Source: a virus (taxonomy: Duplodnaviria; Caudoviricetes). Taken from it: a stretch of 64,000 bases of DNA. Below are positions 1 to 64,000 of this stretch, piece by piece. The stretch lies in IMG/VR virus record IMGVR_UViG_3300044641_005618. The stretch is one strand, 5' to 3'. How positions within the stretch are numbered: position 1 is the stretch's first letter; every line of letters starts with the position of its first letter. Below the pieces are notes generated by a model. The model was given only the letters and a program-made list of their open reading frames with translations. It made no database searches and was not told the DNA's origin. The position numbers and the translations under genes were made by a program.

Positions 1-951
1 GAAGGGGGAACGGCATGTTGGGGGAGTGTGAAAGTCGTCCAAAGGTTGAGACATGTACCTCATTTTTTCATAACCAGGGTCTTCACCCTTACTTCTTTTC
101 AGCTTTTGCAGCTGCTTAACAAATAAAGAAGGTGTCATGTCGTGCAAATTCTCCTTAGGTATACACAAGGCTTTGCCCCCATTCCCAAATACAAGCAGCT
201 TAGTTAAACTTTTGTGGTACGGGTGAGTCAAACTTCCAAGAGTGTTAAGCATGATTATCTCTACAGCATCTCTAATTTGCGCATCGGTCAAGTAAGTGTT
301 GAATCTTGTGTTGGGGTACAAACGCAAGTAGGTCTCTAACTCTTCGGCTGACTTATGAGTGAGCCGCCATTTACCCTCTCTCACCACAAGTACAAGTCGG
401 TGGGATTCTTCTAACAACGGGTGAACCCATGTGGAACCATCTATGTAGGATCCTGAAGGTGGGTGGTTTCTGTCGCCGCTCTCGTGCGCCAGAATTGTAA
501 CAGCTCTTGTGGGGGGTAGGTGGTTCCACGGAGTGTACGCGAGCTCTACCCCCGCCGCACCCGCCGCGCCACCGGCTCCACCAGCGCCACCGGACCCCTG
601 CACAAGACTCCCCAAGGGTGAGACACAAGTTTGGTCAAGCAAGGGCACCCAGTTTGAGCTACTCGCGGTCTCCATCCAAATATACCTCCTACCCTCGGCT
701 GGACAGTGGTGTATTTGCCCTTTCGATGGGTTTGGTGGGAAAGTTAGGGTTTTATCAAAAAATGTTATGGGATTGTCTTTTCCGTAATTTTCAAGATCGG
801 CGATAGACGTGGTAGGGTTATTCACCCACTCAAGAAAGTCGTCACAGCTTTCTAGAAACTCGGTGGAGTTAGACGAGTCTGCGCAAATTGGTCGCTTCCC
901 TTCGGAACCAAACCCCAACCACTTTAGTAGCTTTTCTAAGTAGTGTCCCAC
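1..951 (-). CDS. Partial hypothetical protein running off the window start; Gly/Ala linker and FPxNPxxGQ...YxW motif
   Basis: Hand translation: open minus frame from GTG at 951 to position 1 with no stop. Absent from the ORF track because it has no stop codon. Confidence 0.7.
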   Translation of the reverse strand, partial: MGHYLEKLLKWLGFGSEGKRPICADSSNSTEFLESCDDFLEWVNNPTTSIADLENYGKDNPITFFDKTLTFPPNPSKGQIHHCPAEGRRYIWMETASSSNWVPLLDQTCVSPLGSLVQGSGGAGGAGGAAGAAGVELAYTPWNHLPPTRAVTILAHESGDRNHPPSGSYIDGSTWVHPLLEESHRLVLVVREGKWRLTHKSAEELETYLRLYPNTRFNTYLTDAQIRDAVEIIMLNTLGSLTHPYHKSLTKLLVFGNGGKALCIPKENLHDMTPSLFVKQLQKLKRSKGEDPGYEKMRYMSQPLDDFHTPPTCRSPF

Positions 952-968
952 AATTAAGCTCTTGTTAG

Positions 969-1178
969 TTATAGAGAACGAAGCATGCGAATTGCATCAC
1001 CTTGGGAGAAGTACTCTTGTGAGTACAAACAGTCCACAGACGACGGGATGAATCTTCCGTTCTTGTCAAACGGGATCGGCCACCAGTACATGCCTACTTT
1101 TGTTCTGCATGGGTATATGTCTGCGGATTGAACTCGTGGCTTTTTGATCTTGATGGGTGTTTTCATAGTTAGTCTCAA
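969..1178 (-). CDS. Small hypothetical protein
   Basis: ATGA overlap with the polymerase stop; same strand as neighbours. Confidence 0.6.
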   Translation of the reverse strand: MRLTMKTPIKIKKPRVQSADIYPCRTKVGMYWWPIPFDKNGRFIPSSVDCLYSQEYFSQGDAIRMLRSL

Positions 1179-4105
1179 ATCAATCCTTTTTGAATAGCTT
1201 CGTATCGTGTCTTTAGCTTGTCTACAGCCCCAATCTCACCGAGTTCGGTCATCGAGTACTCAACTCCGTTAGGTTCTTTCGCACCGTGGGGGTTTGAAGG
1301 TGTTACCGTGCACTCTTTTGGGGACTTACGAATCCGAGAGTCAATTGCTACTGAGGAGAAGAACGCACGACTCAGTGGAAGCTCCGGTATATCCATTGCG
1401 CTATGGAAATTCGCCCAGGTATAAAGATGGGCAATTTGAAACAAAACGGCAAACTGTGTAGCGTACCGATCGGGAGTCATGAAGTGAAGTTCGTCATGAA
1501 TGCTGATAATGAAGCGGTAGGGAATTTTGTACTCTTCCGCTAGCCACGCGACAGCCGTGAGCGTTATGGATAGAATTTCGGCACCCGATGCCTGGATGGC
1601 CCAGTTTGTGCGTCCTGTCCTAAAGTCGGTCCCAACTGCCGCAGGTCGCATTGCAGTCGAAATTTTGGTACCAAGGCAAGGCAGCTGAGGAACCTTTGTC
1701 TTCATGGAGATTCGCTCCATCAAGTTGAATGCGCCGGAGTCAGAACCACCTTCATACACTCCGTTCACAAGAACACCTTTTTTCGAGGACAGTGCTTTCA
1801 GTGCGAAATCCTTAACTTCTCTCTCTCCTTTCTCAGGAAAAGTTCGTCGAATTGGAGTGCTCAATGCTCTTACGCTCCCCCCGTACAAGGTTGCAAAACC
1901 GACAATCTTACTCAGGTCTCTGGCTTTCGCCAGGAGTTTGTACAACTGGGGTTCAATTGGGCTTAACCATTTTTCTCCAGCCTTTACACAATTTGGTACA
2001 TTCAACGGTTCACTCTCATGACTGTAACAAATTCCTAGCTTCCTGTCCCACACAAGCCCCTTATACATCTCAGGGAGAATGGCCCGAGCAAGAGCGGTGT
2101 GGGGGTCAGTGCCGTTTTCCTTGGATCCTGACAGGACATTGTAGCCCATCGGCGAGCATCCGACAAAGCCACCCTCCCAAGTATCGCTGTATATGGATGC
2201 GATCTGAAGCTCTTGACCATCGTAGTCGGCGCTTACAATTTTCCAGCCTTCGGGGGCCTGCACTCGTGTTTTCAGCTCCGTGCCAATTCTCCAGTTTTTC
2301 GTGGAGCACATGGTTGCCATCAAGCTTTCAACGGTTCTTCGAGTTACCGTCCCGTGGCAGAGAATCTCGGGAAGAGTCACGAGAGCGGACGAACCATGCG
2401 GGTTTTCAGCGCGGAGGAAGATCCGGTCCATCACCCGCTTACGAACAGAAGTCCAGTAAGAAATAGCGTTTGAAATCTCCAGAGCTCTCTTAGCTTCAGG
2501 GAGATCGCTACTTAGCCTCCCGGTTTCCATATCTTGGACAAAGTCCTTGCTGAGTAACACTCCGGTATTATCCCCGGTCCCTTTAGGGTGGGGAACTTTT
2601 ACAAGGCTACCTGTTTCATCGTAGTAGCACCAACCCTCTGTTTTGGTTTGAACAATGTGTGATCCCTCGTACTTGAGCTTCAACAGCAAGTGAGCCAATT
2701 GAGACTTCACTCCGATGTGCTGTTGCGGATCTTTCACAAAGGGTTGCACCCAAGTAGGGACCCACGCGTACTTTCCTTTTCTACTCCAAAGCTCCCAATT
2801 AAGCTGAGACACCCAAGGGTCTTGCTCTGCCCACTCCTGCGCCTTCGTGATGCCCTCCTCCGGGTCCTCCACGCTATTAAGGACAGTCTTCCACTCGTTG
2901 TACGTTTTCCACACAAGTTCTCTGCACAGCTCGGTCATTTCCTGGCTGTGCTCATGGAACACTCTTTCTGTGTTCTGAATCCACTCAGCCCAGTTTTCTA
3001 CCAGTGGTACGACCGAGCCGTTTAAGTGGTAGTGGCCGCAAAGGCCCACCATTGAGGGAGTGCTATCGAGATACTTCGGCCACAAAGCCTGAAAAAGCTC
3101 TGCCGTGTAAAATGCGTCCCTTACCGCGTACTCTACGGCCTTCTCAAGAACTGCTGTGATTTGCGAGATGTGCGTAGCGTCTACGAAAATGTCTCGTATC
3201 TTCTTGTCCCCTTGGTTAAGCGGGCGGACAGTCTCATCGCCGAAATACTTTCGAACCTCATAAACGTGAAAGTTGTAACACTGGACCAAGCTGTTTGTTG
3301 AGCCCTCATCTAGCCACTTTGGTGCGTACCTGAGCTTTCTCTTTTCCTCTTCAGTCAGGTTTTCTGGGTCTTTTGCCGCAAGAAGGTACAACCACCGTTG
3401 TCCTGATGCCAAACCCGACACTCCGATATGCGCGGAGAGGGTGTCAAAGTAAAAGTTTTCAGGCTTGTTACGGCTAAGTGAGTATCCTTCTCGTGTTCTC
3501 ACACGATCGTAGCTAATGTTGTGGCCCGCTACAAACCGGTTCTCCCCAATGGGAATAAGGTCGTGTTGGTCCCACTCTTCCTCGGGTAGGGTTGGGTCAA
3601 TAAGCTCTGCCGCGAGCCAAATGTAGGTTGCTTTTTCGCTTAGTGCTGTCCCAATAATTGGAAATGCACCCGCTTTTACAAAGGTTTCAGTGTCGTACGT
3701 GAAAGCCTCTTCGAGAGGGAAGGGTACGGACTCGACAATAAACTTCCCGTCCACAAACTCATAGCGTGTCCATCCCGCCTGATATACGAAATCGGAAACT
3801 GCAGGGAGTTTTGGGAGTTTGCACCCCGCTAGAGAATTCGCAAGGGTTTTGTACACCCCTACCTGCTCTGTTGCTATGTTTTCAAAGTGCTCCTGTAAAT
3901 TGCTACCCCTTAAGCTTGGAAGGGGCAAGGGACCATCGTACAGGTTGTCTGGGTGATCAACAGGGACAGATATACCAAATTGCTTTAAGAGTCGTTCGGC
4001 CTTTTGACGTGCCTTAACTCCCATTGAAGCTGCCTTTTGTCTGCCGAAAACCTTATTGTGCAGTGGAGTAGACAGGACAGGGTAGCCGAGTTCGCTGGTT
4101 CTCAT
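1175..4105 (-). CDS. Family A DNA polymerase with 3'-5' exonuclease, Pol-gamma (POLG/Mip1)-like
   Basis: Exo DTETF, GHNISYDR, FDTLSAH; motif A ADYDGQELQIAS; motif B ARDLSKIVGFATLYG; motif C ISIHDE; POLG-type segments KVPHPKG..NTG..LSKDF and GTVTRRTVE..RIGTELK..VQAPEG. Confidence 0.95.
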   Translation of the reverse strand: MRTSELGYPVLSTPLHNKVFGRQKAASMGVKARQKAERLLKQFGISVPVDHPDNLYDGPLPLPSLRGSNLQEHFENIATEQVGVYKTLANSLAGCKLPKLPAVSDFVYQAGWTRYEFVDGKFIVESVPFPLEEAFTYDTETFVKAGAFPIIGTALSEKATYIWLAAELIDPTLPEEEWDQHDLIPIGENRFVAGHNISYDRVRTREGYSLSRNKPENFYFDTLSAHIGVSGLASGQRWLYLLAAKDPENLTEEEKRKLRYAPKWLDEGSTNSLVQCYNFHVYEVRKYFGDETVRPLNQGDKKIRDIFVDATHISQITAVLEKAVEYAVRDAFYTAELFQALWPKYLDSTPSMVGLCGHYHLNGSVVPLVENWAEWIQNTERVFHEHSQEMTELCRELVWKTYNEWKTVLNSVEDPEEGITKAQEWAEQDPWVSQLNWELWSRKGKYAWVPTWVQPFVKDPQQHIGVKSQLAHLLLKLKYEGSHIVQTKTEGWCYYDETGSLVKVPHPKGTGDNTGVLLSKDFVQDMETGRLSSDLPEAKRALEISNAISYWTSVRKRVMDRIFLRAENPHGSSALVTLPEILCHGTVTRRTVESLMATMCSTKNWRIGTELKTRVQAPEGWKIVSADYDGQELQIASIYSDTWEGGFVGCSPMGYNVLSGSKENGTDPHTALARAILPEMYKGLVWDRKLGICYSHESEPLNVPNCVKAGEKWLSPIEPQLYKLLAKARDLSKIVGFATLYGGSVRALSTPIRRTFPEKGEREVKDFALKALSSKKGVLVNGVYEGGSDSGAFNLMERISMKTKVPQLPCLGTKISTAMRPAAVGTDFRTGRTNWAIQASGAEILSITLTAVAWLAEEYKIPYRFIISIHDELHFMTPDRYATQFAVLFQIAHLYTWANFHSAMDIPELPLSRAFFSSVAIDSRIRKSPKECTVTPSNPHGAKEPNGVEYSMTELGEIGAVDKLKTRYEAIQKGLI

Positions 4106-4159
4106 GTCGTTGAATTGTTATGGTTTAGTTTATCCTAGGGGGTTGTCGTAGCGGAAGCT

Positions 4160-5026
4160 TTAAGGCTTCCTGTAAACAGGTCGTGCCAGAATGACTGGGG
4201 GCTTCACTTCTTCCTCGGGGGCTCCGGAGTCGAATTTGTGCATTTTTAGGTCGAAAGCTCGAACACCGCTGCTTGTGTAAACAGCGTCTTTGTGAAGCTT
4301 GTAGGTTTCGTAGGCGTCGAAAATCGGTGAGAAGTGTAGGGGTCGCTCACCCGGTTCGTCACGCCACATTAGAATCTCAACAAGAGAGAGCGGGACGTCT
4401 GTGTCCCATTGTTCGTCTCGTTGCCCGTAAAGCAAAGGAAGAGCGTCGTTCCTCCACCAGTCTGTAACTTGGTCTATGTATTGCTCCCATGCGTCGGGAT
4501 CTGTGACGTGAGTTTTACAGTCTTCTCTCAAGTACGCGACGTACTGCCTCCCCCGGTCAATTACAACTTGTGCGGACTCTGGGAGAGTTTCCAGCAAGTA
4601 CGCGGGGTCGTCGAACGACGCAACTCTTTCTATCACAGCCGGAAAGAGGAAGGCGTAGCTCATTAGTCTGAAGTCGTCTGCTCCTTCGCAGATATGCCTC
4701 AGAAGGCACTCGATAACGGCAAGTGTTGACGCTATTCCGAGCTCTGTCTCGTCCTCCAAAGGAGATTCAGGGGGGAGTGACTCTTTCACTTGTTTTCGAA
4801 GCTTGGTAAGTTCAAGCTCAAGACGCCTCACCTCGCGACCCATTTCCCGTTCTAGCTTAGCCTTGTATATCTCAGTTTGTGTTAAAAGCTTGTCAAACTT
4901 TGTATCAATTTTTTCTACTTCCGAACTGAGTTGTTCGATGCTGATCTTGAAATTTGATATTTTTTTCTTAAGTGAAGAAACCGAAGACCTCATGCTATCG
5001 GTTGCAAACACTATGTTATCCATCAT
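4160..5026 (-). CDS. Hypothetical protein with N-terminal coiled coil
   Basis: 288-aa ORF with heptad-like K/E/L-rich N-terminus. Confidence 0.75.
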   Translation of the reverse strand: MMDNIVFATDSMRSSVSSLKKKISNFKISIEQLSSEVEKIDTKFDKLLTQTEIYKAKLEREMGREVRRLELELTKLRKQVKESLPPESPLEDETELGIASTLAVIECLLRHICEGADDFRLMSYAFLFPAVIERVASFDDPAYLLETLPESAQVVIDRGRQYVAYLREDCKTHVTDPDAWEQYIDQVTDWWRNDALPLLYGQRDEQWDTDVPLSLVEILMWRDEPGERPLHFSPIFDAYETYKLHKDAVYTSSGVRAFDLKMHKFDSGAPEEEVKPPVILARPVYRKP

Positions 5027-5038
5027 GGGTGTTTCGCT

Positions 5039-5596
5039 TTAAATGGGTTTGATTTTGGCTTCTAAGTGGTCAGACTCAGGGTCTACTGAGGTTATTGTAA
5101 AGGAAAACTTTTTGTCGGGGTCCGATCGAAGGTGAAAACTACCGGAGAATCCTTCCCCGTCTTTTGAGCTTAAGAAGCTGTTTCCCGGTGTTGGGGGGTG
5201 CTCGAACGAAATATCGTCTTTGAGCTCCGGGTGGGAGTCTTCGATTGCTGAGATGAGCCGGTTGTTCACTGCAGATGCTGTCGCCAACTCAAACTCGGTG
5301 GAAATTTGAGGGTGAAAGCCGTCTTCTGTAACTTCGAGTTTGAACGACGCACCCGTGTCAAAGTAGATATGGTAAACAAGCCCGTCCTCCTCAACTTCAA
5401 AGCACGCCTCTTCTGCGGAAAACTCACATTCTTCGTCAGGAGACCCGTTAATTTCTACTTCCAGGAGTTCGTAAAAAACGTCTCTCAGTACCTCTGCATC
5501 TAGAACTCCTCCCAAATGATTTGAGATGGCTAGGAAAATTCGGGGGTTTGAAAGTAACCTGGAAACCGGATAGACTACAGTCATGGTTCTGTTCAA
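5039..5596 (-). CDS. Hypothetical acidic protein
   Basis: 185-aa ORF in the operon between topoisomerase and polymerase. Confidence 0.7.
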   Translation of the reverse strand: MNRTMTVVYPVSRLLSNPRIFLAISNHLGGVLDAEVLRDVFYELLEVEINGSPDEECEFSAEEACFEVEEDGLVYHIYFDTGASFKLEVTEDGFHPQISTEFELATASAVNNRLISAIEDSHPELKDDISFEHPPTPGNSFLSSKDGEGFSGSFHLRSDPDKKFSFTITSVDPESDHLEAKIKPI

Positions 5597-5674
5597 CTAT
5601 TAAGAGTTTAGCCGGGCAATGTCCAACGTAAAGTCCCGTACCCAATTTTACCCGGTTTCACTCCGTTTTTCGTC

Positions 5675-7696
5675 CTAAGGTAGTTTCACCTCATCTATAT
5701 TTGCGACTTTAATTCCTTTGCCCCCCGGCTTCCCGAGCTTTACTGACAGGTCGAGTTTCGTTGCCTTCTTTCGAGTGGAAACCCAGTCCAGGGTGAAACT
5801 CCCCTCCCCAAAGTGCCTGAGTGTGGCGCCTTCGGGCAGCCACCTTTTGCCCTTGCTCGTTACCTTGCAAAGGTCTTCTCCGCTCAGGGTCAGTGCTTTG
5901 AGCTGCCCGTCGAGTTCGAGCACAACTAGGTACTTTTTCAAGGAAACCTCAGACTCCTTCTTCGCCAAGCAAACAGCGGAGTACGCTGTTGAGATAACTC
6001 CCTTGAAGGTTGCTGACACCTTTTTCAGTGTCCCGTCCTCAGTCATAAGAATAACCTTGTCTTTGGGGTCTACGACAAGAGCTCCACGTGGCCCTTTCAC
6101 CTGCTCAACAGTGCCCTTCTTCGAGTCAATCTTCAGGAACCGTGGCTTTGGAGCGGCTGCAGGACGCTTCACGCTTTCCCCAGGAGCACGGGTCACACCG
6201 CCAGTTGGGGGGTCTATGAGGGGGCTTCGGCGAGCCTCTCCGTGGCGTTTTCCTATCTCGGTCAGCTCATTGAGCATATACACTTGTCTCGCGGTAGTCC
6301 CTCTGGTTTCGTCGCTGGACAGCTCTACCAGCTCTTGAATCCGACCTTGAAGGTAGTTATCCTCATCAATAAGGTCGTTTTGGTCAAGGTTCGTAAGCTG
6401 ACGCAAGCGCATATCCAGAATGGCCTCAGCTTGCTTATCTGAGAACTTCAGCGGTGCGGTCGTTAGAGCAACTTTCGCCTCAGATTTATCCTTTGCCGCA
6501 CGAATACGCTTAATAATCAAGTCCATCTTGTCAATGGCTTTGAGCAACCCCTGAACAATTTCCAGGCGATCCTCTCGATGAGTGAGCTCATTCTCGAATT
6601 TAACTTGTAATCTACCCAACCTCCATGTCACCCATTTCTCTACAATTTCCACCGGGGAGAGCTCTATGGGCTTCGTGCCATCGATAACTAAGGTTCTCGC
6701 TGAGAACTTGGAGTCAAGGTCGGTGTAGGCATAAAGTTGATCTCTTAGCTTTTCCGGGCTCACACCGGGCTTGGCCACAATTTGAACGCAGTCCCCCGTA
6801 AGATCGGACAGGTCGTTGACCTCAGCGACACCCTCAACCCTCCCTCGCTCAACCTCATTTTTCACTTGCTCACCGATTTTCTCAGGATTGGTTCCTGGCG
6901 GTAAGTTCGTGAAGGTTAAGGACGGACGGTCCTTTGCCTTTCCACTACGGGTCTGGGTACCAATCTCAACCTTCGCCATGCAGCGAATGCTGCCAATGCC
7001 TGTTAGTGAGTATTGCTCCAACTGATCGTCTTTTACAATCAGGGTCCCAGTTGGAAAGTCAGGGAAGAGAACCTCTCGTGCTTTTCGTAGGTTTTCTGCG
7101 CGTGCTTCAAACGTTATCGCTTCCTTGCAAACCAGCTTGGTTGCTTCAACAATCGAACGGAGACTGTGAGAGGCGATTTTACAGGCGTATCCCACGCCAA
7201 TGCCCTCTTGACCATTGAGCAAAACGTAGGGAATCTTTGCGTTTAACTCGATTGGCTCCTGCAGCGTACCGTCGTAGTTTGGCATCGTCTCCCAGGTTTC
7301 TGAGTCGTCGAGGAGGCAGTCCCAGGCGAAAGGGGAGAGCTTGCACTCAGTGTACCTTGACGACGCCGCAGAGTCTGTCGAAGACCCCCAATTCCCGTGC
7401 CCGTCTACGAGCGGGGCCATATTATTCCACGGGGCAGCCAAAGTGACAATAGAGCTGTAGCTTCCGCCGTGGGGGCTCAATTTACCCATAACCTCCCCCT
7501 CTACCCTGGCGCTTTTCATGTAGCGACCGTCTGGCTTCAAGTTGAGCCACTTCATAGCTGTTACAATGCGCCGAGAGATACTCTTGCACCCGTCCGTGTA
7601 CCGAGGGAAGGCTCGCCCCACGATTACACTGAGCGAGTAGGCAAGGTAGTCGTCTTGAATTTGCTGGACTAGGTTTACATTGACAGTGTTTGTCAT
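5675..7696 (-). CDS. gyrA: Type IIA topoisomerase subunit A (GyrA/ParC family), short C-terminal domain
   Basis: DGCKSISRRI, KSARVEGEVMGKLSPHG, DGHGNWGS, catalytic SRYTECKL, NGQEGIGVG, FPDFPTG, QAEAILDMRLRQL. Confidence 0.93.
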   Translation of the reverse strand: MTNTVNVNLVQQIQDDYLAYSLSVIVGRAFPRYTDGCKSISRRIVTAMKWLNLKPDGRYMKSARVEGEVMGKLSPHGGSYSSIVTLAAPWNNMAPLVDGHGNWGSSTDSAASSRYTECKLSPFAWDCLLDDSETWETMPNYDGTLQEPIELNAKIPYVLLNGQEGIGVGYACKIASHSLRSIVEATKLVCKEAITFEARAENLRKAREVLFPDFPTGTLIVKDDQLEQYSLTGIGSIRCMAKVEIGTQTRSGKAKDRPSLTFTNLPPGTNPEKIGEQVKNEVERGRVEGVAEVNDLSDLTGDCVQIVAKPGVSPEKLRDQLYAYTDLDSKFSARTLVIDGTKPIELSPVEIVEKWVTWRLGRLQVKFENELTHREDRLEIVQGLLKAIDKMDLIIKRIRAAKDKSEAKVALTTAPLKFSDKQAEAILDMRLRQLTNLDQNDLIDEDNYLQGRIQELVELSSDETRGTTARQVYMLNELTEIGKRHGEARRSPLIDPPTGGVTRAPGESVKRPAAAPKPRFLKIDSKKGTVEQVKGPRGALVVDPKDKVILMTEDGTLKKVSATFKGVISTAYSAVCLAKKESEVSLKKYLVVLELDGQLKALTLSGEDLCKVTSKGKRWLPEGATLRHFGEGSFTLDWVSTRKKATKLDLSVKLGKPGGKGIKVANIDEVKLP

Positions 7697-7742
7697 TTCA
7701 AGGGTAATTGCTGAGCTAATTTGGTTGTTAAAGAAGGGTGTA

Positions 7743-8248
7743 TTAATTATTGTCGTTCAAATCCCACAAGCCATTGCTCTGCAGCCAGTGATCGGCAAGA
7801 GTCTGGGAGGTCCAACCCCATGAGTCCTTGCTGTTAAACTTTTCCAGCATCTCTCTCAGAACTTGGTCCTCTTTGTACAAGTGGGATAGACCAAGCTCGC
7901 GAAGTGTCTCAATAACTTTTCTAGCAGCGTCACCGACCCTGCGAGGAGTCACAAGCATGGGCGAAGTTTCTGCTTACTGAGGTGAGTGTGCCCCACTGCA
8001 AGAACCCTCTGTGCTACCTCTCGTGTAACATTGTACTTGCATCCACTAGGGGATCTGTCAACAAGGTACTGTTTTTTCTGCTCCAGCGACAAAAGGTCAA
8101 ACAATTTGTCTTCGTCTACCCACATACCATAGTTGTAGTTTCTATCGAGAAAGACACGAACTCGGTTTCGGTAAAATCGTGCGGGATCAATACTTTTGTT
8201 CTCCGTTACAAGTAGCTCAATCATGCTTTCTTCCTCTTTTAAGGTCAT
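7743..8248 (-). other. Two small hypothetical CDS (7949-8248, 7743-7958)
   Basis: Tightly overlapping minus-strand ORFs. Confidence 0.55.
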
Positions 8249-8501
8249 TGTCGTAGTTTAGTTGAAGGGTGAGCCAAAACTTTTCAGTTGGTTGTCCGAA
8301 CACGTACTCAAGGCGCTCCGCTAGATGAGGGTCGATGCGAAGGTTCCCTTCCTCAAGTTCAAGAACTTCGGGTACGGTTAACCCTGTTTCTCCCGCAAAG
8401 TCGTGAAGAGAAATTCTACGCTCCAGACGTAACTCCCTTACGATAGACCCTGGAGGTGAAGCCCAGTCTGGGTTGAATGACATTGGTTCTTCGAAGGTCA
8501 C
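8217..8501 (-). CDS. HigA-like XRE helix-turn-helix protein, no adjacent toxin
   Basis: PPGSIVRELRLERRISLHDFAGETG...AERLEYVFGQPTEKFWLTLQLNYD; in-frame GTG 6 nt after the -10 box. Confidence 0.8.
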   Translation of the reverse strand: MTFEEPMSFNPDWASPPGSIVRELRLERRISLHDFAGETGLTVPEVLELEEGNLRIDPHLAERLEYVFGQPTEKFWLTLQLNYDNDLKRGRKHD

Positions 8502-8507
8502 GTAAAT

Positions 8508-8569
8508 ACTATAGCGTTTTCCTTCTGGAAAACAAACGGGGAAACCGCCCAAGGCAAGGGGGCTAACCG
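8508..8569 (-). promoter_or_regulatory. Repeated promoter element (tandem box, -35/-10), leaderless
   Basis: CGGTTAGCC-N13-CGGTTTCCC..TTGTTT..TATAGT-N6-GTG; spacer TTTTCC-AGAA-GGAAAA. Confidence 0.8.
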
Positions 8570-8593
8570 CTCACCGCCCAACGGGGGTCAAGG

Positions 8594-8770
8594 TCAATCG
8601 TCAATTGAGACACCTTCAACAAGCCTGGAAAGGCGTTGAAACCGAGAAGAAGTGAGGGGCACAAGGCCTCCTTCGCACGACACGGACTCCAGTAGAAGAC
8701 GGTCCAGGAAGTTTAACAGAGTCTCGCTGTCGTTGAAGGGGTAGGTATCTGAGTCCGGGTTGTATGACAT
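8594..8770 (-). CDS. Small hypothetical protein (58 aa, starts MSYNPD)
   Basis: Hand translation; below the ORF-track cutoff. Confidence 0.5.
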   Translation of the reverse strand: MSYNPDSDTYPFNDSETLLNFLDRLLLESVSCEGGLVPLTSSRFQRLSRLVEGVSIDD

Positions 8771-8849
8771 TGGTTTTCAGGATTTATGAGCGTATTATAG
8801 CTGTTTTGCCCCAGCAAAGCAAGCCGGGGAACCATCCTAAGGCAACACT

Positions 8850-9035
8850 TTACCTTGTTGCAGTTGAAAGAAAGGGGTGCCCTTCATCAAGCGGTGTGTC
8901 ATCCAAACAGGTAGACACTCCAAAGTGCGACACTCCAAAAAATTCCCCGTCTACCTCCACAGTAGCGTCCTTGTCCAGGTCATCGTTAGAAAAAGTCTGC
9001 AAACTTTCTAAAAGTTCTCGGAAAGTTAGTGTCAC
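8850..9035 (-). CDS. Small acidic hypothetical protein
   Basis: GTGA overlap with upstream ATPase stop. Confidence 0.6.
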   Translation of the reverse strand: MTLTFRELLESLQTFSNDDLDKDATVEVDGEFFGVSHFGVSTCLDDTPLDEGHPFLSTATR

Positions 9036-9601
9036 AGCGAGGGAGCCTCCTTAAAATGTAGCTCACCAAGATAGCTCAAAATCTCTGTGTCCCTGCGTTC
9101 GTCCGGTCCAGATATTGAGATTGGACGGAACCCACTGTACTTGCACAGATAGTCGTAGACAAACTCGTCAACTCTTTTGGCTTGGTCTTCGGTTTCGTAA
9201 CGTCCGCGAGGGTCGAAGGGCTTGATGCGATTTAGGAAGAAATTCTTGTACGTTACACCCCTTTCCTCTGCGTGAGCCATGAAGGATTGAGCGGCGGAAC
9301 TTACGTACGTGTCTTTGCCTTGAGACCGGTAGTCTTGGTAGATTCCTGCCAGAAGTATAGGGCTGTCGGTAACAATGTAGTCAACTTTGCCGTACAGCAT
9401 GCTCTCGTAGGCGCTTTGCTTACCGAGGAGGTAGAGTTGGTCCCACTCACGCACTTTGCGGTCGTTCCACGCCCAGTACTTCACATACTCTCTTACAAGT
9501 TCAACGTGAATGCCGGCCAGCTTCATTCTGGCGAAGAGGAGCGCAGCTGTGGTTGATTTTCCGCAACCGGACCCGCCGAAGAGGTTAATTACTGTTGTCA
9601 T
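9032..9601 (-). CDS. P-loop ATPase/kinase (AAA_28/NadR-kinase-like)
   Basis: Walker A GGSGCGKST; ELVREYVK; IVTDSPILL. Confidence 0.8.
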   Translation of the reverse strand: MTTVINLFGGSGCGKSTTAALLFARMKLAGIHVELVREYVKYWAWNDRKVREWDQLYLLGKQSAYESMLYGKVDYIVTDSPILLAGIYQDYRSQGKDTYVSSAAQSFMAHAEERGVTYKNFFLNRIKPFDPRGRYETEDQAKRVDEFVYDYLCKYSGFRPISISGPDERRDTEILSYLGELHFKEAPSL

Positions 9602-9730
9602 TTTGCTTTAATGGTGGTTTTGATTTAAGGCTTATAGGTAGAAAGAAGGGGGGGGGCCACAAACTTAGTATAGCGGTGTAGCTGCCTTGTAACTAACACC
9701 CGTACAGCGTCCCTTGTGAGCAGGGTTCCA

Positions 9731-10366
9731 CTAAACGTCCAGGTCTAGGAAGGACAGCTCACCAAGTCCAACAAACTCTACCCCTTTGTACACCGTATGG
9801 TGATTTAGATGCCAGTGGCCATGAATCCATAGTTCCGGTTTGTGGGTCTCGAGCATGTTGTCGAAACACCTTCGTGTTACCGAAGGGATGTCAAATTTTT
9901 GCTTTCCTATTTTGTGACACACTAACGAAATTACGGAGTCAGGACACTCATGTGTGACAACGATCTTGGGTTTCACAAGCTCATACGCGTCCATAATGTT
10001 GGAAAGCTCTCCGTAAGAAAGCTCTTCGTCAGGCCACCAGTCGTAGCGCTCGGTACGTCGGTCCCTGTCGATGGAGTAAGCTCCACCCACACAAAAAATG
10101 TCGCCGCGACCGAACACCGACCCCCCGTCTTTCACCCAGTAGGGGTGTCTTTTGCAGGCACCGGGACTGTCGTGGTTTCCCCGTATGAAAAAGTGCTCAC
10201 CCTTTGACATCGCGTCGTAGGGTGGGCTGCTGTATGGCTTTTCGGTCTTCGGGTCAATGAAACCCACACCGAAGTCTCCCACTTGGACTGAGCGGTTGCA
10301 TTCTCTGATTAGCTTCTCATACTTTGACCATTTGCCATGTACATCACCAATAAATCTGATTTTCAC
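9731..10366 (-). CDS. Calcineurin-like metallophosphoesterase
   Basis: GDVHG, GDFG, GNHD, THECP, HGHWH. Confidence 0.9.
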   Translation of the reverse strand: MKIRFIGDVHGKWSKYEKLIRECNRSVQVGDFGVGFIDPKTEKPYSSPPYDAMSKGEHFFIRGNHDSPGACKRHPYWVKDGGSVFGRGDIFCVGGAYSIDRDRRTERYDWWPDEELSYGELSNIMDAYELVKPKIVVTHECPDSVISLVCHKIGKQKFDIPSVTRRCFDNMLETHKPELWIHGHWHLNHHTVYKGVEFVGLGELSFLDLDV

Positions 10367-10596
10367 AGTGTTCCCCTAAACAAGTCAATCACTCTCTGTA
10401 TCGCCTCAGATATTTCACCGGAGTCGTTATCAATAACTCTCTGGTCAACCATCCAAGAAATGAGATTGAAGATGTCTTTTTCAGTCGGTCCCTTTACCTG
10501 CGACTCTTTCAACGCTGCAAGTGCGAGGCATGTTGTAGCGGACTCGTAGGGTATCTCGTCGAGTAGGGCAGCGCAAATGGCGCGAAAGTTTTTCAT
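10363..10596 (-). CDS. Small hypothetical protein, leaderless start
   Basis: ATG exactly 6 nt after TATAGT. Confidence 0.65.
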   Translation of the reverse strand: MKNFRAICAALLDEIPYESATTCLALAALKESQVKGPTEKDIFNLISWMVDQRVIDNDSGEISEAIQRVIDLFRGTL

Positions 10597-10602
10597 ACAC
10601 TT

Positions 10603-10665
10603 ACTATAGCGTTTTTGTCGCTATAAGGCAAGGGCCTAAACCGCCCCGCTCAGGGCGGTTATCCG
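10603..10665 (-). promoter_or_regulatory. Repeated promoter element, leaderless
   Basis: CGGATAACC-N13-CGGTTTAGG..TTGCCT-N17-TATAGT-N6-ATG. Confidence 0.8.
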
Positions 10666-10897
10666 CTTTTTCTAGCTGTAGGCCTGCCGCTACCATTCGC
10701 AGTGAGTGCTCGGCGTCAGCTACGGCTTGTTCCTCAGGCGACGGCAGCTTTCGTTCCAGCAACTCGTCACCCCACTGCCATTTAGCCGCTTGTTCTTGGG
10801 TGGGTTCTCTTTGGTTAGTCATTATAACATGTGAACAATAAGGGTTCTTAAAGTGACTAAGGAAGTGCCTGTACGACACTTCTTTTGCACTTTATTT

Positions 10898-12004
10898 CTA
10901 CAGAACGTTTAAGTCAGGATACAGGCTCAAAAGTTCATCCTTTGACAGAACATCAAACTCGTCTTCGGGTTGCCAAATAACTTCCAGTGCCATCAGATCC
11001 TCAGGAGAGACTGAACCAAGGGTTACAAGATTGGCGTTTAAGCTCTCGTGCGAGTCCGACAGTTTGAGATCCAGCTTTCGGTCCGATGCCACAAGCACGC
11101 TCACAAGGATATATTCGTTCTCCTTGGCGTCCCTTTGGGGTTTGACCTTACGCTCTGTGACGCTCCCGCCCACATTCGTGAGAACTTCCTCTGATGCCTT
11201 CGAGCGTTCTTCCATGGAAAGTTGGTCGAATCGGCTTTCTGCCTCTCCTGACGCCACCTGCTCAGTACTGCTCCACGCGTAAACAACTTTGTCGGGGTGG
11301 CGAAGAAGGGCGAGGGAAGTTTCTTGCAGGATCTTCGAGAGACCCTCAGCACTGTCCGTGTCCCCTCGCCGAGCGAGTCGTATTAGGTCTGTTTGTAGGT
11401 CCTTTGCAGAGGCGAGCAAGGCCACTCGCTGCCTCACCACGGTCGTCTTTCTAAGCTTGTCCCGCTGAGTACTCACCCATGGGCTCACAAAGTCGTCCCA
11501 ACCCCCAGCCAGCAGAAAGATAGCCAAGCCTCCTACGCCTAACACGGCAAGGATCCCAAAAAAGAATGCGGGACTCACAGGTGTTTGAGGCACTGGTGCC
11601 ACTTGCGAAGAGTAAAGTGGCGGAGCAACCGGATAGACGTTCGGTGTCATGTCCGGCATCACAATGATGTTCGTTCTGTTGTTTCCGGGGTTGCTGTAGG
11701 GTAGTGTTGTTCGGTACGGTTTCGAAGGGCTGCCACCGTAGTAGCTTGGACTTCTATTCAGCCCCGGTGCAGGGGTGCTTCTTAGCACCGGTGAGGGAGA
11801 GGTCCTATAGCTTGGAGAGCTGGAGCGACTACTCCCGAAACTTGGGGACCGAGATGGTCGGCTATAGCTAGACGAACTGCGAAAGCTCCGTCCGCTTATT
11901 CGTCCGGCTGACGCTGCGAGTGCCGGTGTTGCCGAGAGCAGGGTTGCTAAGGCGAAAGTCAAAGCCAAGACAGTTGCTGCGGTTGCTGCGGTTTTTGTTT
12001 TCAT
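10898..12004 (-). CDS. DUF1517 family membrane protein (FLAP1/FlpA homologue)
   Basis: Signal peptide ending PALA, ASAGRISGRSF Ser/Arg-rich segment, one TM helix, LQETSLALLRHP, EAESRFDQLSMEERSK, EYILVSVLVA, LEVIWQPE, LLSLYPDL C-terminus. Confidence 0.88.
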   Translation of the reverse strand: MKTKTAATAATVLALTFALATLLSATPALAASAGRISGRSFRSSSSYSRPSRSPSFGSSRSSSPSYRTSPSPVLRSTPAPGLNRSPSYYGGSPSKPYRTTLPYSNPGNNRTNIIVMPDMTPNVYPVAPPLYSSQVAPVPQTPVSPAFFFGILAVLGVGGLAIFLLAGGWDDFVSPWVSTQRDKLRKTTVVRQRVALLASAKDLQTDLIRLARRGDTDSAEGLSKILQETSLALLRHPDKVVYAWSSTEQVASGEAESRFDQLSMEERSKASEEVLTNVGGSVTERKVKPQRDAKENEYILVSVLVASDRKLDLKLSDSHESLNANLVTLGSVSPEDLMALEVIWQPEDEFDVLSKDELLSLYPDLNVL

Positions 12005-12080
12005 TGTGTTGCAGTAGTGTTACCTAGAAAATGCTAGGCGAAATGTTATGGGACAATCTTCCTTAATACCTGGGGATCGC

Positions 12081-12857
12081 TCATACAGCGTCCCACTCAT
12101 TCGCCTTGAATTTCGGTCGCCACCAGTTTCGAACTTTACCGGCTTTGTCGATAGACAAGATAATGTAGTCGCCGAACCCCGCGTCACCTTTGCACAAATA
12201 CTCGTCAGGAACGTAATCCCCACGGTACTTAAATAAGCGGTGCTCCGAGTCTCTGAGCCAGTACTCACCTTGGTCGCACACTTTGTAGTAAATTTCGGCT
12301 GTGACTCCGTAGGGCCACTCCATCACCTGACCGTCTTTCAGGCGAATGGTTGGAGTCCAGCATTTCCCGGTTCGGAGAGGGATGAGTGTCCCCTCTTTGT
12401 CAATCGTCTCATTGACTGTCGCGTCTTCCCAGTACCTCACTTCTGCCGATATCTCAAGAAACTCTAGTTTTGGAGTCTTAGTGCCGGAGAGGCTAACCGT
12501 GCTCTTAGCACTCGACATGTCCGGGAACCAAGTGTCTTTTCGGCTAGAGTATACGGCGGTGTCGTCTTCGGTGAAAGACCTCTTTCGGCCAAACTTGTAG
12601 ACCTCCACTTGGTCCTTCGTAAAGACATAGCAAAAGTCGGTAGATGCGCTGGTTTCCCATTTCCAGGGCCAACCCTCTTCAGGAGAGTGAAAGTCGTCCC
12701 GTTTGGCTATGCGCCTGATTCCGGACCGGAACTCGTGCGCGGAGGTGACGAACGTGATTTCCGGACAAATAGTTTCAAGAACACCACCGTCGGAGGAAAT
12801 AGACCCGAGCCACTCCACGGACTTTGGACTTCTAACGTAAAAGTCTGCCGGTTGCAT
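12081..12857 (-). CDS. Hypothetical protein
   Basis: 258-aa ORF directly downstream of a promoter element. Confidence 0.7.
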   Translation of the reverse strand: MQPADFYVRSPKSVEWLGSISSDGGVLETICPEITFVTSAHEFRSGIRRIAKRDDFHSPEEGWPWKWETSASTDFCYVFTKDQVEVYKFGRKRSFTEDDTAVYSSRKDTWFPDMSSAKSTVSLSGTKTPKLEFLEISAEVRYWEDATVNETIDKEGTLIPLRTGKCWTPTIRLKDGQVMEWPYGVTAEIYYKVCDQGEYWLRDSEHRLFKYRGDYVPDEYLCKGDAGFGDYIILSIDKAGKVRNWWRPKFKANEWDAV

Positions 12858-12893
12858 AATGAAAGTTGAGTCTGCGCGAGTATGTATAAGGTA

Positions 12894-12956
12894 ACTATAC
12901 CGCTTTCCTTGCGGAAAGGCAAGGCGGTAAACCGCCCCAGAGCAGCCGGTTAACCG
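12894..12956 (-). promoter_or_regulatory. Repeated promoter element
   Basis: CGGTTAACC-N13-CGGTTTACC..TTGCCT-N17-TATAGT; spacer CTTTCC-GCAA-GGAAAG. Confidence 0.8.
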
Positions 12957-13853
12957 TGCCCATCCAACTCAGTTGCAATCGCGTACAACTTCTCTTGGTA
13001 GTGCCCGTGTGCGCCAAGCGGTGTTAGTCCGAGTTCACCTCTAAATTCAATCTGCGTTATCAGTTCTCGAAGAAAAGCAGCCAGTGCTTCACCGGTGTCT
13101 TCAAAAACCCCTAGGCGGTCTGCAACGTCGCAGTAGGCGTTCCATGCGGCTTCGGCTTCAGGGCTGAGTTTGTGCTTAGTCATTTATTCCCAAAAAGTGG
13201 ATAATTAGAATAGACAGCAAGAAACAACCGGCGATAGTACCGAGGGTTGAGTACAAAATTTCAAACATTGTCGCATGGAAGTTTTATATTCCTTTCTGCA
13301 GAAAAATTGTGTAAAGCCCGTGACACCTCGTCTCCAATGGCGTCCTCTATGTCATTGAAGCAGGAACCAGCGTAGGTTCGCCAGGACTGAGTCTCTTCGT
13401 CAAAGTCTTCTAACCGGGTCTCCACGATTGTTCGGTACGGCTCGTAAATCGCGAGGATCGTTTCAAATTGCGCCTTGGATAGGCTTACCCTGCGGGTGTT
13501 TATTCCGAGTGCTTCAGCGATCTGAAGAGATGTGTTTGCACTGAGATACCTAATAACGACAAGGTTATGGTTCCACATTATGTAGGACTCAAGGGTGAGA
13601 CCAGGGATGCTACTCATTTACTTCACCATTCATCAACAGGAATGTCATCGACGGGTAATATGCGTAAGTGACGCACGGTGGGGTACTTCTCGGGAAGCCC
13701 CCTAGTTGCTCCGCAGGTTGAGCACCTGTGCGGGTATTGTAGGGGTTCAGTTAGCCAGGCAACGGTGCCGTAAGGCTGCATTGTTCCACTTTCACACTCG
13801 TCGCATTCATACTCAACCCCGACTACTTGTAGCGGAAAAGTTTTCTCAGCCAT
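12950..13853 (-). other. Three small CDS: 12950-13183, 13261-13617 and a CxxC..CxxC zinc-ribbon protein at 13623-13853
   Basis: ORF track; CDEC and RCSTC motifs. Confidence 0.6.
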
Positions 13854-13970
13854 TGTGCCCCCGAATGCTAGCTTTCTTTTGTGCTGCTGCGTAAACTTCT
13901 GCGGTTACCATTATCTTATGTTAGTGTGTTTGAGTCATAGGAGGAGTCTGTGTCAGCGGAATTGCTGGAC

Positions 13971-13993
13971 AAAAAAGCCCCCGTTAAGGGGCT
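13971..13993 (-). terminator. Rho-independent terminator
   Basis: AGCCCC-TTAACG-GGGGCT followed by a T run. Confidence 0.8.
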
Positions 13994-14004
13994 AGTGTTT
14001 TAGC

Positions 14005-16099
14005 TCATTCAGCTGAACTAAATGAATTAAGGTAGTCAATCACTTTGTTGGTGACGATTACCCGAGCAAGCTCGTCGCTTGCCTTGGTGTCGGCATCACT
14101 TTCGTGATACCGTTGTAACTCTACGACCGTAGTCAAAAATAAAGACTGTAAAGTCTCTTCTAGTTCGTTAAGCGAGACATCAGGTACTCCTGTTTGTTCA
14201 ATTTCTTGAACCAGTGAAAACATAGAGATTTGAGTTTTAATCATTGTTTAAAGGTGTAATGAGAGACGTTGACCCTCAAGATCGTAGGCTAGGTTCATAA
14301 GAACTTGTCTTGTCATTTGAGTTTGCGTGGTCATTCCCCAGGCCATAGCATCTCTTCTACTTTCCAGGTTCTCTTGTGGTCTAATTTCAATCCAGGGAAT
14401 AGTCAGATCTGTAACTGCACAGATCACGGCGGCAACGCACTGCGGCGGGCATTCTGCCCCGGCGGCGGACCGGACTGCCTGAGCAACCGGGCTTAAATTC
14501 TCTGGGAACTCAGTAGGCATTTTCGTCTCCGACTAGATTTGCAAGTTCCTGAATAGTCATTTTGCGAAGGTCTTCGATCATGATCGTGTCTTCTGTTGCC
14601 ATCTTCAGTCCAAAGGAGTAACCTTGCTCATAACCTTCTCTTCCTGCTTCGTTATACGCCCCGTTCCACTCTAAGTTTTTCTTTCTTAAGTGTCTGTGAC
14701 TCTCAATTAGTGATGCAACAGTAAGTGGTTCCAGGGGTGTGTATTCTCCGTGAATTTCGGAGTCGTAGTCAGCAAGGAGCTTGTCGTCGTCAGTCATTTT
14801 GTTCGTGCCTATAAGAGTCTTCTTGGTCCAGCCTCGCCTCTAGCTTAGCGATCTTGTCGTAAAGGTCTACAATGGTGTCAATTAGGTCTTCGTAACACAG
14901 AGTCGGGGACTCCCCGTCTTCTGAAAGCTTGGTGTAATACGTTTGCCACTCTTCGGGCTTTGTGTAATAGCTGTAAGGGTGTATTTTCAAAACTCCTCCA
15001 CAATTAGTGTGTTACCTACATAAGTGATTCCTGTTTTATTAAGTTTGTCACTGGTGTCAAGTTCATCGGTACTCGTCAGGCGTCCCGACACACCAGCCCC
15101 ACTATCCCGACTAGTTAGCGGGTAGGTTTCGTCACCAATGCAGCGCTCAATCAAGTTGGCCAGTTGATAACGAGTTAAGCCAGGTGGGGGTTCCCTTATC
15201 ATCTGAACCGCAAGGGCTAATCCCTCGTCCAAAGCTGCTAAGGTTTCCTGTATCAGGATGGCCCTTAAAAAGCTCTCTTGCTCAAGGGTGAATTCCTGAA
15301 CCAACCTAAGATCAACCTTCTCCCCAGTGTCTTTAATACACTGAAGGGTCTTCTCGTCGTAATTCATTGGTTTCGATTTGTAAGTGATTTGAGTGGTCTT
15401 AAGGCGAGCCCAAAAATGTTCTTAAGGAGCCCAGCAAATTTTGAGAGGGGTGATACTTCTGTAGTAGGGTAGGGAATGAAAGAACCTGTGTCCAGCCACC
15501 TTTGCAAAACAGTAACCAGGGACTGAACCTGTTCTTCCCCAAGGTGCATTCTATCTTCCCCTTGGCCCAACCACACCGCAGACGTCCCTGGCTCCCAATA
15601 AACGGCAAGGGAGCTTTGTTGCAGGCTGCACTCCTTGTTGTATAGATCTTGAAAGCCAATGACCTCAAATCCCCTCTCGGTGCGGGTCACCAACCCAAGT
15701 TCTCCGGTGAGTTCGAGATCTTCCATTGCTTCCTCAAAGGAATATGTTTTTTCTTCTCCGGACTCAACACGCTTTGCTATGGTAATGGCATCGAGAACGT
15801 CCTCGTCACTCCAATTCGTGTCCTGGAACCAGTTCTGGTAGTAGCTCTGGATTCTCGCTATCAAAGTTCGGTTAATCATTCTCGTTGATTTCGCTCAGTG
15901 TTTGTTTTTTCGAGGTGCTCCGGTCGTATCGTTTACCAACCCAGTGCGGGCAGCTGTGACCCCAGTCGGGCTTTGTGCGTGCGTCAAGAAACTCACACAG
16001 TCCTGAGGCTAATTCACCTCCTTTACCGCCGTTTGATTGCACAAGGGAATCTTTTTTCCACTTGGTGTAGTAGACACAAGACCCGCAGCTTTTGCTCAT
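14005..16099 (-). other. Run of small hypothetical CDS (14005-14244, 14248-14520, 14510-14797, 14790-14990, 14987-15367, 15364-15879, 15872-16099)
   Basis: Head-to-tail minus-strand ORFs with start/stop overlaps. Confidence 0.65.
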
Positions 16100-16133
16100 T
16101 GCTTCGCCCCACGTGTTAGGTCATCTTTCACTA

Positions 16134-16196
16134 AGTATGCCGGTTTTCACCAGGGAAGTAAAGGCGGGAAACCGTCTCGAAGCAAACGGTCAACCA
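16134..16196 (-). promoter_or_regulatory. Repeated promoter element
   Basis: TGGTTGACC-N13-CGGTTTCCC..TTTACT-N17-CATACT. Confidence 0.7.
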
Positions 16197-16222
16197 TACT
16201 TTACACAGGGAAGGACACAGAA

Positions 16223-19200
16223 CTATTTCGGTGGCGCAAAGTTTCGAGGGAGAACGGAATGAGGGTCTGACAGCAAAATGCGGTACATTTGTTCTTCGAG
16301 CCCCCTTGTAATGTCCTTGGCAATTAACCCGGCGAGTTTTGAAACGGCTTCTGCGCTCTTCTCACACCGTCCATTTTTGTACTCCGACCCGAGGGCAGAG
16401 AAAGTTGTCGATTGTGTGAATTTCTTTCCGTTTAGGGTCCACCTTGCTTCTAGGGTGGTTTCCCTGGAAAGGGGTTCTAGGTATCCTTCAACGCCCACAC
16501 TTAGTGTGTTTTCAGGAGAAACAACACCTTTCGGGTGTAAGGCACGAAAATGATCAGAGAGCTCTTGCCATTCTTGGAGTTGCTGTAGGGGTGTTTTTTC
16601 GTTCATCTTGCAGAGTGTTAGGTGGTGTGAAAATTGGGGTTGAAGCCTATCCACGTATCAACGACGTGGCCCCCTTAGAAGCTTTGCGGTTAAGGGGTAG
16701 GGCCAGAGTAAAACGTGGCCGCAAACGTCCAAAATTCTTACCCTATGCCCGATAACTGGTAGATCGTAGTCTGGGAGTGAGGAAAGGAGCCTTGCAAAGC
16801 CCACAAGCAGGTAAGTTACGGCAAGTAGGGCGAGCATGGGGGTCTACGGTTAACTATGCCGGTAGTATAGCTTGAGATTTTTCTGGTAAAGTTTGTCGCC
16901 TTTTTTTATATGCGGTCTCTGGATCGCCACTGGTAGCACCAATCTTTGTCGGCATTGATTTCCTTCGGTGGACCTTGTATGTGGCACTTTGTGGAAATTC
17001 GCCACGCTGCCAAGCCGTGTGTGTCAGGAAGCGAAGCTACTACAGGGTCCACAACTGGGGAAGAAACCGAGTAGTCACAAGTTGAGCATTGTCTCTTATT
17101 GTCCATGTTCTTTTACTAAGACGCACTGGGGGTTACAATTGCCCACCAGGGTAACCAGTGAGTGTAGCTGTAACCGCTCCCGGAGAGGTTATATTTTCTA
17201 ACTGGCTAGTCAAATTGTAGCATTTCCCACATACCCTCAACTGCTGACCCGTCGGCGTCGGTTCTCCACCACCAACATAGTTCTTCGGCGTCAGAATCAG
17301 AGAGCTTAGGTAGACGGTCAACAACACTTACGGGCTCAATGGCTTCACCCCGAACCGCTCTGTAGAGCTTACTCTCGGCTTCTCTTTCTCTCACCAAGCC
17401 GTACTCAATTTCAGCAGAAATCTGCAAGGCTTTCTCTCGTGCTTCGCGCAAGTTCATTTTAAACGGGGGCAGGGAATTGAGTTGTATGACAACCAATGAG
17501 TGAGACCGTATTCTTCCCGAGACTCTAAGTTCTGGCTGTCGTACCTCATAAGTTCCCAACAGTCGCTACAACCGATTCCTGGGCAAAACACCCAAAACTC
17601 CCCGTTTGTACTACAGTCTTCCGGTCCAGGGTACCGCTCGGTAAAGGGTACGGGTACTTGCGTCGTCATGCTGGAGAAAGGTCAGTGTGTGTAATGCTAG
17701 GTAAGGTGTAGCGGCTTCCCAATTGCCCTGCTTCGTTGCTTCCGCTGCAGTTGAACGAGTGGTGAGTTCCCTTTGGACACCTTTTGTTGCCGCAAGTTGG
17801 ACAAACGGCCATAGGGTGAACCAAAGGTTGCGCTGTGGCGTTTGCTCTTTCCTTGACACAATAAAAGCACGGGCACCCCTGTTTGTACAATGTATCAGCC
17901 ATTGAGCTCTTTTAGAGCCTCCCCTCCTTCAACCAAAGCTCTTACAATAGTGCTTGTAATCTCGGGTAGGTACCGTCCGTCTTTCTCGATGGTCCCCATG
18001 AATTGCAGAGCAATTTCATTAAGTGTAGGTACGTTGGGCCTGCGTGCTTCACGAAGTTCCTGGTCTTTACCCACCCACCCGTCGTCGGAACTAAACTGAG
18101 GATCTTCTTGGAGGCGCAACCATTCGCAGCAAGCATCAAGCTCTTGGTCGGCGCCCCATTGTGCGACCTTGTTAGCGAAGTTGCGCGTAGGCTGGAGGGC
18201 ACTGGTGGGGGGCATCTCCTGATCAATGGGCCACCAGCTCTCTATTAGTTCATCGGGAACTTCAATCGAATTGTGCTGAGTCATTGCGTCGGAATTTTGT
18301 TCAATTGGATGAGATACATTCGGGACAGAAGGGGAAGAACCATCTTTAGTCAAATCCCACTCTTTTAGGGACTCTCGAAACGCTGTGCGCAGTCCTTCGT
18401 CAACTTGCTCAAGGGTTTGTGGTTGTGGTACCCAGCTTTCCTGGGGACTCGCTAGTTTGTTACGTAGCGCCTTCTCAAGGTAGTGTAAACACCCCACACT
18501 AGTACGCCACCGGGCAACCACCCTTGGAATCTCTTCAGTCCGGCCCACCCACCATGGGCCTTCCTGATGAATCACTGCTGTAACGGTTGTTTGGAGTTTA
18601 ATTCTTTCTTCTCTGTTTGTCATTCTTAAAACTCGTCAAGTTTCGCCAGAACTTCACGTCTCGTGGGTAAGTTAAGTGCCATGCGCAACGTGTCATTTTC
18701 GTGTATCAACAGTATTACCATATCTGGCGTAGTAACTTCGCATTCTGGGAATTGCGACCCGATAAGGGTTGAAATTCTCATATACTCCGTTTTGTAGTCA
18801 GTTTCTTCCATACTAGAACCTTCGGTGTTGGCTTAAATGAGTTAAAAGTGTGGCATCAAGGTCGCACAGTTAGAACCGTCTTGCCGGAGTCGAAGGGCAA
18901 TCCATAGTCTCTTGAGCAGCGGTTCTTTTCTGTACCGTTCTAACCTCCCTTCAGTAACCTTAAGGGAGTTTGCTAAGGCACGAGCATCATTCTGGGACTT
19001 CTCAAGGTTTCGCCCTAGCGTCCAAAGTTTCTGCCCTTGGTCTTGTACTGTGTTCTCAAGCTTGACCACCTTATTACGGAGTTTGGAGTTAATGTAGGTG
19101 GATAAAATCTTCTCGGTCTGAGGCTCAATCGCAAATAAGTGAAGGTAGGAGGGGTCGTAGTTCCCGGACTTCCGGCCCCCGTCGTAACTCTCCAAGTATA

Positions 19201-19435
19201 AACGTTCAACCTCAGGAAGATCATGAAGAGGTAAACTTGAGCAGAAACCAACCTCGTGTAGTGGGAGACTTTCTACGTGATTCTTCCTCGTGAGTAAAAC
19301 CTTGTTATCCGGGTCATCTGTAGGTATGCGGAATAGCTCGTCAGGGTCTAAGAGTGGAGCGTACCTGACGTATTTGTCATTGTCATAAACGGGTACGACC
19401 GTTTTAGTTAGAGTGTATATTGTGGCGTTTCTCAT
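16223..19435 (-). other. Run of small hypothetical CDS, including DUF551-like ERxP..W proteins (17206-17559, 17454-17669), a Cys-rich protein (17666-17902) and a WGADQELDACCEWL protein (17895-18623)
   Basis: ORF track; motifs resemble small-protein families of picocyanobacterial phages (recognised by eye). Confidence 0.55.
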
Positions 19436-19508
19436 TTTTCAGTGGTTTAGGGGTGTGAATTAGTATGCTGGACCGGAGTCGAGGTAAAGGTTCCCTGGCG
19501 AGGTCCCC

Positions 19509-19838
19509 CTAGTCGGACTCGTCCGGCGATAGGATCTCGTCGAGGTCGACTTGGACACCCGCCACCAGTAACTGGAGTCGTTCGACCAGGCTCGCGCCCA
19601 CAGCCCGCAGGTATTCTCCTTGGTTTATTTCGTCGAGTCTGCACCACTCTTCAAGATTTGGATTCAAGTCTGGGGGCGAAATGGGCCAGTGCTTGGCCTC
19701 GTATTCCTCTACTAAAATTGTCAAGGTCTCTAACTGGAGGTACTCGGGGCTACCAACCAATGCACCCAAGCAGCTATCAATGTCCTTAAGCGCAAGGTCG
19801 TACTCGGCTTCGTTTGCGAGAGGTTTAACGGATTGCAT
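19509..19838 (-). CDS. HigA-type antitoxin N-terminal domain protein without HTH
   Basis: NEAEYDLALKDID...LETLTILVEEYEAKHWPISPPD. Confidence 0.65.
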   Translation of the reverse strand: MQSVKPLANEAEYDLALKDIDSCLGALVGSPEYLQLETLTILVEEYEAKHWPISPPDLNPNLEEWCRLDEINQGEYLRAVGASLVERLQLLVAGVQVDLDEILSPDESD

Positions 19839-19863
19839 GGTGTTTTGGCGTATGATGTCTAAG

Positions 19864-20268
19864 TTATAATGTTGTGTTTCTAATTAGGACCCCCAACTTA
19901 TTTGGCAGAGAAACAGGGATTCCACCGCAAACTTTGCAGTAGTCCTCGGGTTCAGGTTCAGGGGTTAGAAGCCGATGTTTGTTATTGTACTGAAGTTCAT
20001 CTAACCGCTCCCTCACCTCGATGAGTGACGCGAGGGGGAACAACCACCTACCATCAGACTGAAAAGCTCCAGGAAAGTACCCGCCTTCAAGCCAGTTACT
20101 GACACTTTCGTCGGAGTCAATCTCAAGGAAAGCCGCAGCTTGCTCTGAGTCATACAGGTCTGCTTTTGACACGAGAGTATAGTTTTCAGCTACCGATTGC
20201 AGAATAGCGTTGTTGTCTCGGATTCTTTCCACAACAGTTCTCGGGCCAAAAGGTGCTGAGTAATCCAT
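19864..20268 (-). CDS. Excisionase/MerR-like helix-turn-helix protein
   Basis: YDSEQAAAFLEI...VSNWLEGGYFPGA...GRWLFP. Confidence 0.7.
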   Translation of the reverse strand: MDYSAPFGPRTVVERIRDNNAILQSVAENYTLVSKADLYDSEQAAAFLEIDSDESVSNWLEGGYFPGAFQSDGRWLFPLASLIEVRERLDELQYNNKHRLLTPEPEPEDYCKVCGGIPVSLPNKLGVLIRNTTL

Positions 20269-20319
20269 CGCGTTATTTCAGGGTTATAAGGTTTACCCTG
20301 CGGATTCTTTCGGGGACTA

Positions 20320-20907
20320 CTAGTTGGTGTCCATAGGTTCGTCAAACCGGTGAAGTTCCTGGAGAAGTCTAGCATAGTGGAGCTCAATCGTGTAATGATC
20401 AACCAAAACACAGCAGTTTGGGTGGGCTCCTCTTCCGAGTGTCATTGTTCTGAAGTCAAAGTTTGGTAACCCACCTGGAGTCTCGAACTTTATGCCGAGT
20501 CTAAGGGATTCCCCCTTTCCGTACATATCGTCAAAGTCGCACTCCATTTTAAGTGCGTAGTCGTGACGGCAGGCCAGGACATAAACTGCCCTCCCCTCGG
20601 AAGCAAGGCGATAAGCCTCCTTAAGCAGGCGAGTAGTGCGACCTGTTTGCCTTAGGTTGTCGAAAGGTGCTGTTGTTGATTTAGTCATAGAGGACTCGGG
20701 TGCCTGGAGACCGGGATCGAGCGTACAAGCTTGGACAATTTGCTTAAGGTGACCTCGAGATAACCGCCCCATTTTCTTAGTTTCCTCCTTGCGTGCGTCA
20801 TTTTCTCGTCTAATTCTCTCAGTTTCTTCTCTGAACGCAGCATTTTGGGCAGCCAGCGCTTCAGTTTCTCGTTGAAAGGGTTTCAGCCAGTTGGGGCAGT
20901 TACTCAT
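20320..20907 (-). CDS. Hypothetical protein with P-loop-like RQTGRTT segment
   Basis: RQTGRTTRLL...VYVLA...VLVDH; the true start may be internal. Confidence 0.5.
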   Translation of the reverse strand: MSNCPNWLKPFQRETEALAAQNAAFREETERIRRENDARKEETKKMGRLSRGHLKQIVQACTLDPGLQAPESSMTKSTTAPFDNLRQTGRTTRLLKEAYRLASEGRAVYVLACRHDYALKMECDFDDMYGKGESLRLGIKFETPGGLPNFDFRTMTLGRGAHPNCCVLVDHYTIELHYARLLQELHRFDEPMDTN

Positions 20908-21430
20908 TGCCCCCCTTTCGTAGTAAAGTCAACACTCTCAGTGTTAACCCTGTCAACGTTAATTGCCTGAATGTCGTCAATTCCAGACTTGGTCACGATC
21001 CAGTATCCATCCCGATGGTCGAACGTAACCCATCGCTTTGTGCCGGGACACCTGGTTACTCGTAGCCTATCTCCCTTTTTCAGAGTGGTTTTGGCACTAT
21101 CTGTAGCCAGCTTAGTTAGCCTTACGCGTCTAGCTCGCTCCTCTTCAGTGTGGTTCATACTAGTGCTCTCATTGAAACTTCGCAAGCTTTCAACCAAAGG
21201 GTGTCACGGCCAATCCTATCGGCAATCGTCTTCAGCTCAGATACATCACAAGGTACCTGTAGCCAAATTGTCTCGGGGTCTTTACTGAGGGTGGATTCAG
21301 GGGGGGAGCCGGTTTGCTTTTATGCAAAGGCGCCCATCGTCGTCCATACCACATTCCTGTCCCGTTACGTCAGTAACAGTGTGTCCCGCCAGCAAGACTC
21401 TGAGTAGGATTTCTACGGGCTCTTTCATTG

Positions 21431-21649
21431 TCAGATACCCAATCCTGTAACATTTCGCAAGGTGCCATCTGCGTCACTAGTAAGCACATAACCCCCCGCT
21501 GAACGAGTCTTTATTGCTAACTTACAGAGTGCCAATGCCCTTTGAAAGATTGCACCGCGAGAAAGGCCGGTCGTTTGTTCAAGGTCTTGCAGGTCTCGGG
21601 CCATGTCGGGTGGCATGATAACGTCAAATCTTGTTGGGGTCATAATCAA
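21431..21649 (-). CDS. Ribbon-helix-helix (CopG-like) regulator
   Basis: RFDVIMP strand, then MARDLQDLEQTTGLSRGAIFQRAL helices. Confidence 0.7.
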   Translation of the reverse strand: MIMTPTRFDVIMPPDMARDLQDLEQTTGLSRGAIFQRALALCKLAIKTRSAGGYVLTSDADGTLRNVTGLGI

Positions 21650-21849
21650 TGAATGTAAATTGCATCGGTATCACCATCTTTTTCTATTTCATGTGGCTCT
21701 AAATCACAATCATAGATATTGACATTGAGTTCTAACTTTACCATTTCAACATCTAAATTAGTAGTGCAACCACCTCTCCAGCCTCTTACAACTACTAAAG
21801 TATCGTCTGGACATGGGCTTAAGGCTTCAATCAATTCTGCTTTTGTCAT
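21646..21849 (-). CDS. Small AT-rich hypothetical gene bracketed by 20-nt direct repeats
   Basis: Repeats at 21644-21663 and 21857-21876, 1 mismatch. Confidence 0.6.
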   Translation of the reverse strand: MTKAELIEALSPCPDDTLVVVRGWRGGCTTNLDVEMVKLELNVNIYDCDLEPHEIEKDGDTDAIYIH

Positions 21850-21947
21850 TTTGGGGAATCAATGAATGCAAATTGCGTTTTCGGTGTAGGGCTTGGCCCT
21901 GCCTGGGCTGTAGCATTCTGGCTTTTTGCGAACTCGATTAAGTCTCC

Positions 21948-22409
21948 TCAAGACTCACCTTCGTCAATTTTCGGTAGCCGGGCCATAATCTCCAGGTAGA
22001 AAACATGGTACTTTACAGTTCGAGCAATGTCCCCATCGGTGACACCTTTCAGACGCCGAACGTCGGTATTATGCCTCAAGTCACAGAGTTTTACTCTCAT
22101 GGCGTCTTCGTTTGAGAAAACACGGAACTTGTACTCTTCGTAGGTTTCTCCTGGTGCTTTTGTTAGGCAGCGAATGCCTTCGATAATTCGGGCAGTGAAC
22201 CCCTGATCACGTAAATCTGCGTAGGTGACCTTAGTGTCTTCAATAATGTCGTGACCGAGCGCAATGCACTGAAGCTCAACGTCGTTTGTTTCCAGGTAAT
22301 GCATCACCTTGAGCGGGTGCAAAATGTAAGGGTTGCCACCCTTGTCGTACTGATCGGCGTGGGCGTTGGTCGCCAGTACCAGCATTTTATTGAGGAGTTG
22401 TCCTTTCAT
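21948..22409 (-). CDS. HD-domain hydrolase, small alarmone hydrolase (Mesh1/SpoT-HD)-like
   Basis: HADQYDKGGNPYILHP, ALGHDIIEDT, VKLCDLRHN. Confidence 0.85.
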   Translation of the reverse strand: MKGQLLNKMLVLATNAHADQYDKGGNPYILHPLKVMHYLETNDVELQCIALGHDIIEDTKVTYADLRDQGFTARIIEGIRCLTKAPGETYEEYKFRVFSNEDAMRVKLCDLRHNTDVRRLKGVTDGDIARTVKYHVFYLEIMARLPKIDEGES

Positions 22410-22439
22410 GTCTTTCCCAGAAGCGTTTGTCTTGTAAAT

Positions 22440-22502
22440 ACTATAGCGTTTTCTCTTCGAGAAAACAAGGCGGGAAACCATCCCGATACAGCCGGTTATC
22501 CA
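22440..22502 (-). promoter_or_regulatory. Repeated promoter element
   Basis: TGGATAACC-N13-TGGTTTCCC..TTGTTT-N17-TATAGT; spacer TTTTCTC-GAA-GAGAAAA. Confidence 0.8.
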
Positions 22503-22873
22503 CCGTTTTTCGCTACCTCCCTAGCCCGGTCTCGCATTGAGTATATGCGTCGGCATTCGTCGTCGCTGAGCCCAAGGGCCATGGAATGAAGGTGACTAGC
22601 ACAGGTAATTTTGTCCAAAACTCTTGACAAAGCCCATGCAAAGTCTCCCTCTGGGGGGTCGTAAGTTGGGACCCAGTCTTTGGTGTGACGCCAAGGGTGC
22701 GTTAACCCCTGGTTTCTATAGTGCGCCACATTCTCGAAACGAGTATGTTGGTACCCGTCCTCTTCTTCTCCCATCAAAATTTCAATGGCACCGTCCGAGT
22801 CCATGTCTTCGAAGTCCGGGAGATGGGGTGGATAGTTGTATGAGGTGGATGATGTGTGGGTGGTGTAAATCAT
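22496..22873 (-). CDS. Hypothetical protein
   Basis: 125-aa ORF in operon. Confidence 0.6.
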   Translation of the reverse strand: MIYTTHTSSTSYNYPPHLPDFEDMDSDGAIEILMGEEEDGYQHTRFENVAHYRNQGLTHPWRHTKDWVPTYDPPEGDFAWALSRVLDKITCASHLHSMALGLSDDECRRIYSMRDRAREVAKNGG

Positions 22874-22875
22874 GT

Positions 22876-23379
22876 TTAATATACGAAACTTTTCTGAAAC
22901 CTGTCACTTTCAGTTCGTATTGCAAGCTCAAGTCCGTTCAAGGTTGAAACCTGGGGAACACCATAACGCTCACAAACAATGTCAACGTTGCCCTTACGGT
23001 GGAATCCTTCGGGGCAGCATACAACAGTCTTCCTGACAGTGTGGAAACTGAGTCCGGTGTCGAAGCCAAGTTCGAACAAAGAAACGGGGGCCATGGTGCC
23101 CGGTGCTAGATATACTACAACCATACTGGCCCTCTCTAGGCCGTCAAGCTCCCACTCAACCTGCTCTCGAAACACCGGGTTATCGGCGCTTTGAACCCAA
23201 GTTGGGTCCCAATCGTCGCGTCGCGGATTGTAAATATCAATGTCGTGGTCAGCAAGACTACGTTCGAGGTCAGCTTGCCAGTCGGGTGCAGAGCCCATTT
23301 CTATCGAACCTGCAAGAAACACACTGAGCCTCGACGAGAAAGGGGGTAGCTGTGCCGGTGGTTTGTAAATAGTTGCCAT
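22876..23379 (-). CDS. Nucleoside 2-deoxyribosyltransferase-like protein
   Basis: VFLAGSIEMG..DWQ, YNPRRDDWD, EQVEWELDGL, PVSLFELG. Confidence 0.85.
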   Translation of the reverse strand: MATIYKPPAQLPPFSSRLSVFLAGSIEMGSAPDWQADLERSLADHDIDIYNPRRDDWDPTWVQSADNPVFREQVEWELDGLERASMVVVYLAPGTMAPVSLFELGFDTGLSFHTVRKTVVCCPEGFHRKGNVDIVCERYGVPQVSTLNGLELAIRTESDRFQKSFVY

Positions 23380-23408
23380 GGTTTCAAGGTTAAGTAGTTG
23401 TGATTAAA

Positions 23409-23696
23409 TTACCAGGAAATTAAAATGTGAAGGGTCCCAACTAGTCTAACCTTGTACCCATCTTCTTCTTCTAGAACTCTAGCAACTTCCCCTTTAGTGG
23501 AGTAATCGCAGTCTCCAAAGTAAACGTTCGTATACTTGACACCGTAACCCCTCTTAATATCCTCACGTATGGCTTTGTAGCAGTGCTCCAAAAATCTCCT
23601 CACGGTTTCAGGGTTAGCTTGTGGGTACGGGGGAGTTACAGACCTCTGTGAAGCTTCAGCAGCTGTGATTCGGTTTGAAACCTCAAGGTTTAGCAT
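23409..23696 (-). CDS. Small hypothetical protein
   Basis: 95-aa ORF in operon. Confidence 0.55.
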   Translation of the reverse strand: MLNLEVSNRITAAEASQRSVTPPYPQANPETVRRFLEHCYKAIREDIKRGYGVKYTNVYFGDCDYSTKGEVARVLEEEDGYKVRLVGTLHILISW

Positions 23697-23706
23697 TGTT
23701 GTTGTT

Positions 23707-24339
23707 TTAGGTTACTAAAGAGTTAGGTACAAGCTGCTGCGTCCTCCAGTGCTTGTCAGTTTGAACGTGACCTTTACGGACAAACTTAGCAACAGAAGTG
23801 CTAAAGTTATCGTAGTGAAAGGAATCAGCAAGGCGAACTACATAGCCTTCTGTCGTGTTGGTGTCCAGGCCCTTTGCCAGATTAAGGGCCACGGTCTCGT
23901 CCCAGAGTCCAGAGTAAAGAACGGAAACAGGGGTGACCCCTAACATTTCAAAGTAGTCTTCAGTGTCCTCCCATGACAATGCCCGGTTGTGCTCGTCAAA
24001 AATGCTAAACCCGTAAAAGTATGAGTGCAAGTTGGAGTAAGAAACAGAATGTTTCGCCCAGAGGTTTTCACCACAGATTCGCCACCCTTCAGGGATTTCA
24101 CTACGGATCGAAGCCCAGAATTGCTTCACCCATGCGCGGTCTTCACCACCTTTGCTGTCCAGGCTCCTGGCGTGAACATAGTCTCGGTACATCGTTGTAT
24201 TCTCACCGTCCATCTTTTCCGTCACAACCACGCGGTTGCCCTCAAAATGAACGACGGACGGAACAACCTTGTCGTCAGACGTTACAGCTTCTGACCAAGG
24301 TAGATGAAAAGTCCTGGGGTACTTGGTGCGGGATTCCAT
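23707..24339 (-). CDS. ATP-dependent RNA ligase (Rnl2-like nucleotidyltransferase domain)
   Basis: KYPRTFHLPWS, motif I TEKMDGEN, CGEN, EGYVVR, AKFVR. Confidence 0.85.
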   Translation of the reverse strand: MESRTKYPRTFHLPWSEAVTSDDKVVPSVVHFEGNRVVVTEKMDGENTTMYRDYVHARSLDSKGGEDRAWVKQFWASIRSEIPEGWRICGENLWAKHSVSYSNLHSYFYGFSIFDEHNRALSWEDTEDYFEMLGVTPVSVLYSGLWDETVALNLAKGLDTNTTEGYVVRLADSFHYDNFSTSVAKFVRKGHVQTDKHWRTQQLVPNSLVT

Positions 24340-24363
24340 GTCAGTTTCTCTGGTCTTGTACTA

Positions 24364-24407
24364 AGTATACCGTTTCCGCCGAGCAGAAGAAAGCGGGGGA
24401 AACCGCC
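24364..24407 (-). promoter_or_regulatory. Repeated promoter element (single box)
   Basis: GGCGGTTTCCC..TTTCTT-N17-TATACT. Confidence 0.7.
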
Positions 24408-24506
24408 TTAGCAAAGATCCGCTTAGGTTGAACCCTCGGAAACCATTGGTGAATGTGGGGAATAAACGAACGTTCGTACGATTATCTATCGCCCTTGGAC
24501 TGAACT

Positions 24507-24794
24507 TTAAAAACCCATCGGTGAGCGACCCTTGTAGCAGTCGGGTGTCTCTCCACCCTTGTAGTCGTTTATTGGGGTGAGTGGAAGCTTTGTGAAACTG
24601 AAGAACCACTTTGAGTTGGGGTTAGGGGTAAGAGTTAATTTCTTTAATGGGGGTTGGACGCTATTTAGCCACCCTTCCTCGAGGAAAGGGGGCAGTTCTC
24701 GCATGCTGGCAGCAGCGGCGTTAGCAATGTCTTGAGTGCTCGGGTCTCCCTCTAGCTTAAGGGACAAAGTGATCGTGACTTGATGAGTTTCCAT
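24507..24794 (-). CDS. Small hypothetical protein
   Basis: Directly downstream of a promoter element. Confidence 0.55.
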   Translation of the reverse strand: METHQVTITLSLKLEGDPSTQDIANAAAASMRELPPFLEEGWLNSVQPPLKKLTLTPNPNSKWFFSFTKLPLTPINDYKGGETPDCYKGRSPMGF

Positions 24795-24818
24795 TGGGAA
24801 TTTGCTTTCAACATACTT

Positions 24819-24883
24819 AGTATACCGTTTCTGCGCTGCAGAAACAAAGGAGGGTAAACCGTCCTAGAGCAACCGGGACCCCG
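24819..24883 (-). promoter_or_regulatory. Repeated promoter element
   Basis: CGGGGTCCC-N13-CGGTTTACC..TTGTTT-N17-TATACT; spacer GTTTCTGC-AGC-GCAGAAAC. Confidence 0.8.
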
Positions 24884-24901
24884 CCTAAGCAAATGACTCG
24901 C

Positions 24902-25420
24902 TTAGAGAGAATCCCCGGAAAGTGGAGGCAGCGGTAAGGGTACAGCACCGGGAATGGCCTTGGGCACCCCGATCTTGCGCTCTTTCGGCGGTCCCACTTG
25001 CGCGTCTGCGGACAGGCCCCCGTAAGCCGGTGCTTCCAAACCTGTTGGACTGAAAGTTGGTCCAGGTGAGGGAGTGTTGGAAAGCTCTGTGAACTCAGGG
25101 GGAAGGCTCGGGGGAGCTGAGCCAGGGGGCGAGAGACTAACCACAAGGTGGTTGAGACAGTCTGTGTAGGGGGGCATTGCACCCGTTTCTACTATCTTCT
25201 GGGAGAGGCTCGTTCGCTGAGTGTGAACCCACTCAGATAAAATCTGCGAAATTTTGTCGGCCCAGAATTCTGCGTTCTCTTCGTCGTTGCCTTCCTGGAG
25301 AAATGCACCTTGAATTTGGCTCCAAAGGGAATTTGACTTTCGTTGGGCCCGTTCGAGCTCAGCGGTTAGGAACGAAATTTGTTCCTTAAGCTTTTCAATT
25401 AGGTCTTGGGAGTTTGACAT
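24902..25420 (-). CDS. Hypothetical protein, coiled-coil N-terminus and Pro-rich C-terminus
   Basis: 172-aa ORF overlapping the kinase stop. Confidence 0.6.
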   Translation of the reverse strand: MSNSQDLIEKLKEQISFLTAELERAQRKSNSLWSQIQGAFLQEGNDEENAEFWADKISQILSEWVHTQRTSLSQKIVETGAMPPYTDCLNHLVVSLSPPGSAPPSLPPEFTELSNTPSPGPTFSPTGLEAPAYGGLSADAQVGPPKERKIGVPKAIPGAVPLPLPPLSGDSL

Positions 25421-25917
25421 TGCTTAGTTTCGTCGTTGCGGAATATGGTGTGCGGATACTTTTGAGCCAGGTTGGTCATTCTTGTTTGCATACCCTTCAT
25501 CCAAGTTTCGTTCTGGGTATTGTTCCGGGCTGCTCGTCTCTTCTCAAGCTCTTCGTCGCTAACCTGGACAAGAACAAGCGTCATGTTCCCTGTGGCGAAC
25601 ATTGCATCTAAGGTGGGGTTATTAGAGAAGCGTTCACCTTCAGAAAGAATATCCCATTCCTTGTATTTTTCTTCATTGTCCAGCAACCATTGGCGGAACT
25701 TTGGACCAACCCCTTTTGAAAGTTTGTCCGATCCTGCAAAAGTGCTATCGTCGTATACACCCAGCACGATAGTTTTTTGCTTCTCAAATTTGTGATATCT
25801 AACGAGTCCTTCTTGCACGTTCTCCCCCCGCTCATTGGCTTCAAGGGCGTTAAGTTTGTTACGCATTAGCGTGGTTTTACCACAGCCAGGGACTCCGAAG
25901 TAATGTGTCAGTTTCAT
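25399..25917 (-). CDS. P-loop nucleotide kinase, candidate 5-hmdU DNA kinase
   Basis: Walker A GVPGCGKTT; FAGSDKLS; EGERFSN; adjacent to the transferase-like gene. Confidence 0.7.
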   Translation of the reverse strand: MKLTHYFGVPGCGKTTLMRNKLNALEANERGENVQEGLVRYHKFEKQKTIVLGVYDDSTFAGSDKLSKGVGPKFRQWLLDNEEKYKEWDILSEGERFSNNPTLDAMFATGNMTLVLVQVSDEELEKRRAARNNTQNETWMKGMQTRMTNLAQKYPHTIFRNDETKQCQTPKT

Positions 25918-25939
25918 GCTGTTTTGCAGGTGTATCTTC

Positions 25940-25968
25940 ATTATAGTGTGAGGTGGCGGTCCAGTAAA
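25940..25968 (-). promoter_or_regulatory. Sigma70-like promoter without tandem box
   Basis: TTTACT-N17-TATAAT upstream of the kinase. Confidence 0.55.
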
Positions 25969-25984
25969 CAGTGTGCCCTGACTC

Positions 25985-27049
25985 TTAGAGTTTGATTAGA
26001 TTATCATTCTGCCAAGTGTAGTGAAAACTTCCATTTTCAACGAAACGTTTCATCTTTTCCTTGTCAATCGAATCAGCGGAGCTTAAACGATTGTTGGAAC
26101 ACTCCGCTCTACACTGATGCAAAACTTGCCATTCTATACCATACCAACCATCACCTTCCGCTTTGTGAATTTGCTCAGCAACACGGTCATTGTAGTAGTT
26201 TATGTAACGACCATTGGAAGTCCGAAAAACTTTTTTGTACGAACACAATACTGTCTCAAGGGAAAAGTTGTCGAAGTCTTTAGTAAACTCTGGCCATCGG
26301 GATTGGGCTTCCGAACTAAGATCAGAGCCGAATCCCCCCAACCACTCGTATTCTTGTGCTGTTAACCGCTGGTTAACCCAATCGTCCTTACCCGCCGCCA
26401 GACATAAGCCGTTGCGGTGACTTTTGGAGCCGGAGTAATCATCCAGGAACAGGGATGGACACTCTATAGGTAAGTCACAAGTTGCTTTGAGAGTCTGAAG
26501 ATAGAAGAAGGTGGTGTAACGGCCAAACTTGAAAAAGTTTTTAATGACGATATTCCAGAGCGTCCAAAAATTATCTTCAAGGGAACCCTGGCACAATCGG
26601 GTAAACTTGTCTTGTTGGGAAGAACTACCAATAAATTGGTGGTAACTTGCATACATGGTAGCAAGGTGCCCCCTCGACCATTTGCAATCTCGTTCGTGGC
26701 GTATACGACTGTAATTCTCAGCTACAAATGAGTCAAATCGTTCTACACTCGCAAGCTCTTCGTCTGGAAACTCTTGCTTAAATGCCCAAGATGTGGGTAA
26801 GTAATATGTATGAAAGAGCCAAGCGAACCACAGCTTTTCTTCAATACTATGCTCAAACCTTTCGTTTAAGTATCGCATCATCCACATGGATGGGTCAATG
26901 TCCAGAGCTGCAGCTGAAGACACCCACCATTGCAAAAAACCCTCTCTTCTATTCTCCAATAATCTGTAGTCAACATGACTAATATTTTGTTTATATGCAC
27001 AGGCAACATCAACAGGTCCGCTGCTGCGCACGTTATTCTTGACAGTCAT
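25985..27049 (-). CDS. Amino acid:DNA transferase-like protein (aGPT-Pplase2, HhH-glycosylase fold)
   Basis: DYR..RREGF, KLWFAWLF, FGRYTTFFYLQTL, SHRNGL, ETVLCSYKK. Confidence 0.75.
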   Translation of the reverse strand: MTVKNNVRSSGPVDVACAYKQNISHVDYRLLENRREGFLQWWVSSAAALDIDPSMWMMRYLNERFEHSIEEKLWFAWLFHTYYLPTSWAFKQEFPDEELASVERFDSFVAENYSRIRHERDCKWSRGHLATMYASYHQFIGSSSQQDKFTRLCQGSLEDNFWTLWNIVIKNFFKFGRYTTFFYLQTLKATCDLPIECPSLFLDDYSGSKSHRNGLCLAAGKDDWVNQRLTAQEYEWLGGFGSDLSSEAQSRWPEFTKDFDNFSLETVLCSYKKVFRTSNGRYINYYNDRVAEQIHKAEGDGWYGIEWQVLHQCRAECSNNRLSSADSIDKEKMKRFVENGSFHYTWQNDNLIKL

Positions 27050-27388
27050 AATACGGGTTGTTACGAGGTGAACTCATGTGGTACTTCTAAAACGGCGGCT
27101 AAATTTCCTCGAATGGCCCCTAAAATGAGAAGAATAATGTCAGAAATGGGTTATAGCGGAGAGGAACATTTAGCTAAACCTTATGATCAAACCCTCCTGG
27201 ACTGGTCGGATCTCATAGTTTGTATGAGTAAAGTACACATTACTCGCATTAATGAGAACTTCAGTGTTGACACCGACAAGATAGCTAACTGGGAAGTTAT
27301 AGACCCATTTTTTCACAAGGGCGAGGAGGTACATCGAAGTGTGGCCCACCAGATTAAAGAGCTAGTTTTCCGCCACTTTCTAGACTGA
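26975..27388 (+). CDS. Low-molecular-weight protein tyrosine phosphatase/ArsC family
   Basis: P-loop CTGNINRS, SDLIVCM, WEVIDPF. Confidence 0.85.
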   Translation: MTNILFICTGNINRSAAAHVILDSHNTGCYEVNSCGTSKTAAKFPRMAPKMRRIMSEMGYSGEEHLAKPYDQTLLDWSDLIVCMSKVHITRINENFSVDTDKIANWEVIDPFFHKGEEVHRSVAHQIKELVFRHFLD

Positions 27389-28304
27389 CAAAGTTTGACA
27401 TCTCAGCAGCAGGTTGTTTATAAATGTCAAAGTGCTCTGACATTCTGTTCAGACGCTGACCCACCACGGTTCTAGTGTTTTTCTCCAGATCTGTCCATCT
27501 AAAGATAGTATCGATATTATGGTCGTAGGGTGCGAACTGTGGAAACTTCCAGTTTCTCGAGGAGTAGATCTGGTCGGGGGTTTCACCTGTAAACAACGCT
27601 GCTTCCACAAACCTATGAATCCAACTAAAACAGCATTCGATCTCACTGCTATCTAGCGAAGGCGTGAAATGTCTAAACTCAATGGTGTTTGTTTCCCTAA
27701 GCTGAGACAAATTGATACCACCCCGGATAGCTAGTGCCCAAAGAGGCTTACCGGTCTTATCTTTGGGTGCATGACCATTTATGAACTCTTCCGGAGTTTC
27801 AGCCCCCATGCAAGCAGCTATTTGTTTCGGTTTTAGCTTATTTTGGTGGCTTACCAATCGTCTTTTGTATCTTTGTATGGCCCCCTTATACGAGGCTTCG
27901 GTTTGAAACTGGTGTCGTTCGGGGATGTCTAACGGTTCAACCAGCTCGTATACACGGTTCTGGTGACCCAGAACATACTGCATCAGACGCTTCAGAGCAG
28001 TCAGATCTTCACGCAATCCTGGCACCTGTATATGCAGATGTAGGTTGGTCCGGTGGTTGATATGTATGCGCTCTAGAGACTTAACCAAACTGTTCCATAT
28101 ATCTAGCTGCCCCTCTATACTATCCGTAGGGTCTGTGTTTATTTCCCCCCCGAGGGTATACAACTTTGCCTTTTCATCATTAGCCACACCAGTAGAGTTG
28201 GCTATACTATGATCTTTAAAGTTCCAGTTAGCGCCTCTAGGTAGTGTAACCAATCTGTCAACATCACCCAGTTCATACTCTGCACCATAAGTAGCTTCAA
28301 TCAT
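27354..28304 (-). CDS. Putative amidoligase (COOH-NH2 ligase, Amidoligase_2-like), copy 1
   Basis: GAEYE, GGEINT, NLHLHI, INL, TIEFRHF. Confidence 0.8.
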   Translation of the reverse strand: MIEATYGAEYELGDVDRLVTLPRGANWNFKDHSIANSTGVANDEKAKLYTLGGEINTDPTDSIEGQLDIWNSLVKSLERIHINHRTNLHLHIQVPGLREDLTALKRLMQYVLGHQNRVYELVEPLDIPERHQFQTEASYKGAIQRYKRRLVSHQNKLKPKQIAACMGAETPEEFINGHAPKDKTGKPLWALAIRGGINLSQLRETNTIEFRHFTPSLDSSEIECCFSWIHRFVEAALFTGETPDQIYSSRNWKFPQFAPYDHNIDTIFRWTDLEKNTRTVVGQRLNRMSEHFDIYKQPAAEMSNFVSLESGGKLAL

Positions 28305-29173
28305 ATAACCTCGTGGTATTGTCGTTGTTTCTTTCCTCTTTTCTTATCCCACTTAGTGGCAGCCCAACCTTTCCAGGTATCGGCATCAAACTCGAAAGGT
28401 GGGAATTGAAAATCGTTGCTGTTCAAAATTTCTTTCACCGTTGGTCCATCATTCAGTGCAGCGGATATAAACAGAGTAGCAAATCTAAAGCAGCTTTCTA
28501 ACTGTTTACGGTCTAAACTGTTTCTAAAACACCGGAACTCAATAGTCTTTGTATGCTTCAGGCAGTAAGTGTTAATGGCGTATCTGAATGGTCGACCTTG
28601 TGAGACGCCATCTTTGCCGCTACCGTGCAACTTTATAAAGTGATCAAAGTTAGTAGAGAGATTGACTATATTGTCACACATCCACGAAGGCATTAAACGA
28701 CCTCCGTCGTACTTCATGTAAGACTTTACATTTTTCAGACCTTTCATGTTATCCGTTTCTGTGAACGGGTAAACAGCATCCACAACATCTTTTTGATTAT
28801 CTTTAACGTAAGCAACAAGTTTTTTCAGTGATACTAAATCCCCTGTTAAACCAGGTACATGAACGTGAACATGAGCATGGGTCCGACAACAAATTGTAGG
28901 CTCATGGTTGTTGTTAGCGAACAGGTCACGTATATCAAAAATCCTATCAACTTGCTCTCGCCATGTACTTGTCGGTTTGGTATTAATTTCCCCACCCACG
29001 GGAGGGTCAAGACCCAACGGGTCGGCGGCAACATACTTGTAAGGATCTCGAAGATTAACAATGTCCCGTTCAGAGTATTCCCAGCTCCCTAAATGGGAGG
29101 GAATGTCGAAAGATCTGGGGACATCGCCCCATTCTATTTCAAAGCCATAAGTCCAGGTTGCTGGATCAAACAC
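28301..29173 (-). CDS. Putative amidoligase, copy 2
   Basis: GFEIE, GGEINT, HAHVHV, YAIN, TIEFRCF. Confidence 0.8.
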   Translation of the reverse strand: MFDPATWTYGFEIEWGDVPRSFDIPSHLGSWEYSERDIVNLRDPYKYVAADPLGLDPPVGGEINTKPTSTWREQVDRIFDIRDLFANNNHEPTICCRTHAHVHVHVPGLTGDLVSLKKLVAYVKDNQKDVVDAVYPFTETDNMKGLKNVKSYMKYDGGRLMPSWMCDNIVNLSTNFDHFIKLHGSGKDGVSQGRPFRYAINTYCLKHTKTIEFRCFRNSLDRKQLESCFRFATLFISAALNDGPTVKEILNSNDFQFPPFEFDADTWKGWAATKWDKKRGKKQRQYHEVI

Positions 29174-29828
29174 TGATTAAGTCCTCAACTTCAACTAGTT
29201 TAGTTGCAGCCTTACCCTGGTAAAGGAAACCCGGAAGGCAGCGGATAGGGTTCTTCAAACCCGCTCTCAAAGCAATATCTTTCGTTGAGGTTAAAAAGAA
29301 ACCGTTTTTAACTTCGCTTTTCCACAGGGGTCTCTTCCCATTGCGGTAATAACGCATGGAGCCAGTCTCTCTTAGCTCCAAAACAGCCATGGAAGCGTCT
29401 GTAAACTTTTTCAACGGTTGTTCCTTGTTTTCGATAGCACGAAGCACAAGCTCTGAATCGTTGGTGGTTTTTAACTGGTACCCAAACTTTATCCAAGTTT
29501 CAGGGGGCGACTGCTCAATGACACCATTGTGGGCTATGGCTAGAGAGCCGTTCGTTAGCGGTTGATTGTATCTAATATCAGAGGTAGAATAGCGGCAATG
29601 TCCAATCAACGTTAAACAATCGTCTGAGACGCAATCATTCAGATCATAAAGATTGAGAAACTCCTGTGCACAAACTGGCTCAGTGATCGTCTCAAGACCG
29701 TTTTTTCCAATATAAGAAATGCCAGTAGCATGTTTGCCCCTGACCTGCGATTCAAGGGCAATGCGTTGAATTGTTTGAATGTTGTTTTGTGTAACTTCTT
29801 CTAAGTCACATCCAAATAAGGCGCACAT
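29166..29828 (-). CDS. Class II (Ntn) glutamine amidotransferase, stand-alone
   Basis: N-terminal Cys2, RGKHATG, GHCRYST, NQP, HNGVI, DSE, RPLW. Confidence 0.9.
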   Translation of the reverse strand: MCALFGCDLEEVTQNNIQTIQRIALESQVRGKHATGISYIGKNGLETITEPVCAQEFLNLYDLNDCVSDDCLTLIGHCRYSTSDIRYNQPLTNGSLAIAHNGVIEQSPPETWIKFGYQLKTTNDSELVLRAIENKEQPLKKFTDASMAVLELRETGSMRYYRNGKRPLWKSEVKNGFFLTSTKDIALRAGLKNPIRCLPGFLYQGKAATKLVEVEDLISV

Positions 29829-30592
29829 TACACTAAGTTACAGAAAAGAATTTGTCTCCAGCGAGACACCAGCATGTCAGCGTACTGCTGTCGAGTTGGA
29901 GGGTTTGATTGCGGGTCACTATTTTCGTAAAATCCCAGTGACCACGCATCGTTAAGTTCAACTAGGCAGTACCGATTCAGGTCAGGCCTCCAGCCGATGT
30001 CAATCGTGTAAGCACCGGGCGCAATATTTGCCTCTAGCACACCCATAATCTCTTCAACCAGGCCAAAGTCAGGTTCAGGGTTTCTTACGGGCTTGTCGTC
30101 ATACCGCGACCACCCCTGAATTTTACCACCCCCAATGAAGTCGTGAATGTAGAACCGAAATTCCGACTCAAAGGGCACAGCCTGAGAGACCCACACTGAA
30201 GTGTTATCAGAAATTAGTCCAGGTATCTTCAGTTCGAGCTCTCTCTTGATGTCCCCGGTAAACAACTTTATTGCGGTTGGCTTCACAAAGTCTTCCAAGG
30301 TTGCTTCACCGTACACTCCTTGTCGAACGGACCTCATAAGGTACTTTTTCAGTTCTCCATTACACCCGTAGGAAAAGTCCTCAGGTAGCACAATACCTGC
30401 GTGTTCACTATAAGCTTGAACAAATTCCACCGATCCCACAGGAATCAATGTAGCCAGGAAACCTTTAGGGTCTAACTTCGATAGGCCGTTAAACGAGCAA
30501 TATTGGACAGGGTAACAGGAGAAGCTACACGCAACCTTCTCGATTTGTAGTGGTCCTCCGGACTGGAGTAGGAAAGTAGGATTTTTCATCAC
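29828..30592 (-). CDS. ATP-grasp protein (R2K/DUF4343-like)
   Basis: FVKP...KLFTG, EFRFYI, YTIDIG, LVELNDAWSLGFY. Confidence 0.8.
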   Translation of the reverse strand: MMKNPTFLLQSGGPLQIEKVACSFSCYPVQYCSFNGLSKLDPKGFLATLIPVGSVEFVQAYSEHAGIVLPEDFSYGCNGELKKYLMRSVRQGVYGEATLEDFVKPTAIKLFTGDIKRELELKIPGLISDNTSVWVSQAVPFESEFRFYIHDFIGGGKIQGWSRYDDKPVRNPEPDFGLVEEIMGVLEANIAPGAYTIDIGWRPDLNRYCLVELNDAWSLGFYENSDPQSNPPTRQQYADMLVSRWRQILFCNLV

Positions 30593-30773
30593 GGTGGGCA
30601 GTTAGTTAGGTAACAACGACAGTATATTGGCATTAACCCACTGGGTCTCTTCTCTCGACAACTTAAGCCACAGAAGGTCAAGCTCGTCGAGCAAGGCCTC
30701 CTCCGCGTCCTCGTTTCCCTCTCCCCTTAACTTTAGGGACAAGCTAAGTTTTTCGCAGTAATCTTTAACTTCG

Positions 30774-31364
30774 TCAGTCATTAAGATTGGATCGAAGCAT
30801 ATTGCAGAAAATACGACCTTGCTCGATGGCATCATCCACAGCGATGTGAGTGTGCTTGTTTTCGAGTGGAAACCACTCCTTTGGGTAGTTCCGTTTGGTG
30901 GACTCCCGGTATCCTCTTTTGAGCAAGGCCATAGCATAGGTCTTACCGTCAAGCGCCGAGAAGCTAAATGGGGACTGTCCAGTGAACCGAATAAGGTACC
31001 AATACACGAAAAGAAAGTCAAACCCTGCAGGAAAACCCACGAATACGGGCAAGGCTTTCCGACCACCTGAACCTTGGTTACTGTTAGCTTTCACGGTCTG
31101 GTCAACCCAACCCGAGAAGAGCAACATGGCTTGGTCCGGACTCCAGGTATGCTCCCGAGAGGCTCTGTAAGCCTCTGGGTGGGCCTCCCACCACGCTTGA
31201 GTGGTAGGGTCCGCCTGAGCCTCCGGAAGGGTCTCCAGGTTCACCGAGAAGGTGCTTAGGAGTATCCCATCGGGTGAGAACGCAGCCGACCCGAGCGAAA
31301 GCATGCTGTTAGGTCCGGGGATCGGTCCGTCGGTCTCAACGTCTGTGCTGAAGTAGATTTCCAT
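30774..31364 (-). CDS. DEDDh 3'-5' exonuclease (Rv2179c-like), leaderless start
   Basis: [22 protein letters not shown]. Confidence 0.85.
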
Positions 31365-31370
31365 AAAACA

Positions 31371-31432
31371 ATCATAGCATTTATGCGAAGCAGAAACAAG
31401 GGGGAAGCCGAAGGCTTCAGGGCGGTTTACCG
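31371..31432 (-). promoter_or_regulatory. Repeated promoter element, leaderless
   Basis: CGGTAAACC-N13-CGGCTTCCC..TTGTTT-N17-TATGAT-N6-ATG. Confidence 0.8.
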
Positions 31433-32914
31433 ATCTTGTGTAAACACTTGTACGAGTTTCCACCCTTCGCCTGGATCATCCTTGAACAACTTCACCTCTT
31501 TCGTAACGTCGTTCTCGTACGGCGAGGAAAGCTGCCAATTAGAGTTTGAACAGTGTTCCAAGTTTCTTTCTTTTCTAAAGTCTAGCCATTCTTGAGAAGT
31601 CCACATACCTTGCCAAACACCTCTCCAATCTTTATGATCTTTGCCCCGTTCTTTCAGAGACTGAAGTGAAAACTTCATGAACTGTTTTCGGCATTCTTCG
31701 CACTCAAGATCGTCCAATCGGGTCATGTTCTCTCGTGAGTAGAAAACCAGAGAAACCCGCTCAGCATCTTCAGTAAGTTTTGTCATGGGGCTGTTACCAT
31801 GGAGCAAAGTTTGAGTATCCCCTACGATGAAGTCCCCGTCTCTTAAATTGAAGGCCAATCTCACTTCGGGAAACACTAAGTAGTGACCTTCATAAACACC
31901 TTTTGTAAAAGCAGTTAAGACGGCCATACTCCCTTTCAAATTGTTCTTGTCAACGTGGTAGGCAGTCTTGAAATTGAAATTTACGGTTACACTCGTAAAG
32001 GCAGTGCCGAACAAGTTGTAGTTAGGGTCTTTAGCCCTCGAAATCACTTCCTTGACTTTGACCCAAGTCTCCGGAAAATTGTACCTGAAACCTTCGCAGG
32101 CTGTGAAATAAATGTCTTTGTATTTTGAGAACTGCTCATAGTATCTCTGAGTGGTTCCGCTTAAACGACCGTAGGGGAATCTAGCCCCACGGTCAATTGC
32201 CCCAAGGACGTTACTGTAGCAGTGGTTAAAGTTCAACTGGGAACTTATGTAAGTGTTTAGAACTTTTTTAACTTCTTCGACTTTGTTTTCTGAGGGCAGC
32301 CAAACTTCTAGTAACCAAGATTCGAACCAACCCCAAAGCTGTTCTCTTCTCTGGTTTCTCAGACTTTCTAGTTTCGGGTCTTCGGAGTTCAGTGTGCGAA
32401 TTTCCGCCTCTAACGGTTTCATTTTCTCCGCAAGTTCGGGGTAGTCTTTCTTCACGTATTTGATTTTCAGAGTCTTGCTGGTGAGCTCATCCGAACTTTC
32501 TAGGGCTTCTCGCGCTTGAGCGAGCGTTGTGATCAAGCCCACGGAAGCACCAGCGAAAAAGGCAACCTGTCCTTTAGTTAAGCGTGATTCGGGGCGAGTT
32601 GTAAACTCTGTGCCCGCAACGACACCTCTTTGGGTGCCGTAAACTTCTTTTGAAGCTGCTCGGAAAAAGTCCCAAGTCTCCTTCTGTTTGGAAGAACCCT
32701 CGGAAAGAAGTGGGAAAAGAGCTTTCCGGAAGGACAAGACTTTTACACCTGAGACGTAAACATCACAGTCTTCATCGATTACGCGGTCATAGTCTGTCGC
32801 CTTAGGGAATTGTCCAATATATTCACTGCGAGGGCAGTATTCAAGAGCACCCCTATCAATCTGTAAGGGTTCGACCCTTGACTGTAACTCTTTTGATATT
32901 ACCTCTCGGATCAT
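31427..32914 (-). CDS. TET/JBP-family Fe(II)/2-oxoglutarate dioxygenase, paralogue 1
   Basis: [17 protein letters not shown] (HxD), LLHGN (distal His), [12 protein letters not shown]. Confidence 0.85.
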
Positions 32915-33375
32915 TGCCTATTTCCAGGAAGAATCAAGTTAGACGCGGGCTCATCTTCGATGCGAATTGCTTCCTTGGCGGTCAGGTCATTGGTTCCTTC
33001 GATGCGAGTGAACGTTAGTCCGTACCCTTCACTCTCGGCTTGAGATGCAACGGAGTAGAGCCCGAGCGATCGTACAATAAGGTTACTCTCCGACAACTCC
33101 TCTTGTTCAGCAAGTGCTCGAAAAGCCTCAGCGAAGTTTACAGGGAGTTCCACTGTAATGGCGGTTGTTGCTTCACGGGGGTCACTAATCCCTGAGGCAA
33201 CTTGCCGCTCCTCGGCAATGTCTCTTGGGGAGTAGGTTATTCCCGCAGAGTTTGTTCGAGTGCGACCGAACATTTGTTCGTCTGTAAGGGGGGTTGTTGA
33301 TTCACGGGGGTCATTAATCCCCGAGGCAACTTGCCGCTCCGCGTAGCCACCGTTAAGCTGTTTGTTTGTGTCCAT
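32911..33375 (-). CDS. Chimeric protein: internal repeats, DUF6915-derived peptide, C-terminal ribbon-helix-helix
   Basis: RQVASGI(N/S)DPRE twice; EQMFGRTRTNSAGITYSPRDIAE; AITVELP...LSESNLIVRSL. Confidence 0.65.
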   Translation of the reverse strand: MDTNKQLNGGYAERQVASGINDPRESTTPLTDEQMFGRTRTNSAGITYSPRDIAEERQVASGISDPREATTAITVELPVNFAEAFRALAEQEELSESNLIVRSLGLYSVASQAESEGYGLTFTRIEGTNDLTAKEAIRIEDEPASNLILPGNRQ

Positions 33376-33430
33376 AGTTAGTAATCCTGTGTTTTCGTTC
33401 GTTAAATGCCACTTTGGTAGTCTTTAGGAC

Positions 33431-34918
33431 TCAATTCTCGGTGCCCCGATAGTTAGTATTTGAGCAACGTTCTAAGCCGTGTTCGGCTTTATACGTCATC
33501 CATTCCGGTGATTTCCACATTCCGCTCCAAACACCATTCCAGGTCTTGTGACCATTTCCGTATTCCTTGTGGTTGTCTGCCGCGTATCGCATGAAATCTC
33601 GGCGGCAGTCCTCGCACTCCATATCGTCAAGAGCGGTCATGCGCTCTCGTGAATAGAAAACGAACGAAACTCGTTCAGCGTCCGGCGTCTTCGGAATCAT
33701 TGCAGTGTTACCGTGAATCAGTCCCTGATTGTCACCGGCAATAAAGTCCCCATCACGAAGGTCGAAAGCGCAACGAATTTCAGGGAACACAAGGTAATGG
33801 CCGTCATATTCCCCTTGAGTAATTGCAGTAAGAACGGCAATACCACCTTCGCAGTTATTTCCATCATAGTGCATCGCACAGCGGAAGTTCCAGTTTAACG
33901 TAAGGGCAGTGAACACCGTACCGAAGAGGTTATAGTGCGGGTCTTTCACGTTACTGAACCGTTCGTGAAGGAGGTCCCACCGAGGGTTTTCCGGAGTGTT
34001 CAAGGTCTCTTTGAGCGCAGAGCACGCGGTCTGATAAATATCCGTGTGGCTTACGAACCCCTCATAGTCTTTTACAGTTGTTGCGGTCAAACGACCGTAA
34101 GGGTTACGTGCACCCCTATCAAAAGCACCAATCACGTTGGAATAGCACTTGTTTGAACGGTATTGTTTTCCCACATACCTGTCGTCGGCACGTTTCGCCT
34201 CAGAAACCTTATCCGTAGATGCACTCCAAGTCTCAGACAGCCAAGTCGGGAACCACTTCGCAAGTTCTCTACCCTTCGCTTCCTTCAGCTCTACCTTTCT
34301 TTCTTCGCTCAGCGTTTTCTTGCGAAGTTCCTTCTCGATAGATTCTAAAGCTTTCTCAATTTCTGGGAAGTCCTTTTTAACATCATTCACTCGGACAGTG
34401 AGCTTTGACATGTCGGGGGAGAGAGAAGCAATTTTCAGTGCCTCTTCCACGTCAGTGACTTGACCGGCCATCGCCTTCTTGAAGAAGTTTAGAATACCGT
34501 TGGTTACCCTTATCTCGAGTTGGGTAGTTAGTTCTCTACCAGCAACTAGGCCTCGTTGGTCTGAGTACAAGTCTCTTGCTGCCCAGCGGAAGTATTTCCA
34601 AGTTTCCGGGCTACCTTTCGAACCATCGCGCAGCTTCGGAAAAAGTGCCTTACGAAAGGCAACAACTTTCACTCCGCCCACATAAACGTCGCAGTCTTCT
34701 TGAATAAGGTTGTCGTAAGAGGTTTCGTCGGCGAAATAGCCAATGTAGTCTTTCGGGTCACACTCGTATAGCTTGTCGAGGTCGATTCGGCGGGGCTCTT
34801 GGCGAGAGCGTAAATCACAGACAACGGCTTCACTTACAGAACAGTTATCGTTGCATTTTTCATTTCCGGTTGAAGCGGCTTTAGAACTCTTCGTTAAGTT
34901 TTCTGTCACAAATGTCAT
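33431..34918 (-). CDS. TET/JBP-family dioxygenase, paralogue 2
   Basis: FTALTLNWNFRCAMHYD, LIHGN, RVSFVFYSRERM; colinear with paralogue 1. Confidence 0.85.
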   Translation of the reverse strand: MTFVTENLTKSSKAASTGNEKCNDNCSVSEAVVCDLRSRQEPRRIDLDKLYECDPKDYIGYFADETSYDNLIQEDCDVYVGGVKVVAFRKALFPKLRDGSKGSPETWKYFRWAARDLYSDQRGLVAGRELTTQLEIRVTNGILNFFKKAMAGQVTDVEEALKIASLSPDMSKLTVRVNDVKKDFPEIEKALESIEKELRKKTLSEERKVELKEAKGRELAKWFPTWLSETWSASTDKVSEAKRADDRYVGKQYRSNKCYSNVIGAFDRGARNPYGRLTATTVKDYEGFVSHTDIYQTACSALKETLNTPENPRWDLLHERFSNVKDPHYNLFGTVFTALTLNWNFRCAMHYDGNNCEGGIAVLTAITQGEYDGHYLVFPEIRCAFDLRDGDFIAGDNQGLIHGNTAMIPKTPDAERVSFVFYSRERMTALDDMECEDCRRDFMRYAADNHKEYGNGHKTWNGVWSGMWKSPEWMTYKAEHGLERCSNTNYRGTEN

Positions 34919-35036
34919 CTTTGGTTGATCGGGAGGAATTATTACCCAACGATGTTAACTGGCTCTTTTTCTTGCGACTAAACAAAAGAGTTGACCCTAG
35001 TAAAAGGTGTCACTAATTAACATCAATCACACACTC

Positions 35037-35378
35037 TTAAAGAGTATTGGTTGGTGTCTCGGGCAAGGTTGAAATAACGGTTAACAGCAGCTTGTATGAA
35101 CTTTTCTCCCTGTCCTCGAGGGGCACAAGTTCGTTTAGAGCAAGCAAGGAAAGCTGCTTGAGTGTTGGGCCAGATGGCGAACCAAACTGTCGTACTAGCT
35201 TAGCGGGAAGACTCGGCCCGTAACCTTTTGCACCTGCTTGTTCTTTCCTGTCAAACTCCTGTGCAATTTCCTTGACTACCCACTCTGCCACCTCTTGCAC
35301 AAAAAGTTCGGTTTTAGACTGGTCTTCACAGAAGTAACGTTCTCCCCATTCGTTCAATTGTTCTTGTTTAGGTCTCAT
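35037..35378 (-). CDS. Hypothetical protein
   Basis: 113-aa ORF. Confidence 0.55.
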   Translation of the reverse strand: MRPKQEQLNEWGERYFCEDQSKTELFVQEVAEWVVKEIAQEFDRKEQAGAKGYGPSLPAKLVRQFGSPSGPTLKQLSLLALNELVPLEDREKSSYKLLLTVISTLPETPTNTL

Positions 35379-35399
35379 AGTACATGTTTCGGTTGAAAT

Positions 35400-35420
35400 A
35401 AAAAGAGACCCGAAGGTCTC
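35400..35420 (-). terminator. Rho-independent terminator
   Basis: GAGACC-TTCG-GGTCTC followed by TTTTT. Confidence 0.85.
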
Positions 35421-36024
35421 ACTGAAAGTACTCGAATTTTTGTGAGAATGCGGCCCTCATCACAGACTGCATGTTGCGAGCGATATCGAGGTCTTTGCTG
35501 CAATGAACTTTGTCTCCCAGAAGCTCTGGTAAAACAAACGGATAACTCTGTGTAATCTCCTCTTCGTAGAAGTGAATGCGGTGCTTAACTCTAGTTCTTT
35601 CACAAAGTTCGTTGATTCTCTTTGCCTCCTTCACGAAGTTTTCACCGTGGCCTTTAATCCCGTCGTCTCGGCGCTCAAGATCAAGATACTTGTGAAGCAT
35701 CTCGTGCAGAAGGACGCTTCGTGTTTTTACAGGGTCACCTGCAATTACGCGAGAGAGGCGAATGGTTCCGAACCCACGTCGTGCAGACGTTTTGTATGAG
35801 CCCAGGTTTCTGCGACCCATGCGACCATCCCACTTTAGGGTGTAGTATCGCGACCAAGTTTCTCCGTTTTCGTCAGTCCGAGTCTTACAGGGAAGAACTG
35901 GTAAGTCCCCGTTGAAGTAGCGGGCGTTAAATTCTGCGTAAATCTCTCCAAGATCGTACATCACCGTGGGGTCTGGGCAGAACCGGCGAAAGAACGACTC
36001 AGAAAGGGTCGATTTTAGTTCCAT
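35419..36024 (-). CDS. SprT-like zinc metalloprotease, leaderless start
   Basis: FNARYFNGDL, LLHEMLH, GHGENF. Confidence 0.85.
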   Translation of the reverse strand: MELKSTLSESFFRRFCPDPTVMYDLGEIYAEFNARYFNGDLPVLPCKTRTDENGETWSRYYTLKWDGRMGRRNLGSYKTSARRGFGTIRLSRVIAGDPVKTRSVLLHEMLHKYLDLERRDDGIKGHGENFVKEAKRINELCERTRVKHRIHFYEEEITQSYPFVLPELLGDKVHCSKDLDIARNMQSVMRAAFSQKFEYFQ

Positions 36025-36030
36025 ACACCT

Positions 36031-36094
36031 ACTATAGCGTCTTACGATTGAAAAGGCAAGCGGGGAAACCGTCCTCGAAAGGTTTGGTTAACCG
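36031..36094 (-). promoter_or_regulatory. Repeated promoter element, leaderless
   Basis: CGGTTAACC-N14-CGGTTTCCC..TTGCCT-N17-TATAGT-N6-ATG. Confidence 0.8.
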
Positions 36095-36134
36095 TCGCTT
36101 GCCCGGTGAAAGTGCTGCTAGAGACTAACAGATC

Positions 36135-36677
36135 TCAGTTAGCTTTGTAGCTGTACGTGAGCTTTGCTTGGTGCTTACCGTAATTCTGTTTTTTCGCAGA
36201 CCAGGACACGGCCAAGTTCTCCCTGGTCACTTTCTTCCCACCTCGGTCTTCAAGGGGGAAGTCAAAGACGTCAACAGTGTTTCGCTGAGGATTGACAGCA
36301 ACGAGCAAGACTGAGTCTGGCTTATCCGCTTCAGTTGCGAAGTTGATGGGGCTTATCTCAGCAGAGTTCGCACAAGCGACCAGTGCGTTATTAGCCCTCC
36401 GTAAAATTACACGAGTGAACACTCGCAGCCTTTTACCGTTGTCCGTAACAACGTCCACGTACTTTCCATCCGTTTCGTCAGCAGTTCGGCCCCGAAAGAC
36501 CTCACGCACGAGGTCTCGCCCCAGCCAACGAGTATCGAGTGCTACATCCCCCGGTAGCTGCTGAACAGACCCGTCGGGTCGGTAGCTTGTTAGGGGTGCA
36601 GTCAGGAGTCGCGTGGCACGAAGGAGAATTTGTCCAGCGTGCTGCTTATCAAGGGGCTGAGCAGTTTGGGTAAGCAT
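36135..36677 (-). CDS. Hypothetical protein
   Basis: 180-aa ORF behind a promoter element. Confidence 0.65.
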   Translation of the reverse strand: MLTQTAQPLDKQHAGQILLRATRLLTAPLTSYRPDGSVQQLPGDVALDTRWLGRDLVREVFRGRTADETDGKYVDVVTDNGKRLRVFTRVILRRANNALVACANSAEISPINFATEADKPDSVLLVAVNPQRNTVDVFDFPLEDRGGKKVTRENLAVSWSAKKQNYGKHQAKLTYSYKAN

Positions 36678-36701
36678 TTTCGTTGTCGGATTGACTCTTT
36701 A

Positions 36702-36763
36702 ACTATACCGTTTCTGTGGAGCAGAGCAAAGGGGGGTAAACCGCCCTAAGGTAAGGTTAACCG
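36702..36763 (-). promoter_or_regulatory. Repeated promoter element
   Basis: CGGTTAACC-N11-CGGTTTACC..TTTGCT-N17-TATAGT. Confidence 0.8.
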
Positions 36764-36781
36764 TTCAACCCCTTCACCAAG

Positions 36782-37231
36782 TCAGTCATGTTCAGCGTAG
36801 CCTACGCTGAAACCCTCCCGAGTCGCAACTATGACGTTGTCAGAACCAAACATGATCTCCATGATAGGCTCCATGACACTTGATGTGAGTAGCTTCGCCA
36901 GGGATTGTGTGGACTCAACGTTCACGCCGTCGAACTCAGGGTCTTGATCTGACCACACACCCTCCTTCTCACCGTCGTACTCCCCCCAGCGTGACAAGTC
37001 GTCAAGATCGTCTCCTTCGGCGTTCGTGAAGTACGGGTCATGCACACTAAACGTACAAGGTTCCCCATCGTTGAAGTACGGGGCGTATTGAGACCAGTGT
37101 ATGGCCTTAATTGCAGGGTTCTTTTCCCAGAACTCAGCAAAGTACTCTTTTAGCCTCTCCTGTGCGACCTTTTGGAATCTCTCTTGTTGCTCTGTAAACT
37201 CTTGAATAAGTAAGTCGAGGGATTGTGACAT
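36782..37231 (-). CDS. Conserved phage hypothetical protein
   Basis: WSQYAPYFNDGEPCTFSV motif. Confidence 0.7.
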   Translation of the reverse strand: MSQSLDLLIQEFTEQQERFQKVAQERLKEYFAEFWEKNPAIKAIHWSQYAPYFNDGEPCTFSVHDPYFTNAEGDDLDDLSRWGEYDGEKEGVWSDQDPEFDGVNVESTQSLAKLLTSSVMEPIMEIMFGSDNVIVATREGFSVGYAEHD

Positions 37232-37234
37232 GGT

Positions 37235-37597
37235 TTAGTCTCCGATTGGAATGAATTTGGTTTGTTTGTTGGGTGACTTGTTAGTGCCAGACATCCACGG
37301 TTGTGCAACCATGTTGTTTAAGTACTTTTCGACAGTGGGAATGAACCCGAGGTCTTGAATAATGTGATCTTCGGCGATGTCTCGGGGAGAGTAAGTTATT
37401 CCAGCAGAGTTTGTGCGTGTGCGACCGAACATCTGCTCAACGACAAAACACCCGAACGACGAGTGCAGCAATGCCCGGTGACGAATGTCGGGAAAGGCAA
37501 TCTTGCTACTGTCAATAAAGTCGTCTATATCAGCGTAGTCGTCGGGTGAGCCTCCGTACTTTCTGGCATGTATCCTCCCGTGTAGAAAAGGTTTCAT
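37235..37597 (-). CDS. DUF6915-like protein
   Basis: KP..H..HARKYGG..DDY..IDDFIDSSK..DIRHRALLHSSFG. Confidence 0.7.
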   Translation of the reverse strand: MKPFLHGRIHARKYGGSPDDYADIDDFIDSSKIAFPDIRHRALLHSSFGCFVVEQMFGRTRTNSAGITYSPRDIAEDHIIQDLGFIPTVEKYLNNMVAQPWMSGTNKSPNKQTKFIPIGD

Positions 37598-37613
37598 ATC
37601 AAATGTGGAAGTT

Positions 37614-38417
37614 TTAACAAAGTTTTTCGTCAGTCTTGCAAGATCGTGGCTGACTCCATGAGGTCTCCCGCTCAAGCCGAACTTTGTAGGTTTCTTTAGA
37701 AGTGTCGTACCAAAACTCGGGATCTTTTACTCGGCACGGTGGCACATTCGTGAAGTTCTCCTCACGTGGTAAAAGCTTGGACACTTGTCGTATGCATTCC
37801 TGAGTAATCTCGTCAACCGTTTGACACCCGTCGATTGTAACCACGGGGTAACATTTCAGTCCCAGTTGTTCGTTGGGCTTATGAAATCCTGTAAGTATGC
37901 GGTCGAAAAAAGGTCGTTCTGACCGCTCAAATCTGTCTCGGACAGACAGCCCTTCGCCTTCTCGCCTTGAGAGCCGTCTCATTGACTCATCGACGGGAAC
38001 GTCAAAAAACAGTTCTAAGTCGGGGTACAATACTCCGCAGGCAAGTTCGTGGGCTTTCTCTACCGCTTCAGGTCCCAAACCTCTTCCCCACCCTTGATAG
38101 GCTAGGGTACTCGCGTAAAATCGGTCGCATAACACCCAGTTGCCCTTTTCTAGCTCCGGCATTATTACTGTTGCAACGTGCTGAGCCCGGTCGGCCATGA
38201 GCAGTAAAAGTTCGGCTTTCGGTGTGATCGCAGCCTTAGGGTTCTTAAGCAAGTCTCGCACACCGGGTAAACATCCTGGTTCTCGAGTTTTAACAACCTT
38301 GGTCCCTTCGGGTAGTCTCCCACTACGTGATAGCCAGTCAAACACAGCGTGGAGCTGGGTTGTTTTTCCGCAGCCGTCAAGACCTTCAAAGGTTATTAAC
38401 TGTCCTGTGTAACTCAT
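37614..38417 (-). CDS. tmk: Thymidylate kinase
   Basis: ITFEGLDGCGKTTQ, TREPG, ADRAQH, LCDRFYASTLAYQG, PDL. Confidence 0.92.
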   Translation of the reverse strand: MSYTGQLITFEGLDGCGKTTQLHAVFDWLSRSGRLPEGTKVVKTREPGCLPGVRDLLKNPKAAITPKAELLLLMADRAQHVATVIMPELEKGNWVLCDRFYASTLAYQGWGRGLGPEAVEKAHELACGVLYPDLELFFDVPVDESMRRLSRREGEGLSVRDRFERSERPFFDRILTGFHKPNEQLGLKCYPVVTIDGCQTVDEITQECIRQVSKLLPREENFTNVPPCRVKDPEFWYDTSKETYKVRLERETSWSQPRSCKTDEKLC

Positions 38418-38585
38418 AGCGAAATAGTTCGAATATAGTTTTGGTAACGGGTGAAGCGACCAACAGACGCTTTCACGTTTAAGCTCCGACAAGCTTCACA
38501 GTAGGAGAGAAACTCGTACCACGGGGTCGTGGGGTCTAAAGTCTCGAGCTTGGCCTCTGCCCCTGTGACAGAAGCGTCAGGGGCT

Positions 38586-39347
38586 TTAGTCATGTCTCAG
38601 CCACGGAGGCGCCCTGAAAAAGTTTGCAAGATCGTCTGGGGATTGGGGTCCAACTAAATGAGAGGAAGGATCCGCAAAGCCGAGGTTCATCCCGTCGATA
38701 AGTTCGTCGAGAGACCCCGGCTCAGGCTCCCCCGAGATTGCCCTCCGACGTGCTTTCTGAAGGATCTCGTAGGCGTGGCGATTGTGGTCTGACCATTTCT
38801 GAATAAGGGAAATCTCCTCAAAGGAAACCTCATCGTTTCTTGAGATTCGGTCTGCAATGGTTTGTAGTTGAAGTCGTGTGCCAGTAGATAACATTTGACC
38901 GGGGGATTGTGGGACTCAGAGGTCGAAGGACGCCAGGGAATGTGCTAAACAGATTTCGTCTGATGCTTGCTTGCATTGCTCGGCGTAGTCAATTAACACC
39001 TGGGCGTAGTCGGCTCTGCCGATGTCGTCCACTCGGTCAATGTCACGTTCGAAAGACGCTTGCTTCTCCTTGAGAAGGTCATTGATGAGCAACCAAGTTT
39101 CACGAGGCAGGGAAACGGAAATAACAGGATCAATTCTCATGGTTGTTGTTTGGTGTTTTGAGTAGTTGTTTGGCACCGTGGGCGCACCACGAAGTTGCTC
39201 TACCATAAAGTTTGCAACAAGCTCCTGTCGCTCAGGTACGACGTTTGGCAGGTGGAAGCTCATTTCGGCCATGGTAGCCATTATGTCTCTTCTTTTCCTA
39301 GGGGGGTGGTGCGAGTGTGTATGAATCATTGCATAACCTGAACACAA
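38586..39347 (-). other. Two hypothetical CDS (38586-38894, 38916-39347)
   Basis: ORF track. Confidence 0.55.
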
Positions 39348-39727
39348 GGAATCCCAAGTTCTCTCACAACTTTACAGTTGTCTTGGTTGTCGTCGTACCA
39401 AAGCGAAGGACGTCCGAAATCTTCAATAATTGCGAGAGCTTGCTCGGTCTTAACGTAGTGGTCGGGGCGATCGTCCCCGTCCTCTCTCATGTATAAGGCG
39501 TCGAACTTAACACCCACACTTTGTAGCCAGTTTTCTGAGTCGGCTCGAAGACGATTTGGGCGAGCAGTGGATATCACGATTGAAACCCCGGAGTCAGCCA
39601 GCAATGTCGCAAGTTGAACGAGTGGCAAATTGGCTCGAAGCGTTGCAACATTATCTTCGTAATACCACTCACTCGTAAGTGTCATATCAATGTCAAACAC
39701 TACTAAGGGGTTATTTTTAGGTGTCAC
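39326..39727 (-). CDS. HAD phosphatase, T4 PNK 3'-phosphatase-like
   Basis: FDIDMTL, STARP, LYMREDGDDRPD..VK, YDDN. Confidence 0.8.
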   Translation of the reverse strand: MTPKNNPLVVFDIDMTLTSEWYYEDNVATLRANLPLVQLATLLADSGVSIVISTARPNRLRADSENWLQSVGVKFDALYMREDGDDRPDHYVKTEQALAIIEDFGRPSLWYDDNQDNCKVVRELGIPCVQVMQ

Positions 39728-41102
39728 GACACAAGGGCAATATAAATACTGTCTAGTTTTTGAAGCAATATGTTCATTTTCGCTGCCTCGCTCACAGCCA
39801 AATCAAGCTGTCCACGTGTCACATAAGTTGCAATAACCTGACTCGCTTGTGCCCTGAAGGTGGAGGAAAAGGCTTCGGCACACTGAGCTAAAACGAGCCA
39901 GTCTGAGTTGGGGAGACTCACCGAACGGTGAATTTCTTCACCTTCACACTGTGTAAAGACCTGTGTAATCGCGGAAGTATGGCTCATGGGTTAGGATTGG
40001 GGTTTTTTGGCCATTTCAAGCTGAGCCTTGTAGAGTGCCACCCTCTTCTGGGTACCCTTCTTAACAAGGTTCAGATGGTTGAGTGTTCGAGTGGGGTTTG
40101 TTGGTTTCATTGGGTATGGTGTCGCCTCTTGTGAAGTTGGTTTAGGAAGAGAAAGCCCCCTATCTTAGTGAAAACCTCGATTGGTTGCCACCTTAGGTAC
40201 GAAGAGGTAAGATACCACTTTCCTTCGGCATTTTTGTAAACTTTCCCCACGAGTACATCCGTAGTGGGGCACTTGTAGGTTACGAACGATGGGAAGTTAA
40301 ACCCAACTCGAAGGGGTGACTTGTACGGGGCAGGTTTATCGTACACGGTTGACCTCCTCCCAGTAGTCTGATCGTGGTTTGCTGGTTTTCGTCACAACTC
40401 GGACTTGGACCGTAGCTCTTCGCTTTCTAAGCATTTCAGCCAGGGTGGCCCTAAGTTTAGGGTCCGTGGTGGTATTATAGGCTTGTTCGAGTCTCTCGTA
40501 AACTGCGGCCCGGTTAGGGATCTGCAGGTTTTCCTTGTTCAGCACCTCAGAGCTGAGGTCCAGGGTTCCTAGTTTACCTTGGATTTTGTTCCTTCCGAAG
40601 TTCCCCGAGACTCTGCCGTTCGTTCGCAGTTTCGGCTTAATTTTGCTTAAGTTGCTGTTTTCCATGTCCTACACATGCTACACAGAAAGGTTGCGAGAAG
40701 CTTCGCATGAGTACTGGAAAGCCAAGTCCATGAGGTAGTCCTCTACTTGCCTGAGCTTTTCAAGAGCCGCTTCCCGTTCCTCGCAGAATAACTCCCATGC
40801 TTCCTCATCCCTAGTACCGCGAGAGGGGCAGTTCGCTTGGATAAGTTTCTTTCGGGCATCGTGAACAGACGCCCAAACCCCGTTGTACTCAGACGCAAGG
40901 GCAGAAGCATTAGTTTCACTCTTCTCAGTGGCAGGGGTGCAGGTCATTGCTTTGCTTGTGGGTGGGACTGAGGAGTCAACTTTTGAAGGAGGCAGGCGCG
41001 GCGAGCTCTCGCTTGGCGAAGGGCTTGGGGCTTGGCCCTGCCTTTTCGTTTTCGGCCCTTTTGGCGGGGTCCAAGTTTGGAGCGGACTGAGTCGTTTTCC
41101 AT
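39724..41102 (-). other. Run of small CDS including basic proteins 40336-40665 and 40944-41102 (leaderless)
   Basis: ORF track; MENDSVRSK start lies 6 nt after TATAGT. Confidence 0.55.
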
Positions 41103-41108
41103 ACATTT

Positions 41109-41172
41109 ACTATACCGTTTCTGCGAGGCAGAAACAAAGGGTGGAAACCGCCCCATGAAGGAGGGTTAACCG
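41109..41172 (-). promoter_or_regulatory. Repeated promoter element, leaderless
   Basis: CGGTTAACC-N13-CGGTTTCCA..TTGTTT-N17-TATAGT-N6-ATG; spacer GTTTCTGC-CTC-GCAGAAAC. Confidence 0.8.
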
Positions 41173-41190
41173 CCCACTCTCCCACAAGGA

Positions 41191-41436
41191 CTAGTTAGGG
41201 ACTGGATTGTGTATTAGCCCAAAGACGTTCAAGGTTGTTCCAACTACGATGACAGCTACTACATCCCACTGCTTTTTCTTTACAAAAAATGGAAGGCTCA
41301 GAGTGCTCCCTGTAATCAGAATTAATAGGCCCACCTTGCGGTCCAAGAAAAGCAAAACAAATTGTCCAACTACCAACGCAATATTTCCAAGGATGCGGAG
41401 GTAAGTGAGTCTGGGGCAGACACGTGGGTATTTCAT
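41191..41436 (-). CDS. Small membrane protein
   Basis: Three hydrophobic segments. Confidence 0.6.
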   Translation of the reverse strand: MKYPRVCPRLTYLRILGNIALVVGQFVLLFLDRKVGLLILITGSTLSLPFFVKKKQWDVVAVIVVGTTLNVFGLIHNPVPN

Positions 41437-41467
41437 GGTCCGAAGGTGTGATCAGTAGTTATTCGTC

Positions 41468-42352
41468 CTACGAAACAACCTTGAGTGTTTCCAGAATCTT
41501 GCTCAACCGTGCTGGCTTCAAGTACGACTTGAACTCTAAACCCTCAAAGACTGCTTTTAAACTCTGTTCAGACGGCGGTGAAGAGGCGTACCACGACATG
41601 TCGGGGACGTCGTTCTCAAGAGTGACCAAGCGAAGGTTACTAAAGAATGTGGACGCAGCGGGAATAACCTTAGGGTGAAATGCTATACGATCAGCAAGGG
41701 ACAACTCTGAGTTTGTACCGCTGGTGTGGCACTCTTGGATTATCTTCACAGCGGTCTTAGGGCCAACGCCGGAGACACCTGATATGTTATCTGAGGAGTC
41801 CCCAGACAAAGCCTTGAAGAACTTGACGTCTGAGGGGGGAACACCGAAGTGCCCTTTAACACCCTCAATGTCAACCAGCTCCATCTTCTTAGCTGAGTTG
41901 AAAAGCAGCACCTTTACCCTGTCGTTGACAAGCTGAAGCAAGTCCTTGTCGCAAGTCAAAATGTGAACTTCACTATACCCGGGAGAGTTACGAGAAATAT
42001 GGGCTACAACATCGTCCGCCTCAAAACCCTGGGCACCCACTGGCGAAAAGCCAAGAGCTGGAAGGACGTCTTCAACCAGGAGGGAAAGGTCGGAGTAGTG
42101 CTCAACGCTGGCTTTTTCTCGGTTCGCCTTATAAGTACCAGATTCTTTCTTGCGAAAGTTCCCACCCTTATCGGTACAAGGAACTACGCAATCGTACTCG
42201 TACTGAGCCATTACGGCGAATAAGGCGTTGCAAAACCCATAAGTCCCAGTTACCGGTGCTCCATAGCTCGTAACCATTTCACCCATAGCTCGACAGAGAG
42301 CTGAGCGAGAGCGAAAGAATAGCGCGGATGTGTCTACGAGAAGCAGTTTCAT
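41468..42352 (-). CDS. 5'-3' exonuclease/flap endonuclease (Pol I N-terminal, T5 D15-like)
   Basis: LLVD, FRKKES..YKANR, EADDVV, DKDLLQL, LSGDSSDNISGV.GVGPKTA. Confidence 0.92.
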   Translation of the reverse strand: MKLLLVDTSALFFRSRSALCRAMGEMVTSYGAPVTGTYGFCNALFAVMAQYEYDCVVPCTDKGGNFRKKESGTYKANREKASVEHYSDLSLLVEDVLPALGFSPVGAQGFEADDVVAHISRNSPGYSEVHILTCDKDLLQLVNDRVKVLLFNSAKKMELVDIEGVKGHFGVPPSDVKFFKALSGDSSDNISGVSGVGPKTAVKIIQECHTSGTNSELSLADRIAFHPKVIPAASTFFSNLRLVTLENDVPDMSWYASSPPSEQSLKAVFEGLEFKSYLKPARLSKILETLKVVS

Positions 42353-42412
42353 TGTTTAGGTTCTGGTGTGGTTTTAGTGTCGGAACTTGGCTCTATACTA
42401 GTCCTTGTAAGG

Positions 42413-43207
42413 TTACCGTGAGAACTGGTGAAAAGTATTTTGAGTGACGTTGTAAGCGGTTAGGCGACCCTTCGTCTTAATAAACGCACCCGTATCTATA
42501 TTTACGCGTTGTCCCTTCACAACGGGACGGTGGTCCTGAGGTGGTTCCTCGAAGTTGGTTGGTGTGTGACCATGAACGACTTTCTTCAGCCGTGGGTTCC
42601 ACCCTTCGAACTCCGGCCCGTATTTTAGAAAAGGTTGTCGAATCCACAGGAGTGCCTCGCCTCTTCCATCGACAATGAGCTTTGCAGGGTCGTGACCAGG
42701 GTACACCCCTGCGTGAATGAAAAGGGTATCTCCAATTGTCATATACAAGGGTAGATTTCGAATCCACTCCTTATGTTCCCTCTCCATGTCACCCACTTGG
42801 TCATAGTTTCCGCCGTTTTGAATCCACAGGCCGTAACTACTTGGGTCGTCAAGGGCGTCAAGAAACATCCTCTCGTGGTTCCCCATCAGGGAATAAAAGG
42901 CTTGAAGCCCCCAACTTTCCGGATCGTCGAGGAGATTTTTCGTATGCTCCAAAACTTTCAGGTCGCCCCTACCACGATCAATCATGTCACCTAAAAGTAT
43001 GACGGTGGCTTGAGACCCTTTCACCCAATTCAGAAATTGTTCGAAAAGAGTCCAGGTCGCGTGAATGTCCCCCAGAGCAACTACGTCCCCCGGCTGTATT
43101 TTGTTGTCGTAAGTTATCATCTCGTCAGTATATAAAGTCAATACGGTGGAAGGGTTCGTTGGTGATATTCTTGAGGGAAGCTTGTAAGGAGGCGTGCATG
43201 CGCTCAA
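42413..43207 (-). CDS. Ser/Thr phosphatase-like metallophosphoesterase (true start probably MITYDN)
   Basis: GDIH, GDMIDRG, GNHE, FIHAG, VVHGHT, IDTG. Confidence 0.9.
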   Translation of the reverse strand: MSACTPPYKLPSRISPTNPSTVLTLYTDEMITYDNKIQPGDVVALGDIHATWTLFEQFLNWVKGSQATVILLGDMIDRGRGDLKVLEHTKNLLDDPESWGLQAFYSLMGNHERMFLDALDDPSSYGLWIQNGGNYDQVGDMEREHKEWIRNLPLYMTIGDTLFIHAGVYPGHDPAKLIVDGRGEALLWIRQPFLKYGPEFEGWNPRLKKVVHGHTPTNFEEPPQDHRPVVKGQRVNIDTGAFIKTKGRLTAYNVTQNTFHQFSR

Positions 43208-43589
43208 TCACCTCTTCTGGAACTTTACGGTCGCGAGAAGCATTCTGGCGTAGGCAAACGGCGAGCGGCTTTTCAATGACTACAGCAGTAACCTTGTCGT
43301 AGCCGTACGAGTTCAGCGTAGCAATTGCTTCCTTGCGGTAAGCTGCCTTGTAGTGGGTACCATCCATAACTATAGTCCGACCTACACTCTCCTCCAGAAT
43401 CTCCAGCATACGGTCGTGAATCTCGGTGTAGTTTCCCTGAATGTCGGCGTTCCCGTAGAGCTCGGCGCGGATTTCATCGCCGGAAAGTACAACGGCATCT
43501 GGGTGAAGCTCTAGTAGCTTAGCCACATGGGTTGACTTACCGGAGCCGGGGGCACCGACCATCACGTATGCTTCGAGGTTGTTTTCCAT
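43125..43589 (-). CDS. Polynucleotide kinase-like P-loop protein (AAA_33), leaderless start
   Basis: GAPGSGKST, SGDEIR, VMDGT, RNASRDRKVPEEVI-type lid. Confidence 0.85.
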   Translation of the reverse strand: MENNLEAYVMVGAPGSGKSTHVAKLLELHPDAVVLSGDEIRAELYGNADIQGNYTEIHDRMLEILEESVGRTIVMDGTHYKAAYRKEAIATLNSYGYDKVTAVVIEKPLAVCLRQNASRDRKVPEEVIERMHASLQASLKNITNEPFHRIDFIY

Positions 43590-43595
43590 ACTTGT

Positions 43596-43657
43596 ATTAT
43601 ACCGTTATTCCTCGTCAGGGCAAGGCGGGAAACCGCCCAAGGACAAGCGGTTTACCG
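43596..43657 (-). promoter_or_regulatory. Repeated promoter element, leaderless
   Basis: CGGTAAACC-N13-CGGTTTCCC..TTGCCC-N16-TATAAT-N6-ATG. Confidence 0.8.
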
Positions 43658-43839
43658 GCCGACTTTAGCTTTTGGTCTCAGACCGGAAAAAGTTATACTC
43701 TTCGACCCACTCATGAAGAGGGTCCTCATTCACAACGTCCCCACTGTTGTTCACATAGTCTTGAACCACCCACGCAATCTCTCCGAACTCCAGGTCGTTC
43801 CATGGCCATGACGCACCCACTTTGACGCCAGGGTAGCTC

Positions 43840-44343
43840 CTAAGCAGACACCTTAGCTTTTCTTTGAGCTTTTCTGAACTTTTCATTGTGCCTCAAGAGT
43901 GTTGCAAGTTTAAAAGCGTACCTGTTTCCCTGGAAAGGCGCAGGAGTTTTGCCTTGGTCTAAAACCTTTCTTAGTGCCGTGCTCGAACCACTTCGTTCGT
44001 TCTCGTGAAAAGAAACACCAAAGCAGTGCGAAAGTTGCAGTCCGAGTGAAGCTTGGTCAGACCCCAGAACGAGAACCACCTCGCTTGGCTTCCTGCTTTT
44101 TAGAACATCTGATAACCCCGCATAGGGATCGATGGCCTTTAGAAATGATACCCTACTTAGGTCGATACTTGCTTGGCGGCATAGCGTTCGCAGAAGTAAT
44201 ACCCGAAGGTCCCAGTCGTTGTTCTTTCTCCCCACGGACACATATACTTTAGCGGTCGAACCAAGGGTGAGCAACTTTTTAACTAGCTCAACATGGCCGG
44301 GGTGGCCTATGTTAAACCTCCCGAACGTTACAGCGGTTTTCAC
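43840..44343 (-). CDS. Cytidyltransferase-like nucleotidyltransferase (HxGH)
   Basis: TFGRFNIGHPGH, LVLGSDQ, SST. Confidence 0.75.
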   Translation of the reverse strand: MKTAVTFGRFNIGHPGHVELVKKLLTLGSTAKVYVSVGRKNNDWDLRVLLLRTLCRQASIDLSRVSFLKAIDPYAGLSDVLKSRKPSEVVLVLGSDQASLGLQLSHCFGVSFHENERSGSSTALRKVLDQGKTPAPFQGNRYAFKLATLLRHNEKFRKAQRKAKVSA

Positions 44344-44956
44344 AGTTGTTTTGGGTGTCAGTTGTTTTGGGTGTTTTCGGGACCGGTTGCCCTATCAGTT
44401 CGAGCAGGGGGGCTTCAGGGTCGTAGTGCACGTATCCCTTTCGAGATCCTTGCCACATTCGGCTAGGGTCCATGCTATGCTTGTCCGCCACCCCTTTCCC
44501 AGCTAACGCGGCAAGTGCTTTGATAAAGCCATGAGTTTCTTCGTAGGAAACATTTAGATTCACGTCAACTTTCCACAGGAGTCGGTAGGAGCTTTTTCCG
44601 GGGTGTTGGCCGTCAGAAAACGTTCGGTAGGCGAGCCAAGGCTTGTACCCTAGCTCAGTGTAAAGCTTGACCATTTTCCCAGGGTTAACCTCACACTTGT
44701 CAAAATCCACTCCAATGAGAGTTTGCGTATGCCAGCACAAACGCTGATACTGAAGTTCCATGAGGTCGAGTCCTTTGAACAGGCAACCGTAAAAGGTTGC
44801 ACCTTTCTCGGTAACTAGCTCAATGAAGGCCCCGTCACTGAGCGACTCCCAGGGCCTTTGAATCATGTAGTCCCGAAGCTTTCCGTACTCCTGAAGTGTT
44901 TCAGGTTTTTGTAGGCGCCCTCGGGGGTCAATTTGGCAGAGAATACTTTTCGGCAC
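44312..44956 (-). CDS. Possible primase-polymerase (AEP)-like domain protein
   Basis: GVDFD, YRTFS, YRLLW, DPSRMWQGS. Confidence 0.5.
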   Translation of the reverse strand: MPKSILCQIDPRGRLQKPETLQEYGKLRDYMIQRPWESLSDGAFIELVTEKGATFYGCLFKGLDLMELQYQRLCWHTQTLIGVDFDKCEVNPGKMVKLYTELGYKPWLAYRTFSDGQHPGKSSYRLLWKVDVNLNVSYEETHGFIKALAALAGKGVADKHSMDPSRMWQGSRKGYVHYDPEAPLLELIGQPVPKTPKTTDTQNNCENRCNVREV

Positions 44957-45186
44957 CTTTAACTCGTGAAGTTAGTCAGTTGAAGATGAATCTTTCGTTA
45001 TACTCAGCTTTTATGTCCTGAAACTTTGCCCTAACCTTCCTTTCTAAATCAACTTCAGGCACTCCGTAGATAATCGCAGGCCAAGACAGGTCATCAATTC
45101 TACCGTCTCCGCCACCATCCCAGTTTAAAAAGGCATGGTGAGCGACCTGTTCGACAAAAGAATTAAGTGGGAGAAGTTTTGGCATA

Positions 45187-45711
45187 CTAAACTTTGTTAA
45201 GGGGGCTAACGAGAAAGAACCAGCAGCCGTTGGCCATCCAAGAGTGCGTTTCCCTATCGTCAAAAACTAGCGCGTCCCCTGGCCTCATCAATGTCATTTT
45301 TCCGCCAGCGTAAAATTCGCCTTCAGATATGAGCTGGCTGCCGTAGGGAGCTTCGTCGTCAGGGGTGTGCCCCCCGAGAAAAACCAGGAGAGACAAACCA
45401 GTCATTTCGTAGTCTTCGTGCGAACCTACGGACCCTTTCCCGTACACAACCGTGGCGCCCTCGCGACGCATATTTTCAGTCGGGTCGGGAAACCTGTATT
45501 GCTGGTCCGCACGGTTCAGAAGCGTAAGAGCCTCGGGCAAAGTGGCGCGAAGCCAGTCTGGAACTGACCTAGATCCAACATCCCCCAGAGTCCACAACCG
45601 TGGGTCGGACCTACGTGTGCCCGCCGCATCTTCTGACACCGATCGTAGGAGTTTTTCAATAGTGAAATTAGGGACAGTAACCTTGCCGTCAATTTTGATG
45701 GCACGCTTCAT
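45187..45711 (-). CDS. 2OG-Fe(II) oxygenase/cupin-like protein
   Basis: VGSHED (HxD), GEF, PGDALVFD..THS. Confidence 0.6.
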   Translation of the reverse strand: MKRAIKIDGKVTVPNFTIEKLLRSVSEDAAGTRRSDPRLWTLGDVGSRSVPDWLRATLPEALTLLNRADQQYRFPDPTENMRREGATVVYGKGSVGSHEDYEMTGLSLLVFLGGHTPDDEAPYGSQLISEGEFYAGGKMTLMRPGDALVFDDRETHSWMANGCWFFLVSPLNKV

Positions 45712-45741
45712 ACTTGGAGAACTAAGCTCGCTTACACACCC

Positions 45742-45786
45742 ATTATAGCCCCCCTTGATCCAGGAAGGCAAGGGTGGAAACCGTCC
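45742..45786 (-). promoter_or_regulatory. Repeated promoter element (single clear box)
   Basis: GGACGGTTTCCA..TTGCCT-N18-TATAAT. Confidence 0.7.
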
Positions 45787-45969
45787 CTTTTCACAGGGTT
45801 TTAAGTATAGTCCGCAGAATCTGCGATTCTTGTTCTTGGAGCTCTACTCTCCTCTGCCTCAGTTTCCGCTTAGTTCGCCTCATCTCCCTAACTCGACTTT
45901 CCAAGGAAAGTGCACGCACCTCCGCTAAAGAGGATGCTTGCCTCAGAGGCAAAAGCCAGTCAGTCTCGT

Positions 45970-46311
45970 CTAGGAAGGGGAACATTCGTCCAGGCACAGA
46001 CCAACGTCAAGGTTAAGCTCGTCAAGAGCACTTTGAACTTCCGACCTTCCTGTGTTATCGTAAACCACACTTCCTTCACCCCCCGAGAAACCCTCAACAA
46101 ATTCGTCAAGGTCGTCAAGGTCTGTGTACTTTTCAATTAGGTCTGTGTACCCTGCGTTAAGCACGGCCTGAAAGAAGCCGTCGTCGTCAAGTTCATCAAT
46201 TGCCGCTTTTACGGAGAGGGAGTATACGCGGAGAACTTCGCTTATTGGTGCATTGTTAATAACTCGTGAAATCACTTCATTCACGAATTCCGGTTTGTCT
46301 TTAATTGTCAT
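45970..46311 (-). CDS. Acidic hypothetical protein ending EVQSALDELNLDVG
   Basis: ORF track. Confidence 0.6.
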   Translation of the reverse strand: MTIKDKPEFVNEVISRVINNAPISEVLRVYSLSVKAAIDELDDDGFFQAVLNAGYTDLIEKYTDLDDLDEFVEGFSGGEGSVVYDNTGRSEVQSALDELNLDVGLCLDECSPS

Positions 46312-46378
46312 TTTGAATGTGTATAACGGTTTCTTTAGCGCCGTTGAACCTCTGTAAGTTCAAAGAGGAAACCGTAAA

Positions 46379-46463
46379 CGGAAGAGGGGGGATTTGAACC
46401 CCCGGAGGTTTAACCCTCTACAGTGTTCGAAGCTGCTGCTTTCGGCCGCTCAGCCACTCTTCC
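46379..46463 (-). tRNA. trnS: tRNA-Ser(CGA)
   Basis: GGAAGAG/CTCTTCC acceptor, loop TTCGAAC, long variable arm, GGTTCAAATCC T-arm, G73. Confidence 0.9.
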
Positions 46464-46553
46464 TTGGTACCGCGATGGGCCACTCCTGTGTCATTCACCG
46501 GATATGGCCTGTGGGTGTGTTCTTTAACGAGTTTTCTAGGACTTGAAACTAAG

Positions 46554-46642
46554 TAGGCGTGTAGGGAGTCGAACCCTAACTAGCCGGTAATCTGCCGGAG
46601 AGGACTTTATAATGGTCCCTGTGCACCGTACACCACGCGCCC
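46554..46642 (-). tRNA. Atypical tRNA, Ile(TAT) or Tyr(ATA), with long variable arm
   Basis: GGGCGCG/CACGCCT acceptor, GGGAC-CATTATAAA-GTCCT anticodon arm with 9-nt loop, TAGGG-TTCGACT-CCCTA T-arm. Confidence 0.7.
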
Positions 46643-46683
46643 ATGAAAGGGAACCACCATACGAGATGGCCCCAAGGTGAGGC

Positions 46684-46848
46684 TCAGGCAGAGGGAGTTT
46701 GAACTCCGACCGCCAAGTCAAATTCGTCAAGGGCACTTTGAACTTCAGTGCCGGTGCTTGCCTCGCTGAGTCTTAGGAGGAGCTTTGCGCCGTCGGGGTT
46801 TTCGACGCCAATTCGTGCGGCACGATCAACTATAGAAAGATTTGCCAT
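46684..46848 (-). CDS. Small protein inside the tRNA cluster ending EVQSALDEFDLAVG
   Basis: 54 aa from ATG at 46848. Confidence 0.6.
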   Translation of the reverse strand: MANLSIVDRAARIGVENPDGAKLLLRLSEASTGTEVQSALDEFDLAVGVQTPSA

Positions 46849-46895
46849 TTTGTATTGTTGCTGTTGTTGTTTAGTGTGGCTGCAAAGGCAGCCGA

Positions 46896-46967
46896 CGCCC
46901 TGAGAGGGATTCGAACCCACGACCGGTGTCTTAGAAGGACAGTGCTCTTCCACTGAGCTACCAGGGC
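46896..46967 (-). tRNA. trnR: tRNA-Arg(TCT)
   Basis: GCCCTGG/TCAGGGC acceptor, loop CTTCTAA, GGTTCGAATCC. Confidence 0.92.
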
Positions 46968-47028
46968 TTTCACGTTTAGAATAGCGTTTCACAAGGGGAG
47001 TAAACCTTATCTGCAAGGCACCCTTGAC

Positions 47029-47385
47029 TTAAGCCCCCTCTCCCGCGTCATTGGACTCCCCTCTCACCCACTCAACCCAGTAGTCTCGCGGGCACCGCAT
47101 GTTTGCCATGGTTGTCTTAGCGGGAAGAAAGCATCCGCACTCGTCACAGGTTGAACTTTTTTCTTCAAAGGATCCGCACACATTGCTCTCACAAATTGAG
47201 AGTCGGTCCTTTGCCACTTGGCGAGGGGCAAACGACGGATCTTCCAGCATTCGTTTAGCTGTGTCAATCAATGATGCGCCGAAACTTCTGCGGCAACATT
47301 CTGGCTCTTTATTCGTTTGTTCCAACGTTGCTCTGCGAAAGGTCTGTACAGTGTAATTTACCCGGATCAGTCCGTAAAGGTGCAC
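47029..47385 (-). CDS. Cys-rich zinc-binding protein (DUF6171-like)
   Basis: RLSICE..C...CDECGCFLPAK...CP..W. Confidence 0.6.
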   Translation of the reverse strand: MHLYGLIRVNYTVQTFRRATLEQTNKEPECCRRSFGASLIDTAKRMLEDPSFAPRQVAKDRLSICESNVCGSFEEKSSTCDECGCFLPAKTTMANMRCPRDYWVEWVRGESNDAGEGA

Positions 47386-49313
47386 AAGACCGAGAGATGC
47401 TTGTACAAAATACTCTCATCGAAAAACCGGTACTCCGACGAAAACTCTTCTCTCTGCTGAAAGTGTTCGAGCTCTTTTAAGGTGGCCCTAACAACCGGGC
47501 AGTCTGAAACGTAATCCTTGTACCAGAAAGTGTTGAACTTTGGAATGTACTTCCACCTATCTCCGTGCGGAATCCAAACTTTTTCAAAGTTCGTTTCGTG
47601 TAGCGAGCACGGGTCGTTCCACGTATCGGGGTCTACAACACTTATCTGCTGCACGATATCTTTCGTATCGTCAAGGAACGCCTGAAAGTAAAAGTCGTCA
47701 GGTGAGATTTTCCAGGTTAGGTTGACAATAAGATAGGGGATGTCGGGAAAGTCCCCTGACTGCACCGAAACCTTCTCGGCCACCCTTAAGCTAGTGATTG
47801 CCGTTTTCATCTTCCTCCGAAATGTTTGAAACTTCCGGGGTTCCCCTCAAAAGAAGCGTCTCAAAGAATTCGACCACGTCTATGCGATTAGTCGTATCAA
47901 CTCCCGCCGTGCGACAGAACTCGATCGCTTCGTACTCAAAGGGGAAGAACGGGTTGGACAAGCCGAAAGATTTAAGTCTCTGCAGGAAACAGTCTCGGAT
48001 TGCGCCATAAAGGGGTGGGAAATCGGACTCGTTAAGTTCGACGGTGCGTTCAACTTTCGACGGTGCGTTATACGTGATTTTCATACTACTCAGTGGGGTG
48101 TACTGAATGGGAATTACGTTCAATAACTTGTTCCAGGAAAACAAGTGCTTGTTCGTCAGTGTCGAAGAAGTGGCCTGCTGCATTCGATCCGAGAAGCACC
48201 TCTCCCGCTTCTTTAGGTGTGAGAGTAAAAGCACCAACCCCTCCCATAACCTGCGCGAAGCCCGCCAGACAGTGAGTGGTCCCGCACGTGTGAAAACCTG
48301 CTTCGTTCGATGGTTCCTTCCAGAAGGACCAATCTTCGTAAGTTGTTCTGTCAGTGTCAAACCAGAGCTTGTGCCACCTCTCCATGTGGAGGTTTTTCCG
48401 GTCGCGCTCAACAATCCATAGTGCGACATAGAGGAGATTGGCTTCCTGTTGTTCGGGTGTCAACCCTCCCAAGTCTTCTACGTTTCTGTACGTGCACTCC
48501 TCAAAGGCGTCAAGGGCGAGTAGGAAATTCGCCGGGATATGCGGGAGCGGAGGGAGCCCTTGTGATGTGCACATCCGGTGAGCAACCCGAGTGGCTTCAG
48601 CTGGCGTCAGTGCTTCGGTGCAAGTTGCTGTGGTCATTGTTTCGTTCGAAAATACAGTAGTTTGTTTGGAAAAGGTGAACGGTGCGGGGTTTTCCTCGCC
48701 CAGCAAACCTAGGGGAAAGGCTTACGCGTTACAAAGTAAGTTGAGACCCCTTGGTCGTTGCAAATGTGGAGACTTAGGGTCCTCTCGGTTATGTACGGGT
48801 CTGCACGAACTGAGTTACTCACCAGCTTGCACTTTTCGGCTAAAACCTTCGCTTCTTCCCTCTCAATCTCAGCGTTGTGCTCTTCCGCTCTTCGGTAGCT
48901 CAAGTTAATTACCGCCACCACTAGAACTGCTAGCCCTAGCACAGTGACAATAGTCACTAAGCCAAGGATACCGCCAACATACGGGTTCTCAGTTTTCATA
49001 CTTCGTGAAATACCACTTCTGTTAACTCTAAGGACTGAAAATGATCGCGCAGCGCCGTTAGCGCTTCTTGCTTTGTATTAAAGAAAACGTCCGGGCCTGG
49101 GCAACCGTCTACGCCTTCATTAAAGAAGGTAAGGAACCACCACCATAAGAACTTGTGTTCGCAGTAGAACCGGCTAATCCTTTCACCGTTTTCGGTACGG
49201 ATTTCTTCTCGAATGCGGTACTTCATTGGGGTTGAGGGTCGGGGGGGATTGAGGGCTAGCCAACTAACTTTAGCGTGTTCACGGCAAGGGAGAGGGGGCG
49301 GAAAACCGCCCAT
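47367..49313 (-). other. Run of small hypothetical CDS including a CGTTHCLAG protein (48086-48706) and a TM protein (48709-48999)
   Basis: ORF track. Confidence 0.55.
49267..49311 (-). promoter_or_regulatory. Variant promoter element with palindromic box
   Basis: GGCGGTTTTCCGCC upstream of CGC-TAAAGT. Confidence 0.5.
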
Positions 49314-49364
49314 TCCCCTTGGTAAGATCTTGGGAGCGGGACCCTTGGGCCCGGTGCCCTAGGG

Positions 49365-50192
49365 CTAGACAGTAGCCATTTCAAGGGCTACTTCCATGGC
49401 CCGCTGGTTGATGGTTGCGCCTTGACCGAAGTTTGCGTAACCGAAGCGTCCGGTCTCGCTCTTTCGACTACGATTGGAACTAAAGTCCGTAACCGCATTC
49501 ATGGCATCGTAAAAGGTGCGACCTTCGTTACCAGCGCCGTTGTAAAACAAGTCGTTGAGAACGTTGACATTGCGCATTTTGTCCGCTTCTTTCTTGTAAG
49601 TCGCCTCAAGGAAGGCACGGAATTGGGCGGAAGTGCAAGTTGCCGAGGCGATGACTTCAACTCTTTTAGAATACATCTTCATGGCGCTATTCACAAAGTC
49701 GAGCACTGCGGTGCTCTCAAGAATGCGCTCGTTCACTCCGGAAGAGTGGCGGAATTTTTCTCCGATGTTAGAATAAGCCATCGAAAAGGTGTTTCCACAA
49801 ATTACGCGAGTGGCAACCGGGCCGATGGCTACGGATGCGTTCCCTGTGTGCCCATTCAGAAGTGTGATGTATGCGTTGTAATCTTCACCAATTACACGAA
49901 ACTCCTGGTTGATTTTCGCCTGGACGAACACCTTGGCCCCGTGAGCCAAGTATCCCATGTTTTCCACTGTCAGCAACCCCTCTTCAACCATGGGGTTGAC
50001 CATCTGTAGAATCTGTGCATTTTGCACCACCTCGTACCCGGTGGAAACATATCCGAGGCGTTCGTCGGTGTCGTCCCGGTGAATCGCTTTGCGGTCTGGA
50101 TCCGCAACCCAGACTCCCTGGGAGTTAAGCGATGCCGTGGGCCTTGGGGAAACAGACCAATTAAGGTTGTTGGTGATGGCGAAAGCGGGCAT
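49365..50192 (-). CDS. DUF932/DUF945 family phage-plasmid protein
   Basis: LGYVSTGYEVVQN, GAKVFVQAK, YITLLNGHTG, TRVICGNT, RHSS, NAVT. Confidence 0.85.
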   Translation of the reverse strand: MPAFAITNNLNWSVSPRPTASLNSQGVWVADPDRKAIHRDDTDERLGYVSTGYEVVQNAQILQMVNPMVEEGLLTVENMGYLAHGAKVFVQAKINQEFRVIGEDYNAYITLLNGHTGNASVAIGPVATRVICGNTFSMAYSNIGEKFRHSSGVNERILESTAVLDFVNSAMKMYSKRVEVIASATCTSAQFRAFLEATYKKEADKMRNVNVLNDLFYNGAGNEGRTFYDAMNAVTDFSSNRSRKSETGRFGYANFGQGATINQRAMEVALEMATV

Positions 50193-50222
50193 GGTTTGTG
50201 AGGGGTTGCTTGGACTGAAATA

Positions 50223-50266
50223 ACTATACCGCTTTCCTGTCGGAAAGGAAAGGGGGTAAACCGCCC
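50223..50266 (-). promoter_or_regulatory. Repeated promoter element
   Basis: GGCGGTTTACC..TTTCCT-N17-TATAGT; spacer CTTTCC-GACA-GGAAAG. Confidence 0.75.
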
Positions 50267-50501
50267 TTCCTCTGGAGCTAAGACCCGAACCTCAATCTCT
50301 TTCCCACAATTGGGAGCACCGTTGACTACACTTTAGCGGCCTGAGCGGGTAGCTCATTTTGGCCCTGAACGCATTTCTTTGTACTTCTTCTGCGTTCCTG
50401 CCTGTCACAACCATTTGAGTCTTGCACAATGCATCGTTGCCAGATAAAGCGGTGCAAAGCGCCAAGATCGCAATTGAAACTCTGTTCATTGTTCGTGTGA
50501 A

Positions 50502-50532
50502 AATGGAACCGGCGGGACTCAAACCTGAAACC
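50502..50532 (-). repeat. Degenerate copy of the tRNA-Lys 3' end (att-like)
   Basis: 27/31 identical to 51111-51141. Confidence 0.75.
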
Positions 50533-50555
50533 GAACCTTAGACACCCGAAGTACC

Positions 50556-51098
50556 TTAACTTGCGGGCTTTTCCGGCGAAGAGCCAAGTTCCTGGGATGC
50601 GGCTAGATAGTCTTCGATGGCTGCATGAAAGTTGGATTCAAATTCAGCTATCGTTTCGCCGTGAAACGAGATAATGTCGTCGATGTCTAGGACACGACCA
50701 ACAATAATCTTGTCTTCAGTATCGAAGACCATACTGGCTGTGTAGTCTTTGTAGGCCATGGAATTGATCATGGCTTTCCGCACCCAAGTAGAAGAATACG
50801 GTTCAATAAGCATGTACAAACCTTCCTCAAACTTCCCCGTAGAGAGAATGATTTGGAGGGCTGTTTGAGTTTGTTCGTGAAGTTGCCTGTACTCCTCTTC
50901 CTGTGACTCGGTCAATTCTTCTAGGTCTTCTCCAGTCAGAATTTCGTGTATGTCTCCGATAACCCAACTGTTGCCATACGGTCTTTTCGGGTCTATTTCC
51001 GGAGCACCGAATTCACAGTTGCTCCACCCAACGTGCATTCTTCTCAGCAGTTTCAGGTGGTTTTGAGTTAGGAGAAATGAGGTCTTGCTGTTAGTCAT
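50556..51098 (-). CDS. Phage hypothetical domain fused in frame to a HicB-like antitoxin N-terminal domain (from 50759)
   Basis: MAYKDYTASMVFD..DKIIVGRVLDIDDIISFHGETIAE....FHAAIEDYL. Confidence 0.75.
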   Translation of the reverse strand: MTNSKTSFLLTQNHLKLLRRMHVGWSNCEFGAPEIDPKRPYGNSWVIGDIHEILTGEDLEELTESQEEEYRQLHEQTQTALQIILSTGKFEEGLYMLIEPYSSTWVRKAMINSMAYKDYTASMVFDTEDKIIVGRVLDIDDIISFHGETIAEFESNFHAAIEDYLAASQELGSSPEKPAS

Positions 51099-51112
51099 AG
51101 TAAAAATGGGAA

Positions 51113-51224
51113 TGGGACCGGCAGGACTCGAACCTGCAACCGCGCCTTTAAAAGAGGTAATTTAATTGCTGATGTATCTTTGTCAAGATAACTTTTCGTG
51201 CTCTACCAGTTGAGCTACGGTCCC
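51113..51224 (-). tRNA. trnK: tRNA-Lys(TTT) interrupted by a 39-nt insert in the anticodon stem
   Basis: Removing 51158-51196 gives a fully paired 73-nt cloverleaf with CGCCT-CTTTTAA-AGGCG. Confidence 0.85.
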
Positions 51225-51696
51225 GTATTTGCTCCGAAAACTACCTGGAGCAATATTGAAAGTTTTTCTTAGCCCTTGAGCTACTCTCCAATTTTAGTGG
51301 GTTCAAAGGTTAAATTAAACCACTCCCCGTCAGAGTTACAGAACAAGAGCTTAGAGTCGCTATCGTCAGGGTAATGCCAGATCAGCATGTTCTTTAACGA
51401 TTTGTTTTGGGAGTTTTTGGGTAGGGTCTTACCTCGCTTCAGTCGATACAATACGTCATGCCCTATCCCTTTACTCGGCACGTCTAACCGTATGCCCTTG
51501 TCACCGTCAAAACCTGCTTCAGTAGGTGTCATGTCTTTTTGTTGGGTCTACGTTCGCTTGGCAAATTACTTGGATCGAGAACAAAGGTCTTTTACTACCA
51601 TTATGGAGATAAAGTTTGGGTTTAACTAGATAGTTGTTTTTCCCAAGAGAGTTAGGGTAAATCGCTGAACTATCTACGTTTCCCATAGAGAAACAA

Positions 51697-51818
51697 TCGA
51701 AGAGGCAAGATTCGAACTTGCGTATGGCGGTTCCTTTTGCGTATTGGGTAGTTGCTGAATTACCTAAGCTAGGTAATCTTTTTGCATTACCGCTGCCTAA
51801 CCACTTGGCTACTCTTCG
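51697..51818 (-). tRNA. tRNA-like gene with a 57-nt anticodon-loop region (best guess Cys, GCA)
   Basis: CGAAGAG/CTCTTCG acceptor, GCC/GGC D-stem, GCGGT/ACCGC stem, GCAAG-TTCGAAT-CTTGC T-arm. Confidence 0.75.
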
Positions 51819-51944
51819 GTTTTCGCACCGCTTTGCTGGGTGGAGGTTAAGGGGGCGAGGAGTGGAACCTTGAGCTCCACATCCGTATCATAGGTTGGAA
51901 GTGCTAGGGGTAAACGGAATCAAGCAGAGACCCTTACTCGGGGC

Positions 51945-52349
51945 CTATCGCGGGGCACCACCCATGTACTCTCGAAAGGCGTTCATAAAGTACCTTACGT
52001 CCTTCTCGTAAGATGTGTCAGGGTCGTACCACGAGAAGGGGACTTTTTGTGATATCTTCTTGGAGAAAATAAGGTCATACTTGGCTTCATCGGAGAGCTT
52101 AGACTCGTAGATTGAGTTGGCCTCCCTGTACACTCTGCTTAGCTCATCAAAGCCACCTGCTCCACTTGCTTCTTCGTTCAACTCCAGGGCACCTTCGTAC
52201 CACTCTTCGAGGGACTCCACAATTTCTCCAAGCCTTGTGGCGTAGGTGTGTTGGTCGTCCCTTAGCAAACTTTGACGGAAAGTGCGTAACTGACACAAGG
52301 TGTTATGAAGTTTTGTAAAGTCTTCGGAGAAGAGTGTGATGTTTGCCAT
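51945..52349 (-). CDS. Hypothetical protein, leaderless start
   Basis: ATG 6 nt after TATAGT. Confidence 0.65.
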   Translation of the reverse strand: MANITLFSEDFTKLHNTLCQLRTFRQSLLRDDQHTYATRLGEIVESLEEWYEGALELNEEASGAGGFDELSRVYREANSIYESKLSDEAKYDLIFSKKISQKVPFSWYDPDTSYEKDVRYFMNAFREYMGGAPR

Positions 52350-52355
52350 ACAGTA

Positions 52356-52418
52356 ACTATAGCGGTTTTACTGAGCGAAGGCAAGGGGGGAAACCGCCCC
52401 CAGGACGAGTGTTAACCG
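52356..52418 (-). promoter_or_regulatory. Repeated promoter element, leaderless
   Basis: CGGTTAACA-N13-CGGTTTCCC..TTGCCT-N17-TATAGT-N6-ATG. Confidence 0.8.
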
Positions 52419-52856
52419 CCCTGGCTCAAGTTAATTTCCTTGCGACTTCCTCCGTAAGACTCAATAACTTTCCCCGCATTAGACACACTCACATCTAAGT
52501 GTCTGTACTCCGTGGGGGTGTTCTGGAGTATGTGCTGAAATTGCCCCTTAAACTCCTCCCAGGAAATAGTGTCCGACACTCCCTGCCCCCTTTCAATCTG
52601 TACGACACTGTCGTACAACTCTCTCAGGGAAGAAAACTCTATAACCTGAGAGTACATCTCCCACTCGCTATGCGATTCACTTGACTGACCTTGCATATAA
52701 AATTAACAGGATGAGGAACAAAGTATACGCACAGCCTAAGATCATGAACGGGCTAAGCACCGAGACCCATGGCCAGGATATTTGCCCCGTTAATTTCAAT
52801 CCGATGAGAAGACCCTGGGCTGTCATTAACGAAGCTGAGAGATTCGTAAACATTAG

Positions 52857-53042
52857 TTATTTCTCATGTGTAAGTACCTGAAGAATCATCCAAAGGGCTC
52901 CCAACCCAAGTAGAAAAATTGGCACAAGAGTCGGTGAAAGCACTGTGAGCCAGGGCCAGGAAACCTGACCCGCTACCTTCAAAGTTATGAAAACGGTTTG
53001 CAGAACGATGCAGAGGGCACCCGGCAATTTGATCCAGATCAT
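52857..53042 (-). CDS. Small two-TM protein (LKxxGxxxWPW motif)
   Basis: Hydrophobic; related to the frameshifted gene at 62630-62850. Confidence 0.6.
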   Translation of the reverse strand: MIWIKLPGALCIVLQTVFITLKVAGQVSWPWLTVLSPTLVPIFLLGLGALWMILQVLTHEK

Positions 53043-54517
53043 GCTCCTTCAGCAAATACGGCACCGACAGCGTCGTACCTTTCAGTGTAAACAGCGTCAC
53101 GCATAACCCCTACAGGCGTAATTACCCCACCAGTAAGAACAGCTTTCAGGATTGAAGGGCTGCATCCGGAGACCAGGCAAGTTCCCGTGTCATGCATTTT
53201 CATGGGCACGTTGCCGCTAGAGTTAACATTCCAGAAGACAAGTTCCGGCAAGGAGTACCCTGCTTGAGCATACTTGATTCGCACCGCCTCAAAGTTTGTC
53301 ACTGAGTTGTTTCTGCAGCAGGAATCAAACTGCATGTCTGAGACAATGATAAGCTTCCGGGGCATTTCCCCTTCAGGAATATGGTTCCTCGTTGCGGTAG
53401 CCAACACAAGATTGAAGACTGCTTGAAGGTCCGTATTCATGTCCCACTTGGCTCGACTAAGGTTATTAACACGCTCAGCAATGTTTCTCCCGGTGACAGA
53501 CTGCAGCTTCGGGCTTCCTGAGAAGGTTAGGAACTTATCCTTCCATGCCCCGGTGTTACGCTCAGCGATGTACATCGCCAGCGAGATTGAAACCGCCATG
53601 GGCATGCCGCCGTTCTGGCCCATAGACCCCGAGACATCAGCAACTACAAGGCCGTTTAGCTGCTCTCCCTCCATGTAGTTGGGTAGAGCCTCCCACATTA
53701 AGTTTAGAGTCTGATCGCTCTTTTCACCCCCGTAAAGGTACTTGTGCACGATTTCGTAAGGGTAGATCGTACCGGCATTGATTTTTGCCTCACCTTTCTC
53801 TACCGAGTCAAGGTAGGATTGGTAACGGTTGCCGTCGCGCTTGGCGAAAGCTTTACGATACATGAAGCCGGCCCGAGAAGGCAACTTGCTATAGTCAATG
53901 CTTTCCCACTCACGAGCACACATTGGCTGCTCAACAATTTTGACTTGAGTCCTGAGGGCAGTCAGTGCCTTGCGGTACTGCCTCTCGGTCCAACCCATTG
54001 CTTCGGCAATTTTTCGGCCAATCCTCTTAGAGTCCTGGCTGGAAGCGTTAATGGAAGGCAGCCACTTTGCCAGAAGTGACACTGACTTTCCAACTTCCGT
54101 ATTTAGGTCGGCGTTCAGTTGTGCCTTAATTGCTTCGAGTGCGATGCCCCAAACTGGGGTCCCGTCGAGGGCTACCACATCATCCCAGCGACCGTACTGT
54201 GGAATCAGGCTAACTAGCCTGGCACCAATTGCAGCATCATTTCGAACCAGCTCCTTGAAAACTTCTCGAAAGATCTTTCTCTCACCCTGGCCCCCACGAA
54301 TGTCGCGTGCCCAGAACAGGATTCGGGTTGCGGTCTCAGGGTCTTCTGCGTAGGCAAGGTTGAACAGTCGAGTTGCTTCGCTGATGTTGTCACGGCAAGC
54401 TGCAATCTTTCCAAAAAGGTCCAGGCACTTAGACTCGGTGGACTTGTATGCCTTTGCACCGTTAGCGGTGATGGTTTGGTTAAACTCGTTTTCGAGTGCG
54501 TTTAAAAAGGTTGTCAT
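53039..54517 (-). CDS. DUF2828 family protein (helical repeat plus vWA, TROVE/Ro60-like)
   Basis: WARDIRGGQGER, GRWDD, AKWLPS, YRKAL..LR, IDYSKLPS, MIDAS DVSGSM, SDMQFD, VFWNV. Confidence 0.85.
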   Translation of the reverse strand: MTTFLNALENEFNQTITANGAKAYKSTESKCLDLFGKIAACRDNISEATRLFNLAYAEDPETATRILFWARDIRGGQGERKIFREVFKELVRNDAAIGARLVSLIPQYGRWDDVVALDGTPVWGIALEAIKAQLNADLNTEVGKSVSLLAKWLPSINASSQDSKRIGRKIAEAMGWTERQYRKALTALRTQVKIVEQPMCAREWESIDYSKLPSRAGFMYRKAFAKRDGNRYQSYLDSVEKGEAKINAGTIYPYEIVHKYLYGGEKSDQTLNLMWEALPNYMEGEQLNGLVVADVSGSMGQNGGMPMAVSISLAMYIAERNTGAWKDKFLTFSGSPKLQSVTGRNIAERVNNLSRAKWDMNTDLQAVFNLVLATATRNHIPEGEMPRKLIIVSDMQFDSCCRNNSVTNFEAVRIKYAQAGYSLPELVFWNVNSSGNVPMKMHDTGTCLVSGCSPSILKAVLTGGVITPVGVMRDAVYTERYDAVGAVFAEGA

Positions 54518-54623
54518 TTTCTCAAGTTGATTGTTTGTTTGGATACAAATTAAAGCTGTATCAACTTTGCTCCCGTCCAAATGAACTAAGGGAACTTTAG
54601 TGGGTTTACAGTGGTAGCTTCAC

Positions 54624-55127
54624 TCACCAAGAGGCACGGTACACGAAAGTCCAACTCCAGTCTCCATCAGGGATAGCAGGGTGGTTGAGGACTTTCTCCA
54701 GGACTTTGACTGTGTGTTCAAGGTCGGCGTAGTAATTCTCACCGTAGTCTGTCGAGCCGAAGAAGAATCCCCCTTCGGTGGGTAGGATCTCCGCAGGGTT
54801 TACTGTGTTTGTTTCCGCAGGGGTGTCCCTACTTTCGAGGAGTTTTTTGCACCGAGAGAGAAGTTCTACCAAGTCGTCTCGGCCAACATCAATGTCTTCG
54901 CAGTTGTCTTCCCCCTCAGATAGATCCACAAAGAACTTGTGAATGTGGTTGGCTTTACGCCAGTAAGCAACTTCGACTCGCGTGTAAAGACTGTTGCGCC
55001 TAACGGCTGCAAAGTCGGTCAGACCCAAAGCTGTTACAATCTTGTTATACGTTTCTTTTTCTTCGTCGGACGAATGGTCGTAGTTGCCAAGGTATTTCTC
55101 AGCGTAAAGGTAGGAGTCAAGTCCCAT
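54624..55127 (-). CDS. Conserved phage hypothetical protein
   Basis: MGLD, YWRKANHIH, GFFFGSTDY, YRASW. Confidence 0.7.
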   Translation of the reverse strand: MGLDSYLYAEKYLGNYDHSSDEEKETYNKIVTALGLTDFAAVRRNSLYTRVEVAYWRKANHIHKFFVDLSEGEDNCEDIDVGRDDLVELLSRCKKLLESRDTPAETNTVNPAEILPTEGGFFFGSTDYGENYYADLEHTVKVLEKVLNHPAIPDGDWSWTFVYRASW

Positions 55128-55382
55128 GGTTTTGCGAGGTTGGTTGATCAGGAGTTTGGGTCGGACGGCGGTGCAATCAGCGCAGGTTGTCCGTACCTGC
55201 GATCTCTTCTTGAAGACGTTCAATAGCTCCACGAACCATACCTTCCCAGAAGGAAGGGTCAAAGGCAAGGTCAACGCCCCTATCTACCCATTCCTCAATT
55301 TTCGTTTCGTGAATGGTGTCGCGTCCAGACTTTGTGAATCGGCCACGGGACTCGTTCCAAATCTGGCCAAAGTTGTCGAAGT

Positions 55383-55772
55383 TCATTGTTTTGTTAAGAA
55401 GTAGAGTTGCGGTTGTTGGTTTTCCTCGTACCGTGAGTAGCCGATAAAGTCACCCTTATCGCCGGCTACCCACGGTGAAATCCATTCAAAGAACTTTTGA
55501 ATCTCTCCCTGGTAGTTCTTAATGTCGCCTTTTCCGAGAAGCGCCCATTGCTTCGAGATCGTGTCTTGTTCTAGGAACTTGCAGTGTGTTCGTGGAGTGT
55601 AATAGCTGCCGTCACTGAAAAGCCAACCCCAGCGGTCTGGAAGGTCCTTCAGGGCCTCTCTTTCCGAGTCTTCGTCGAGCTTTCCGCACATTGCCTTGAG
55701 AACGGTAATGACGTCGTCGGGTGTCGATGCTTTGAGGTCAACGTTGACGTAAATCTCTGTGTACATTCCCAT
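55383..55772 (-). CDS. Conserved phage hypothetical protein
   Basis: MGMYTE, KNY..EI..F, GYSRYEE. Confidence 0.65.
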   Translation of the reverse strand: MGMYTEIYVNVDLKASTPDDVITVLKAMCGKLDEDSEREALKDLPDRWGWLFSDGSYYTPRTHCKFLEQDTISKQWALLGKGDIKNYQGEIQKFFEWISPWVAGDKGDFIGYSRYEENQQPQLYFLTKQ

Positions 55773-55828
55773 GTTTTCTTTGCGGTTTCCTCTGGGTTAT
55801 GGTGCCAGTGCGATGGTTTTGTAAGGGT

Positions 55829-55874
55829 ATACTAGCGTGTTTGCTACGGGGAAGCAAGGGGCGGCTTCCCGCCC
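55829..55874 (-). promoter_or_regulatory. Variant promoter element
   Basis: GGGCGGGAAGCCGCCC..TTGCTT-N17-TAGTAT. Confidence 0.55.
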
Positions 55875-55891
55875 TTACCCCCGGACCACAC

Positions 55892-56326
55892 TCACTTCGT
55901 GTTAAAAACACCCTCGGATAGGGAGAGCACGTTGGCACCGTTAATCAGAATCTTCTGAATACTGCCGTTTTTCATGGCTTCACGGAGAACCTCAAGACGT
56001 TGGTACTCAAGAGACTGCAAGGGACTCTGCCCCATCGTAGTCCGTAACCTTAAACATAACCCCTCAGGTACCCAGTAAATTGAAAGTTCTCCCGCGCCGC
56101 CGCCATAAAAGTGGGAGTCAGGATAAACGGACTCAACGTACTCTGGAATGGAGTCTCGGCGGTCGTCTTCAACCATGTGCACCAGGGTGGGGTCGAACAA
56201 CAGAAAGTTTTCGAGACCGTCGTCACCCTCACCATCACTGGAGTTCCATGTGCTCCAACCAGCGCCAAAGCCTGGGCTATATAACACGGCGACTTTGCCG
56301 CCTCGAACTACTCTGTCAGCTTTCAT
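55892..56326 (-). CDS. Conserved phage hypothetical protein, possibly with a compensated frameshift
   Basis: KVAVLYSPGFGAGWSTWN motif. Confidence 0.65.
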   Translation of the reverse strand: MKADRVVRGGKVAVLYSPGFGAGWSTWNSSDGEGDDGLENFLLFDPTLVHMVEDDRRDSIPEYVESVYPDSHFYGGGAGELSIYWVPEGLCLRLRTTMGQSPLQSLEYQRLEVLREAMKNGSIQKILINGANVLSLSEGVFNTK

Positions 56327-56558
56327 TTTGGTTAAAGTGTGTTACAAGGAAGGTTTCTTGGTTTTCGTAGGCCTGAGCGAGAGCTTCGCCCTCAGCTTGG
56401 AGGAGCCTTACGAGGTCAAACTGTCCGCGATCAAGGAGGAGATGACATTGCACGGAAAGGTCCCATAGTCGAGTCTGAATTGCATCGCCAAGGGAAAACG
56501 CCTTACCATGTAAGGCAGTGTCGTAGGGGTTGGGGTTCATAAGTTAAGGGTTGGGAGA

Positions 56559-57296
56559 CTAAGCAAACTGAACAAGGGTCTGTTCTTCCAGGTTCCACAC
56601 ACAGAGGCGAGCGTGCGCCGGGTCGAAACTTTTCTGAGTGCTGCCACCCATCTGACCGTCGAGAACCAGGCTCTTCTCGCTCGTGTGAACGTGGTGGTAG
56701 TGCCCCGCGACACGAACCCAGGTCCGATCGCATTCCTCTTCCCACCAAAAGACACGAGTCTCATCTTGAGGGTACACCGCACCGGGACGGCGAGGACCAA
56801 ACAGCATGTAGTCCTTGGCTTTTCTCGTCACCTCGTTCACACGGTACACTCCAGTGTAAGACGGCGGAACAAGAACCCACTTCGGAAACATCGCGTGAGC
56901 ACAACGGTACTCGGTCCCTCGGGAATCTCGCAAGGCAACCCCGTAGGGAAAAGTTTCCAGCCAGGCAGAGACTTCCTCAATAGGGATACCTGCGTCTGAG
57001 AAGTCTTGCACAGTACGCTCAAAGCCCTCTTTAAGAACCACGTTGTTCCCGCGAGCGTAACGCTCCAGCTTGTTTTGGTGGTTGCTTCGAAGCACAATCG
57101 CCCCTTCTTCCATGGCTTGCCGAACGGCTTTGTACACACCGACACTGTCGCTTGTTTCCATGCGAGAGTCAAAGAGGTCGCCGAGGAAAATTGGTGTGCA
57201 ATTTGCTCCTCGGCAATAATCGAGTGCTTTGAGCAGGGGCTTTCTCTGAGAGTGTAGGTCGCCGATGAAGGCAAAATTGGAAGTAACGTTATTCAT
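56559..57296 (-). CDS. Metallophosphoesterase, leaderless start
   Basis: GDLH, GDLFD, SNH, CAHA, AGHYH, LDG. Confidence 0.85.
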   Translation of the reverse strand: MNNVTSNFAFIGDLHSQRKPLLKALDYCRGANCTPIFLGDLFDSRMETSDSVGVYKAVRQAMEEGAIVLRSNHQNKLERYARGNNVVLKEGFERTVQDFSDAGIPIEEVSAWLETFPYGVALRDSRGTEYRCAHAMFPKWVLVPPSYTGVYRVNEVTRKAKDYMLFGPRRPGAVYPQDETRVFWWEEECDRTWVRVAGHYHHVHTSEKSLVLDGQMGGSTQKSFDPAHARLCVWNLEEQTLVQFA

Positions 57297-57302
57297 GATA
57301 TT

Positions 57303-57347
57303 ACTATAGCGTTTTTCCGTCTGAAAGGCAAGGGCGGGAAACCGCCC
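57303..57347 (-). promoter_or_regulatory. Repeated promoter element, leaderless
   Basis: GGCGGTTTCCC..TTGCCT-N17-TATAGT-N6-ATG. Confidence 0.8.
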
Positions 57348-57668
57348 TTAGCCACGTAGAAATCCTTTGTGTTGTGCAGGCTCGCGACGGGTGGGCCTTT
57401 TTCTGGCGACAGCAGGTGCTGAGACAACCGGGGATGGCGCAGGAGACTCTGCAAGAGCAAGGGGTTGGACCGGTGACGGTGGCTCCTCCAGGGCATTAAG
57501 CAGTGCCTTCAGGGCAACGACAAGGTGGGGTCTTAGAGCCTTGACAGCCTTACTCGCAAGGCCAAAAAGGAGAACGGACCACGCAATCGTAGTCAGTGCC
57601 GCGTTCACGGCTCTGTTACCAACAACCACGTAGTTGACTCTGCGCAAGGGTTCGAGAAGGTTTTTCAT
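57348..57668 (-). CDS. Hypothetical single-TM protein
   Basis: Hydrophobic N-terminal half, Pro/Ala-rich tail. Confidence 0.55.
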   Translation of the reverse strand: MKNLLEPLRRVNYVVVGNRAVNAALTTIAWSVLLFGLASKAVKALRPHLVVALKALLNALEEPPSPVQPLALAESPAPSPVVSAPAVARKRPTRREPAQHKGFLRG

Positions 57669-57723
57669 TTTCTTTGCGAAAGGTTTCTAGGAGTTCGTTG
57701 TAGAGGGTGAACTCCCTAAAGCT

Positions 57724-57768
57724 AGTATAGCCCATTTGCCCCGAAAAGCAAAGGGGGAAAACCGTCCC
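57724..57768 (-). promoter_or_regulatory. Repeated promoter element
   Basis: GGACGGTTTTCC..TTTGCT-N17-TATACT. Confidence 0.7.
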
Positions 57769-57964
57769 CTTTACCTCTGGCTTGGGCTGTTCGACGTAAA
57801 ATGTGCCCTTAAGCGAGCCATAATGGCCATGTTCGCCTTAGACAGAGCCATGTCCAAGGTAGCCTTTTCTCCGACCTTGGCTTCGGTGGTGGACGACCCT
57901 CGAAGCCGTAGAGCGGAAAGGCGACGAGCAGCACACGAGGCGATGTTTAACCACTGCAGCGAGG

Positions 57965-58474
57965 TCATCGCACGTACCGTACGAGAGTAACGTCCGCAAT
58001 ATCGCGGCACGATTCGGAAAAACTTTCGAGCATATTCACTATCTTTTCTTCGTCTCCGCCAGCGAGACCGCACCCAATGTATGGGAATCCTACCGCAAAC
58101 TTCCCGTCTAGTGGCGCAGCCATGGAGCCGCTCCTCAAAAAAGTTTGAAAACTTTTGAGAAAGTCTCGGAAAAAGTCGTACTCGAAAATGTCTTTGCCCC
58201 TTCCGTACGAGTACTGAGTATATGCGTTGACAATGTAGAAAGTATGGCTGCCTTCCCCGTGCACCTTCACCATGCTCCAACGACCGAGCTTGCTTCGGTC
58301 CCCTGCCCGAGTGGAAAGGTCAACGCTCGCTGCTTCTGGGTGCTCACGGCTTATTTGCCCCGCGATGCCTGAAGCCATCTTATTAAAACAATTGGCGCCG
58401 TGGACAATTATGTCAAACTGGCCCTTGCGAGCCAGCACTAACAGGTCTCCGTTGGCCCTATAAAGTGTACTCAT
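57965..58474 (-). CDS. Macrodomain protein (ADP-ribose binding/hydrolase)
   Basis: GDL, IVHGANCFNKMASGIA, VNAYTQ, FPYIGCGLAGGD. Confidence 0.88.
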   Translation of the reverse strand: MSTLYRANGDLLVLARKGQFDIIVHGANCFNKMASGIAGQISREHPEAASVDLSTRAGDRSKLGRWSMVKVHGEGSHTFYIVNAYTQYSYGRGKDIFEYDFFRDFLKSFQTFLRSGSMAAPLDGKFAVGFPYIGCGLAGGDEEKIVNMLESFSESCRDIADVTLVRYVR

Positions 58475-59522
58475 ACGATTAATTGGGTGTCAGACGCAAA
58501 AATATAAGGTTGCAAAGTGCTAATACGGTGGTAAAAAAATTAAAGGAAGCCCACCCTAGTTTATTTTCCCTGTAACGTACGAGACCCAAAAATATGGACA
58601 CCCACATTATAAACATCCAGAAAAACGCGGAAAGTACTTGAGTCATTTTGTAGAGTGAAAAGTTAGTCGGCTGGGGGCTAAGGCAGAGTATTGTGTTAAT
58701 GCGGATACTTAGGTGAACTACCAAAGTCCTCATCGTCGTACTCAACGAAAAGGTTAAGTTCCCAGAAGTCAAACTCTTCCTTGATTTTATTTTTAGCCCT
58801 GCTGTACTCAGGTTCTGTCATGCAGCCAGGGTTTTGGTACAGAACCTTAAGTTCTCCAAGGGCACTCTGAAGATTGCGAATGTACTCGAACTGGTGTGTC
58901 CTTTGTTTGTACTCGGCCAGAGTTTCTTGAATCCCGTTAGGATACGTGAAAGTTTCAGTGAGAGGGTCGAACAAGATTCGGTCTTCTGGATTCATCATTT
59001 GGGGAGTTGAAATGGCACGGTTGAGGGCACTAGGAAACTTTCGAGTGATCGACGGGGTAAGAAATCCAAATGTAGTTGTCAGACCCGTCTTTGTATCCTC
59101 GGGAACCGTCGCTTGCGGTGTCAAACTGAACCCACGGTTTTCCGGACTCCCTGCAGAAGCCCCCGTTCCAGTCTCTTCGATCGCTTATATAGCCGAAGGC
59201 ACCGATGGCTACACTGAACAGGGCTATGGCAAGTAGTTCCATTTTTGAGATTTGCGGTTTGGACCGGAGAGTGTAACCGTAGGGCGTACTGAGCCGTATG
59301 TGAATAACGTACAGCTACAACTAAGGTTAGGTCAGGAGAGTTCGGAATAGTAGCTTTACTATCGTGTGTAGTCGCCGAACGAGTCGTAATTTGCGGTTGC
59401 GTTTCGGAATCGCTCCAGGTCCCCAACCCTTTCATCCAAGTTGGAGAGATCGCGGGAAAGTTGCTCAAATATGGAAATCCGGCCGGAAATAAACCCCTTC
59501 AGGAAAATTTCAAAGACGGAGC

Positions 59523-60226
59523 CTAGGCGGACGTCGTCTTCAGGTGTTTGACACCATAAGGTGCGAAAGGCTTCAATCGCTTCGGGAGTTGTGCCCGTAG
59601 GGTATTCGTACGGGGGTTGGGGCTGACATTTAGGTTTAGTGCGGGGTGAACTGACTTAGTTAGTATAGCGTTTCTGCCGAGCAAAAACAAGCCGGGAAAC
59701 CGTCCCGGAACAAACGGGAAACCGCCCCAACCACTTTGGCTTTCACGAGGGAACACTACCCCCCAGGTATCCGGCCTATCGGAATTTGGACGATGAACAT
59801 ACAACGTGAATGCAACACCGAGGAGTCCAAGTACCACACTCGTAACGGACAGAAAAGTTACAGGGACATGAACTCCGACAACTATCGCCAAGGACGAAAT
59901 TAAGCATTGTATAGCAAAGACTGCCGCTATTGCTACGGTTAGTGTGTTATCACGGTAGTTTCGAATTACTAGATTGCAGTCACGAAAGAACTTACGCATT
60001 AGGAATCATTGTGTATGTTGGGACGATGAATGTAACATGTAATGGCAAGGAGTGAGATGCCATATGACACCAGGAAGTGGTTCACAGGAGTTGCCAAGAT
60101 CCCTAGACTTAAGGTGAAGCAGGCTACCAAACAATGAAAAGCAAATATAAGTGCTAGGGTTAGGGTAGAAGTGCCTTGTCTATAGCGGCGAATGTGCCAA
60201 TTTGCGTAGCGAATTAAAGAGAGCAT
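59523..60226 (-). other. Tandem paralogous small membrane proteins (59999-60226 and the 5' part of 59523-59999)
   Basis: Both follow IRxYR...A..FA..CL...G...Y(I/V)HRPN. Confidence 0.6.
59662..59724 (-). promoter_or_regulatory. Repeated promoter element
   Basis: CGGTTTCCC-N13-CGGTTTCCC..TTGTTT-N17-TATACT. Confidence 0.8.
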
Positions 60227-60407
60227 TTTTATTTTAGATTGGATAAACTCTTGAGTATTTGGTCAATCTTTCGCTTGAGGGCGTCTTGGTATATTATAAC
60301 CTCGCTCAGTAACCTCCCTAGATTTTCGTCGTCTAAGATAGCTTGAGCAGCTTTCTGCTCAGATTCAATTAGTGAAGTCCAAGGGACTTCTAGATTCACT
60401 TCAGCCA

Positions 60408-60635
60408 TCACTTCTCCTTCTTTTTCAGCAACTATTCATTACTGATGGCCTTAAAAGTGAAGCCATACTCATTGGATTTGAGGACAATCCCTTCTCGCTT
60501 AACCTTGGGGTTCAGAGACGGGCCATCGGCGTAAGCTGGCAGCTCCTCCTGGGAGCCGAACCGGTCGATCAGCACTAGGGAAAGGTCCAGGACGGGTGCG
60601 TGCTCCAGGGGGGCTTTAGCGTCCCCAGGCACCAA
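60408..60635 (-). pseudogene. Stranded 3' fragment of an RNA ligase gene
   Basis: HAPVL...YADGPS...REGIVLKS..FTFKAISNE*LLK, with TAG where the intact ligase has Tyr. Confidence 0.8.
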
Positions 60636-60700
60636 GAGCCGTCTAGTTTTAACTAGGCGAAATCATTCAGGGTAAACCTTAACAAGTCGTTCTGAAACCA

Positions 60701-61834
60701 ATGAGAAATTGCTACACATACAGAGTGGGTTGGTCCCGGTTCAATAAGTACTACTACGGAGTTAGATTCGCCAAAGGATGTCACCCTGCTGACCTTTGGG
60801 TTGCCTATTTCACTAGCTCCCGGCATGTAAAAGCATTTAGAAAAGTTCACGGGGAGCCAGATATCATAGAAGTGAGAAAAACTTTTGGAGACGAACCTAA
60901 AAAGGCAGCCGAATGGGAACAAACTGTTTTACGAAGACTAAACATAGAGTTCAACGAACTATACTTAAACAGAAGCCGAAAGAACGCTTTCGGGGCCAAG
61001 GGGGCGCCATGGAATGTGGGTAGAACCAAGGAGAATTGCCCCGTGACACATTTAACTGCGGAGAAGATTAGCAAGACTAGAAAAGGTTTTAAAGCCTCAG
61101 AAGAAACTAAGAAGAAACTGTCTATGGCTGCAAAGGGAAGGGCCGAAGAAAATTCCTGGAAGCAGCTATTAAAAAGTCCAGCAATTAGAAACAGATTTCA
61201 CTCCTATAAACATTTCTTAGTTGAGATAGAAAACCTATACGAGTCTTGTTGGGGTATCGCGGAGGTCATTTCAAAAGCCCTGGGAGTGAACGTCAGAGGC
61301 GTTGCTAAAGCCCTAGAGCGCCTAAATCTGACTTCTTTGAACGACCAGCAGAGAACTAAAGTGTATAATAAGTACGGGAACAAGTTCTCTAGTTACAGCG
61401 ACTACTGCATAAGTATCTTAGTTTTACATCTCAAGGGCTACACTCCCAGTCAAATTGGTAGTCAGTTGGATGTAAATGAATGCGGAGTGGGGAACCTTCT
61501 TCTTAGGGTTGATTTAACCCCTAACAAGGCCAAAACGGGACCGTCAAAGCCCGCTTTTAAGAAGGTACTGATTGCTGATGCTCTTGAAGCTAAAAGCACC
61601 ACATTCACTCTTGAAGACAATCCCCTCCCGGAGAGTCTTATTGCTAAGTTGAGAGAAACCGTCTGCCATACCGAGGATCTCTTCCACACCCATATCCTTT
61701 ATAGAGAAGCTTCCCAACACAGGGACGTGGCCCAAACCAAATTGATCGCAAAAGTTTTTCCTTTCCAGGGGGGTCATGTACCTCCCCATATCCGTAAGGT
61801 AGACATCAAAAACAAAGAACTTGAAGTCATTTAG
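60701..61834 (+). mobile_element. Free-standing GIY-YIG (Seg-like) homing endonuclease with NUMOD3-like motifs
   Basis: YTYRV...YYYGVR, YFTSS, WEQTVL, YLN; PWNVG and KISKTRKG..SEETKKKLS; opposite strand to neighbours. Confidence 0.8.
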
Positions 61835-62623
61835 CTTGTAGATGTTTTGCTGTATTTTTGGGCCTACAACTTCTCCCTGTACAGCCACATTGTCAAACCC
61901 TGCAGTCTTCAGTTTTTCTTCTAGATTGACTTTTCTAGCGACGGACCAATAAGTGTTATTATAATCCTCTTTTAGGTCTAAGTTACGGGAGCAAACTCCG
62001 AACTCTCCGTTGTTAAGGTACATCGTACAGGATGTACCCTCTAGTTTCTCCGTAACTTCGTATATAACATTCTTGTATTCCCCCAGTTTGTCGTATAGAG
62101 ATTGAACTCTCGGCTGGTCCGTTTTGGTAATGAAACTCGGGAAGTTTCCACGCACTTGTCCGGCAAGGCATGCGGGGACCGTGGCCTCCCACTTTTGAAT
62201 ACCAAACTCTAGAGTGAAGTCTTCGCCTTCTTGCCACACACACTCATCAACTCGGAGAGATCCCCTCCCCCCATAAGGTTCAGCTAGCGAAACAACGTAG
62301 AAGCTTGGAGAGATGTCCGAGAAGCGAAGTAGGAGACCCTGGGAGACTTGACCACGGAGCCGGACGGTTTTCAACCTTTCCCCCTTCACTCCATTGTACT
62401 CCCTTGGTTCCTTCCCCTTGGACAAGAACGGGGCAAGTTCGTGGGGGATCCACGAGTCAATCTCGAAATAGATTGCAAGATCACCGGCCTGGAATTCCCC
62501 CCTCTTCACGACAACGGGCCAGCCACCTCCCACGATGGCGCACTCAATTGCGTCGGCGTCTGGAATTGGTCGGATCTCCGTTACTTTTCGGACGGAGGCG
62601 AGTTTGCGTTCGATGTTTGCCAT
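61544..62623 (-). CDS. RNA ligase, DRB0094 family
   Basis: RKLASVRKV..I.PIPDADAIE, YFEIDS, LRGQVSQGL, TEKLEGTS, GEVVGP, REGIVFK, FKSISNQYLLK. Confidence 0.92.
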   Translation of the reverse strand: MANIERKLASVRKVTEIRPIPDADAIECAIVGGGWPVVVKRGEFQAGDLAIYFEIDSWIPHELAPFLSKGKEPREYNGVKGERLKTVRLRGQVSQGLLLRFSDISPSFYVVSLAEPYGGRGSLRVDECVWQEGEDFTLEFGIQKWEATVPACLAGQVRGNFPSFITKTDQPRVQSLYDKLGEYKNVIYEVTEKLEGTSCTMYLNNGEFGVCSRNLDLKEDYNNTYWSVARKVNLEEKLKTAGFDNVAVQGEVVGPKIQQNIYKLNDFKFFVFDVYLTDMGRYMTPLERKNFCDQFGLGHVPVLGSFSIKDMGVEEILGMADGFSQLSNKTLREGIVFKSECGAFSFKSISNQYLLKSGL

Positions 62624-62629
62624 TTTGGT

Positions 62630-62850
62630 TTAGGTTGGTTGTTGAGAAAGTGATAAATTATTTGTGGAGGAACCTTCCGTTGGTCCGGAAACCATAGACC
62701 CAGATGTTTTTCCAAAGGGGTAGTACCAAAACCCTACATAGAGAGATACAAGCGAAAAGTCGATGATCGATGGAAGGAGCACCAGAAGCCAGGGCCAGGA
62801 TATATACCCTGTGAGTTTGAGGGCTAAAAGAGAAGAGTGAAAGGTGTCAT
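62630..62850 (-). pseudogene. Frameshifted small membrane protein gene (MTPFTLLF/LALKLTGYISWPW)
   Basis: One extra T in the run at 62826-62829 restores a 73-aa ORF. Confidence 0.55.
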
Positions 62851-63070
62851 GAAGTCAAATGTTGTGAAGCTTACGCGATTGCTCAGCTAGCTTTTCTCTC
62901 TCCTTAGCTAACTTAACGATCAAAGTCATCTGAAGATTACCGCTGAACTGCGAGAGCGTGAAGATTTCAATTGCAGCGTCGATTAAAAGAGCATAGGGTA
63001 CTAAAATCCTCATTACCCGACAGTTTAGGTGGGGTTCCTTCACAGGGTTTCTAGTAATTTTGAATTTCAC

Positions 63071-63493
63071 TTAAGCTCCTCCCACTGGGTCACCGCCTTC
63101 GGCTGCCTCTCTGGCGAATAGCTCCACAGCCCTTCTTATGACGTCGGCTTTACTTATACCGTCAGCCTTTGCAAGAAGGGTCACCACGTCATAAAAGTTT
63201 TGCGATACACGCAGCTCAATGGTATGTTGAGCACCCCCTTCGGTAGAACCCTCAGTTGGTGCAGCGCCAGCAGAATCCCCCTGGGTCACCGCCTTCGGCT
63301 TCACCGCCCAATCCGCCGGATCGCACTCGGTAGCAGCCGCAAAGTCAATTTCCATGACGGAGTTCCCACGGTTGATGCGGGGAACCCCATAACGTACCTC
63401 AGACCCCCTGGGGACAGGGAGATAGTTTTCGTGAACCCAGTCCCAAAACTCGGGAAGGTGGATTTCGATTGTTCCTTCGGATGTGAATGCCAT
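63071..63493 (-). CDS. Hypothetical domain fused to a C-terminal ribbon-helix-helix
   Basis: TIELRVSQNFYDVVTLLAKADGISKADVIRRAV. Confidence 0.7.
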   Translation of the reverse strand: MAFTSEGTIEIHLPEFWDWVHENYLPVPRGSEVRYGVPRINRGNSVMEIDFAAATECDPADWAVKPKAVTQGDSAGAAPTEGSTEGGAQHTIELRVSQNFYDVVTLLAKADGISKADVIRRAVELFAREAAEGGDPVGGA

Positions 63494-63538
63494 TTTTCTG
63501 GTAAAAGGTGGATTGCGGGGTTTGCCCCGTATAAACCT

Positions 63539-63602
63539 GCTATAGCGTTTTCCGTCTGAAAAACAAACGGGGGGAAACCGCCCCAAGGTAACCGGGAAAC
63601 CG
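63539..63602 (-). promoter_or_regulatory. Repeated promoter element
   Basis: CGGTTTCCC-N13-CGGTTTCCC..TTTGTT-N17-TATAGC. Confidence 0.75.
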
Positions 63603-63604
63603 CT

Positions 63605-64000
63605 CTAAGGAAGAACAAAAGGCGAGTCAGGATCGTCTGTGAAAGCAGTAAAGTATGTTTCTGTGGCTAGGTTTCCCAGGTTGAGAACGGGAATGTTGTG
63701 AAACCTAGCGATGCGAATCGCCTGTGAGGTTCCACCGACATCCTTACCATTTTTTGTCCAGCAAATTACCACGTCTGTTGGGCTCTTGCAGTCTCTCCCT
63801 AGAACTTGCATCGCGTTCCTAGCCATTAACTTTCGCCCCTTATCGTAGAGCCGAGAGGGTGCGGGATGGAACCGCTCCACGCTTTCTTGAGCTAGCTCTC
63901 GTCCTGGGCACAAAAGATAATCAAAGTGGGATTTACCGTCGTGGTACCGTCCGTTGAATCCGTTCCACGGCAAGAATATCTCCTTTCTCCTGGAGTTTGC
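63605..64000 (-). CDS. Partial DprA/SLOG-fold phage protein (5' end outside the window)
   Basis: KEIFLPWNGF, MARNAMQVLG, VICWT, GGTSQAIRIA..IPVLNL; frame open to 64000. Confidence 0.7.
   Translation of the reverse strand, partial: ANSRRKEIFLPWNGFNGRYHDGKSHFDYLLCPGRELAQESVERFHPAPSRLYDKGRKLMARNAMQVLGRDCKSPTDVVICWTKNGKDVGGTSQAIRIARFHNIPVLNLGNLATETYFTAFTDDPDSPFVLP

Follow-up and report, generated by a model that had tools for sequence, protein, structure and literature searches.

Polymerases resembling the mitochondrial DNA polymerase gamma (Pol gamma) have been in the cyanophage literature since 2011 (Chan et al. 2011, as cited in PMC10201439), and the published set comprises the enzymes of the phages A-HIS1/A-HIS2, S-TIM5, S-CBWM1 and Mic1 (PMC7156551, PMC10201439). 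An earlier note on the DNA studied here had named A-HIS1 and A-HIS2 from among a few such cyanophages, which is correct and understates the group. For the phage Pol gamma enzymes no biochemical assay is on record (PMC10201439). In the following we define the Pol gamma subfamily of the family A DNA polymerases as CDD cd08641, equivalent to cluster 2 of PMC10201439. The 64,000-nucleotide stretch of viral DNA analyzed here (the window) encodes a member of this subfamily that very probably serves as the replicative DNA polymerase of a freshwater, lake-dwelling jumbo cyanophage with a genome of ~277 kb. Several cyanophages already carry enzymes of this group, to which the present one is a well-supported addition rather than something new in kind.

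The gene (P0001) occupies positions 1175..4105 on the minus strand as a single uninterrupted ORF of 976 aa with matches to the Pfam models PF18136 and PF00476, and the kinship of its product with the mitochondrial enzyme is genuine. PF18136, the exonuclease domain of the mitochondrial polymerases, is covered over its full profile at 210 bits (E 5e-62; cut-off 26.7), the match to PF00476 is weak at 37 bits, and the PHROGs family phrog_22619 is recovered at 724 bits. In phmmer comparisons with PDB sequences human POLG scores at E 8e-99, yeast Mip1 at 2.5e-93 and Klenow at 7e-3. All the POLG-type segments that the earlier note had quoted are found in the translation, namely PHPKGTGDNTGVLLSKDF, GTVTRRTVE, RIGTELKTRVQAPEGW, NWAIQAS and AFFSSVAIDSRIRK; a chance origin for them is excluded by the strength of the PF18136, POLG and Mip1 matches.

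Residues 61-345 (3071..3925, minus strand, corresponding to the PF18136 span) form a 3'-5' exonuclease domain like that of the mitochondrial polymerases and include the DEDDy residues D138, E140, D200, Y326 and D330, all invariant in a family alignment of 91 rows. The three polymerase motifs are encoded on the same strand: motif A (D627...E632; 2210..2227) occupies invariant columns of that alignment and aligns with human D890/E895; motif B, on the O-helix (R729, K733, F737, Y741; 1883..1921), shows at least 90% conservation at R729, K733 and Y741; and the columns of motif C (H870-D871-E872; 1490..1498) are again at least 90% conserved. The fourth residue of motif B, F737, takes the place of human POLG Y951 in the alignment. 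An AlphaFold (AF2) model of the polymerase was obtained with a pLDDT of 94.6 and a pTM of 0.92, and in Foldseek comparisons it superimposes on human POLG with a TM of 0.80 (E 9e-60), on Mip1 with 0.76 and on Klenow with 0.36. The enzyme consists of one chain in which an N-terminal proofreading 3'-5' exonuclease is followed by a short thumb/spacer and then by the palm-fingers polymerase domain. Both DNA-dependent polymerase and proofreading activities are predicted for it. A confidently modelled and catalytically intact Pol gamma joins the short list drawn from isolated cyanophages.

Human POLG and yeast Mip1 (PDB 8d33, 9c51) align with the phage enzyme end to end across the exonuclease and polymerase domains, with ~26% identity and identical catalytic residues. 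A targeting peptide is absent on the phage side, where the spacer is ~170 aa shorter, a further ~54 aa are missing from the stretch linking motif B to motif C, and the tip of the fingers has gained 49 aa. The difference in the spacer is seen both in the phmmer alignment, where human residues 434-715 lie opposite just residues 399-501 of the query, and in the fish and tardigrade POLG sequences, which align with ~170 additional residues between query positions 441 and 498. In human POLG this missing region is the docking site of the accessory subunit; the expanded accessory-interacting spacer of the animal Pol gamma holoenzyme is absent from the phage enzyme, which represents a minimal Pol gamma core. 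T7 gp5, too, is a family A replicase of a phage, equipped with a proofreading exonuclease and with a lineage-specific module inserted on the PolA core, but it is distant from the present enzyme, across a long branch with 98-99% support, and its insertion, which binds host thioredoxin, is located in the thumb rather than in the fingers.

Among isolates, Synechococcus phage S-CBWM1 (Aokuangvirus, NC_048106) comes closest; its gp77, annotated as 'DNA polymerase gamma', shares 57% identity over the full length. Both phages display the gene order topoisomerase II / gp75 / gp76 / polymerase / gp78, a fingers insertion of the same type at the same site, and a Phe in place of the motif-B Tyr (seen in the alignment, and fitting a remark on the S-CBWM1 polymerase in PMC7156551); TET/JBP, psbA and a D5-like DUF5906 (SF3) primase-helicase are likewise present on both sides. 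S-CBWM1 is, however, a 139-kb estuarine phage as against a genome of ~277 kb here, its insertion is 13 aa shorter (a spacing of 46 vs 59), and the window differs from it in carrying two genes of the TET/JBP type and in the greater size of its hypermodification cassette. The genome size is given by the nearest record (G001; 277,244 bp, 98% complete), which shows 92-96% DNA identity and 99% protein identity, and the assignment to a cyanophage follows from the psbA carried by G001. Pol gamma now has a place among freshwater cyanophages of jumbo size (about 200-280 kb). The polymerases of S-TIM5, A-HIS1/A-HIS2 and Mic1 belong to the same subfamily (30-34% identity over 97-99% of the length) and share the minimal architecture without the animal spacer expansions. 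Their loci, however, have no homologues of the three conserved neighbors described below, and they diverge at the fingers: no insertion is present in S-TIM5 or Mic1, the one that A-HIS1 carries at this site is unrelated, and in Mic1 an intron interrupts the gene there (PMC7156551).

Phylogenetic trees were computed with FastTree (150 rows) and with IQ-TREE under LG+C20 (55 rows), the outgroup consisting of two sequences, T7 gp5 and Klenow, each on a very long branch. In both trees a branch with 98-99% support sets every Pol-gamma-like row, including this polymerase, apart from T7 gp5 and Klenow, and this polymerase falls within the S-CBWM1 clade with 99% support. Were the gene instead to encode a generic PolA or T7-type polymerase with convergent or superficial Pol-gamma-like motifs, the weakness of the PF00476 match and the statement that the Pol gamma family descends from T7-like PolAs (PMC10201439) might be cited in its favor; against this stand the supported branch itself, POLG and Klenow E-values ~96 orders of magnitude apart, the TM values of 0.80 and 0.36 noted above, and the recovery of a Pol-gamma-specific exonuclease model at 210 bits. 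This alternative, to which we assign practically no weight, is already refuted: no branching with generic PolA or T7-type enzymes is seen, and the family proposed in the earlier note is borne out. That note had gone on to suggest that the gene informs the viral origin of mitochondrial replication. On such a view its evolutionary interest would be that of a viral gene closely related, or even ancestral, to the one for the mitochondrial replicase. The large diversity of phage Pol gammas (1381 representative clusters overall at E<=1e-3, eukaryotic enzymes counted in) and the presence of several deep phage clades as against one opisthokont clade speak for such a view. Nevertheless, in the IQ-TREE analysis this polymerase lies in an all-phage clade of 35 rows with 100% support and the opisthokont clade outside it, while it is the Mic1-like phage rows that fall on the opisthokont side of the 100%-supported split (in the FastTree analysis they group with opisthokonts at 98%). 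With respect to a DnaB/gp4/Twinkle-type SF4 helicase, the nearest full-length genome gave no match to the Pfam model DnaB_C and only a 13-bit P-loop match, below the cut-off, to AAA_25, and G001 showed no match to the Mic1 helicase used as query. With a D5-like (SF3) primase-helicase and, by these Pfam models, no helicase of the DnaB/Twinkle type, the genome offers no mitochondrion-like replisome package. We regard a close cousinship with the mitochondrial replicase as improbable and the bearing of this gene on the question as weak: other phages are closer to the opisthokont enzymes, the remaining replisome components are not mitochondrion-like, and the picture of mitochondrial origins is unchanged. 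The root of the tree depends on two very long outgroup branches, and no direction of transfer is read from it.

A true Pol gamma homolog might also be dedicated to repair, recombination-dependent synthesis or gap filling, with the genome being replicated by a host polymerase or an undetected phage one. Family A enzymes often function in repair, phage Pol gammas come with no activity data (PMC10201439), our polymerase search covered families A and B, and a contribution from a family C, PrimPol-type or host polymerase is conceivable. Within that scope, G001 has no family B polymerase and this gene is its sole family A match, and G008 (279 kb, complete, with terminal repeats) and S-CBWM1 similarly have only Pol gamma; sole-polymerase status thus refers to families A and B in these three relatives of the window's phage. 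This argues against a restriction to repair, as do the intact proofreading exonuclease and the conserved gene string, topoisomerase subunit included, to which the polymerase gene belongs. Moreover, a genome of ~280 kb that encodes a primase-helicase and a FEN normally brings its own replicase as well. We accordingly hold a repair-only role to be very improbable and infer that the polymerase is the replicase. It would probably be teamed with the D5-like SF3 primase-helicase, a FEN-type 5' nuclease encoded within the window (41468-42352) and the type II topoisomerase. No HGTP_anticodon (POLG2-type) domain was detected in G001, G008 or S-CBWM1 by a search that matched it in 14 of 14 control genomes and that a divergent homolog may escape. 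Given no POLG2-like gene, the phage polymerase may manage without a partner, as yeast Mip1 does, or may rely on partners specific to the phage; a POLG2-type clamp would in either case not be required. PF00940, the T7-like single-subunit RNA polymerase, had no match in G001, nor in any of the control genomes. The phage side of the Pol gamma family emerges as far larger than the "several cyanophages" of the literature, the close relatives of this polymerase alone forming 289 clusters at 90% identity, and the enzyme is useful both for the biochemistry and structure of a minimal accessory-free Pol gamma and for a proper rooting of the family.

Three unnamed genes flank the polymerase throughout the S-CBWM1-like clade, all of them on the minus strand in the window and none with a match in Pfam or PHROGs. 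Downstream, a 65-aa gene (P0299 from Met5; 969..1166) begins 8 nt past the polymerase stop; of 101 related loci, 99 have a homolog immediately after the polymerase, and PSSV and C columns are invariant in the protein alignment. Co-folding of this protein with residues 46-976 of the polymerase, both supplied as alignments, returned a score of 0.00, which counts neither way on binding. Upstream lies a gene for a 288-aa protein (P0002; 4160..5026) with an N-terminal coiled coil and a helical domain, which is present in 63 related loci and shares 25% identity (E 1e-23) with gp76 at the same position in S-CBWM1. It is followed by a gene for an acidic 181-aa protein (P0003 from Met5; 5039..5584), present in 56 related loci, with 33% identity to S-CBWM1 gp75 (E 1e-24). 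The AF2 model of the latter (pLDDT 81) retrieved nothing at E<=0.001 with Foldseek, and a wide fold search (VIA) reached a top Z of 6.7, short of the 7-8 given as its background; its matches included a few sliding-clamp domains at Z 4.5-5.1, no higher than noise. An ESM Atlas look-up with the 288-aa and 181-aa proteins yielded nothing usable. The earlier note had proposed a test for a processivity partner among 4160-5596: none could be shown, and both genes there are conserved neighbors without a recognized fold. The string is headed by the GyrA/ParC-like subunit of a type IIA topoisomerase (P0004; 5675..7696, minus strand; PF00521 E 1e-91; phrog_551), a position that it also occupies in S-CBWM1 and in relatives from metagenomes. 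A linkage of the polymerase to a type II topoisomerase, tRNAs and a modification locus had also been proposed; all exist in the window (three tRNAs at 46379-46967, the modification locus at about 25985-38492), but the topoisomerase alone adjoins the polymerase. A promoter and terminator scan of positions 1-9000 performed no better than on shuffled sequence.

The roughly 50-aa insertion that the earlier note had placed between motifs A and B is confirmed, with a length of 49 aa: alignments and the AF2 model locate it at the tip of the fingers (residues 676-724; 1934..2080, minus strand), after the DxH motif and before the O-helix. In this polymerase the distance from DxH to the arginine of motif B amounts to 59 aa, as compared with 10 aa in 104 of the 125 family representatives that could be scored and with 11 aa in T7 gp5. 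In the model the insertion consists of four beta strands (684-687, 691-696, 707-709, 712-716) directly ahead of a helix at 719-740, the block having a pLDDT of 86-93. An adaptation to a thymine-hypermodified template is ruled out as its explanation, since G008 has the insertion without TET/JBP and two further genomes (G003, G004) have TET/JBP without the insertion. A single gain was likewise rejected: one clade tree permits one change, but when the interrupted relatives are added the starred branches require at least three. Among these relatives, L102 has the backbone of the insertion-free clade, yet the module is present, split by an 804-nt intervening sequence that contains a weakly HNH-like ORF, and its motif-B flank shifts to the sequence type of the insertion-bearing phages. 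This combination of module, intervening sequence and switched flank suggests a homing event in which the flanking exon was co-converted. Rfam gave no match to the intervening sequences in the relatives' polymerase genes, either at the gathering threshold or at E<=1, and we therefore do not name them group I introns. It is conceivable, and we offer this only tentatively as a rather improbable scenario, that the 49-aa module is more than a peculiarity of one lineage and represents a mobile cassette spreading horizontally among the Pol gamma genes of related jumbo cyanophages. Its retention may then be due to a docking surface that it offers to the SF3 primase-helicase or to the clade-specific neighbors of 65, 288 and 181 aa. 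If true, this would constitute a new type of Pol gamma holoenzyme.

The frame at 1175-4105 on the minus strand encodes, from an ATG start, an intact 976-aa polymerase of the Pol gamma family, with N-terminal residues that align with the start of the polymerase of Synechococcus phage S-CBWM1. All five Pol gamma-type segments listed in the earlier note were found in its translation, and the open reading frame is a real Pol gamma-like gene, well past chance expectation. In Pfam searches the mitochondrial-polymerase exonuclease domain (PF18136) was recovered at residues 61-345 with a score of 210 bits (cut-off 26.7), along with a weak generic PolA match near motif C. Among all PDB sequences the top matches were human POLG (E=8e-99) and yeast Mip1 (2.5e-93), with the Klenow fragment reaching just 7e-3. 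An AlphaFold2 model built from a 91-row family alignment, A1 (pLDDT 94.6, pTM 0.92), retrieved POLG or Mip1 as the first 35 chains in Foldseek (best 8d33_A, TM 0.80, E=9e-60); the best non-gamma PolA was Klenow, with a TM of 0.36. Residues invariant or at least 90% conserved in A1 include D138 and E140 of Exo I, D200 of Exo II, Y326 and D330 of Exo III, D627 and E632 of motif A, R729, K733 and Y741 of motif B and H870-D871-E872 of motif C. F737 aligns with human Y951, a position at which Phe has been reported for S-CBWM1 and A-HIS1/2 (PMC7156551). Enzymes of this kind have been published since 2011 and the window gene adds another member; as far as the literature was surveyed, only the insertion and the conserved unnamed neighbours described below go beyond it.

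Among 1.84 billion representative proteins searched, 1381 were relatives at E<=1e-3; cluster look-up assigned five of the long sequences to a tardigrade, a fish, Fonticula, Candida and Rhodotorula. A FastTree phylogeny of 150 rows set all Pol gamma-like rows apart from T7 gp5 and Klenow (99% support) and grouped the opisthokonts with rows resembling the cyanophage Mic1 (98%). In a second tree of 55 rows (IQ-TREE quick search, LG+C20) the separation from T7 gp5 and Klenow has 98% support, and the named eukaryotes form a single clade (100%). Here the window polymerase falls in the S-CBWM1 clade (99%), itself nested in a clade of 35 rows, all from phages (100%), that also holds A-HIS1 and S-TIM5; phage rows of the Mic1 type lie across from this clade, on the opisthokont side. 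As the polymerase branches with generic PolA or T7-type enzymes in neither tree, its reading as a Pol gamma stands. Judged from these phylogenies, other phages lie closer to the mitochondrial enzymes than the S-CBWM1-type clade of the window does. Since the root is fixed by two outgroup branches, both very long, and the basal node is a polytomy, we claim no direction of transfer.

The insertion of roughly 50 aa that the earlier note placed between motifs A and B measures 49 residues (676-724; window 1934-2080, minus strand). The spacing from the DxH motif to the motif-B arginine is 59 aa in the window polymerase, 10 aa in 104 of the 125 representatives that could be scored (S-TIM5 and every named eukaryote among them), 11 aa in T7 gp5 and 19 aa in E. 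coli Pol I; residues 676-724 are the sole length difference of at least 15 aa relative to an S-TIM5-like enzyme. The model folds them, with good confidence, into four beta strands directly ahead of the O-helix, and we conjecture that this fingers-tip module contacts the template strand or a partner. The module is common to S-CBWM1, where it is shorter, and 25 related metagenomic loci; 69 loci lack it, in a sister or nested clade whose enzymes measure 915-932 aa. The A-HIS1 clade has insertions at the same site, but these are unrelated to the window module. A pairing of the module with thymine hypermodification genes was rejected, with counter-examples both ways.

The polymerase genes of several relatives are interrupted, whereas that of the window is not. 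In the related locus L102 (gene 6001-9675) the insertion module is split by 804 nt containing stop codons (intervening stretch ~8100-8930), within which a frame of 243 codons gives a weak PHROG match to HNH endonucleases (E=0.008). The tree places L102 within the insertion-free clade (97% support), and its backbone is 82-100% identical to the insertion-free locus L071 except around the module, where this identity falls to 50% and that to an insertion-bearing phage climbs to 80%; the ~40-80 residues flanking the module are of the sequence type of insertion-bearing phages. This pattern looks like a mobile element carrying flanking exon sequence, and offers a lead towards homing with co-conversion. 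Pol gamma genes are likewise interrupted in L111 (5751-9237), L119, L120 (e.g. 4426-9729) and Mic1 (L005, 5821-6234). These genes carry one to three intervening sequences each, of 0.66-1.7 kb; no Rfam family was recognised in them or in that of L102. One of them occupies the insertion site of the window, as does the published Mic1 polymerase intron between DxH and motif B (PMC7156551).

The nearest record, G001, is a viral contig of 277,244 bp rated 98% complete, with 88-96% DNA identity to window 118-20000 and a 99% identical polymerase; it carries psbA, and the host is therefore a cyanobacterium. Contigs with related polymerases span 100-280 kb; one of them (G008, 279 kb) is a complete genome carrying terminal repeats. 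The closest isolate in the phage database is S-CBWM1 (139 kb, 57% protein identity), followed by polymerase identity by the S-TIM5 group (34%), A-HIS1/2 (30%) and Mic1 (30%).

The Pol gamma gene is probably the replicase of this jumbo freshwater cyanophage, which we infer because it is the only family A match in G001, G008 and S-CBWM1, none of which yielded a family B polymerase, because its proofreading domain is intact, and because it keeps a conserved site beside a topoisomerase subunit. A search for a POLG2-type anticodon-binding domain in G001, G008 and S-CBWM1 found none; the spacer of animal POLG, to which the accessory subunit docks in the human structure, is ~170 residues longer than that of the window polymerase. 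Domain searches gave no match to DnaB_C and just a P-loop match below threshold to AAA_25. Both G001 and S-CBWM1 encode a protein that is homologous to the A-HIS1 "primase" and carries a D5-like DUF5906 domain, and a FEN-type 5'-3' exonuclease lies at window 41468-42352. Taken together, these searches and finds point to a likely replisome of a Pol gamma core, an SF3 primase-helicase, FEN and a type II topoisomerase, a set that would likely be neither mitochondrion-like nor T7-like. The D5-like primase-helicase of G001, a homologue of A-HIS1 ORF016, lies outside the window (G001:C1:246961-249608; L016, L017) as two open frames ~930 nt apart, with a single 691-codon frame in S-CBWM1; the split suggests another intervening element.

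The polymerase belongs to a gene string with intergenic gaps of 8-78 nt, comprising the topoisomerase subunit (5675-7696), a 181-aa acidic protein (P0003, 5039-5584), a 288-aa coiled-coil protein (4160-5026), the polymerase and a 65-aa protein (969-1166), which S-CBWM1 keeps at 25-46% identity. Of 101 related loci, 99 have the 65-aa gene immediately downstream of the polymerase; its product has invariant residues. Homologues of the 65-, 288- and 181-aa proteins are missing from the S-TIM5, A-HIS1 and Mic1 loci; Pfam, PHROG and Atlas searches identified none of the three, and fold comparison gave nothing convincing. At most they are candidate replisome components specific to this clade. In the P0003 model, several weak structural matches link the N-terminal half to single beta clamp/PCNA domains with Z of 4.5-5.1, under the stated background of the tool, a faint hint of resemblance at most.

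Elsewhere in the window, a DNA hypermodification cluster (25985-38492, minus strand) encodes an amino acid:DNA transferase, an amidoligase-like protein, a glutamine amidotransferase, an ATP-grasp protein, two 495-aa TET/JBP dioxygenases and a thymidylate-kinase-like protein. Further genes encode an RNA ligase (23707-24339), a DUF2828/DUF7788 protein (53039-54580) and three calcineurin-like phosphoesterases (9731-10366, 42413-43207 and 56559-57296). The proposed linkage of the polymerase to tRNAs did not hold up: the three tRNA genes (Ser-CGA, Ile-TAT and Arg-TCT; 46379-46967, minus strand) are 42 kb away and thus without functional linkage to it. An intergenic element of 50-70 nt at ~12885-12968 recurs in more than 12 copies across G001, on both strands and at 76-91% identity, perhaps as a regulatory or terminator-like repeat.

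Follow-up and report, generated by a model that had tools for sequence, protein, structure and literature searches.

Repeated cassettes that join a stem-loop to a promoter have been described in T4-type phages (RB49/phi1, T4/PST and KVP40/nt-1) as promoter-early stem-loops, PeSLs (Arbiol et al. 2010, PMC2839356; Comeau et al. 2014, PMC4122927). In these an early promoter of the sigma70-like type has a polyG/polyC stem-loop located just 5' of it; this stem-loop has been tested as a terminator, insulation by it was shown experimentally, and the cassettes recombine with each other (PMC2839356, PMC4122927). Palindromes which abut the -35 hexamer and recur about two helical turns upstream are present at lambda CI sites (OR2/OR1-PRM) and at the C-boxes of C-proteins in restriction-modification systems, where C-box genes are often leaderless (PMC2632904). 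Rho-independent terminators, which can overlap the next promoter, likewise have a GC-rich hairpin whose loop is 4 nt long. Mycobacteriophages carry stoperators (cluster A) and start-associated sequences (cluster K), tens of oriented short intergenic repeats per genome that are tied to transcription direction; these are asymmetric protein- or ribosome-associated sites with no fused promoter and hairpin.

The window analyzed here, a stretch of 64,000 nucleotides, comes from a giant lake-water cyanophage (jumbo cyanophage), whose DNA polymerase is of family A, gamma-like, and whose closest cultured relative is a member of the genus Aokuangvirus. About 100 non-structural transcription units begin with one repeated 60-75-base cassette, made of one or two GC-rich stem-loops and a bacterial-type promoter, and the start codon often falls on the predicted first transcribed base. 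These are probably PeSL-like cassettes of stem-loop and early/middle promoter, read by the host RNA polymerase. Like PeSLs, they are repeated intergenic stem-loops (often polyG...polyC) followed by an early promoter that is sigma70-like and has a spacer of 17 bp, they are densely spaced among the small non-structural ORFs and seldom found within structural modules, and recombination between them deletes or inserts gene modules. In contrast to PeSLs, the phage is not T4-like, there is neither an AT-rich upstream region nor a Shine-Dalgarno sequence (the predicted transcripts are leaderless or very short-leadered), conservation is strong in the loop and inner stem (CGGTTWMCC), two stem-loops 22 +/- 1 bp apart are present in half of the cassettes, a covarying dyad is found inside the -35/-10 spacer, there are ~93 copies per genome, and a terminator role is only putative. 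The cassettes share the abutting and upstream palindromes with the CI and C-box systems, but those concern one or few loci per genome with an identified helix-turn-helix protein, while here ~100 promoters are involved and the site acts as a hairpin once its letters are lost. With the mycobacteriophage repeats they have in common their number and orientation; the difference is the fusion of promoter and hairpin.

A weight matrix made from 19 copies, with which both strands were scanned, found 22 cassettes in the window, every one of them on the minus strand; the plus strand and the reversed-sequence control gave none. The initial annotation had listed more than 20 dispersed minus-strand copies by the low coordinate of each -10 hexamer; all of its 21 main coordinates were recovered, together with an additional -10 at 8794-8799. 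Its three degenerate copies fared less well: 9667 corresponds to a weak promoter-like site (9660..9720, minus strand) with a good -10 (TATACT), a poor -35, no box and a core score of 9.0, while 46979 and 51887 fell below the threshold. Position 46979 lies just upstream of tRNA-Arg. The nearest virus record (G001, 277 kb) contains 93 cassettes, none being found in its reversed sequence; they follow gene orientation in blocks and cover the whole ~170 kb of non-structural genes, among them many small ORFs of the kind common in immediate-early regions, while the 171-252 kb region was cassette-free in the weight-matrix scan. Cassettes were also present in ~35 further uncultured viral contigs and, in 10-12 copies at orthologous genes, in the cultured Synechococcus phage S-CBWM1, whose DNA polymerase is only 56% identical. 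Three of the S-CBWM1 orthologs match window cassettes 36024..36097, 50216..50267 and 57296..57348 (all window cassettes given by coordinates here and below are on the minus strand).

The core promoter is of canonical sigma70 type (TTGYYT, 17 bp, TATAGT), which bears out the earlier description of a -35-like and a -10-like hexamer below the box: TTGTTT, TTGCCT or TTTACT is separated by 17 bp from TATAGT, TATACT or TATAAT. The -10 is the best conserved segment between orthologous pairs (0.8% mismatch), and no strong core promoter without a hairpin was found in the window. A purine is located 7 nt past the -10 (offset +12 relative to the first -10 base) in 223 of 230 unique copies (97%), C never being found there, and this is the probable transcription start site. 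ATG is situated exactly at +12 in 73 of the 230 copies (32%), compared with 0-13 at adjacent offsets, from which leaderless mRNAs are predicted. When ORFs of at least 45 aa downstream are considered, 25 of 115 copies have the start at +12 and a second mode is at +28 to +32, which is 16-20 nt further on. Canonical hexamers and spacing, the purine at +12 and ORF starts in register thus confirm one dispersed promoter family. The predicted start coincides with GTG of a leaderless 94-aa ORF in cassette 8501..8572 (box 2 8561-8569, box 1 8539-8547, -35 8531-8536, -10 8508-8513) and with ATG in 10596..10668 (77-aa ORF at 10596; box 2 CGGATAACC 10657-10665, box 1 10635-10643, -10 10603-10608), in 43589..43660 (kinase-like AAA_33 gene at 43589; box 2 CGGTAAACC 43649-43657, box 1 43627-43635, -10 TATAAT 43596-43601) and in 52349..52421 (134-aa ORF at 52349; box 2 52410-52418, box 1 52388-52396, -10 52356-52361). 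The same holds for the top-scoring cassette 57296..57348, where the ATG of a metallophosphatase gene is at 57296 (hairpin GGGCGG-TTTC-CCGCCC 57336-57344, -35 TTGCCT, -10 57303-57308).

In the proposed model, an optional stem-loop 2 would be centred near -65 from the predicted start and stem-loop 1 near -43, the latter consisting of a purine run, CGG, the 4-nt loop TTWM, CCG and a pyrimidine run. The -35 TTGYYT abuts stem-loop 1 and could serve also as its pyrimidine/U-rich tail, to be followed by the 17-bp spacer, the -10 TATAGT and a purine start 7 nt on. Host RNA polymerase, presumably with a sigma70/SigA-like host factor, would initiate at this purine, which in about one third of the cassettes would at the same time be the first letter (A or G) of the start codon; most others would have a 16-26-nt leader with no Shine-Dalgarno. 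In RNA coming from upstream the stem-loops may act as attenuators, terminators or 3'-end protectors, and each transcription unit would thereby be insulated. Both G001 and S-CBWM1 encode two sigma70-family proteins, the first of the two genes lying directly behind a cassette, and this cassette-driven phage sigma factor is presumed to take over where cassettes are lacking, in the structural region. It is very improbable that the phage sigma70-family proteins themselves, and not the host primary sigma, read the cassettes as middle promoters with the box as an extra upstream recognition element. The presence of two such proteins in each phage and a -35 consistently off TTGACA would agree with this, but the sigma gene is itself cassette-driven in both phages, so some other factor must read the cassette first, the TATAGT -10 and the 17-bp spacer follow the pattern of group-1 sigma factors, and the cassettes extend over all of the ~170 kb that hold non-structural genes, many small immediate-early-type ORFs among them.

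The box CGGTTWMCC is present 23 times in the window, compared with 2.25 +/- 1.55 expected from shuffles (maximum 6), and almost never away from promoters. A second box with at most one mismatch was found in 12 window copies, at 22 bp in 10 of them and at 20 and 23 bp in one each (36695..36766: box 2 36755-36763, box 1 36735-36743, -10 36702-36707; 36024..36097: box 2 36086-36094, box 1 36063-36071, -10 36031-36036, predicted start 36024 being the ATG of a SprT-like gene). Two more, weaker boxes (2 mismatches) are likewise at 22 bp. With 12-14 second boxes at 20-23 bp, the earlier count of at least 13, mostly at 22 bp, agrees well. Cassettes 59655..59727 (59716-59724 and 59694-59702; -10 59662-59667) and 63532..63605 (63594-63602 and 63572-63580; -10 TATAGC 63539-63544) each possess two CGGTTTCCC boxes 22 bp apart. 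A weak box 2 is present in 16127..16199 (16188-16196; box 1 16166-16174, -10 CATACT 16134-16139), while 24357..24409 (24397-24405; -10 24364-24369) and 57717..57768 (57756-57764; -10 TATACT 57724-57729) have only box 1. Among unique cassettes from all sources 121 of 207 have box 2, and the spacing is 22 bp in 75 (62%), 23 in 30, 21 in 14, and 20 and 24 in one each; the tandem phased geometry (22 +/- 1 bp) is real.

It is possible, although we hold it doubtful, that the boxes are double-stranded DNA operators, a wider form of the activator idea in the initial annotation. A dimeric phage or host regulator would bind the palindrome CGGTWWACCG near -43, in contact with sigma region 4, and would also bind cooperatively near -65 on the same face of the helix, turning ~100 promoters on or off in concert, much as lambda CI acts at OR2/OR1-PRM or restriction-modification C-proteins act on tandem C-boxes ahead of leaderless genes. 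In favour, the core 10-mer forms a palindrome and is used in both orientations, inverted boxes being found at the same place; spacing is 21-23 bp in 98% of the 121 tandem cases with linkers of variable sequence; the box-1 centre near -43 is the position of class II activators; and the -35 shares only TTG of TTGACA. CGGTWWACCG with its GGGCGG/CCGCCC arms is conserved out to S-CBWM1, where the -35 and -10 differ. This conservation, the spacing and the restriction of boxes to promoters are explained by a DNA-binding protein no less well than by stem-loops. Against a regulator speaks the near-consensus core promoter, which should need no activator, and no DNA-binding regulator was found among the 30 window ORFs scanned.

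The stem-loops also speak against it. Each box forms the loop and the inner stem of a hairpin that has a purine run on one side and a pyrimidine run on the other, and both boxes are in hairpins according to RNAalifold. For the 23-nt box-1 regions the folding energy is -7.7 kcal/mol, compared with -3.75 for composition-matched shuffles and -2.1 for random genomic 23-mers. The 23 cassettes with at least two box mismatches fold equally well (-8.4 vs -3.9) with other stems and loops, for example GGAAGCC-GAC-GGCTTCC or GCCGG-GATA-CCGGC, so the box letters can be lost and a hairpin of unrelated sequence still retained at the same place. In the window this is illustrated by 31364..31435, ahead of a DNA-hypermodification operon, where box 2 (CGGTAAACC, 31424-31432) is inverted and a different hairpin (GAAGCC..GGCTTC) is situated at the box 1 position (-10 TATGAT 31371-31376, ATG at the predicted start 31364), and by the degenerate 55822..55875 (-10 region 55829-55834), where an inverted-type hairpin GGGCGG-GAAG-CCGCCC (55863-55871; -13 to -15 kcal/mol, varying with the window folded) replaces box 1. 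Two weaker cassettes are 45735..45787 (box 1 CGGTTTCCA 45775-45783, -10 TATAAT 45742-45747) and 49260..49312 (hairpin GGGCGG-TTTT-CCGCCC around 49300-49308, -10 TAAAGT 49267-49272). About half of the box-2 copies have asymmetric flanks, with a G-run opposite a T-run that pairs solely as G-U, an RNA feature, and in unrelated phage/viral contigs GGGCGG-TWWA-CCGCCC followed by T-runs is an ordinary bidirectional terminator. No covariation of the box stems in fixed register was found beyond the composition of a G-run opposite a C/T-run, a point on the side of the regulator. The initial annotation, partly supported overall, had taken the phasing as a sign of a dedicated activator and not of plain host-sigma promoters; this part is not supported in view of the plain sigma70-type core, the folding and its retention in degenerate boxes, the use of boxes in either orientation, the ordinary terminator of the same sequence elsewhere, and the agreement of the layout with published PeSL cassettes (PMC2839356, PMC4122927).

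A terminator/insulator role of the stem-loops in these PeSL-like cassettes is putative. For stem-loop 1, the T fraction is 0.61 in the 8 nt past it and the -35 hexamer is pyrimidine/T-rich, which fits a double role as promoter element and tail. In contrast to a Rho-independent terminator, this tail is the -35 hexamer (TTGYYT or TTTACA) and not a U-run, and the tail of the upstream stem-loop has only 31% T in 8 nt. Against such a role, canonical terminator tails are weak, and a generic terminator scan flagged one of eight cassettes in a 20-kb stretch.

A covarying dyad with arms of 5-8 bp and mostly 3-nt loops is located between -35 and -10 in ~37% of copies; it has no role in the PeSL-like model. 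It is present in 12887..12959 (CTTTCC/GGAAAG; box 2 CGGTTAACC 12948-12956, in which TAA closes the upstream ORF, box 1 12926-12934, -10 12894-12899), 22433..22505 (GTTTTCTC-GAA-GAGAAAAC; box 2 22494-22502, box 1 22472-22480, -10 22440-22445), 24812..24886 (GTTTCTGC-AGC-GCAGAAAC; weak box 2, box 1 24853-24861, -10 24819-24824) and 41102..41175 (GTTTCTGC-CTC-GCAGAAAC; box 2 41164-41172, box 1 41142-41150, -10 41109-41114, ATG at the predicted start 41102). The cassette missed by the first annotation, 8787..8838, also has one (TTTGC/GCAAA; degenerate box 1 TGGTTCCCC 8826-8834, -35 8817-8822, -10 TATAAT 8794-8799). The dyad would suit a primarily DNA-level function, in which hairpins and dyads are cruciform or single-strand signals for a structure-specific recombinase/nuclease that moves gene modules, as at integron attC sites, or form N4-type hairpin-dependent promoters. 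The single cassette-to-cassette crossover falls within box 1, and the PeSL authors speculated likewise for GGGG...CCCC (PMC2839356). We nevertheless regard such a function as very unlikely: homologous recombination across 50-70-bp repeats is enough to account for the single event observed, cassettes border only 3 of the 13 window/G001 differences and do not border the breakpoint of the 98-kb inversion, and the canonical -35/-10 with 17-bp spacing speaks against an N4-type mechanism; a search for a single-subunit RNA polymerase detected none, its control also being silent. As PeSL-like elements the repeated cassettes may double as sites of homologous recombination by which gene modules are added, deleted or swapped. 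Cassette 24357..24409 drives an RNA-ligase gene (23707-24339) missing at the same place in G001. The clean crossover is seen in 50216..50267, ahead of a DUF932 gene (box 1 50255-50263): its upstream part is identical to G001 cassette 58969 and the remainder to G001 cassette 58610, the two cassettes which in G001 flank an extra module of ~359 bp.

The window contains 23 copies of the motif CGGTTWMCC, whereas dinucleotide-preserving shuffles have 2.25 ± 1.55. The 24 places, all on the minus strand, at which the initial annotation had put a promoter share a common layout of a G-run, the box, a C-run, TTGYYT, a 17-nt spacer and CG(G/C)TATAGT. A weight matrix trained on 19 copies of this cassette found 22 sites, all of them on the minus strand, which carries all of the window's genes, and none on the window's plus strand or in reversed controls. 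All 21 main copies of the initial annotation were recovered in this way, while of the three copies it had called degenerate only the one at 9667 reaches a weak core-promoter score, the other two (46979 and 51887) falling below threshold. One further cassette, with its -10 at 8794-8799 on the minus strand, had not been listed. At 46979 a -10-like TATTCT, under the matrix threshold, lies a few bases ahead of tRNA-Arg (46896-46967), and this site may be a box-less promoter of the tRNA cluster. A second box farther upstream (box 2) had been claimed for at least 13 copies, in good agreement with the 12 that we found at one mismatch or fewer and the 14 at two or fewer. In the window its distance from the box near the -35 (box 1) is 22 bp, except for one copy with 20 bp and one with 23 bp.

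The core consensus, TTGYYT-17-TATAGT, was drawn from the 22 window copies, the 93 cassettes of G001 (the nearest virus record, 277,244 bp long) and a pooled set of 230 unique copies from all sources. The -35 hexamers are TTGTTT, TTGCCT or TTTACT and the -10 hexamers TATAGT, TATACT or TATAAT. Of the 230 copies, 223 have a purine as the seventh base past the -10 and none has C; an ATG lies exactly there in 73 copies, neighbouring offsets having 0-13, and near-orthologous cassettes vary least at the -10 and at the start base. The core is that of a plain sigma70-type promoter whose predicted start is fixed, and our confidence that the cassette promoters are real is high. Every strong core promoter in the window is accompanied by a box-type hairpin. 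A generic promoter/terminator scan, too strict for this family, reported two promoters and one terminator among eight cassettes.

The start codon coincides with the predicted transcription start in 40% of copies, most others having CA-rich leaders of 16-26 nt. When downstream ORFs of at least 45 aa are considered, they begin at the predicted start in 25 of 115 sites, and a second mode, without a Shine-Dalgarno sequence, lies 16-20 nt past it (about 30 further sites). In the window, leaderless transcripts are predicted for eight genes. Many leaderless genes open with ATGGAAAAC... (Met-Glu-Asn), for example at 43589, 41102 and 36024 in the window and at 23815, 24258 and 61456 in G001, so the cassette repeat takes in the first two or three codons of genes that are otherwise unrelated. 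At the cassette at 41102 ORFs overlap, a 52-aa frame having its ATG at the predicted start and a 142-aa frame having its own at 41106, 4 nt upstream. Both G001 and S-CBWM1, a cultured Synechococcus phage, encode two sigma70-family proteins, and in both the first of the two genes (204 and 211 aa; G001 252192-252900, S-CBWM1 101567-102360) stands directly behind a cassette, which suggests a cascade from early promoter to phage sigma to late genes.

The window encodes a gamma-like family A DNA polymerase, a topoisomerase subunit, two Tet/JBP dioxygenases with an amino acid:DNA transferase, RNA ligases, phosphatases and tRNAs. By its polymerase the closest cultured relative is S-CBWM1 (56% identity); Megablast of 20 kb of the window against cultured phages gave no match. 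Identity to G001 is 86-96% across most of the window, which is colinear with G001 178969-143642 (in reverse) up to 37029 and with G001 45600-74139 from there on. The junction at 37029, inside the minus-strand ORF 36782-37231, represents a 98-kb inversion relative to G001. Its ends carry neither a repeat nor a cassette, and we therefore rejected a cassette-mediated origin; it could alternatively be an assembly chimera in one record. The cassette blocks of G001 track gene orientation (4-44 kb plus, 50-143.5 kb minus, 144-170.5 kb plus), and no cassette was found by the weight matrix at 170.5-252.2 kb. The exact composite pattern is present in 84 stretches on about 35 viral contigs, and a search of 596 Gb of bacterial genomes gave just five single matches and no cyanobacterial host signal. 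An Rfam search returned tRNAs only, and word searches of the literature found no account of such a cassette in cyanophages.

The initial annotation had taken the phased geometry as a sign of a dedicated activator and not of plain host-sigma promoters. The phased tandem boxes are borne out, but the core is a plain sigma70-type promoter and the boxes have the properties of stem-loops. The 23-nt segment around box 1 has a mean folding energy of -7.7 kcal/mol, compared with -3.75 for composition-matched shuffles and -2.1 for random genomic 23-mers, and in 80% of copies the hairpin is at -5 kcal/mol or lower. The boxes are flanked by a purine run 5' and a pyrimidine run 3', and RNAalifold placed both box 1 and box 2 in hairpins. 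Twenty-three cassettes with at least two box mismatches fold equally well (-8.4 vs -3.9), through different stems and loops. Inverted boxes occur at both positions, as CGGGAAACC at box 1 and as CGGTAAACC (n=8) vs CGGTTTACC (n=3) at box 2, while away from promoters the boxes are found at chance frequency. The box is thus best read as a stem-loop, probably one that acts as an attenuator or insulator. The hairpin GGGCGG-TWWA-CCGCCC, flanked by A-/T-runs in unrelated AT-rich viral contigs, is there a textbook bidirectional terminator. A canonical intrinsic terminator consists of a GC-rich stem immediately followed by a U-run. The cassettes have the GC-rich stem, and the generic scan flags one of eight as a terminator; the T fraction is 0.61 after stem-loop 1 and 0.31 after stem-loop 2, the former tail being T-rich only because it is the -35. 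Box-1 hairpins were not significantly stronger where box 2 is absent (-8.2 vs -7.1, P = 0.17).

ORF stops upstream of cassettes lie at or ahead of the boxes. At an offset of -50, in about 9 of 115 cassettes, the TAA within GGTTAACC or GGATAACC of box 2 is itself the stop codon of the upstream ORF, the gene end overlapping the stem-loop, as at 12948-12956, 22494-22502, 31424-31432 and 52410-52418 in the window. Elsewhere the phage does use textbook terminators: the one at 13976-13993 is canonical and bidirectional, with AGCCCC-TTAA-CGGGGGCT and then TTTTTTG on the minus strand.

Binding of a dimeric regulator to the boxes is possible, though we consider it doubtful. It would account for the start of box 1 at 34-37 nt ahead of the -10, a fixed distance from the -35, and for box 2 in helical phase, 22 ± 1 bp upstream of box 1 in 119 of 121 cases; it would also fit the box stems, which in a fixed register show no covariation beyond composition. 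Degenerate boxes nevertheless retain their hairpins and the box flanks pair through G-U, both of which speak for a fold, and a Pfam scan of 30 window ORFs detected no transcription factor or cognate DNA-binding protein. S-CBWM1 bears on the same question. It has 10-12 cassettes of the form GGGGCGG-TAAA-CCGCCC with TTTACA - 17 - TAAGCT or TAAAGT, several of them ahead of orthologues of cassette-bearing window genes (the DUF932 gene, a metallophosphatase and the SprT-like gene) and one, as in G001, ahead of the first of the two sigma-factor genes. Compared with the window family its hairpin letters are better conserved than the hexamers, with the loop flipped, so that a palindrome-binding protein stays a candidate; the GGGCGG-TWWA-CCGCCC hairpin is generic, which weakens the argument. 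Phage-sigma-dependent or DNA-structure readings are, taken together, quite improbable. A reading of the box as an NtcA, Pho-box or HLR1-type host site was set aside, since spacing or letters do not fit, as was a link to the DNA-hypermodification genes, for which there was no supporting evidence.

The spacer between -35 and -10 contains a dyad of its own. In 37-40% of cassettes this region holds a perfect stem of 5 bp or more, compared with 3% in shuffles and 18-23% when 3' halves were swapped among copies. It is centred 12 nt ahead of the -10, mostly with 3-nt loops, and column pairs around this centre covary up to z 9.6, which other centres do not reach. The arm class GTTTCTGC/GCAGAAAC is found with 14 different loops; other classes are CTTTCC/GGAAAG, GTTTTCTC/GAGAAAAC and TTTGC/GCAAA. 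The shared TTTC and GAAA ends lie at variable distance from each other, which argues for a fold over a single fixed site for a protein. The dyad is a real feature, and leaderless status shows no association with it. Its shape is that of the N4-type hairpin promoter, a 5-7-bp stem with a 3-nt loop that is read by a phage single-subunit RNA polymerase, but the -35 and -10 hexamers on either side of it are canonical. A search for a T7-like RNA polymerase (RNA_pol, PF00940) gave no match and its control was equally silent, hence it is uninformative. It is conceivable, if rather unlikely, that the palindrome CGGTWWACCG, single or as a helically phased pair, and the dyad are recognition sites and not passive RNA stem-loops, with one phage or host factor on the boxes and possibly a second on the dyad, jointly switching about 100 promoters or targeting module exchange. 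This would amount to a genome-wide regulatory code of structure plus sequence common to a whole cyanophage lineage, including the culturable S-CBWM1.

Cassettes are also sites of recombination. The window cassette at 50216-50267 is a hybrid, identical upstream to G001 cassette 58969 and, past a junction within box 1, to G001 cassette 58610, and G001 has an extra cassette-plus-ORF module between the two. Differences between window and G001 adjoin cassettes in 3 of 13 cases, the two besides this hybrid beginning at a cassette. Between window 23704-24886 and G001 154164-154705 the upstream flanks of two neighbouring cassettes are swapped, and the RNA-ligase gene at 23707-24339 is in the window only, absent from its G001 counterpart; the rearrangement is bounded by cassettes and goes beyond a simple indel.

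In T4-type phages, promoter-early stem-loop cassettes (PeSLs) have a sigma70-like early promoter immediately preceded by a stem-loop, which is often polyG...polyC; they are abundant in plastic regions, their stem-loop has been shown to terminate transcription and the cassettes to recombine (PMC2839356, PMC4122927). The present family shares this design: a stable stem-loop just upstream of sigma70-like hexamers that lie about 17 bp apart, an intergenic location among small non-structural ORFs and scarcity in structural modules, and module swap or indel by cassette recombination, as in the 50216-50267 hybrid. Termination of upstream transcription by the stem-loop, as in PeSLs, is putative here. 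PeSLs have an AT-rich upstream region, while here a G-run, box and C-run precede the -35; they end in a Shine-Dalgarno sequence and start codon, while these cassettes lack the former. PeSLs belong to T4-type myoviruses, whereas this phage has a family A gamma-like polymerase and its nearest cultured relative, S-CBWM1, in the genus Aokuangvirus. The conserved loop, tandem phased stem-loops, spacer dyad and predicted leaderless starts go beyond PeSLs.

For an uncultured cyanophage of 280 kb, the cassettes mark out about 100 transcription units, one third of them predicted to be leaderless, which is unusual at such a scale for a cyanobacterial phage. The PeSL principle, an insulated and portable promoter module that also drives gene shuffling, would extend past T4-type phages to another lineage, and cyanobacterial engineering would gain from the cassettes a set of promoter parts that are compact, strong and insulated. 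One member of the lineage, S-CBWM1, is in culture together with its host, Synechococcus CBW1002, and starts, termination and any box-binding factor are directly testable there. The S-CBWM1 cassettes also have, immediately after the -10 (TAAGCT), a conserved hairpin CTGACT-NN-AGTCAG that is absent from window cassettes and would be a 5'-terminal stem-loop on the transcripts.

Follow-up and report, generated by a model that had tools for sequence, protein, structure and literature searches.

A FLAP1/FlpA homologue encoded by a jumbo cyanophage from lake water

Does a virus of picocyanobacteria carry its own copy of FLAP1/FlpA, a poorly understood thylakoid-membrane protein of photosynthetic organisms, and if so, where did it come from and what might it do during infection? 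The question arose from an open reading frame at positions 10898 to 12004 on the minus strand of a 64,000-nucleotide stretch of viral DNA (IMG/VR record IMGVR_UViG_3300044641_005618; here, the window). A first-pass annotation made from the sequence alone described this frame as a full-length FLAP1/DUF1517 homologue with a signal peptide, a transmembrane (TM) helix, and a conserved C-terminal domain, noted that it is not among the classic cyanophage auxiliary genes (psbA, hli, cpeT), and proposed that it may sustain proton motive force during infection of a cyanobacterial host.

An intact FlpA-type protein on a phage genome

The frame runs from ATG to stop and encodes 368 residues, and every feature that had been described for it is present in the sequence. 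Pfam DUF1517 (PF07466) matches residues 187 to 367 across profile positions 2 to 183 of 184, with an E value of 1.8e-55 and 188.3 bits against a cutoff of 23.3. Residues 1 to 30 (11915 to 12004, minus strand) form a predicted Sec-type signal peptide targeting the lumen or periplasm, with an MKTK n-region and a hydrophobic stretch (about residues 5 to 29) ending in the putative cleavage motif A28-L29-A30; plant FLAP1 is reported to have a cleavable lumen-targeting peptide (PMC13586636). Residues 31 to 43 (11876 to 11914, minus strand) carry the motif A-S-x-G-R-I-x-G-x-S-F-R-S (A-S-G-G-R-I-G-G-x-S-F-R-S in hosts), and A30, A31, G34, R35, I36, and F41 are invariant across 68 phage and picocyanobacterial proteins. 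Residues 44 to 143 (11576 to 11875, minus strand) are a strongly basic linker rich in S, P, Y, and R (S24 P20 Y8 R8) and modeled as disordered, where hosts have a shorter Gly-rich linker. A single TM helix is predicted at residues 144 to 167 (11504 to 11575, minus strand; Kyte-Doolittle 19-residue mean of up to 2.6), followed by the DUF1517 domain at residues 187 to 368 (10901 to 11446, minus strand). This layout matches published descriptions of FLAP1 (PMC9174948 and PMC13586636).

Structural modeling agrees with this architecture but gave no functional lead. The full-length AF2 model is confident for the TM helix (residues 145 to 165), a juxtamembrane helix, and the domain, whereas pLDDT falls below 50 for residues 43 to 137; the N-terminal motif is modeled as a beta-strand with moderate confidence (pLDDT of about 78) and, with a cleaved signal peptide and one TM helix, should lie on the opposite side of the membrane from the domain. 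The domain alone is predicted to adopt an alpha/beta fold with a disordered loop at about residues 272 to 293 (pLDDT 83.8, pTM 0.80), which aligns with the ESM Atlas DUF1517 cluster at a TM score of 0.90 over 183 residues and with an unannotated Myxococcota cluster at 0.76. Neither the full-length nor the domain-only model convincingly matched a solved structure in searches of the PDB by Foldseek (best E values of 0.18 and 0.33, respectively) or by VIA-align against 48,161 chains (best Z scores of 4.8, from the long helix only, and 3.8), and a profile search of PDB sequences recovered only spurious ubiquitin hits, although this does not prove that the fold is new.

We next asked whether the window could be host chromosome, which together with the absence of a DUF1517 match had been named beforehand as grounds for rejecting the annotation; neither condition holds. 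All large ORFs lie on one strand and include a gamma-type DNA polymerase (phrog_22619, E value of 4e-217), topoisomerase II, two RNA ligases, a Ro-like RNA-binding protein, and a base-hypermodification cluster with a P-loop kinase, an amino acid:DNA transferase, a GATase, an ATP-grasp protein, and two TET/JBP oxygenases. Among GenBank phages the polymerase hits only cyanophages, with 57% identity to Synechococcus phage S-CBWM1 and 30 to 34% to S-TIM5-like phages, A-HIS1/2, and Mic1. None of these isolates encodes a DUF1517 protein by tblastn, and the phage described here is about twice the size of S-CBWM1 (277 kb against 139 kb), as judged from the nearest record, a 277,244-bp IMG/VR genome rated 98% complete that shares 25% of the window's 31-mers and carries a 94%-identical copy of the gene. 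This sister genome, the only one in which these genes were checked, also encodes a large terminase and psbA. Searches of it for PxcA/CemA, hli (Chloroa_b-bind), and PspA/Vipp1 found none. An artifact in which a host gene, a prophage-flanking host gene, or a chimeric assembly mimics a phage gene is effectively excluded: although the window could not be checked end to end against its own assembly, the gene lies in the same phage neighborhood in at least 16 independent IMG/VR contigs and in Logan/ENA contigs from other samples, at 39 to 96% identity, the protein is only 44 to 53% identical to any cellular copy, and G+C content is 52.5% in the 2-kb bin at 10001 to 12000, against 44 to 54% across the window.

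Distribution, neighborhood, and origin

The gene is present in at least 26 distinct phage copies (39 to 96% identity). A scan of IMG/VR with the single protein found nine contigs, four of them with homologues at 94 to 95% identity, and a profile scan found 16, all at least 66% identical in the domain and on contigs of up to 279 kb; a search of 5.8 billion proteins added copies down to 39% identity on metagenomic contigs of up to 284 kb. We examined the genomic context of three of the most divergent copies (labeled P0029, P0034, and P0035; 39 to 59% identity), all of which are on phage contigs with the same Metallophos, AAA_28, RNase_T, topoisomerase, and DNA polymerase module. Four short phage homologues of 214 to 234 residues (P0022, P0023, P0034, and P0036) looked like N-terminally truncated forms, but P0034 is a truncated gene call, as the full-length frame is open in its locus (L124); judged from the protein calls alone, P0022, P0023, and P0036 also begin inside the TM segment. 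In contrast, related phages with the same module (DNA polymerase 58 to 78% identical) lack the gene within 10 kb at four loci, and in the rest of the partial records that hold three of these loci, indicating that, at least in the fragments available, it is a lineage-specific accessory gene that is dispensable for the wider group. No match was found in the 50,697 GenBank phage records searched by tblastn, in PHROGs, or in NCBIfam.

A tblastn comparison of 12 phage loci showed that the gene lies beside topoisomerase II, a metallophosphoesterase (9731 to 10366, minus strand; PF00149, E value of 3.7e-15; syntenic in 11 of 12), and an AAA_28/thymidylate-kinase-like P-loop protein (9032 to 9601, minus strand; PF13521 and phrog_2107; syntenic in 12 of 12). 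Immediately upstream is orf258 (12081 to 12857, minus strand), found upstream of DUF1517 at 43 to 96% identity in 8 of the 12 loci; neither it nor the other small neighbors had Pfam, PHROG, or NCBIfam hits, and an Atlas feature search for orf258 recovered only subthreshold viral hypothetical proteins. A consensus scan identified a phage promoter-like motif, TTGCCTT-N15-(G)(C/G)TATAGT, upstream of orf258 and the DUF1517 gene (12894 to 12922, minus strand), the probable start of the transcription unit, and TTGCCT-N16-18-TATAGT has five exact matches in the window, all on the gene strand, against none expected. No copy separates orf258 from the DUF1517 gene, so the two are probably cotranscribed. 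A GC-rich hairpin with a T-run, followed by the next copy of the motif (10603 to 10660, minus strand; motif at 10603 to 10631), probably marks the end of a unit comprising orf258, the DUF1517 gene, and possibly orf91. Contigs from four lake metatranscriptome libraries (three studies) cover parts of the gene at 90 to 100% identity, which is compatible with transcription but does not prove it, because such contigs cannot give the strand or exclude DNA carryover and their coverage gaps are not interpretable.

The best 80 cellular matches in 185,579 species genomes are nearly all from picocyanobacteria (Cyanobium, freshwater and marine Synechococcus, and Prochlorococcus), with 44 to 53% identity over the domain only; a few contigs labeled as other phyla group with these and appear to be misbinned. 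One phage contig comes from IMG metagenome 3300042374, and the same sample yielded a Cyanobium MAG that carries the cellular gene. Other cyanobacteria usually have two or more DUF1517 paralogues, whereas picocyanobacteria have one. Initial maximum-likelihood trees contained three clean groups meeting at one node, with the phage clade supported at 100/99, and could not show which two are sisters; in a tree rooted on a cyanobacterial paralogue, the phage clade (100/100) is sister to picocyanobacteria (97/95; phage plus picocyanobacteria, 99/95) inside the FlpA-type clade (100/100), apart from the second cyanobacterial paralogue. The simplest reading is one capture from the picocyanobacterial lineage, at or before its crown radiation, followed by vertical descent in the phages, although the long phage stem (about 1.1 to 1.4 substitutions per site) means that a position nested inside the picocyanobacteria cannot be excluded. 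Correspondence to the experimentally studied proteins (FLAP1 [At1g54520, also CERP4b] of Arabidopsis, CPLD42 of Chlamydomonas, and FlpA/Slr0404 of Synechocystis) is inferred from the family, the architecture, and the single copy in picocyanobacteria.

The phage copies evolve under purifying selection, with pairwise dN/dS values of 0.11 to 0.26 that hold for both the N-terminal half and the half containing the TM helix and domain. Of 57 alignment columns at least 90% conserved in 72 cellular FlpA-type proteins, 46 (81%) are identical in the window protein, and most of the rest are conservative changes. A few changes are nonetheless fixed or nearly fixed in the phage clade (G195A in all 26 copies, A214G, W240V, and Q193R), and together with the long stem and the replaced linker these suggest that the activity may have changed. 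One rival explanation is therefore that the protein is a hijacker or dominant-negative version that competes with host FlpA or locks it in one state, for example keeping the thylakoid pH gradient or energy dissipation at a phage-favorable setting or titrating a host partner such as Vipp1. The gene also diverges faster than its neighbors (63% against 76 to 88% identity in one phage locus, L006). We consider this unlikely, given the low dN/dS across the whole gene and the retention of most strongly conserved columns and all of the family-invariant residues; moreover, overexpression of FLAP1 in Arabidopsis had no photosynthetic phenotype (PMC13586636), which argues against simple dosage effects.

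Possible roles during infection

FLAP1 is a chloroplast membrane protein with one TM helix and a DUF1517 domain, and Arabidopsis flap1 mutants bleach under fluctuating light and have altered NPQ; FLAP1 and FlpA mutants show altered NPQ and light-induced H+ extrusion (PMC9174948), and no interacting transporter is known (PMC9174948 and PMC8671777). The proton homeostasis role that the first-pass annotation took as established is now contested: a study reporting reduced chlorophyll and less C2S2M2 supercomplex in mutants argues for a PSII-supercomplex/antenna role and questions the proton homeostasis model (PMC13586636), and affinity purifications identify FLAP1/CPLD42/Slr0404 as a conserved VIPP1 interactor (bioRxiv 10.1101/2023.10.10.561251; PMC13051332). 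We examined one genomic prediction of the VIPP1 link in 41 genomes of the picocyanobacterial order: all 28 genomes with DUF1517 have Vipp1, all 12 without Vipp1 (1.6 to 1.8 Mb) lack DUF1517, and the one genome with vipp1 interrupted by a stop codon also lacks it. The pattern is perfect but may reflect only one or two loss events in streamlined, Prochlorococcus-sized genomes and thus general genome reduction. A complex prediction for Cyanobium Vipp1 with the phage DUF1517 domain returned no answer (score of 0.00), which is neither for nor against binding.

Our analyses show a host-derived, full-length, selectively maintained FlpA-type protein, encoded within the replication and nucleotide metabolism module of a freshwater jumbo cyanophage lineage whose sister genome carries psbA; its function, expression, localization, and membrane topology are inferred. 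The reading we favor, at a probability of about 0.6, is that it is a functional auxiliary gene expressed from a phage promoter, with the product inserted through the host Sec pathway into thylakoid and/or plasma membranes such that the N-terminal motif and linker would face the lumen or periplasm and the DUF1517 domain the cytoplasm. There it would supplement or replace host FlpA as host gene expression declines, keeping the thylakoids energized and intact, and light-driven energy conversion running, for the long replication of a roughly 280-kb genome, in parallel with the phage's own psbA. Two versions of the molecular step appear about equally likely, each with about half of this probability: control of proton flux and proton motive force partitioning across thylakoid and cell membranes, or a VIPP1/PSII-linked role in the maintenance of thylakoid membranes and PSII supercomplexes. 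They may even be the same, since VIPP1/PspA proteins seal membranes against proton leak. The interpretation in the first-pass annotation is thus supported in every part that could be examined, with the provisos that proton motive force is only one of two live options and that the family is not strictly limited to oxygenic phototrophs, because PF07466 also hits Thermus and Deinococcus.

Those non-phototroph homologues and the Myxococcota cluster, which show that the fold is not intrinsically photosynthetic, and the uninformative fold speak for another rival explanation, that the DUF1517 scaffold was exapted for a membrane function unrelated to photosynthesis, such as superinfection exclusion, lysis timing, or anchoring of replication or assembly machinery to membranes. 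The location of the gene inside the replication and nucleotide metabolism module, next to small unknown ORFs, also speaks for it. The location among replication genes, rather than next to psbA, and the absence of a PxcA/CemA partner in the sister genome weigh against the favored reading. Exaptation is nevertheless improbable, as the phage clade nests in the FlpA-type orthologue group next to the presumed hosts, retains the predicted targeting peptide and lumenal motif of the thylakoid protein, and was found only in phages whose relatives infect cyanobacteria and which, as in the sister genome, carry psbA. A more speculative and doubtful possibility is that the phage protein recruits host Vipp1/IM30, the thylakoid ESCRT-III/PspA-type membrane repair protein, anchoring it to thylakoids to keep membranes proton-tight and PSII assembled while the cell is dismantled; this would represent viral control of a phage-shock-protein-type membrane stress system and would also reveal the long-sought molecular function of FLAP1.

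Within the limits of the libraries searched, a phage-encoded FLAP1/FlpA has not been reported: full-text searches found no DUF1517 paper on phages and no paper mentioning both FLAP1 and cyanophages, and the only paper containing both "fluctuating light acclimation protein" and "phage" was a VIPP1 review. The gene belongs with the photosynthesis-related auxiliary genes of cyanophages, such as psbA, psbD, hli, PTOX, petE, petF, and cpeT, as a host-derived gene for a thylakoid-associated protein kept under purifying selection, but it would encode a regulatory or maintenance factor of unresolved biochemistry rather than a reaction center, antenna, or electron carrier protein, and it is confined to one lineage of uncultured freshwater jumbo phages.

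Cyanophage auxiliary genes have repeatedly pointed to the rate-limiting steps of photosynthesis in infected cells (psbA, hli, and PTOX), and FLAP1/FlpA is conserved from cyanobacteria to plants while its molecular function remains disputed. The strict co-occurrence of DUF1517 and Vipp1 in picocyanobacteria provides an independent genomic hint for a FLAP1-VIPP1 link that so far rests on pulldowns in plants and algae. That a whole clade of jumbo cyanophages has kept a full-length copy under purifying selection indicates that the protein is worth carrying during infection, provides a set of natural, strongly diverged variants in which the domain and N-terminal motif are conserved and the linker is replaced, showing which parts matter, and widens the catalogue of photosynthesis-related viral genes in lakes.

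Motifs and gene content around the DUF1517 gene

A conserved promoter-like motif, TTGCCTT-N15-(G)(C/G)TATAGT, occurs five times on the gene strand of the window against none expected (10603-10631, 12894-12922, 36031-36059, 52356-52384, and 57303-57331, all on the minus strand), and the two copies that we inspected are preceded by a GGGGCGGTTT-type hairpin. In contigs from RNA libraries the site at 12888-12927 is a junction where several different contigs meet, as expected of a repeated intergenic cassette. Immediately upstream of the DUF1517 gene lies orf258 (12081-12857, minus strand), which is probably cotranscribed with it and is conserved next to it in 8 of 12 related phage loci (43 to 96% identity); searches of Pfam, PHROGs, NCBIfam, and the Atlas recovered no family assignment for this protein. 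The window also encodes a DNA base-hypermodification cluster at 25399-34918 (minus strand), which comprises a P-loop nucleotide kinase, an amino acid:DNA transferase, an amidoligase-like protein, a GATase, an ATP-grasp R2K protein, and two TET/JBP oxygenases.

We also identified related phages that have the same Metallophos/AAA_28/topoisomerase/polymerase module (IMG/VR contigs L201, L202, L203, and L217; polymerase 58 to 78% identical where it is present) but no DUF1517 gene at this locus, nor, for L201, L202, and L217, in the rest of their partial records. The gene is accessory within the wider group.

N-terminal motif and linker

The invariant N-terminal motif of the protein (residues 31 to 43; window positions 11876-11914) is modeled as a beta-strand with a pLDDT of about 78, but by the predicted topology it should be on the other side of the membrane from the DUF1517 domain; either the topology or the model is wrong, or the strand pairs with something else. 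The linker of some phage copies is a tandem array of SSSPSYSR units, as in P0003, a phage homolog on a 281-kb contig (residues about 37 to 80), where host proteins have G/Y/R-rich repeats. The low-complexity tether seems free to be rebuilt as long as it stays small-residue, Tyr- and Arg-rich.

DUF1517 in cellular genomes

DUF1517 and Vipp1 (PspA_IM30) are present or absent together in 41 of 41 genomes of the picocyanobacterial order (genomes G002, G106, G128, and G154 to G191 of our set). Twelve small genomes (1.6 to 1.8 Mb) lack both, while one (G161) has a vipp1 interrupted by a TAG codon and no DUF1517. Contigs of MAGs labeled Chitinophaga, Klebsiella, Bradyrhizobium, and Salipiger (contigs L020, L040, L065, L072, and L090) carry picocyanobacterial-type DUF1517 genes that group inside the picocyanobacterial clade, but these are probably misbinned or mislabeled contigs. 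In the control genomes, PF07466 scores above its cutoff in Thermus thermophilus and Deinococcus radiodurans, and an unannotated Myxococcota protein cluster in the ESM Atlas has the same predicted fold (TM 0.76). DUF1517 is therefore not confined to oxygenic phototrophs, as the literature states for FLAP1.

Follow-up and report, generated by a model that had tools for sequence, protein, structure and literature searches.

Hypermodifications of phage DNA defeat restriction and CRISPR defences and yield enzymes for DNA labelling. The closest described systems are clusters from metaviromes in which TET dioxygenase genes are associated with a kinase, an amino acid:DNA transferase (AADT), and GATase/amidoligase genes (Lee 2021, PMC8989533; O'Toole 2026, PMC13229309). 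Phage T-dioxygenases have been demonstrated experimentally (PMC13229309), and the TET-fed route is known so far from gene neighbourhoods and the dioxygenase step; no reconstituted step downstream of the dioxygenase was found in the literature consulted for any TET-fed cluster. The characterised AADTs, M6 gp51 and ViI gp247, transfer glycine or serine, and a conserved Cys and a neighbouring Glu are essential in both (PMC8989533). The locus analysed here lies in a 64,000-nucleotide stretch of viral DNA, referred to as the window, whose source, a large phage from fresh water, is a relative of Synechococcus phage S-CBWM1. With a probability of roughly 0.75, the locus is a post-replicative thymidine hypermodification cluster, which most likely oxidises thymine in the phage's own DNA and goes on to attach a side chain of amide or peptide type to it. 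A preliminary description had proposed that 5hmU made by the TET enzymes is passed to the kinase and the transferase, with tailoring by the GATase and ligases. This outline is retained here, its order of steps is revised, and its claim to novelty falls away, the gene association having already been published.

The genes named earlier at 25399–34918 all proved to be intact ORFs with correct coordinates. Pfam profile matches above cut-off in this interval comprise Ploopntkinase3, ADDT, LMWPc, GATase_6, R2K_2/R2K_3, and Tet_JBP (twice). Two further ORFs of the interval, an R2K ATP-grasp ligase and a DEDD exonuclease-like gene, had been overlooked, and the ORF at 30602–31066 is probably spurious. 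The thymidylate kinase Tmk, also reported before, is located at 37614–38492 on the minus strand (Pfam Thymidylate_kin, 108.9 bits) and provides a context in which the phage supplies dTTP. As originally stated, the window shows no hydroxymethylase or methylase among the 40 ORFs scanned with Pfam, which include every ORF of at least 200 aa on the main coding strand. The absence of these enzymes is read from this window scan together with related genomes: ThyX occurs in the closest relative G001 (98% complete), in G003 (71%), and in G005 (53%), and none of the three has a ThyA-family (PF00303) or C5-methylase (PF00145) gene. The suggested check of the rest of the genome was run on these relatives and found ThyX but neither of the other two gene types.

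The P-loop kinase (25399–25941, minus strand) belongs to Ploopntkinase3 (PF18751, 45.6 bits against a cut-off of 27), with the Walker A motif GVPGCGKT. It is predicted to be a kinase of 5hmU in DNA and may work like a 5-HMUDK. The HMUDK and Ploopntkinase profiles had both been put forward, and only the latter applies. Neither PF18748 (HMUDK_HMUD1) nor PF18723 (HMUDK_hel) matches the window kinase, which is hit only by Ploopntkinase3 and generic AAA families, and a BLAST comparison with the HMUDK of phage Simon gave no match; membership of the 5-HMUDK family is ruled out in favour of Ploopntkinase3. No characterised member of Ploopntkinase3 was found. The nearest cultured homologues of the kinase adjoin TET and ADDT genes in Microbacterium phage Kozie.

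The AADT (clade 2 aGPT-Pplase; 25985–27049, minus strand) matches Pfam ADDT (PF18724) at 66.7 bits against 26.2 and keeps the Glu/Cys pair, which bears out the identity on which the preliminary description had made its reading depend. Its nearest cultured match is Cba120 orf248, of the ViI gp247 type, at 26.5% identity. The residues E265-T266-x-x-C269 are invariant in the window protein, Cba120 orf248, Kozie gp2, and phage Simon, and E265/C269 would correspond to the published essential Glu/Cys pair. A single clade of 26 rows (support 92/96) takes in all 25 GATase-linked AADTs, the window AADT among them, and is separate from the amino-acid-transferring types. Enzymes of this clade may use ammonia instead of an amino acid as the nucleophile.

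The LMW phosphatase (LMW-PTP/ArsC fold; 26975–27388, plus strand; LMWPc, PF01451, 58.4 bits against 23.2) is present as listed previously, with the added detail that its gene is antisense and overlaps both neighbours, at the start of the AADT gene and the end of AmL1. It contains a CTGNINRS loop and a DP general acid (VIDPFF); CX5RS is kept in all orthologues, and in distant clusters the gene is co-directional. The claim of two amidoligases is supported by the GS/GCL fold of AmL1 and by invariant residues, and the Amidoligase_2 profile gives a weak match to AmL1. AmL1 (27354–28304, minus strand), a carboxylate-amine ligase of GS/GCL fold, reaches 19.5 bits with this profile (PF12224; cut-off 22), and AmL2 (28301–29173, minus strand), its paralogue with 31% identity, has no Pfam match; one amidoligase homologue, P0091, does carry PF12224. 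The AF2 model of AmL1 (pLDDT 95.5) retrieves GshF, GCL, GS, or YbdK in all 50 PDB matches listed, with modest Foldseek scores (E 2e-4 to 3e-2, TM 0.19–0.39). Its invariant residues are E9, E11, E54, H89, H91, R194, E209, and R211. AmL2 shares 58–61% identity with the ligase found in distant TET-GATase-AmL-GNAT clusters, and the two window genes overlap by 4 nt, at the stop of AmL2 and the start of AmL1. The stand-alone class II (Ntn) GATase domain (29166–29828, minus strand; GATase_6, 34.9 bits against 27) begins with MCALFG, Met-Cys being found in all orthologues. Its best NCBIfam similarity is to PurF and then to AsnB, both far below cut-offs. The R2K-clade ATP-grasp ligase (29828–30592, minus strand; R2K_3 73.8 and R2K_2 69.9 bits against about 26) reads ELND, consistent with the ExN motif.

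Both TET/JBP dioxygenases are encoded on the minus strand: TET1, an extra paralogue, at 31427–32914 (Tet_JBP, 66.5 bits against 34.9) and TET2, the widespread orthologue, at 33431–34918 (Tet_JBP, PF12851, 50.7 bits against 34.9). They share 50% identity, and TET2 is 60% identical to the TET of S-CBWM1. The intact HxD..H..R residues reported for both are corroborated by the invariance of H320, D322, H372, and R394 across 50 homologues. The AF2 model of TET1 (pLDDT 95.5) adopts the double-stranded beta-helix fold of TET type, with CMD1, CcTet, TET2, and NgTET1 as top PDB matches (E about 1e-8). Between the two genes lies a 154-aa ORF (32911–33375, minus strand) with no family match, which is partly conserved in L008 and L010. 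The DEDD 3'-5' exonuclease-like ORF (30774–31463, minus strand; weak Rv2179c-like match, 23.4 bits against a cut-off of 27) is kept in G001, L008, L010, and L021, is absent from L013, and is probably accessory. An SprT-like zinc metalloprotease (35419–36024, minus strand; Pfam SprT-like, 39 bits; HEMLH, then GHGENF) adjoins the TET gene on its upstream side in every close relative, including S-CBWM1. ParB_N was found neither in G001–G005 nor in the scanned window ORFs, and one distant relative, L050, has it.

Co-conservation of the gene set extends to at least six diverged viral lineages, with the same gene order at 35–75% amino-acid identity in L008–L015 and L020–L024, and its clustering is far beyond chance. 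A census was made of 80 TET relatives. AADT and/or kinase genes occur in 38 of the 80 loci and the TET-associated glycosyltransferase gene (TAGT) in 15, and no locus has both. GATase was found in 34 loci, none with TAGT, and is accompanied by AADT/kinase in 27 of these (Fisher p 1e-6, for loci that are not phylogenetically independent). Amidoligase occurs in 18 loci, always with GATase, and LMWPc in seven, always with amidoligase; 16 of the 34 GATase loci show no amidoligase. Such apparent absences of amidoligase and LMWPc may be misses, because close relatives were the source of the profiles used in the census and many of the contigs are truncated. The single TET of minimal clusters is the TET2 orthologue. 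The resulting pattern of gene presence seems to be nested, from TET through AADT with kinase, GATase, and amidoligase to phosphatase. This nesting, like the single AADT clade, could stem from common descent instead of a functional link.

Co-conservation in related phages, made a condition earlier, holds across lineages and breaks down in the closest relative, G001, which lacks the block of kinase, AADT, amidoligase, and GATase. In its place stand TAGT (62% identical to S-CBWM1 gp9), a 118-aa ORF, NTP_transf_3, and an APH-like kinase, and the flanks of the swapped block are 93–96% identical in nucleotide sequence between the window and G001. The corresponding window segment (25450–29827; kinase, AADT, LMWPc, AmL1, AmL2, and GATase) has a GC content of 44.0% versus 49% in the flanks. 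In lake runs the cassette was recovered with 0–1 differences, whereas the flanks there differ by 4–6%. The alternative junction was found in the same lake run as the cassette, placing both alleles in one sample. The genes from kinase through GATase are evidently one horizontally mobile cassette, and the SprT, TET, and R2K genes evidently form the resident anchor. The loss of the block in G001 is, on these comparisons, a clean cassette replacement and no argument against function. Among metatranscriptome contigs, the TET flanks of relatives are covered, and the cassette is covered by none.

In the proposed pathway, thymine would be incorporated normally, with ThyX in the relatives and Tmk in the window. 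The two TET/JBP paralogues would oxidise T in DNA to 5hmU, the pair possibly widening the range of sequence contexts, and the Ploopntkinase3 kinase would phosphorylate the hydroxymethyl group. The Cys/Glu pair of the AADT would then attack C6, the phosphate would be expelled, and a nucleophile would add to the exocyclic methylene. The PurF-like stand-alone glutaminase would supply ammonia as this nucleophile, giving 5-aminomethyl-dU. AmL2 and AmL1 would N-acylate the aminomethyl group with carboxylates, probably amino acids, to give aminoacyl- or dipeptidyl-aminomethyl-uracil, and the LMW phosphatase would act together with AmL1. The course from T through 5hmU and phosphorylated 5hmU to a substituted base is supported because the gene set is co-conserved and the relatives have ThyX and neither a ThyA-type hydroxymethylase nor a C5-methylase. 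The favoured tailoring, in which ammonia from the GATase yields 5-aminomethyl-dU and ligases of GS/GCL type then N-acylate it, is given about even odds. Whether the R2K ligase belongs to the pathway is uncertain: it accompanies the TET genes in amino-type and glycosyl-type phages alike, which suggests that it may lie outside the pathway, and it is absent from minimal clusters.

The preliminary description shared this overall pathway and differed in tailoring logic alone. There, phosphorylated 5hmU receives a free amino acid of Gly/Ser type from the AADT, and an amidoligase activates the carboxylate, which is then amidated with GATase ammonia or extended by further residues. The glycine or serine transfer by M6 gp51 and ViI gp247 (PMC8989533), the ViI type of the nearest cultured AADT match, the translational coupling of GATase and amidoligases (overlaps of 8, 4, and 1 nt), and the constant company of GATase with amidoligase in the census all agree with that order. 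It is nevertheless rather unlikely, with the GATase loci that show no amidoligase and the separate clade of GATase-linked AADTs both standing against it. It is more likely that the GATase works for the transferase than that it amidates a carboxylate, because many clusters have GATase, AADT, and kinase and no ATP-dependent ligase to use the ammonia; in full-length TET-GATase-GNAT-AADT-kinase clusters, GNAT takes the place of the ligase. Glutamine-derived ammonia is favoured as the AADT nucleophile because the GATase-linked AADTs form one clade that occurs even without a ligase. The closeness of the GATase to PurF, in which glutamine-derived ammonia displaces pyrophosphate from carbon, was counted in favour of the same role.

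Two other readings depart further from the thymidine pathway. The GATase, amidoligases, phosphatase, and R2K ligase might serve to produce a peptide-like metabolite or act on a protein, leaving only TET, kinase, and AADT to act on DNA. Such a role has been proposed for PaP3/LUZ24-type amidoligase-GATase-ATP-grasp modules (PaP3 has a COOH-NH2 ligase, amidoligase, GATase, RimK-like ligase, and gamma-glutamyl cyclotransferase, and no TET/AADT), R2K ligases are predicted to modify proteins (PMC4431377, PMC7824862), and G001, a glycosyl-type phage, retains R2K. This reading is very unlikely. GATase, amidoligase, and LMWPc lie between TET and AADT genes in many lineages, are swapped with AADT and kinase as one block, and in the census never accompany the glycosyltransferase. 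Moreover, the amidoligase and LMWPc pair lies inside the hydroxymethylase-fed 5-hmdU kinase (HMUDK)/AADT cluster of phage Simon. This dUMP-hydroxymethylase-fed occurrence also speaks against a cytosine pathway, in which 5mC from a host or undetected phage methylase would be oxidised to 5hmC, phosphorylated, and substituted. Phage TETs of clades A and B do act on 5mC (PMC8256090), and in Methylophilales phage Melnitz a C5-methylase-TET-unknown-kinase array includes a kinase with 28% identity to that of the window. However, C5-methylase accompanies only about 6% of phage 5mYOX pathways (PMC13229309), and six related records, including one of 98% completeness, have neither PF00145 nor a ThyA-family gene. 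A cytosine substrate is accordingly rated extremely improbable, and the absence of these genes in relatives suggests that the window TETs oxidise thymine and not 5mC.

The locus offers a small set of genes whose proposed order of steps can be tested, and a specific hypothesis, glutamine-derived ammonia as the AADT nucleophile. A further combined proposal is tentative, at somewhat less than even odds. It would join an undescribed DNA base, made as aminomethyl-uracil by the AADT clade and extended to an aminoacyl or dipeptidyl chain by two ligases, one paired with a phosphatase, to amino-type and glycosyl-type cassettes as alternative alleles behind one TET anchor in a single lake phage population. 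If true, the population would be polymorphic for DNA modification in a way that recalls a serotype switch. The near-isogenic natural phage pair, with the decoration cassette as sole difference, is suited to comparing the protection given by each decoration.

Compared with known systems, the window resembles the metavirome TET_JBP/5mYOX clusters in having TET in place of a dUMP hydroxymethylase beside kinase and AADT, in the co-occurrence of GATase and amidoligase, and in having no neighbouring C5-methylase. T-dioxygenase activity has been shown for members of the 5mYOX superfamily. In the metavirome clusters, the GATase/kinase/AADT context is tied to ParB-dependent dioxygenases; no ParB_N was found in the scanned ORFs of the window, and its dioxygenases are 495-aa tandem proteins with an SprT-like neighbour. 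The M6, ViI, and PaMx11 systems (Lee 2018, 2021) share with the proposal the route from 5hmU through 5-PmdU to an AADT with an essential Cys/Glu pair, and the end product of PaMx11, an N-acylated aminomethyl-dU, is of the type proposed for the window. They differ in that their 5hmU arises ahead of replication, from a ThyA-type hydroxymethylase, the kinase is of the HMUDK family rather than Ploopntkinase3, and tailoring relies on PLP, radical SAM, flavin, and acetyltransferase enzymes instead of GATase and amidoligases. The TET and TAGT systems (Burke 2021; base J; S-CBWM1, G001) have the SprT-TET anchor in common with the window, but their decoration is a sugar added via glycosyltransferase, nucleotidyltransferase, and sugar kinase. 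The PaP3/LUZ24-like module likewise contains two COOH-NH2 ligases, a class II GATase, and an ATP-grasp ligase; it has no TET, AADT, or kinase, and its GATase is much longer and 25% identical to that of the window. At the domain or fold level only, PurF provides an analogy for the proposed GATase/AADT step, class II glutaminase ammonia displacing a phosphate-type leaving group from carbon, and PuuA and gamma-glutamylcysteine ligase one for the ligase step, in which a GS/GCL-fold enzyme uses an acyl phosphate to join a carboxylate to an amine (Foldseek TM-scores 0.26–0.39); the acceptor in the window would be a base in duplex DNA. Beyond the published clusters, the locus adds the swappable cassette, the nested gene presence, the GATase-linked AADT clade, the Ploopntkinase3 kinase, and the SprT-like neighbour without ParB.

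The cluster is best explained as a pathway of post-replicative thymidine hypermodification, with a probability of about 0.75. It sits among consecutive minus-strand phage genes. Read from its upstream end on that strand, it comprises a SprT-like protease (35419-36024, minus strand, as below unless stated), a 113-aa ORF, the TET/JBP dioxygenase TET2 (33431-34918), a 154-aa ORF (32911-33375), the paralogous dioxygenase TET1 (31427-32914), a DEDD exonuclease-like ORF, an R2K ATP-grasp ligase (29828-30592), a class II glutamine amidotransferase (GATase, 29166-29828), the paralogous amidoligases AmL2 (28301-29173) and AmL1 (27354-28304), an LMW phosphatase on the plus strand (26975-27388), an amino acid:DNA transferase (AADT, 25985-27049) and a P-loop kinase (25399-25941). 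From R2K through GATase and AmL2 to AmL1, successive genes overlap at their start and stop codons, by 1, 8 and 4 nt. The ORF at 30602-31066 was treated as spurious, as it lacks a family match and overlaps the exonuclease-like ORF in another frame. All genes listed in the preliminary description were found at the locus, and family matches, motifs and co-conservation in relatives confirm that the feature is real.

The gamma-type DNA polymerase (1175-4105) is 57% identical to its counterpart in Synechococcus phage S-CBWM1, and the stretch turned up in metagenomes of lakes and fresh water in 19 studies; Megablast of the window against GenBank phages gave no match. The nearest record, G001, is a viral contig of 277 kb judged 98% complete. 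A few genes downstream of the cluster lies a nucleoside 2-deoxyribosyltransferase-like gene (Nuc_deoxyri_tr2, 22876-23379), kept in all close relatives and possibly handling modified nucleotides. The 154-aa ORF has a peptide of about 27 aa in common with a DUF6915 gene (37235-37675), and in the related locus L013 the same match lies within its DUF6915 gene. The window also holds a second RNA ligase (PHA02142 OB domain plus RNA_ligase, 61544-62623), a topoisomerase IV/gyrase A-like gene (5675-7696) and three tRNA genes (46379-46967, ARAGORN).

Both dioxygenases score above the Pfam cut-off. Residues H320, D322, H372 and R394 are invariant across 50 homologues, and a high-confidence AF2 model matches CMD1, CcTet, TET2 and NgTET1. 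An Atlas search with the N-terminal 230 residues of TET returned low-score Tet_JBP clusters only, and hence no indication that ParB or another separate domain is fused to the enzyme. The AADT is likewise above the Pfam cut-off. Its invariant E-T-x-x-C motif, common to the Cba120 ViI gp247-type protein, Kozie gp2 and phage Simon, appears to fit the Cys/Glu pair that M6 gp51 and ViI gp247 were shown to require (PMC8989533). The kinase is a member of Ploopntkinase3 and not of the HMUDK families, which hold the characterised 5-hmdU DNA kinases. The phosphatase has the CX5RS and DP motifs, and the GATase is a stand-alone glutaminase domain of 220 aa with an N-terminal Met-Cys, most similar to PurF and AsnB. 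The amidoligases are weak or silent in Pfam, and a PDB sequence search with their profile gave nothing useful; the 50 PDB matches listed for the AF2 model of AmL1 (pLDDT 95.5) are all GshF, gamma-glutamylcysteine ligase, glutamine synthetase or YbdK, at modest scores. Complex prediction for AmL1 and the GATase scored 0.00, which speaks neither for nor against binding.

The preliminary description proposed that 5-hydroxymethyluracil (5hmU) could be made after replication, citing a Tmk and the lack of a hydroxymethylase or methylase in the window. Both observations hold: Tmk is encoded there, and a Pfam scan of 40 window ORFs showed no methylase or hydroxymethylase among them. Genome-wide absences are based on the genomes of relatives, with no ThyA-family enzyme or C5-cytosine methylase in G001 (98% complete), G003 (71%, carrying the same cassette as the window) or G005 (53%), and ThyX in all three. 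Together with the window Tmk, these results indicate that thymine is made and incorporated normally. By sequence, the TET enzymes would be the only visible source of a 5-hydroxymethylpyrimidine. The cluster of phage Simon contains an AADT, DAO, an amidoligase, an LMW phosphatase, HMUDK, Nmad5 and a ThyA-like hydroxymethylase; the presence of amidoligase and phosphatase inside this classical cluster links both to 5hmU chemistry, irrespective of where the 5hmU comes from.

Related contigs form a graded series of gene content. It includes SprT-TET-AADT-kinase (L024), SprT-TET-GATase-AmL1-phosphatase-AADT-kinase (L011, L012, L015), the latter set plus TET1 and R2K, in some with a GT4 glycosyltransferase (L013, L020-L023), and the window type with AmL2 in addition (L008, L010). 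For a census, profiles built from these genes were run on the best 80 IMG/VR relatives of TET, with 10 kb of flank on each side. Among these mutually related and often incomplete loci, in which the profiles may miss distant members, an AADT and/or kinase occurs in 38 and a TET-associated glycosyltransferase (TAGT) in 15, never together in any of the 80. The GATase is present in 34, accompanied by AADT/kinase in 27 and by TAGT in none; amidoligases (18/80) always occur with a GATase (18/18), and the LMW phosphatase (7/80) always with an amidoligase (7/7). Across distant clusters, identity is 47-48% for AADT, 43-47% for GATase and 27-31% for TET, the least conserved. The ligase of TET-GATase-AmL-GNAT clusters shares 58-61% identity with AmL2, and that of TET-GATase-AmL-phosphatase clusters 40-43% with AmL1, so the window combines two tailoring sub-modules.

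Further arrangements were seen in named phages. In Vibrio phage 2.275.O (L019 8881-13141), an amidoligase homologue of 26% identity adjoins 7-deazaguanine genes and an Ntn hydrolase, and the amidoligase/Ntn pair may thus serve another DNA base modification too. A row of four genes in Methylophilales phage Melnitz-2 (L017 4010-8090) encodes a C5-methylase, a TET, an unknown protein of 427 aa and a related P-loop kinase, perhaps the equivalent on cytosine of the kinase-dependent pathway. The unannotated genes 1-4 of the cultured Microbacterium phage Kozie (L016 1-3273) encode TET, AADT, an FAD oxidoreductase and Ploopntkinase3, and resemble a PaMx11-type pathway fed by TET.

The segment from kinase to GATase (25450-29827) behaves as a cassette. 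G001 is 87-97% identical to the window in nucleotides on both sides, and 93-96% beside the cassette, in whose place it has a TAGT, a 118-aa ORF, a nucleotidyltransferase and an APH-like kinase; no AADT occurs anywhere in G001. The gene adjoining the S-CBWM1 TET is 62% identical to this TAGT. GC content is 44.0% in the cassette against 49% in the flanks. Three lake runs carry the cassette, differing at 0-1 positions across as much as 3.8 kb, whereas flanking phage sequence differs by 4-6%; in one of the three, the exact junction of the G001 type is found as well. The cassette therefore moves between backbones, and both alleles coexist. Metatranscriptome contigs cover the TET, SprT, R2K and Tmk regions of relatives diverged by 3-6%, possibly by DNA carry-over, but none covers the cassette. 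Other parts of the genome vary as well. An RNA ligase gene (23707-24339; window 23704-24815) is an insertion polymorphism; G001 lacks it, and two DNA runs and one RNA-library run have 21 different letters in its place. At TET1 (31364-32954; joints in runs X3 and X6), some lake variants either skip the stretch or are strongly diverged, so the second dioxygenase copy is variable in the population. Synteny with G001 stops at 37029, and the fetched G001 flank has no match to window 37-64 kb; the two genomes thus differ by more than the cassette.

As family chemistry suggests, the TET enzymes would convert T to 5hmU (PMC8989533, PMC13229309). By the published chemistry of their families, the kinase would phosphorylate 5hmU and the AADT would carry out a substitution via a C6 thiol adduct and an exocyclic methylene. 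This TET/kinase/AADT route of the preliminary description is supported, and that reading holds in its broad lines. Its continuation, in which the AADT transfers a free amino acid whose carboxylate is activated by an amidoligase and amidated with GATase ammonia, or extended by further residues, is judged unlikely: a TET-GATase-GNAT-AADT-kinase order lacking any ATP-dependent ligase is seen in many full-length clusters, where the glutaminase cannot be present for amidation of a carboxylate activated by a ligase. One clade of 26 rows (support 92/96) takes in all 25 GATase-linked AADTs and is separate from the ViI, Kozie and Simon types; its one exception, L024, is on a long branch. PurF, which by sequence similarity appears to be the closest relative of the GATase, uses ammonia to displace a phosphate-type leaving group from carbon. 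In the ligase-less clusters a GNAT occupies the amidoligase's slot, which recalls the N-acetylation of aminomethyl-dU in PaMx11 (PMC8989533). On these four grounds, ammonia addition to give 5-aminomethyl-dU, followed by N-acylation by AmL2 and AmL1, is favoured, at roughly even odds.

The LMW phosphatase is strictly tied to the AmL1-type ligase, and its substrate may be a phosphorylated acyl donor or leftover phosphorylated 5hmU. A role as an active invertible switch was rejected, the antisense orientation being fixed in all clade members at 44-69% identity; co-directional phosphatases in distant clusters make an old, fixed inversion plausible. Because the glycosyl-type phage keeps R2K together with its TET genes, membership of this ligase in the pathway is uncertain. 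The SprT-like zinc protease has an intact HExxH (likewise at L006 2725-3339) and lies just upstream of TET in every close relative, regardless of the decoration cassette. We speculate that it removes DNA-protein crosslinks that over-oxidised or activated bases form. In S-CBWM1 the SprT orthologue is annotated as a 'putative transcription elongation protein' and the TET as an 'SNF2 DNA repair protein'.

The preliminary description called the pathway new. Lee et al. (2021) reported metavirome contigs with TET_JBP in the hydroxymethylase's place next to 5-HMUDK and aGPT-Pplase2; these contigs also had amidoligase and glutaminotransferase domains, to which no role was assigned there (PMC8989533). 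O'Toole et al. (2026) demonstrated phage T-dioxygenases, of which a ParB-dependent subclass is consistently accompanied by GATases, P-loop kinases and AADTs (PMC13229309). The central idea was therefore already published and would not surprise specialists; the locus nevertheless gives sharp, testable hypotheses on unexplained enzymes, and Kozie offers a bench-testable candidate for a TET-fed system. As far as could be found, three observations are new: the swap polymorphism, the nested hierarchy of genes and the clade of GATase-linked AADTs. A 2021 survey did not find TET/JBP in jumbo phages (PMC7824862); the window genome is judged, by its relatives, to be of jumbo size. The locus is also distinguished by its composition: unlike the ParB-dependent subclass it is ParB-less, by scans of G001-G005 and of window ORFs, and SprT-linked, and compared with the published TET-fed clusters it has tandem TET genes of 495 aa and joins twin amidoligases with a phosphatase.
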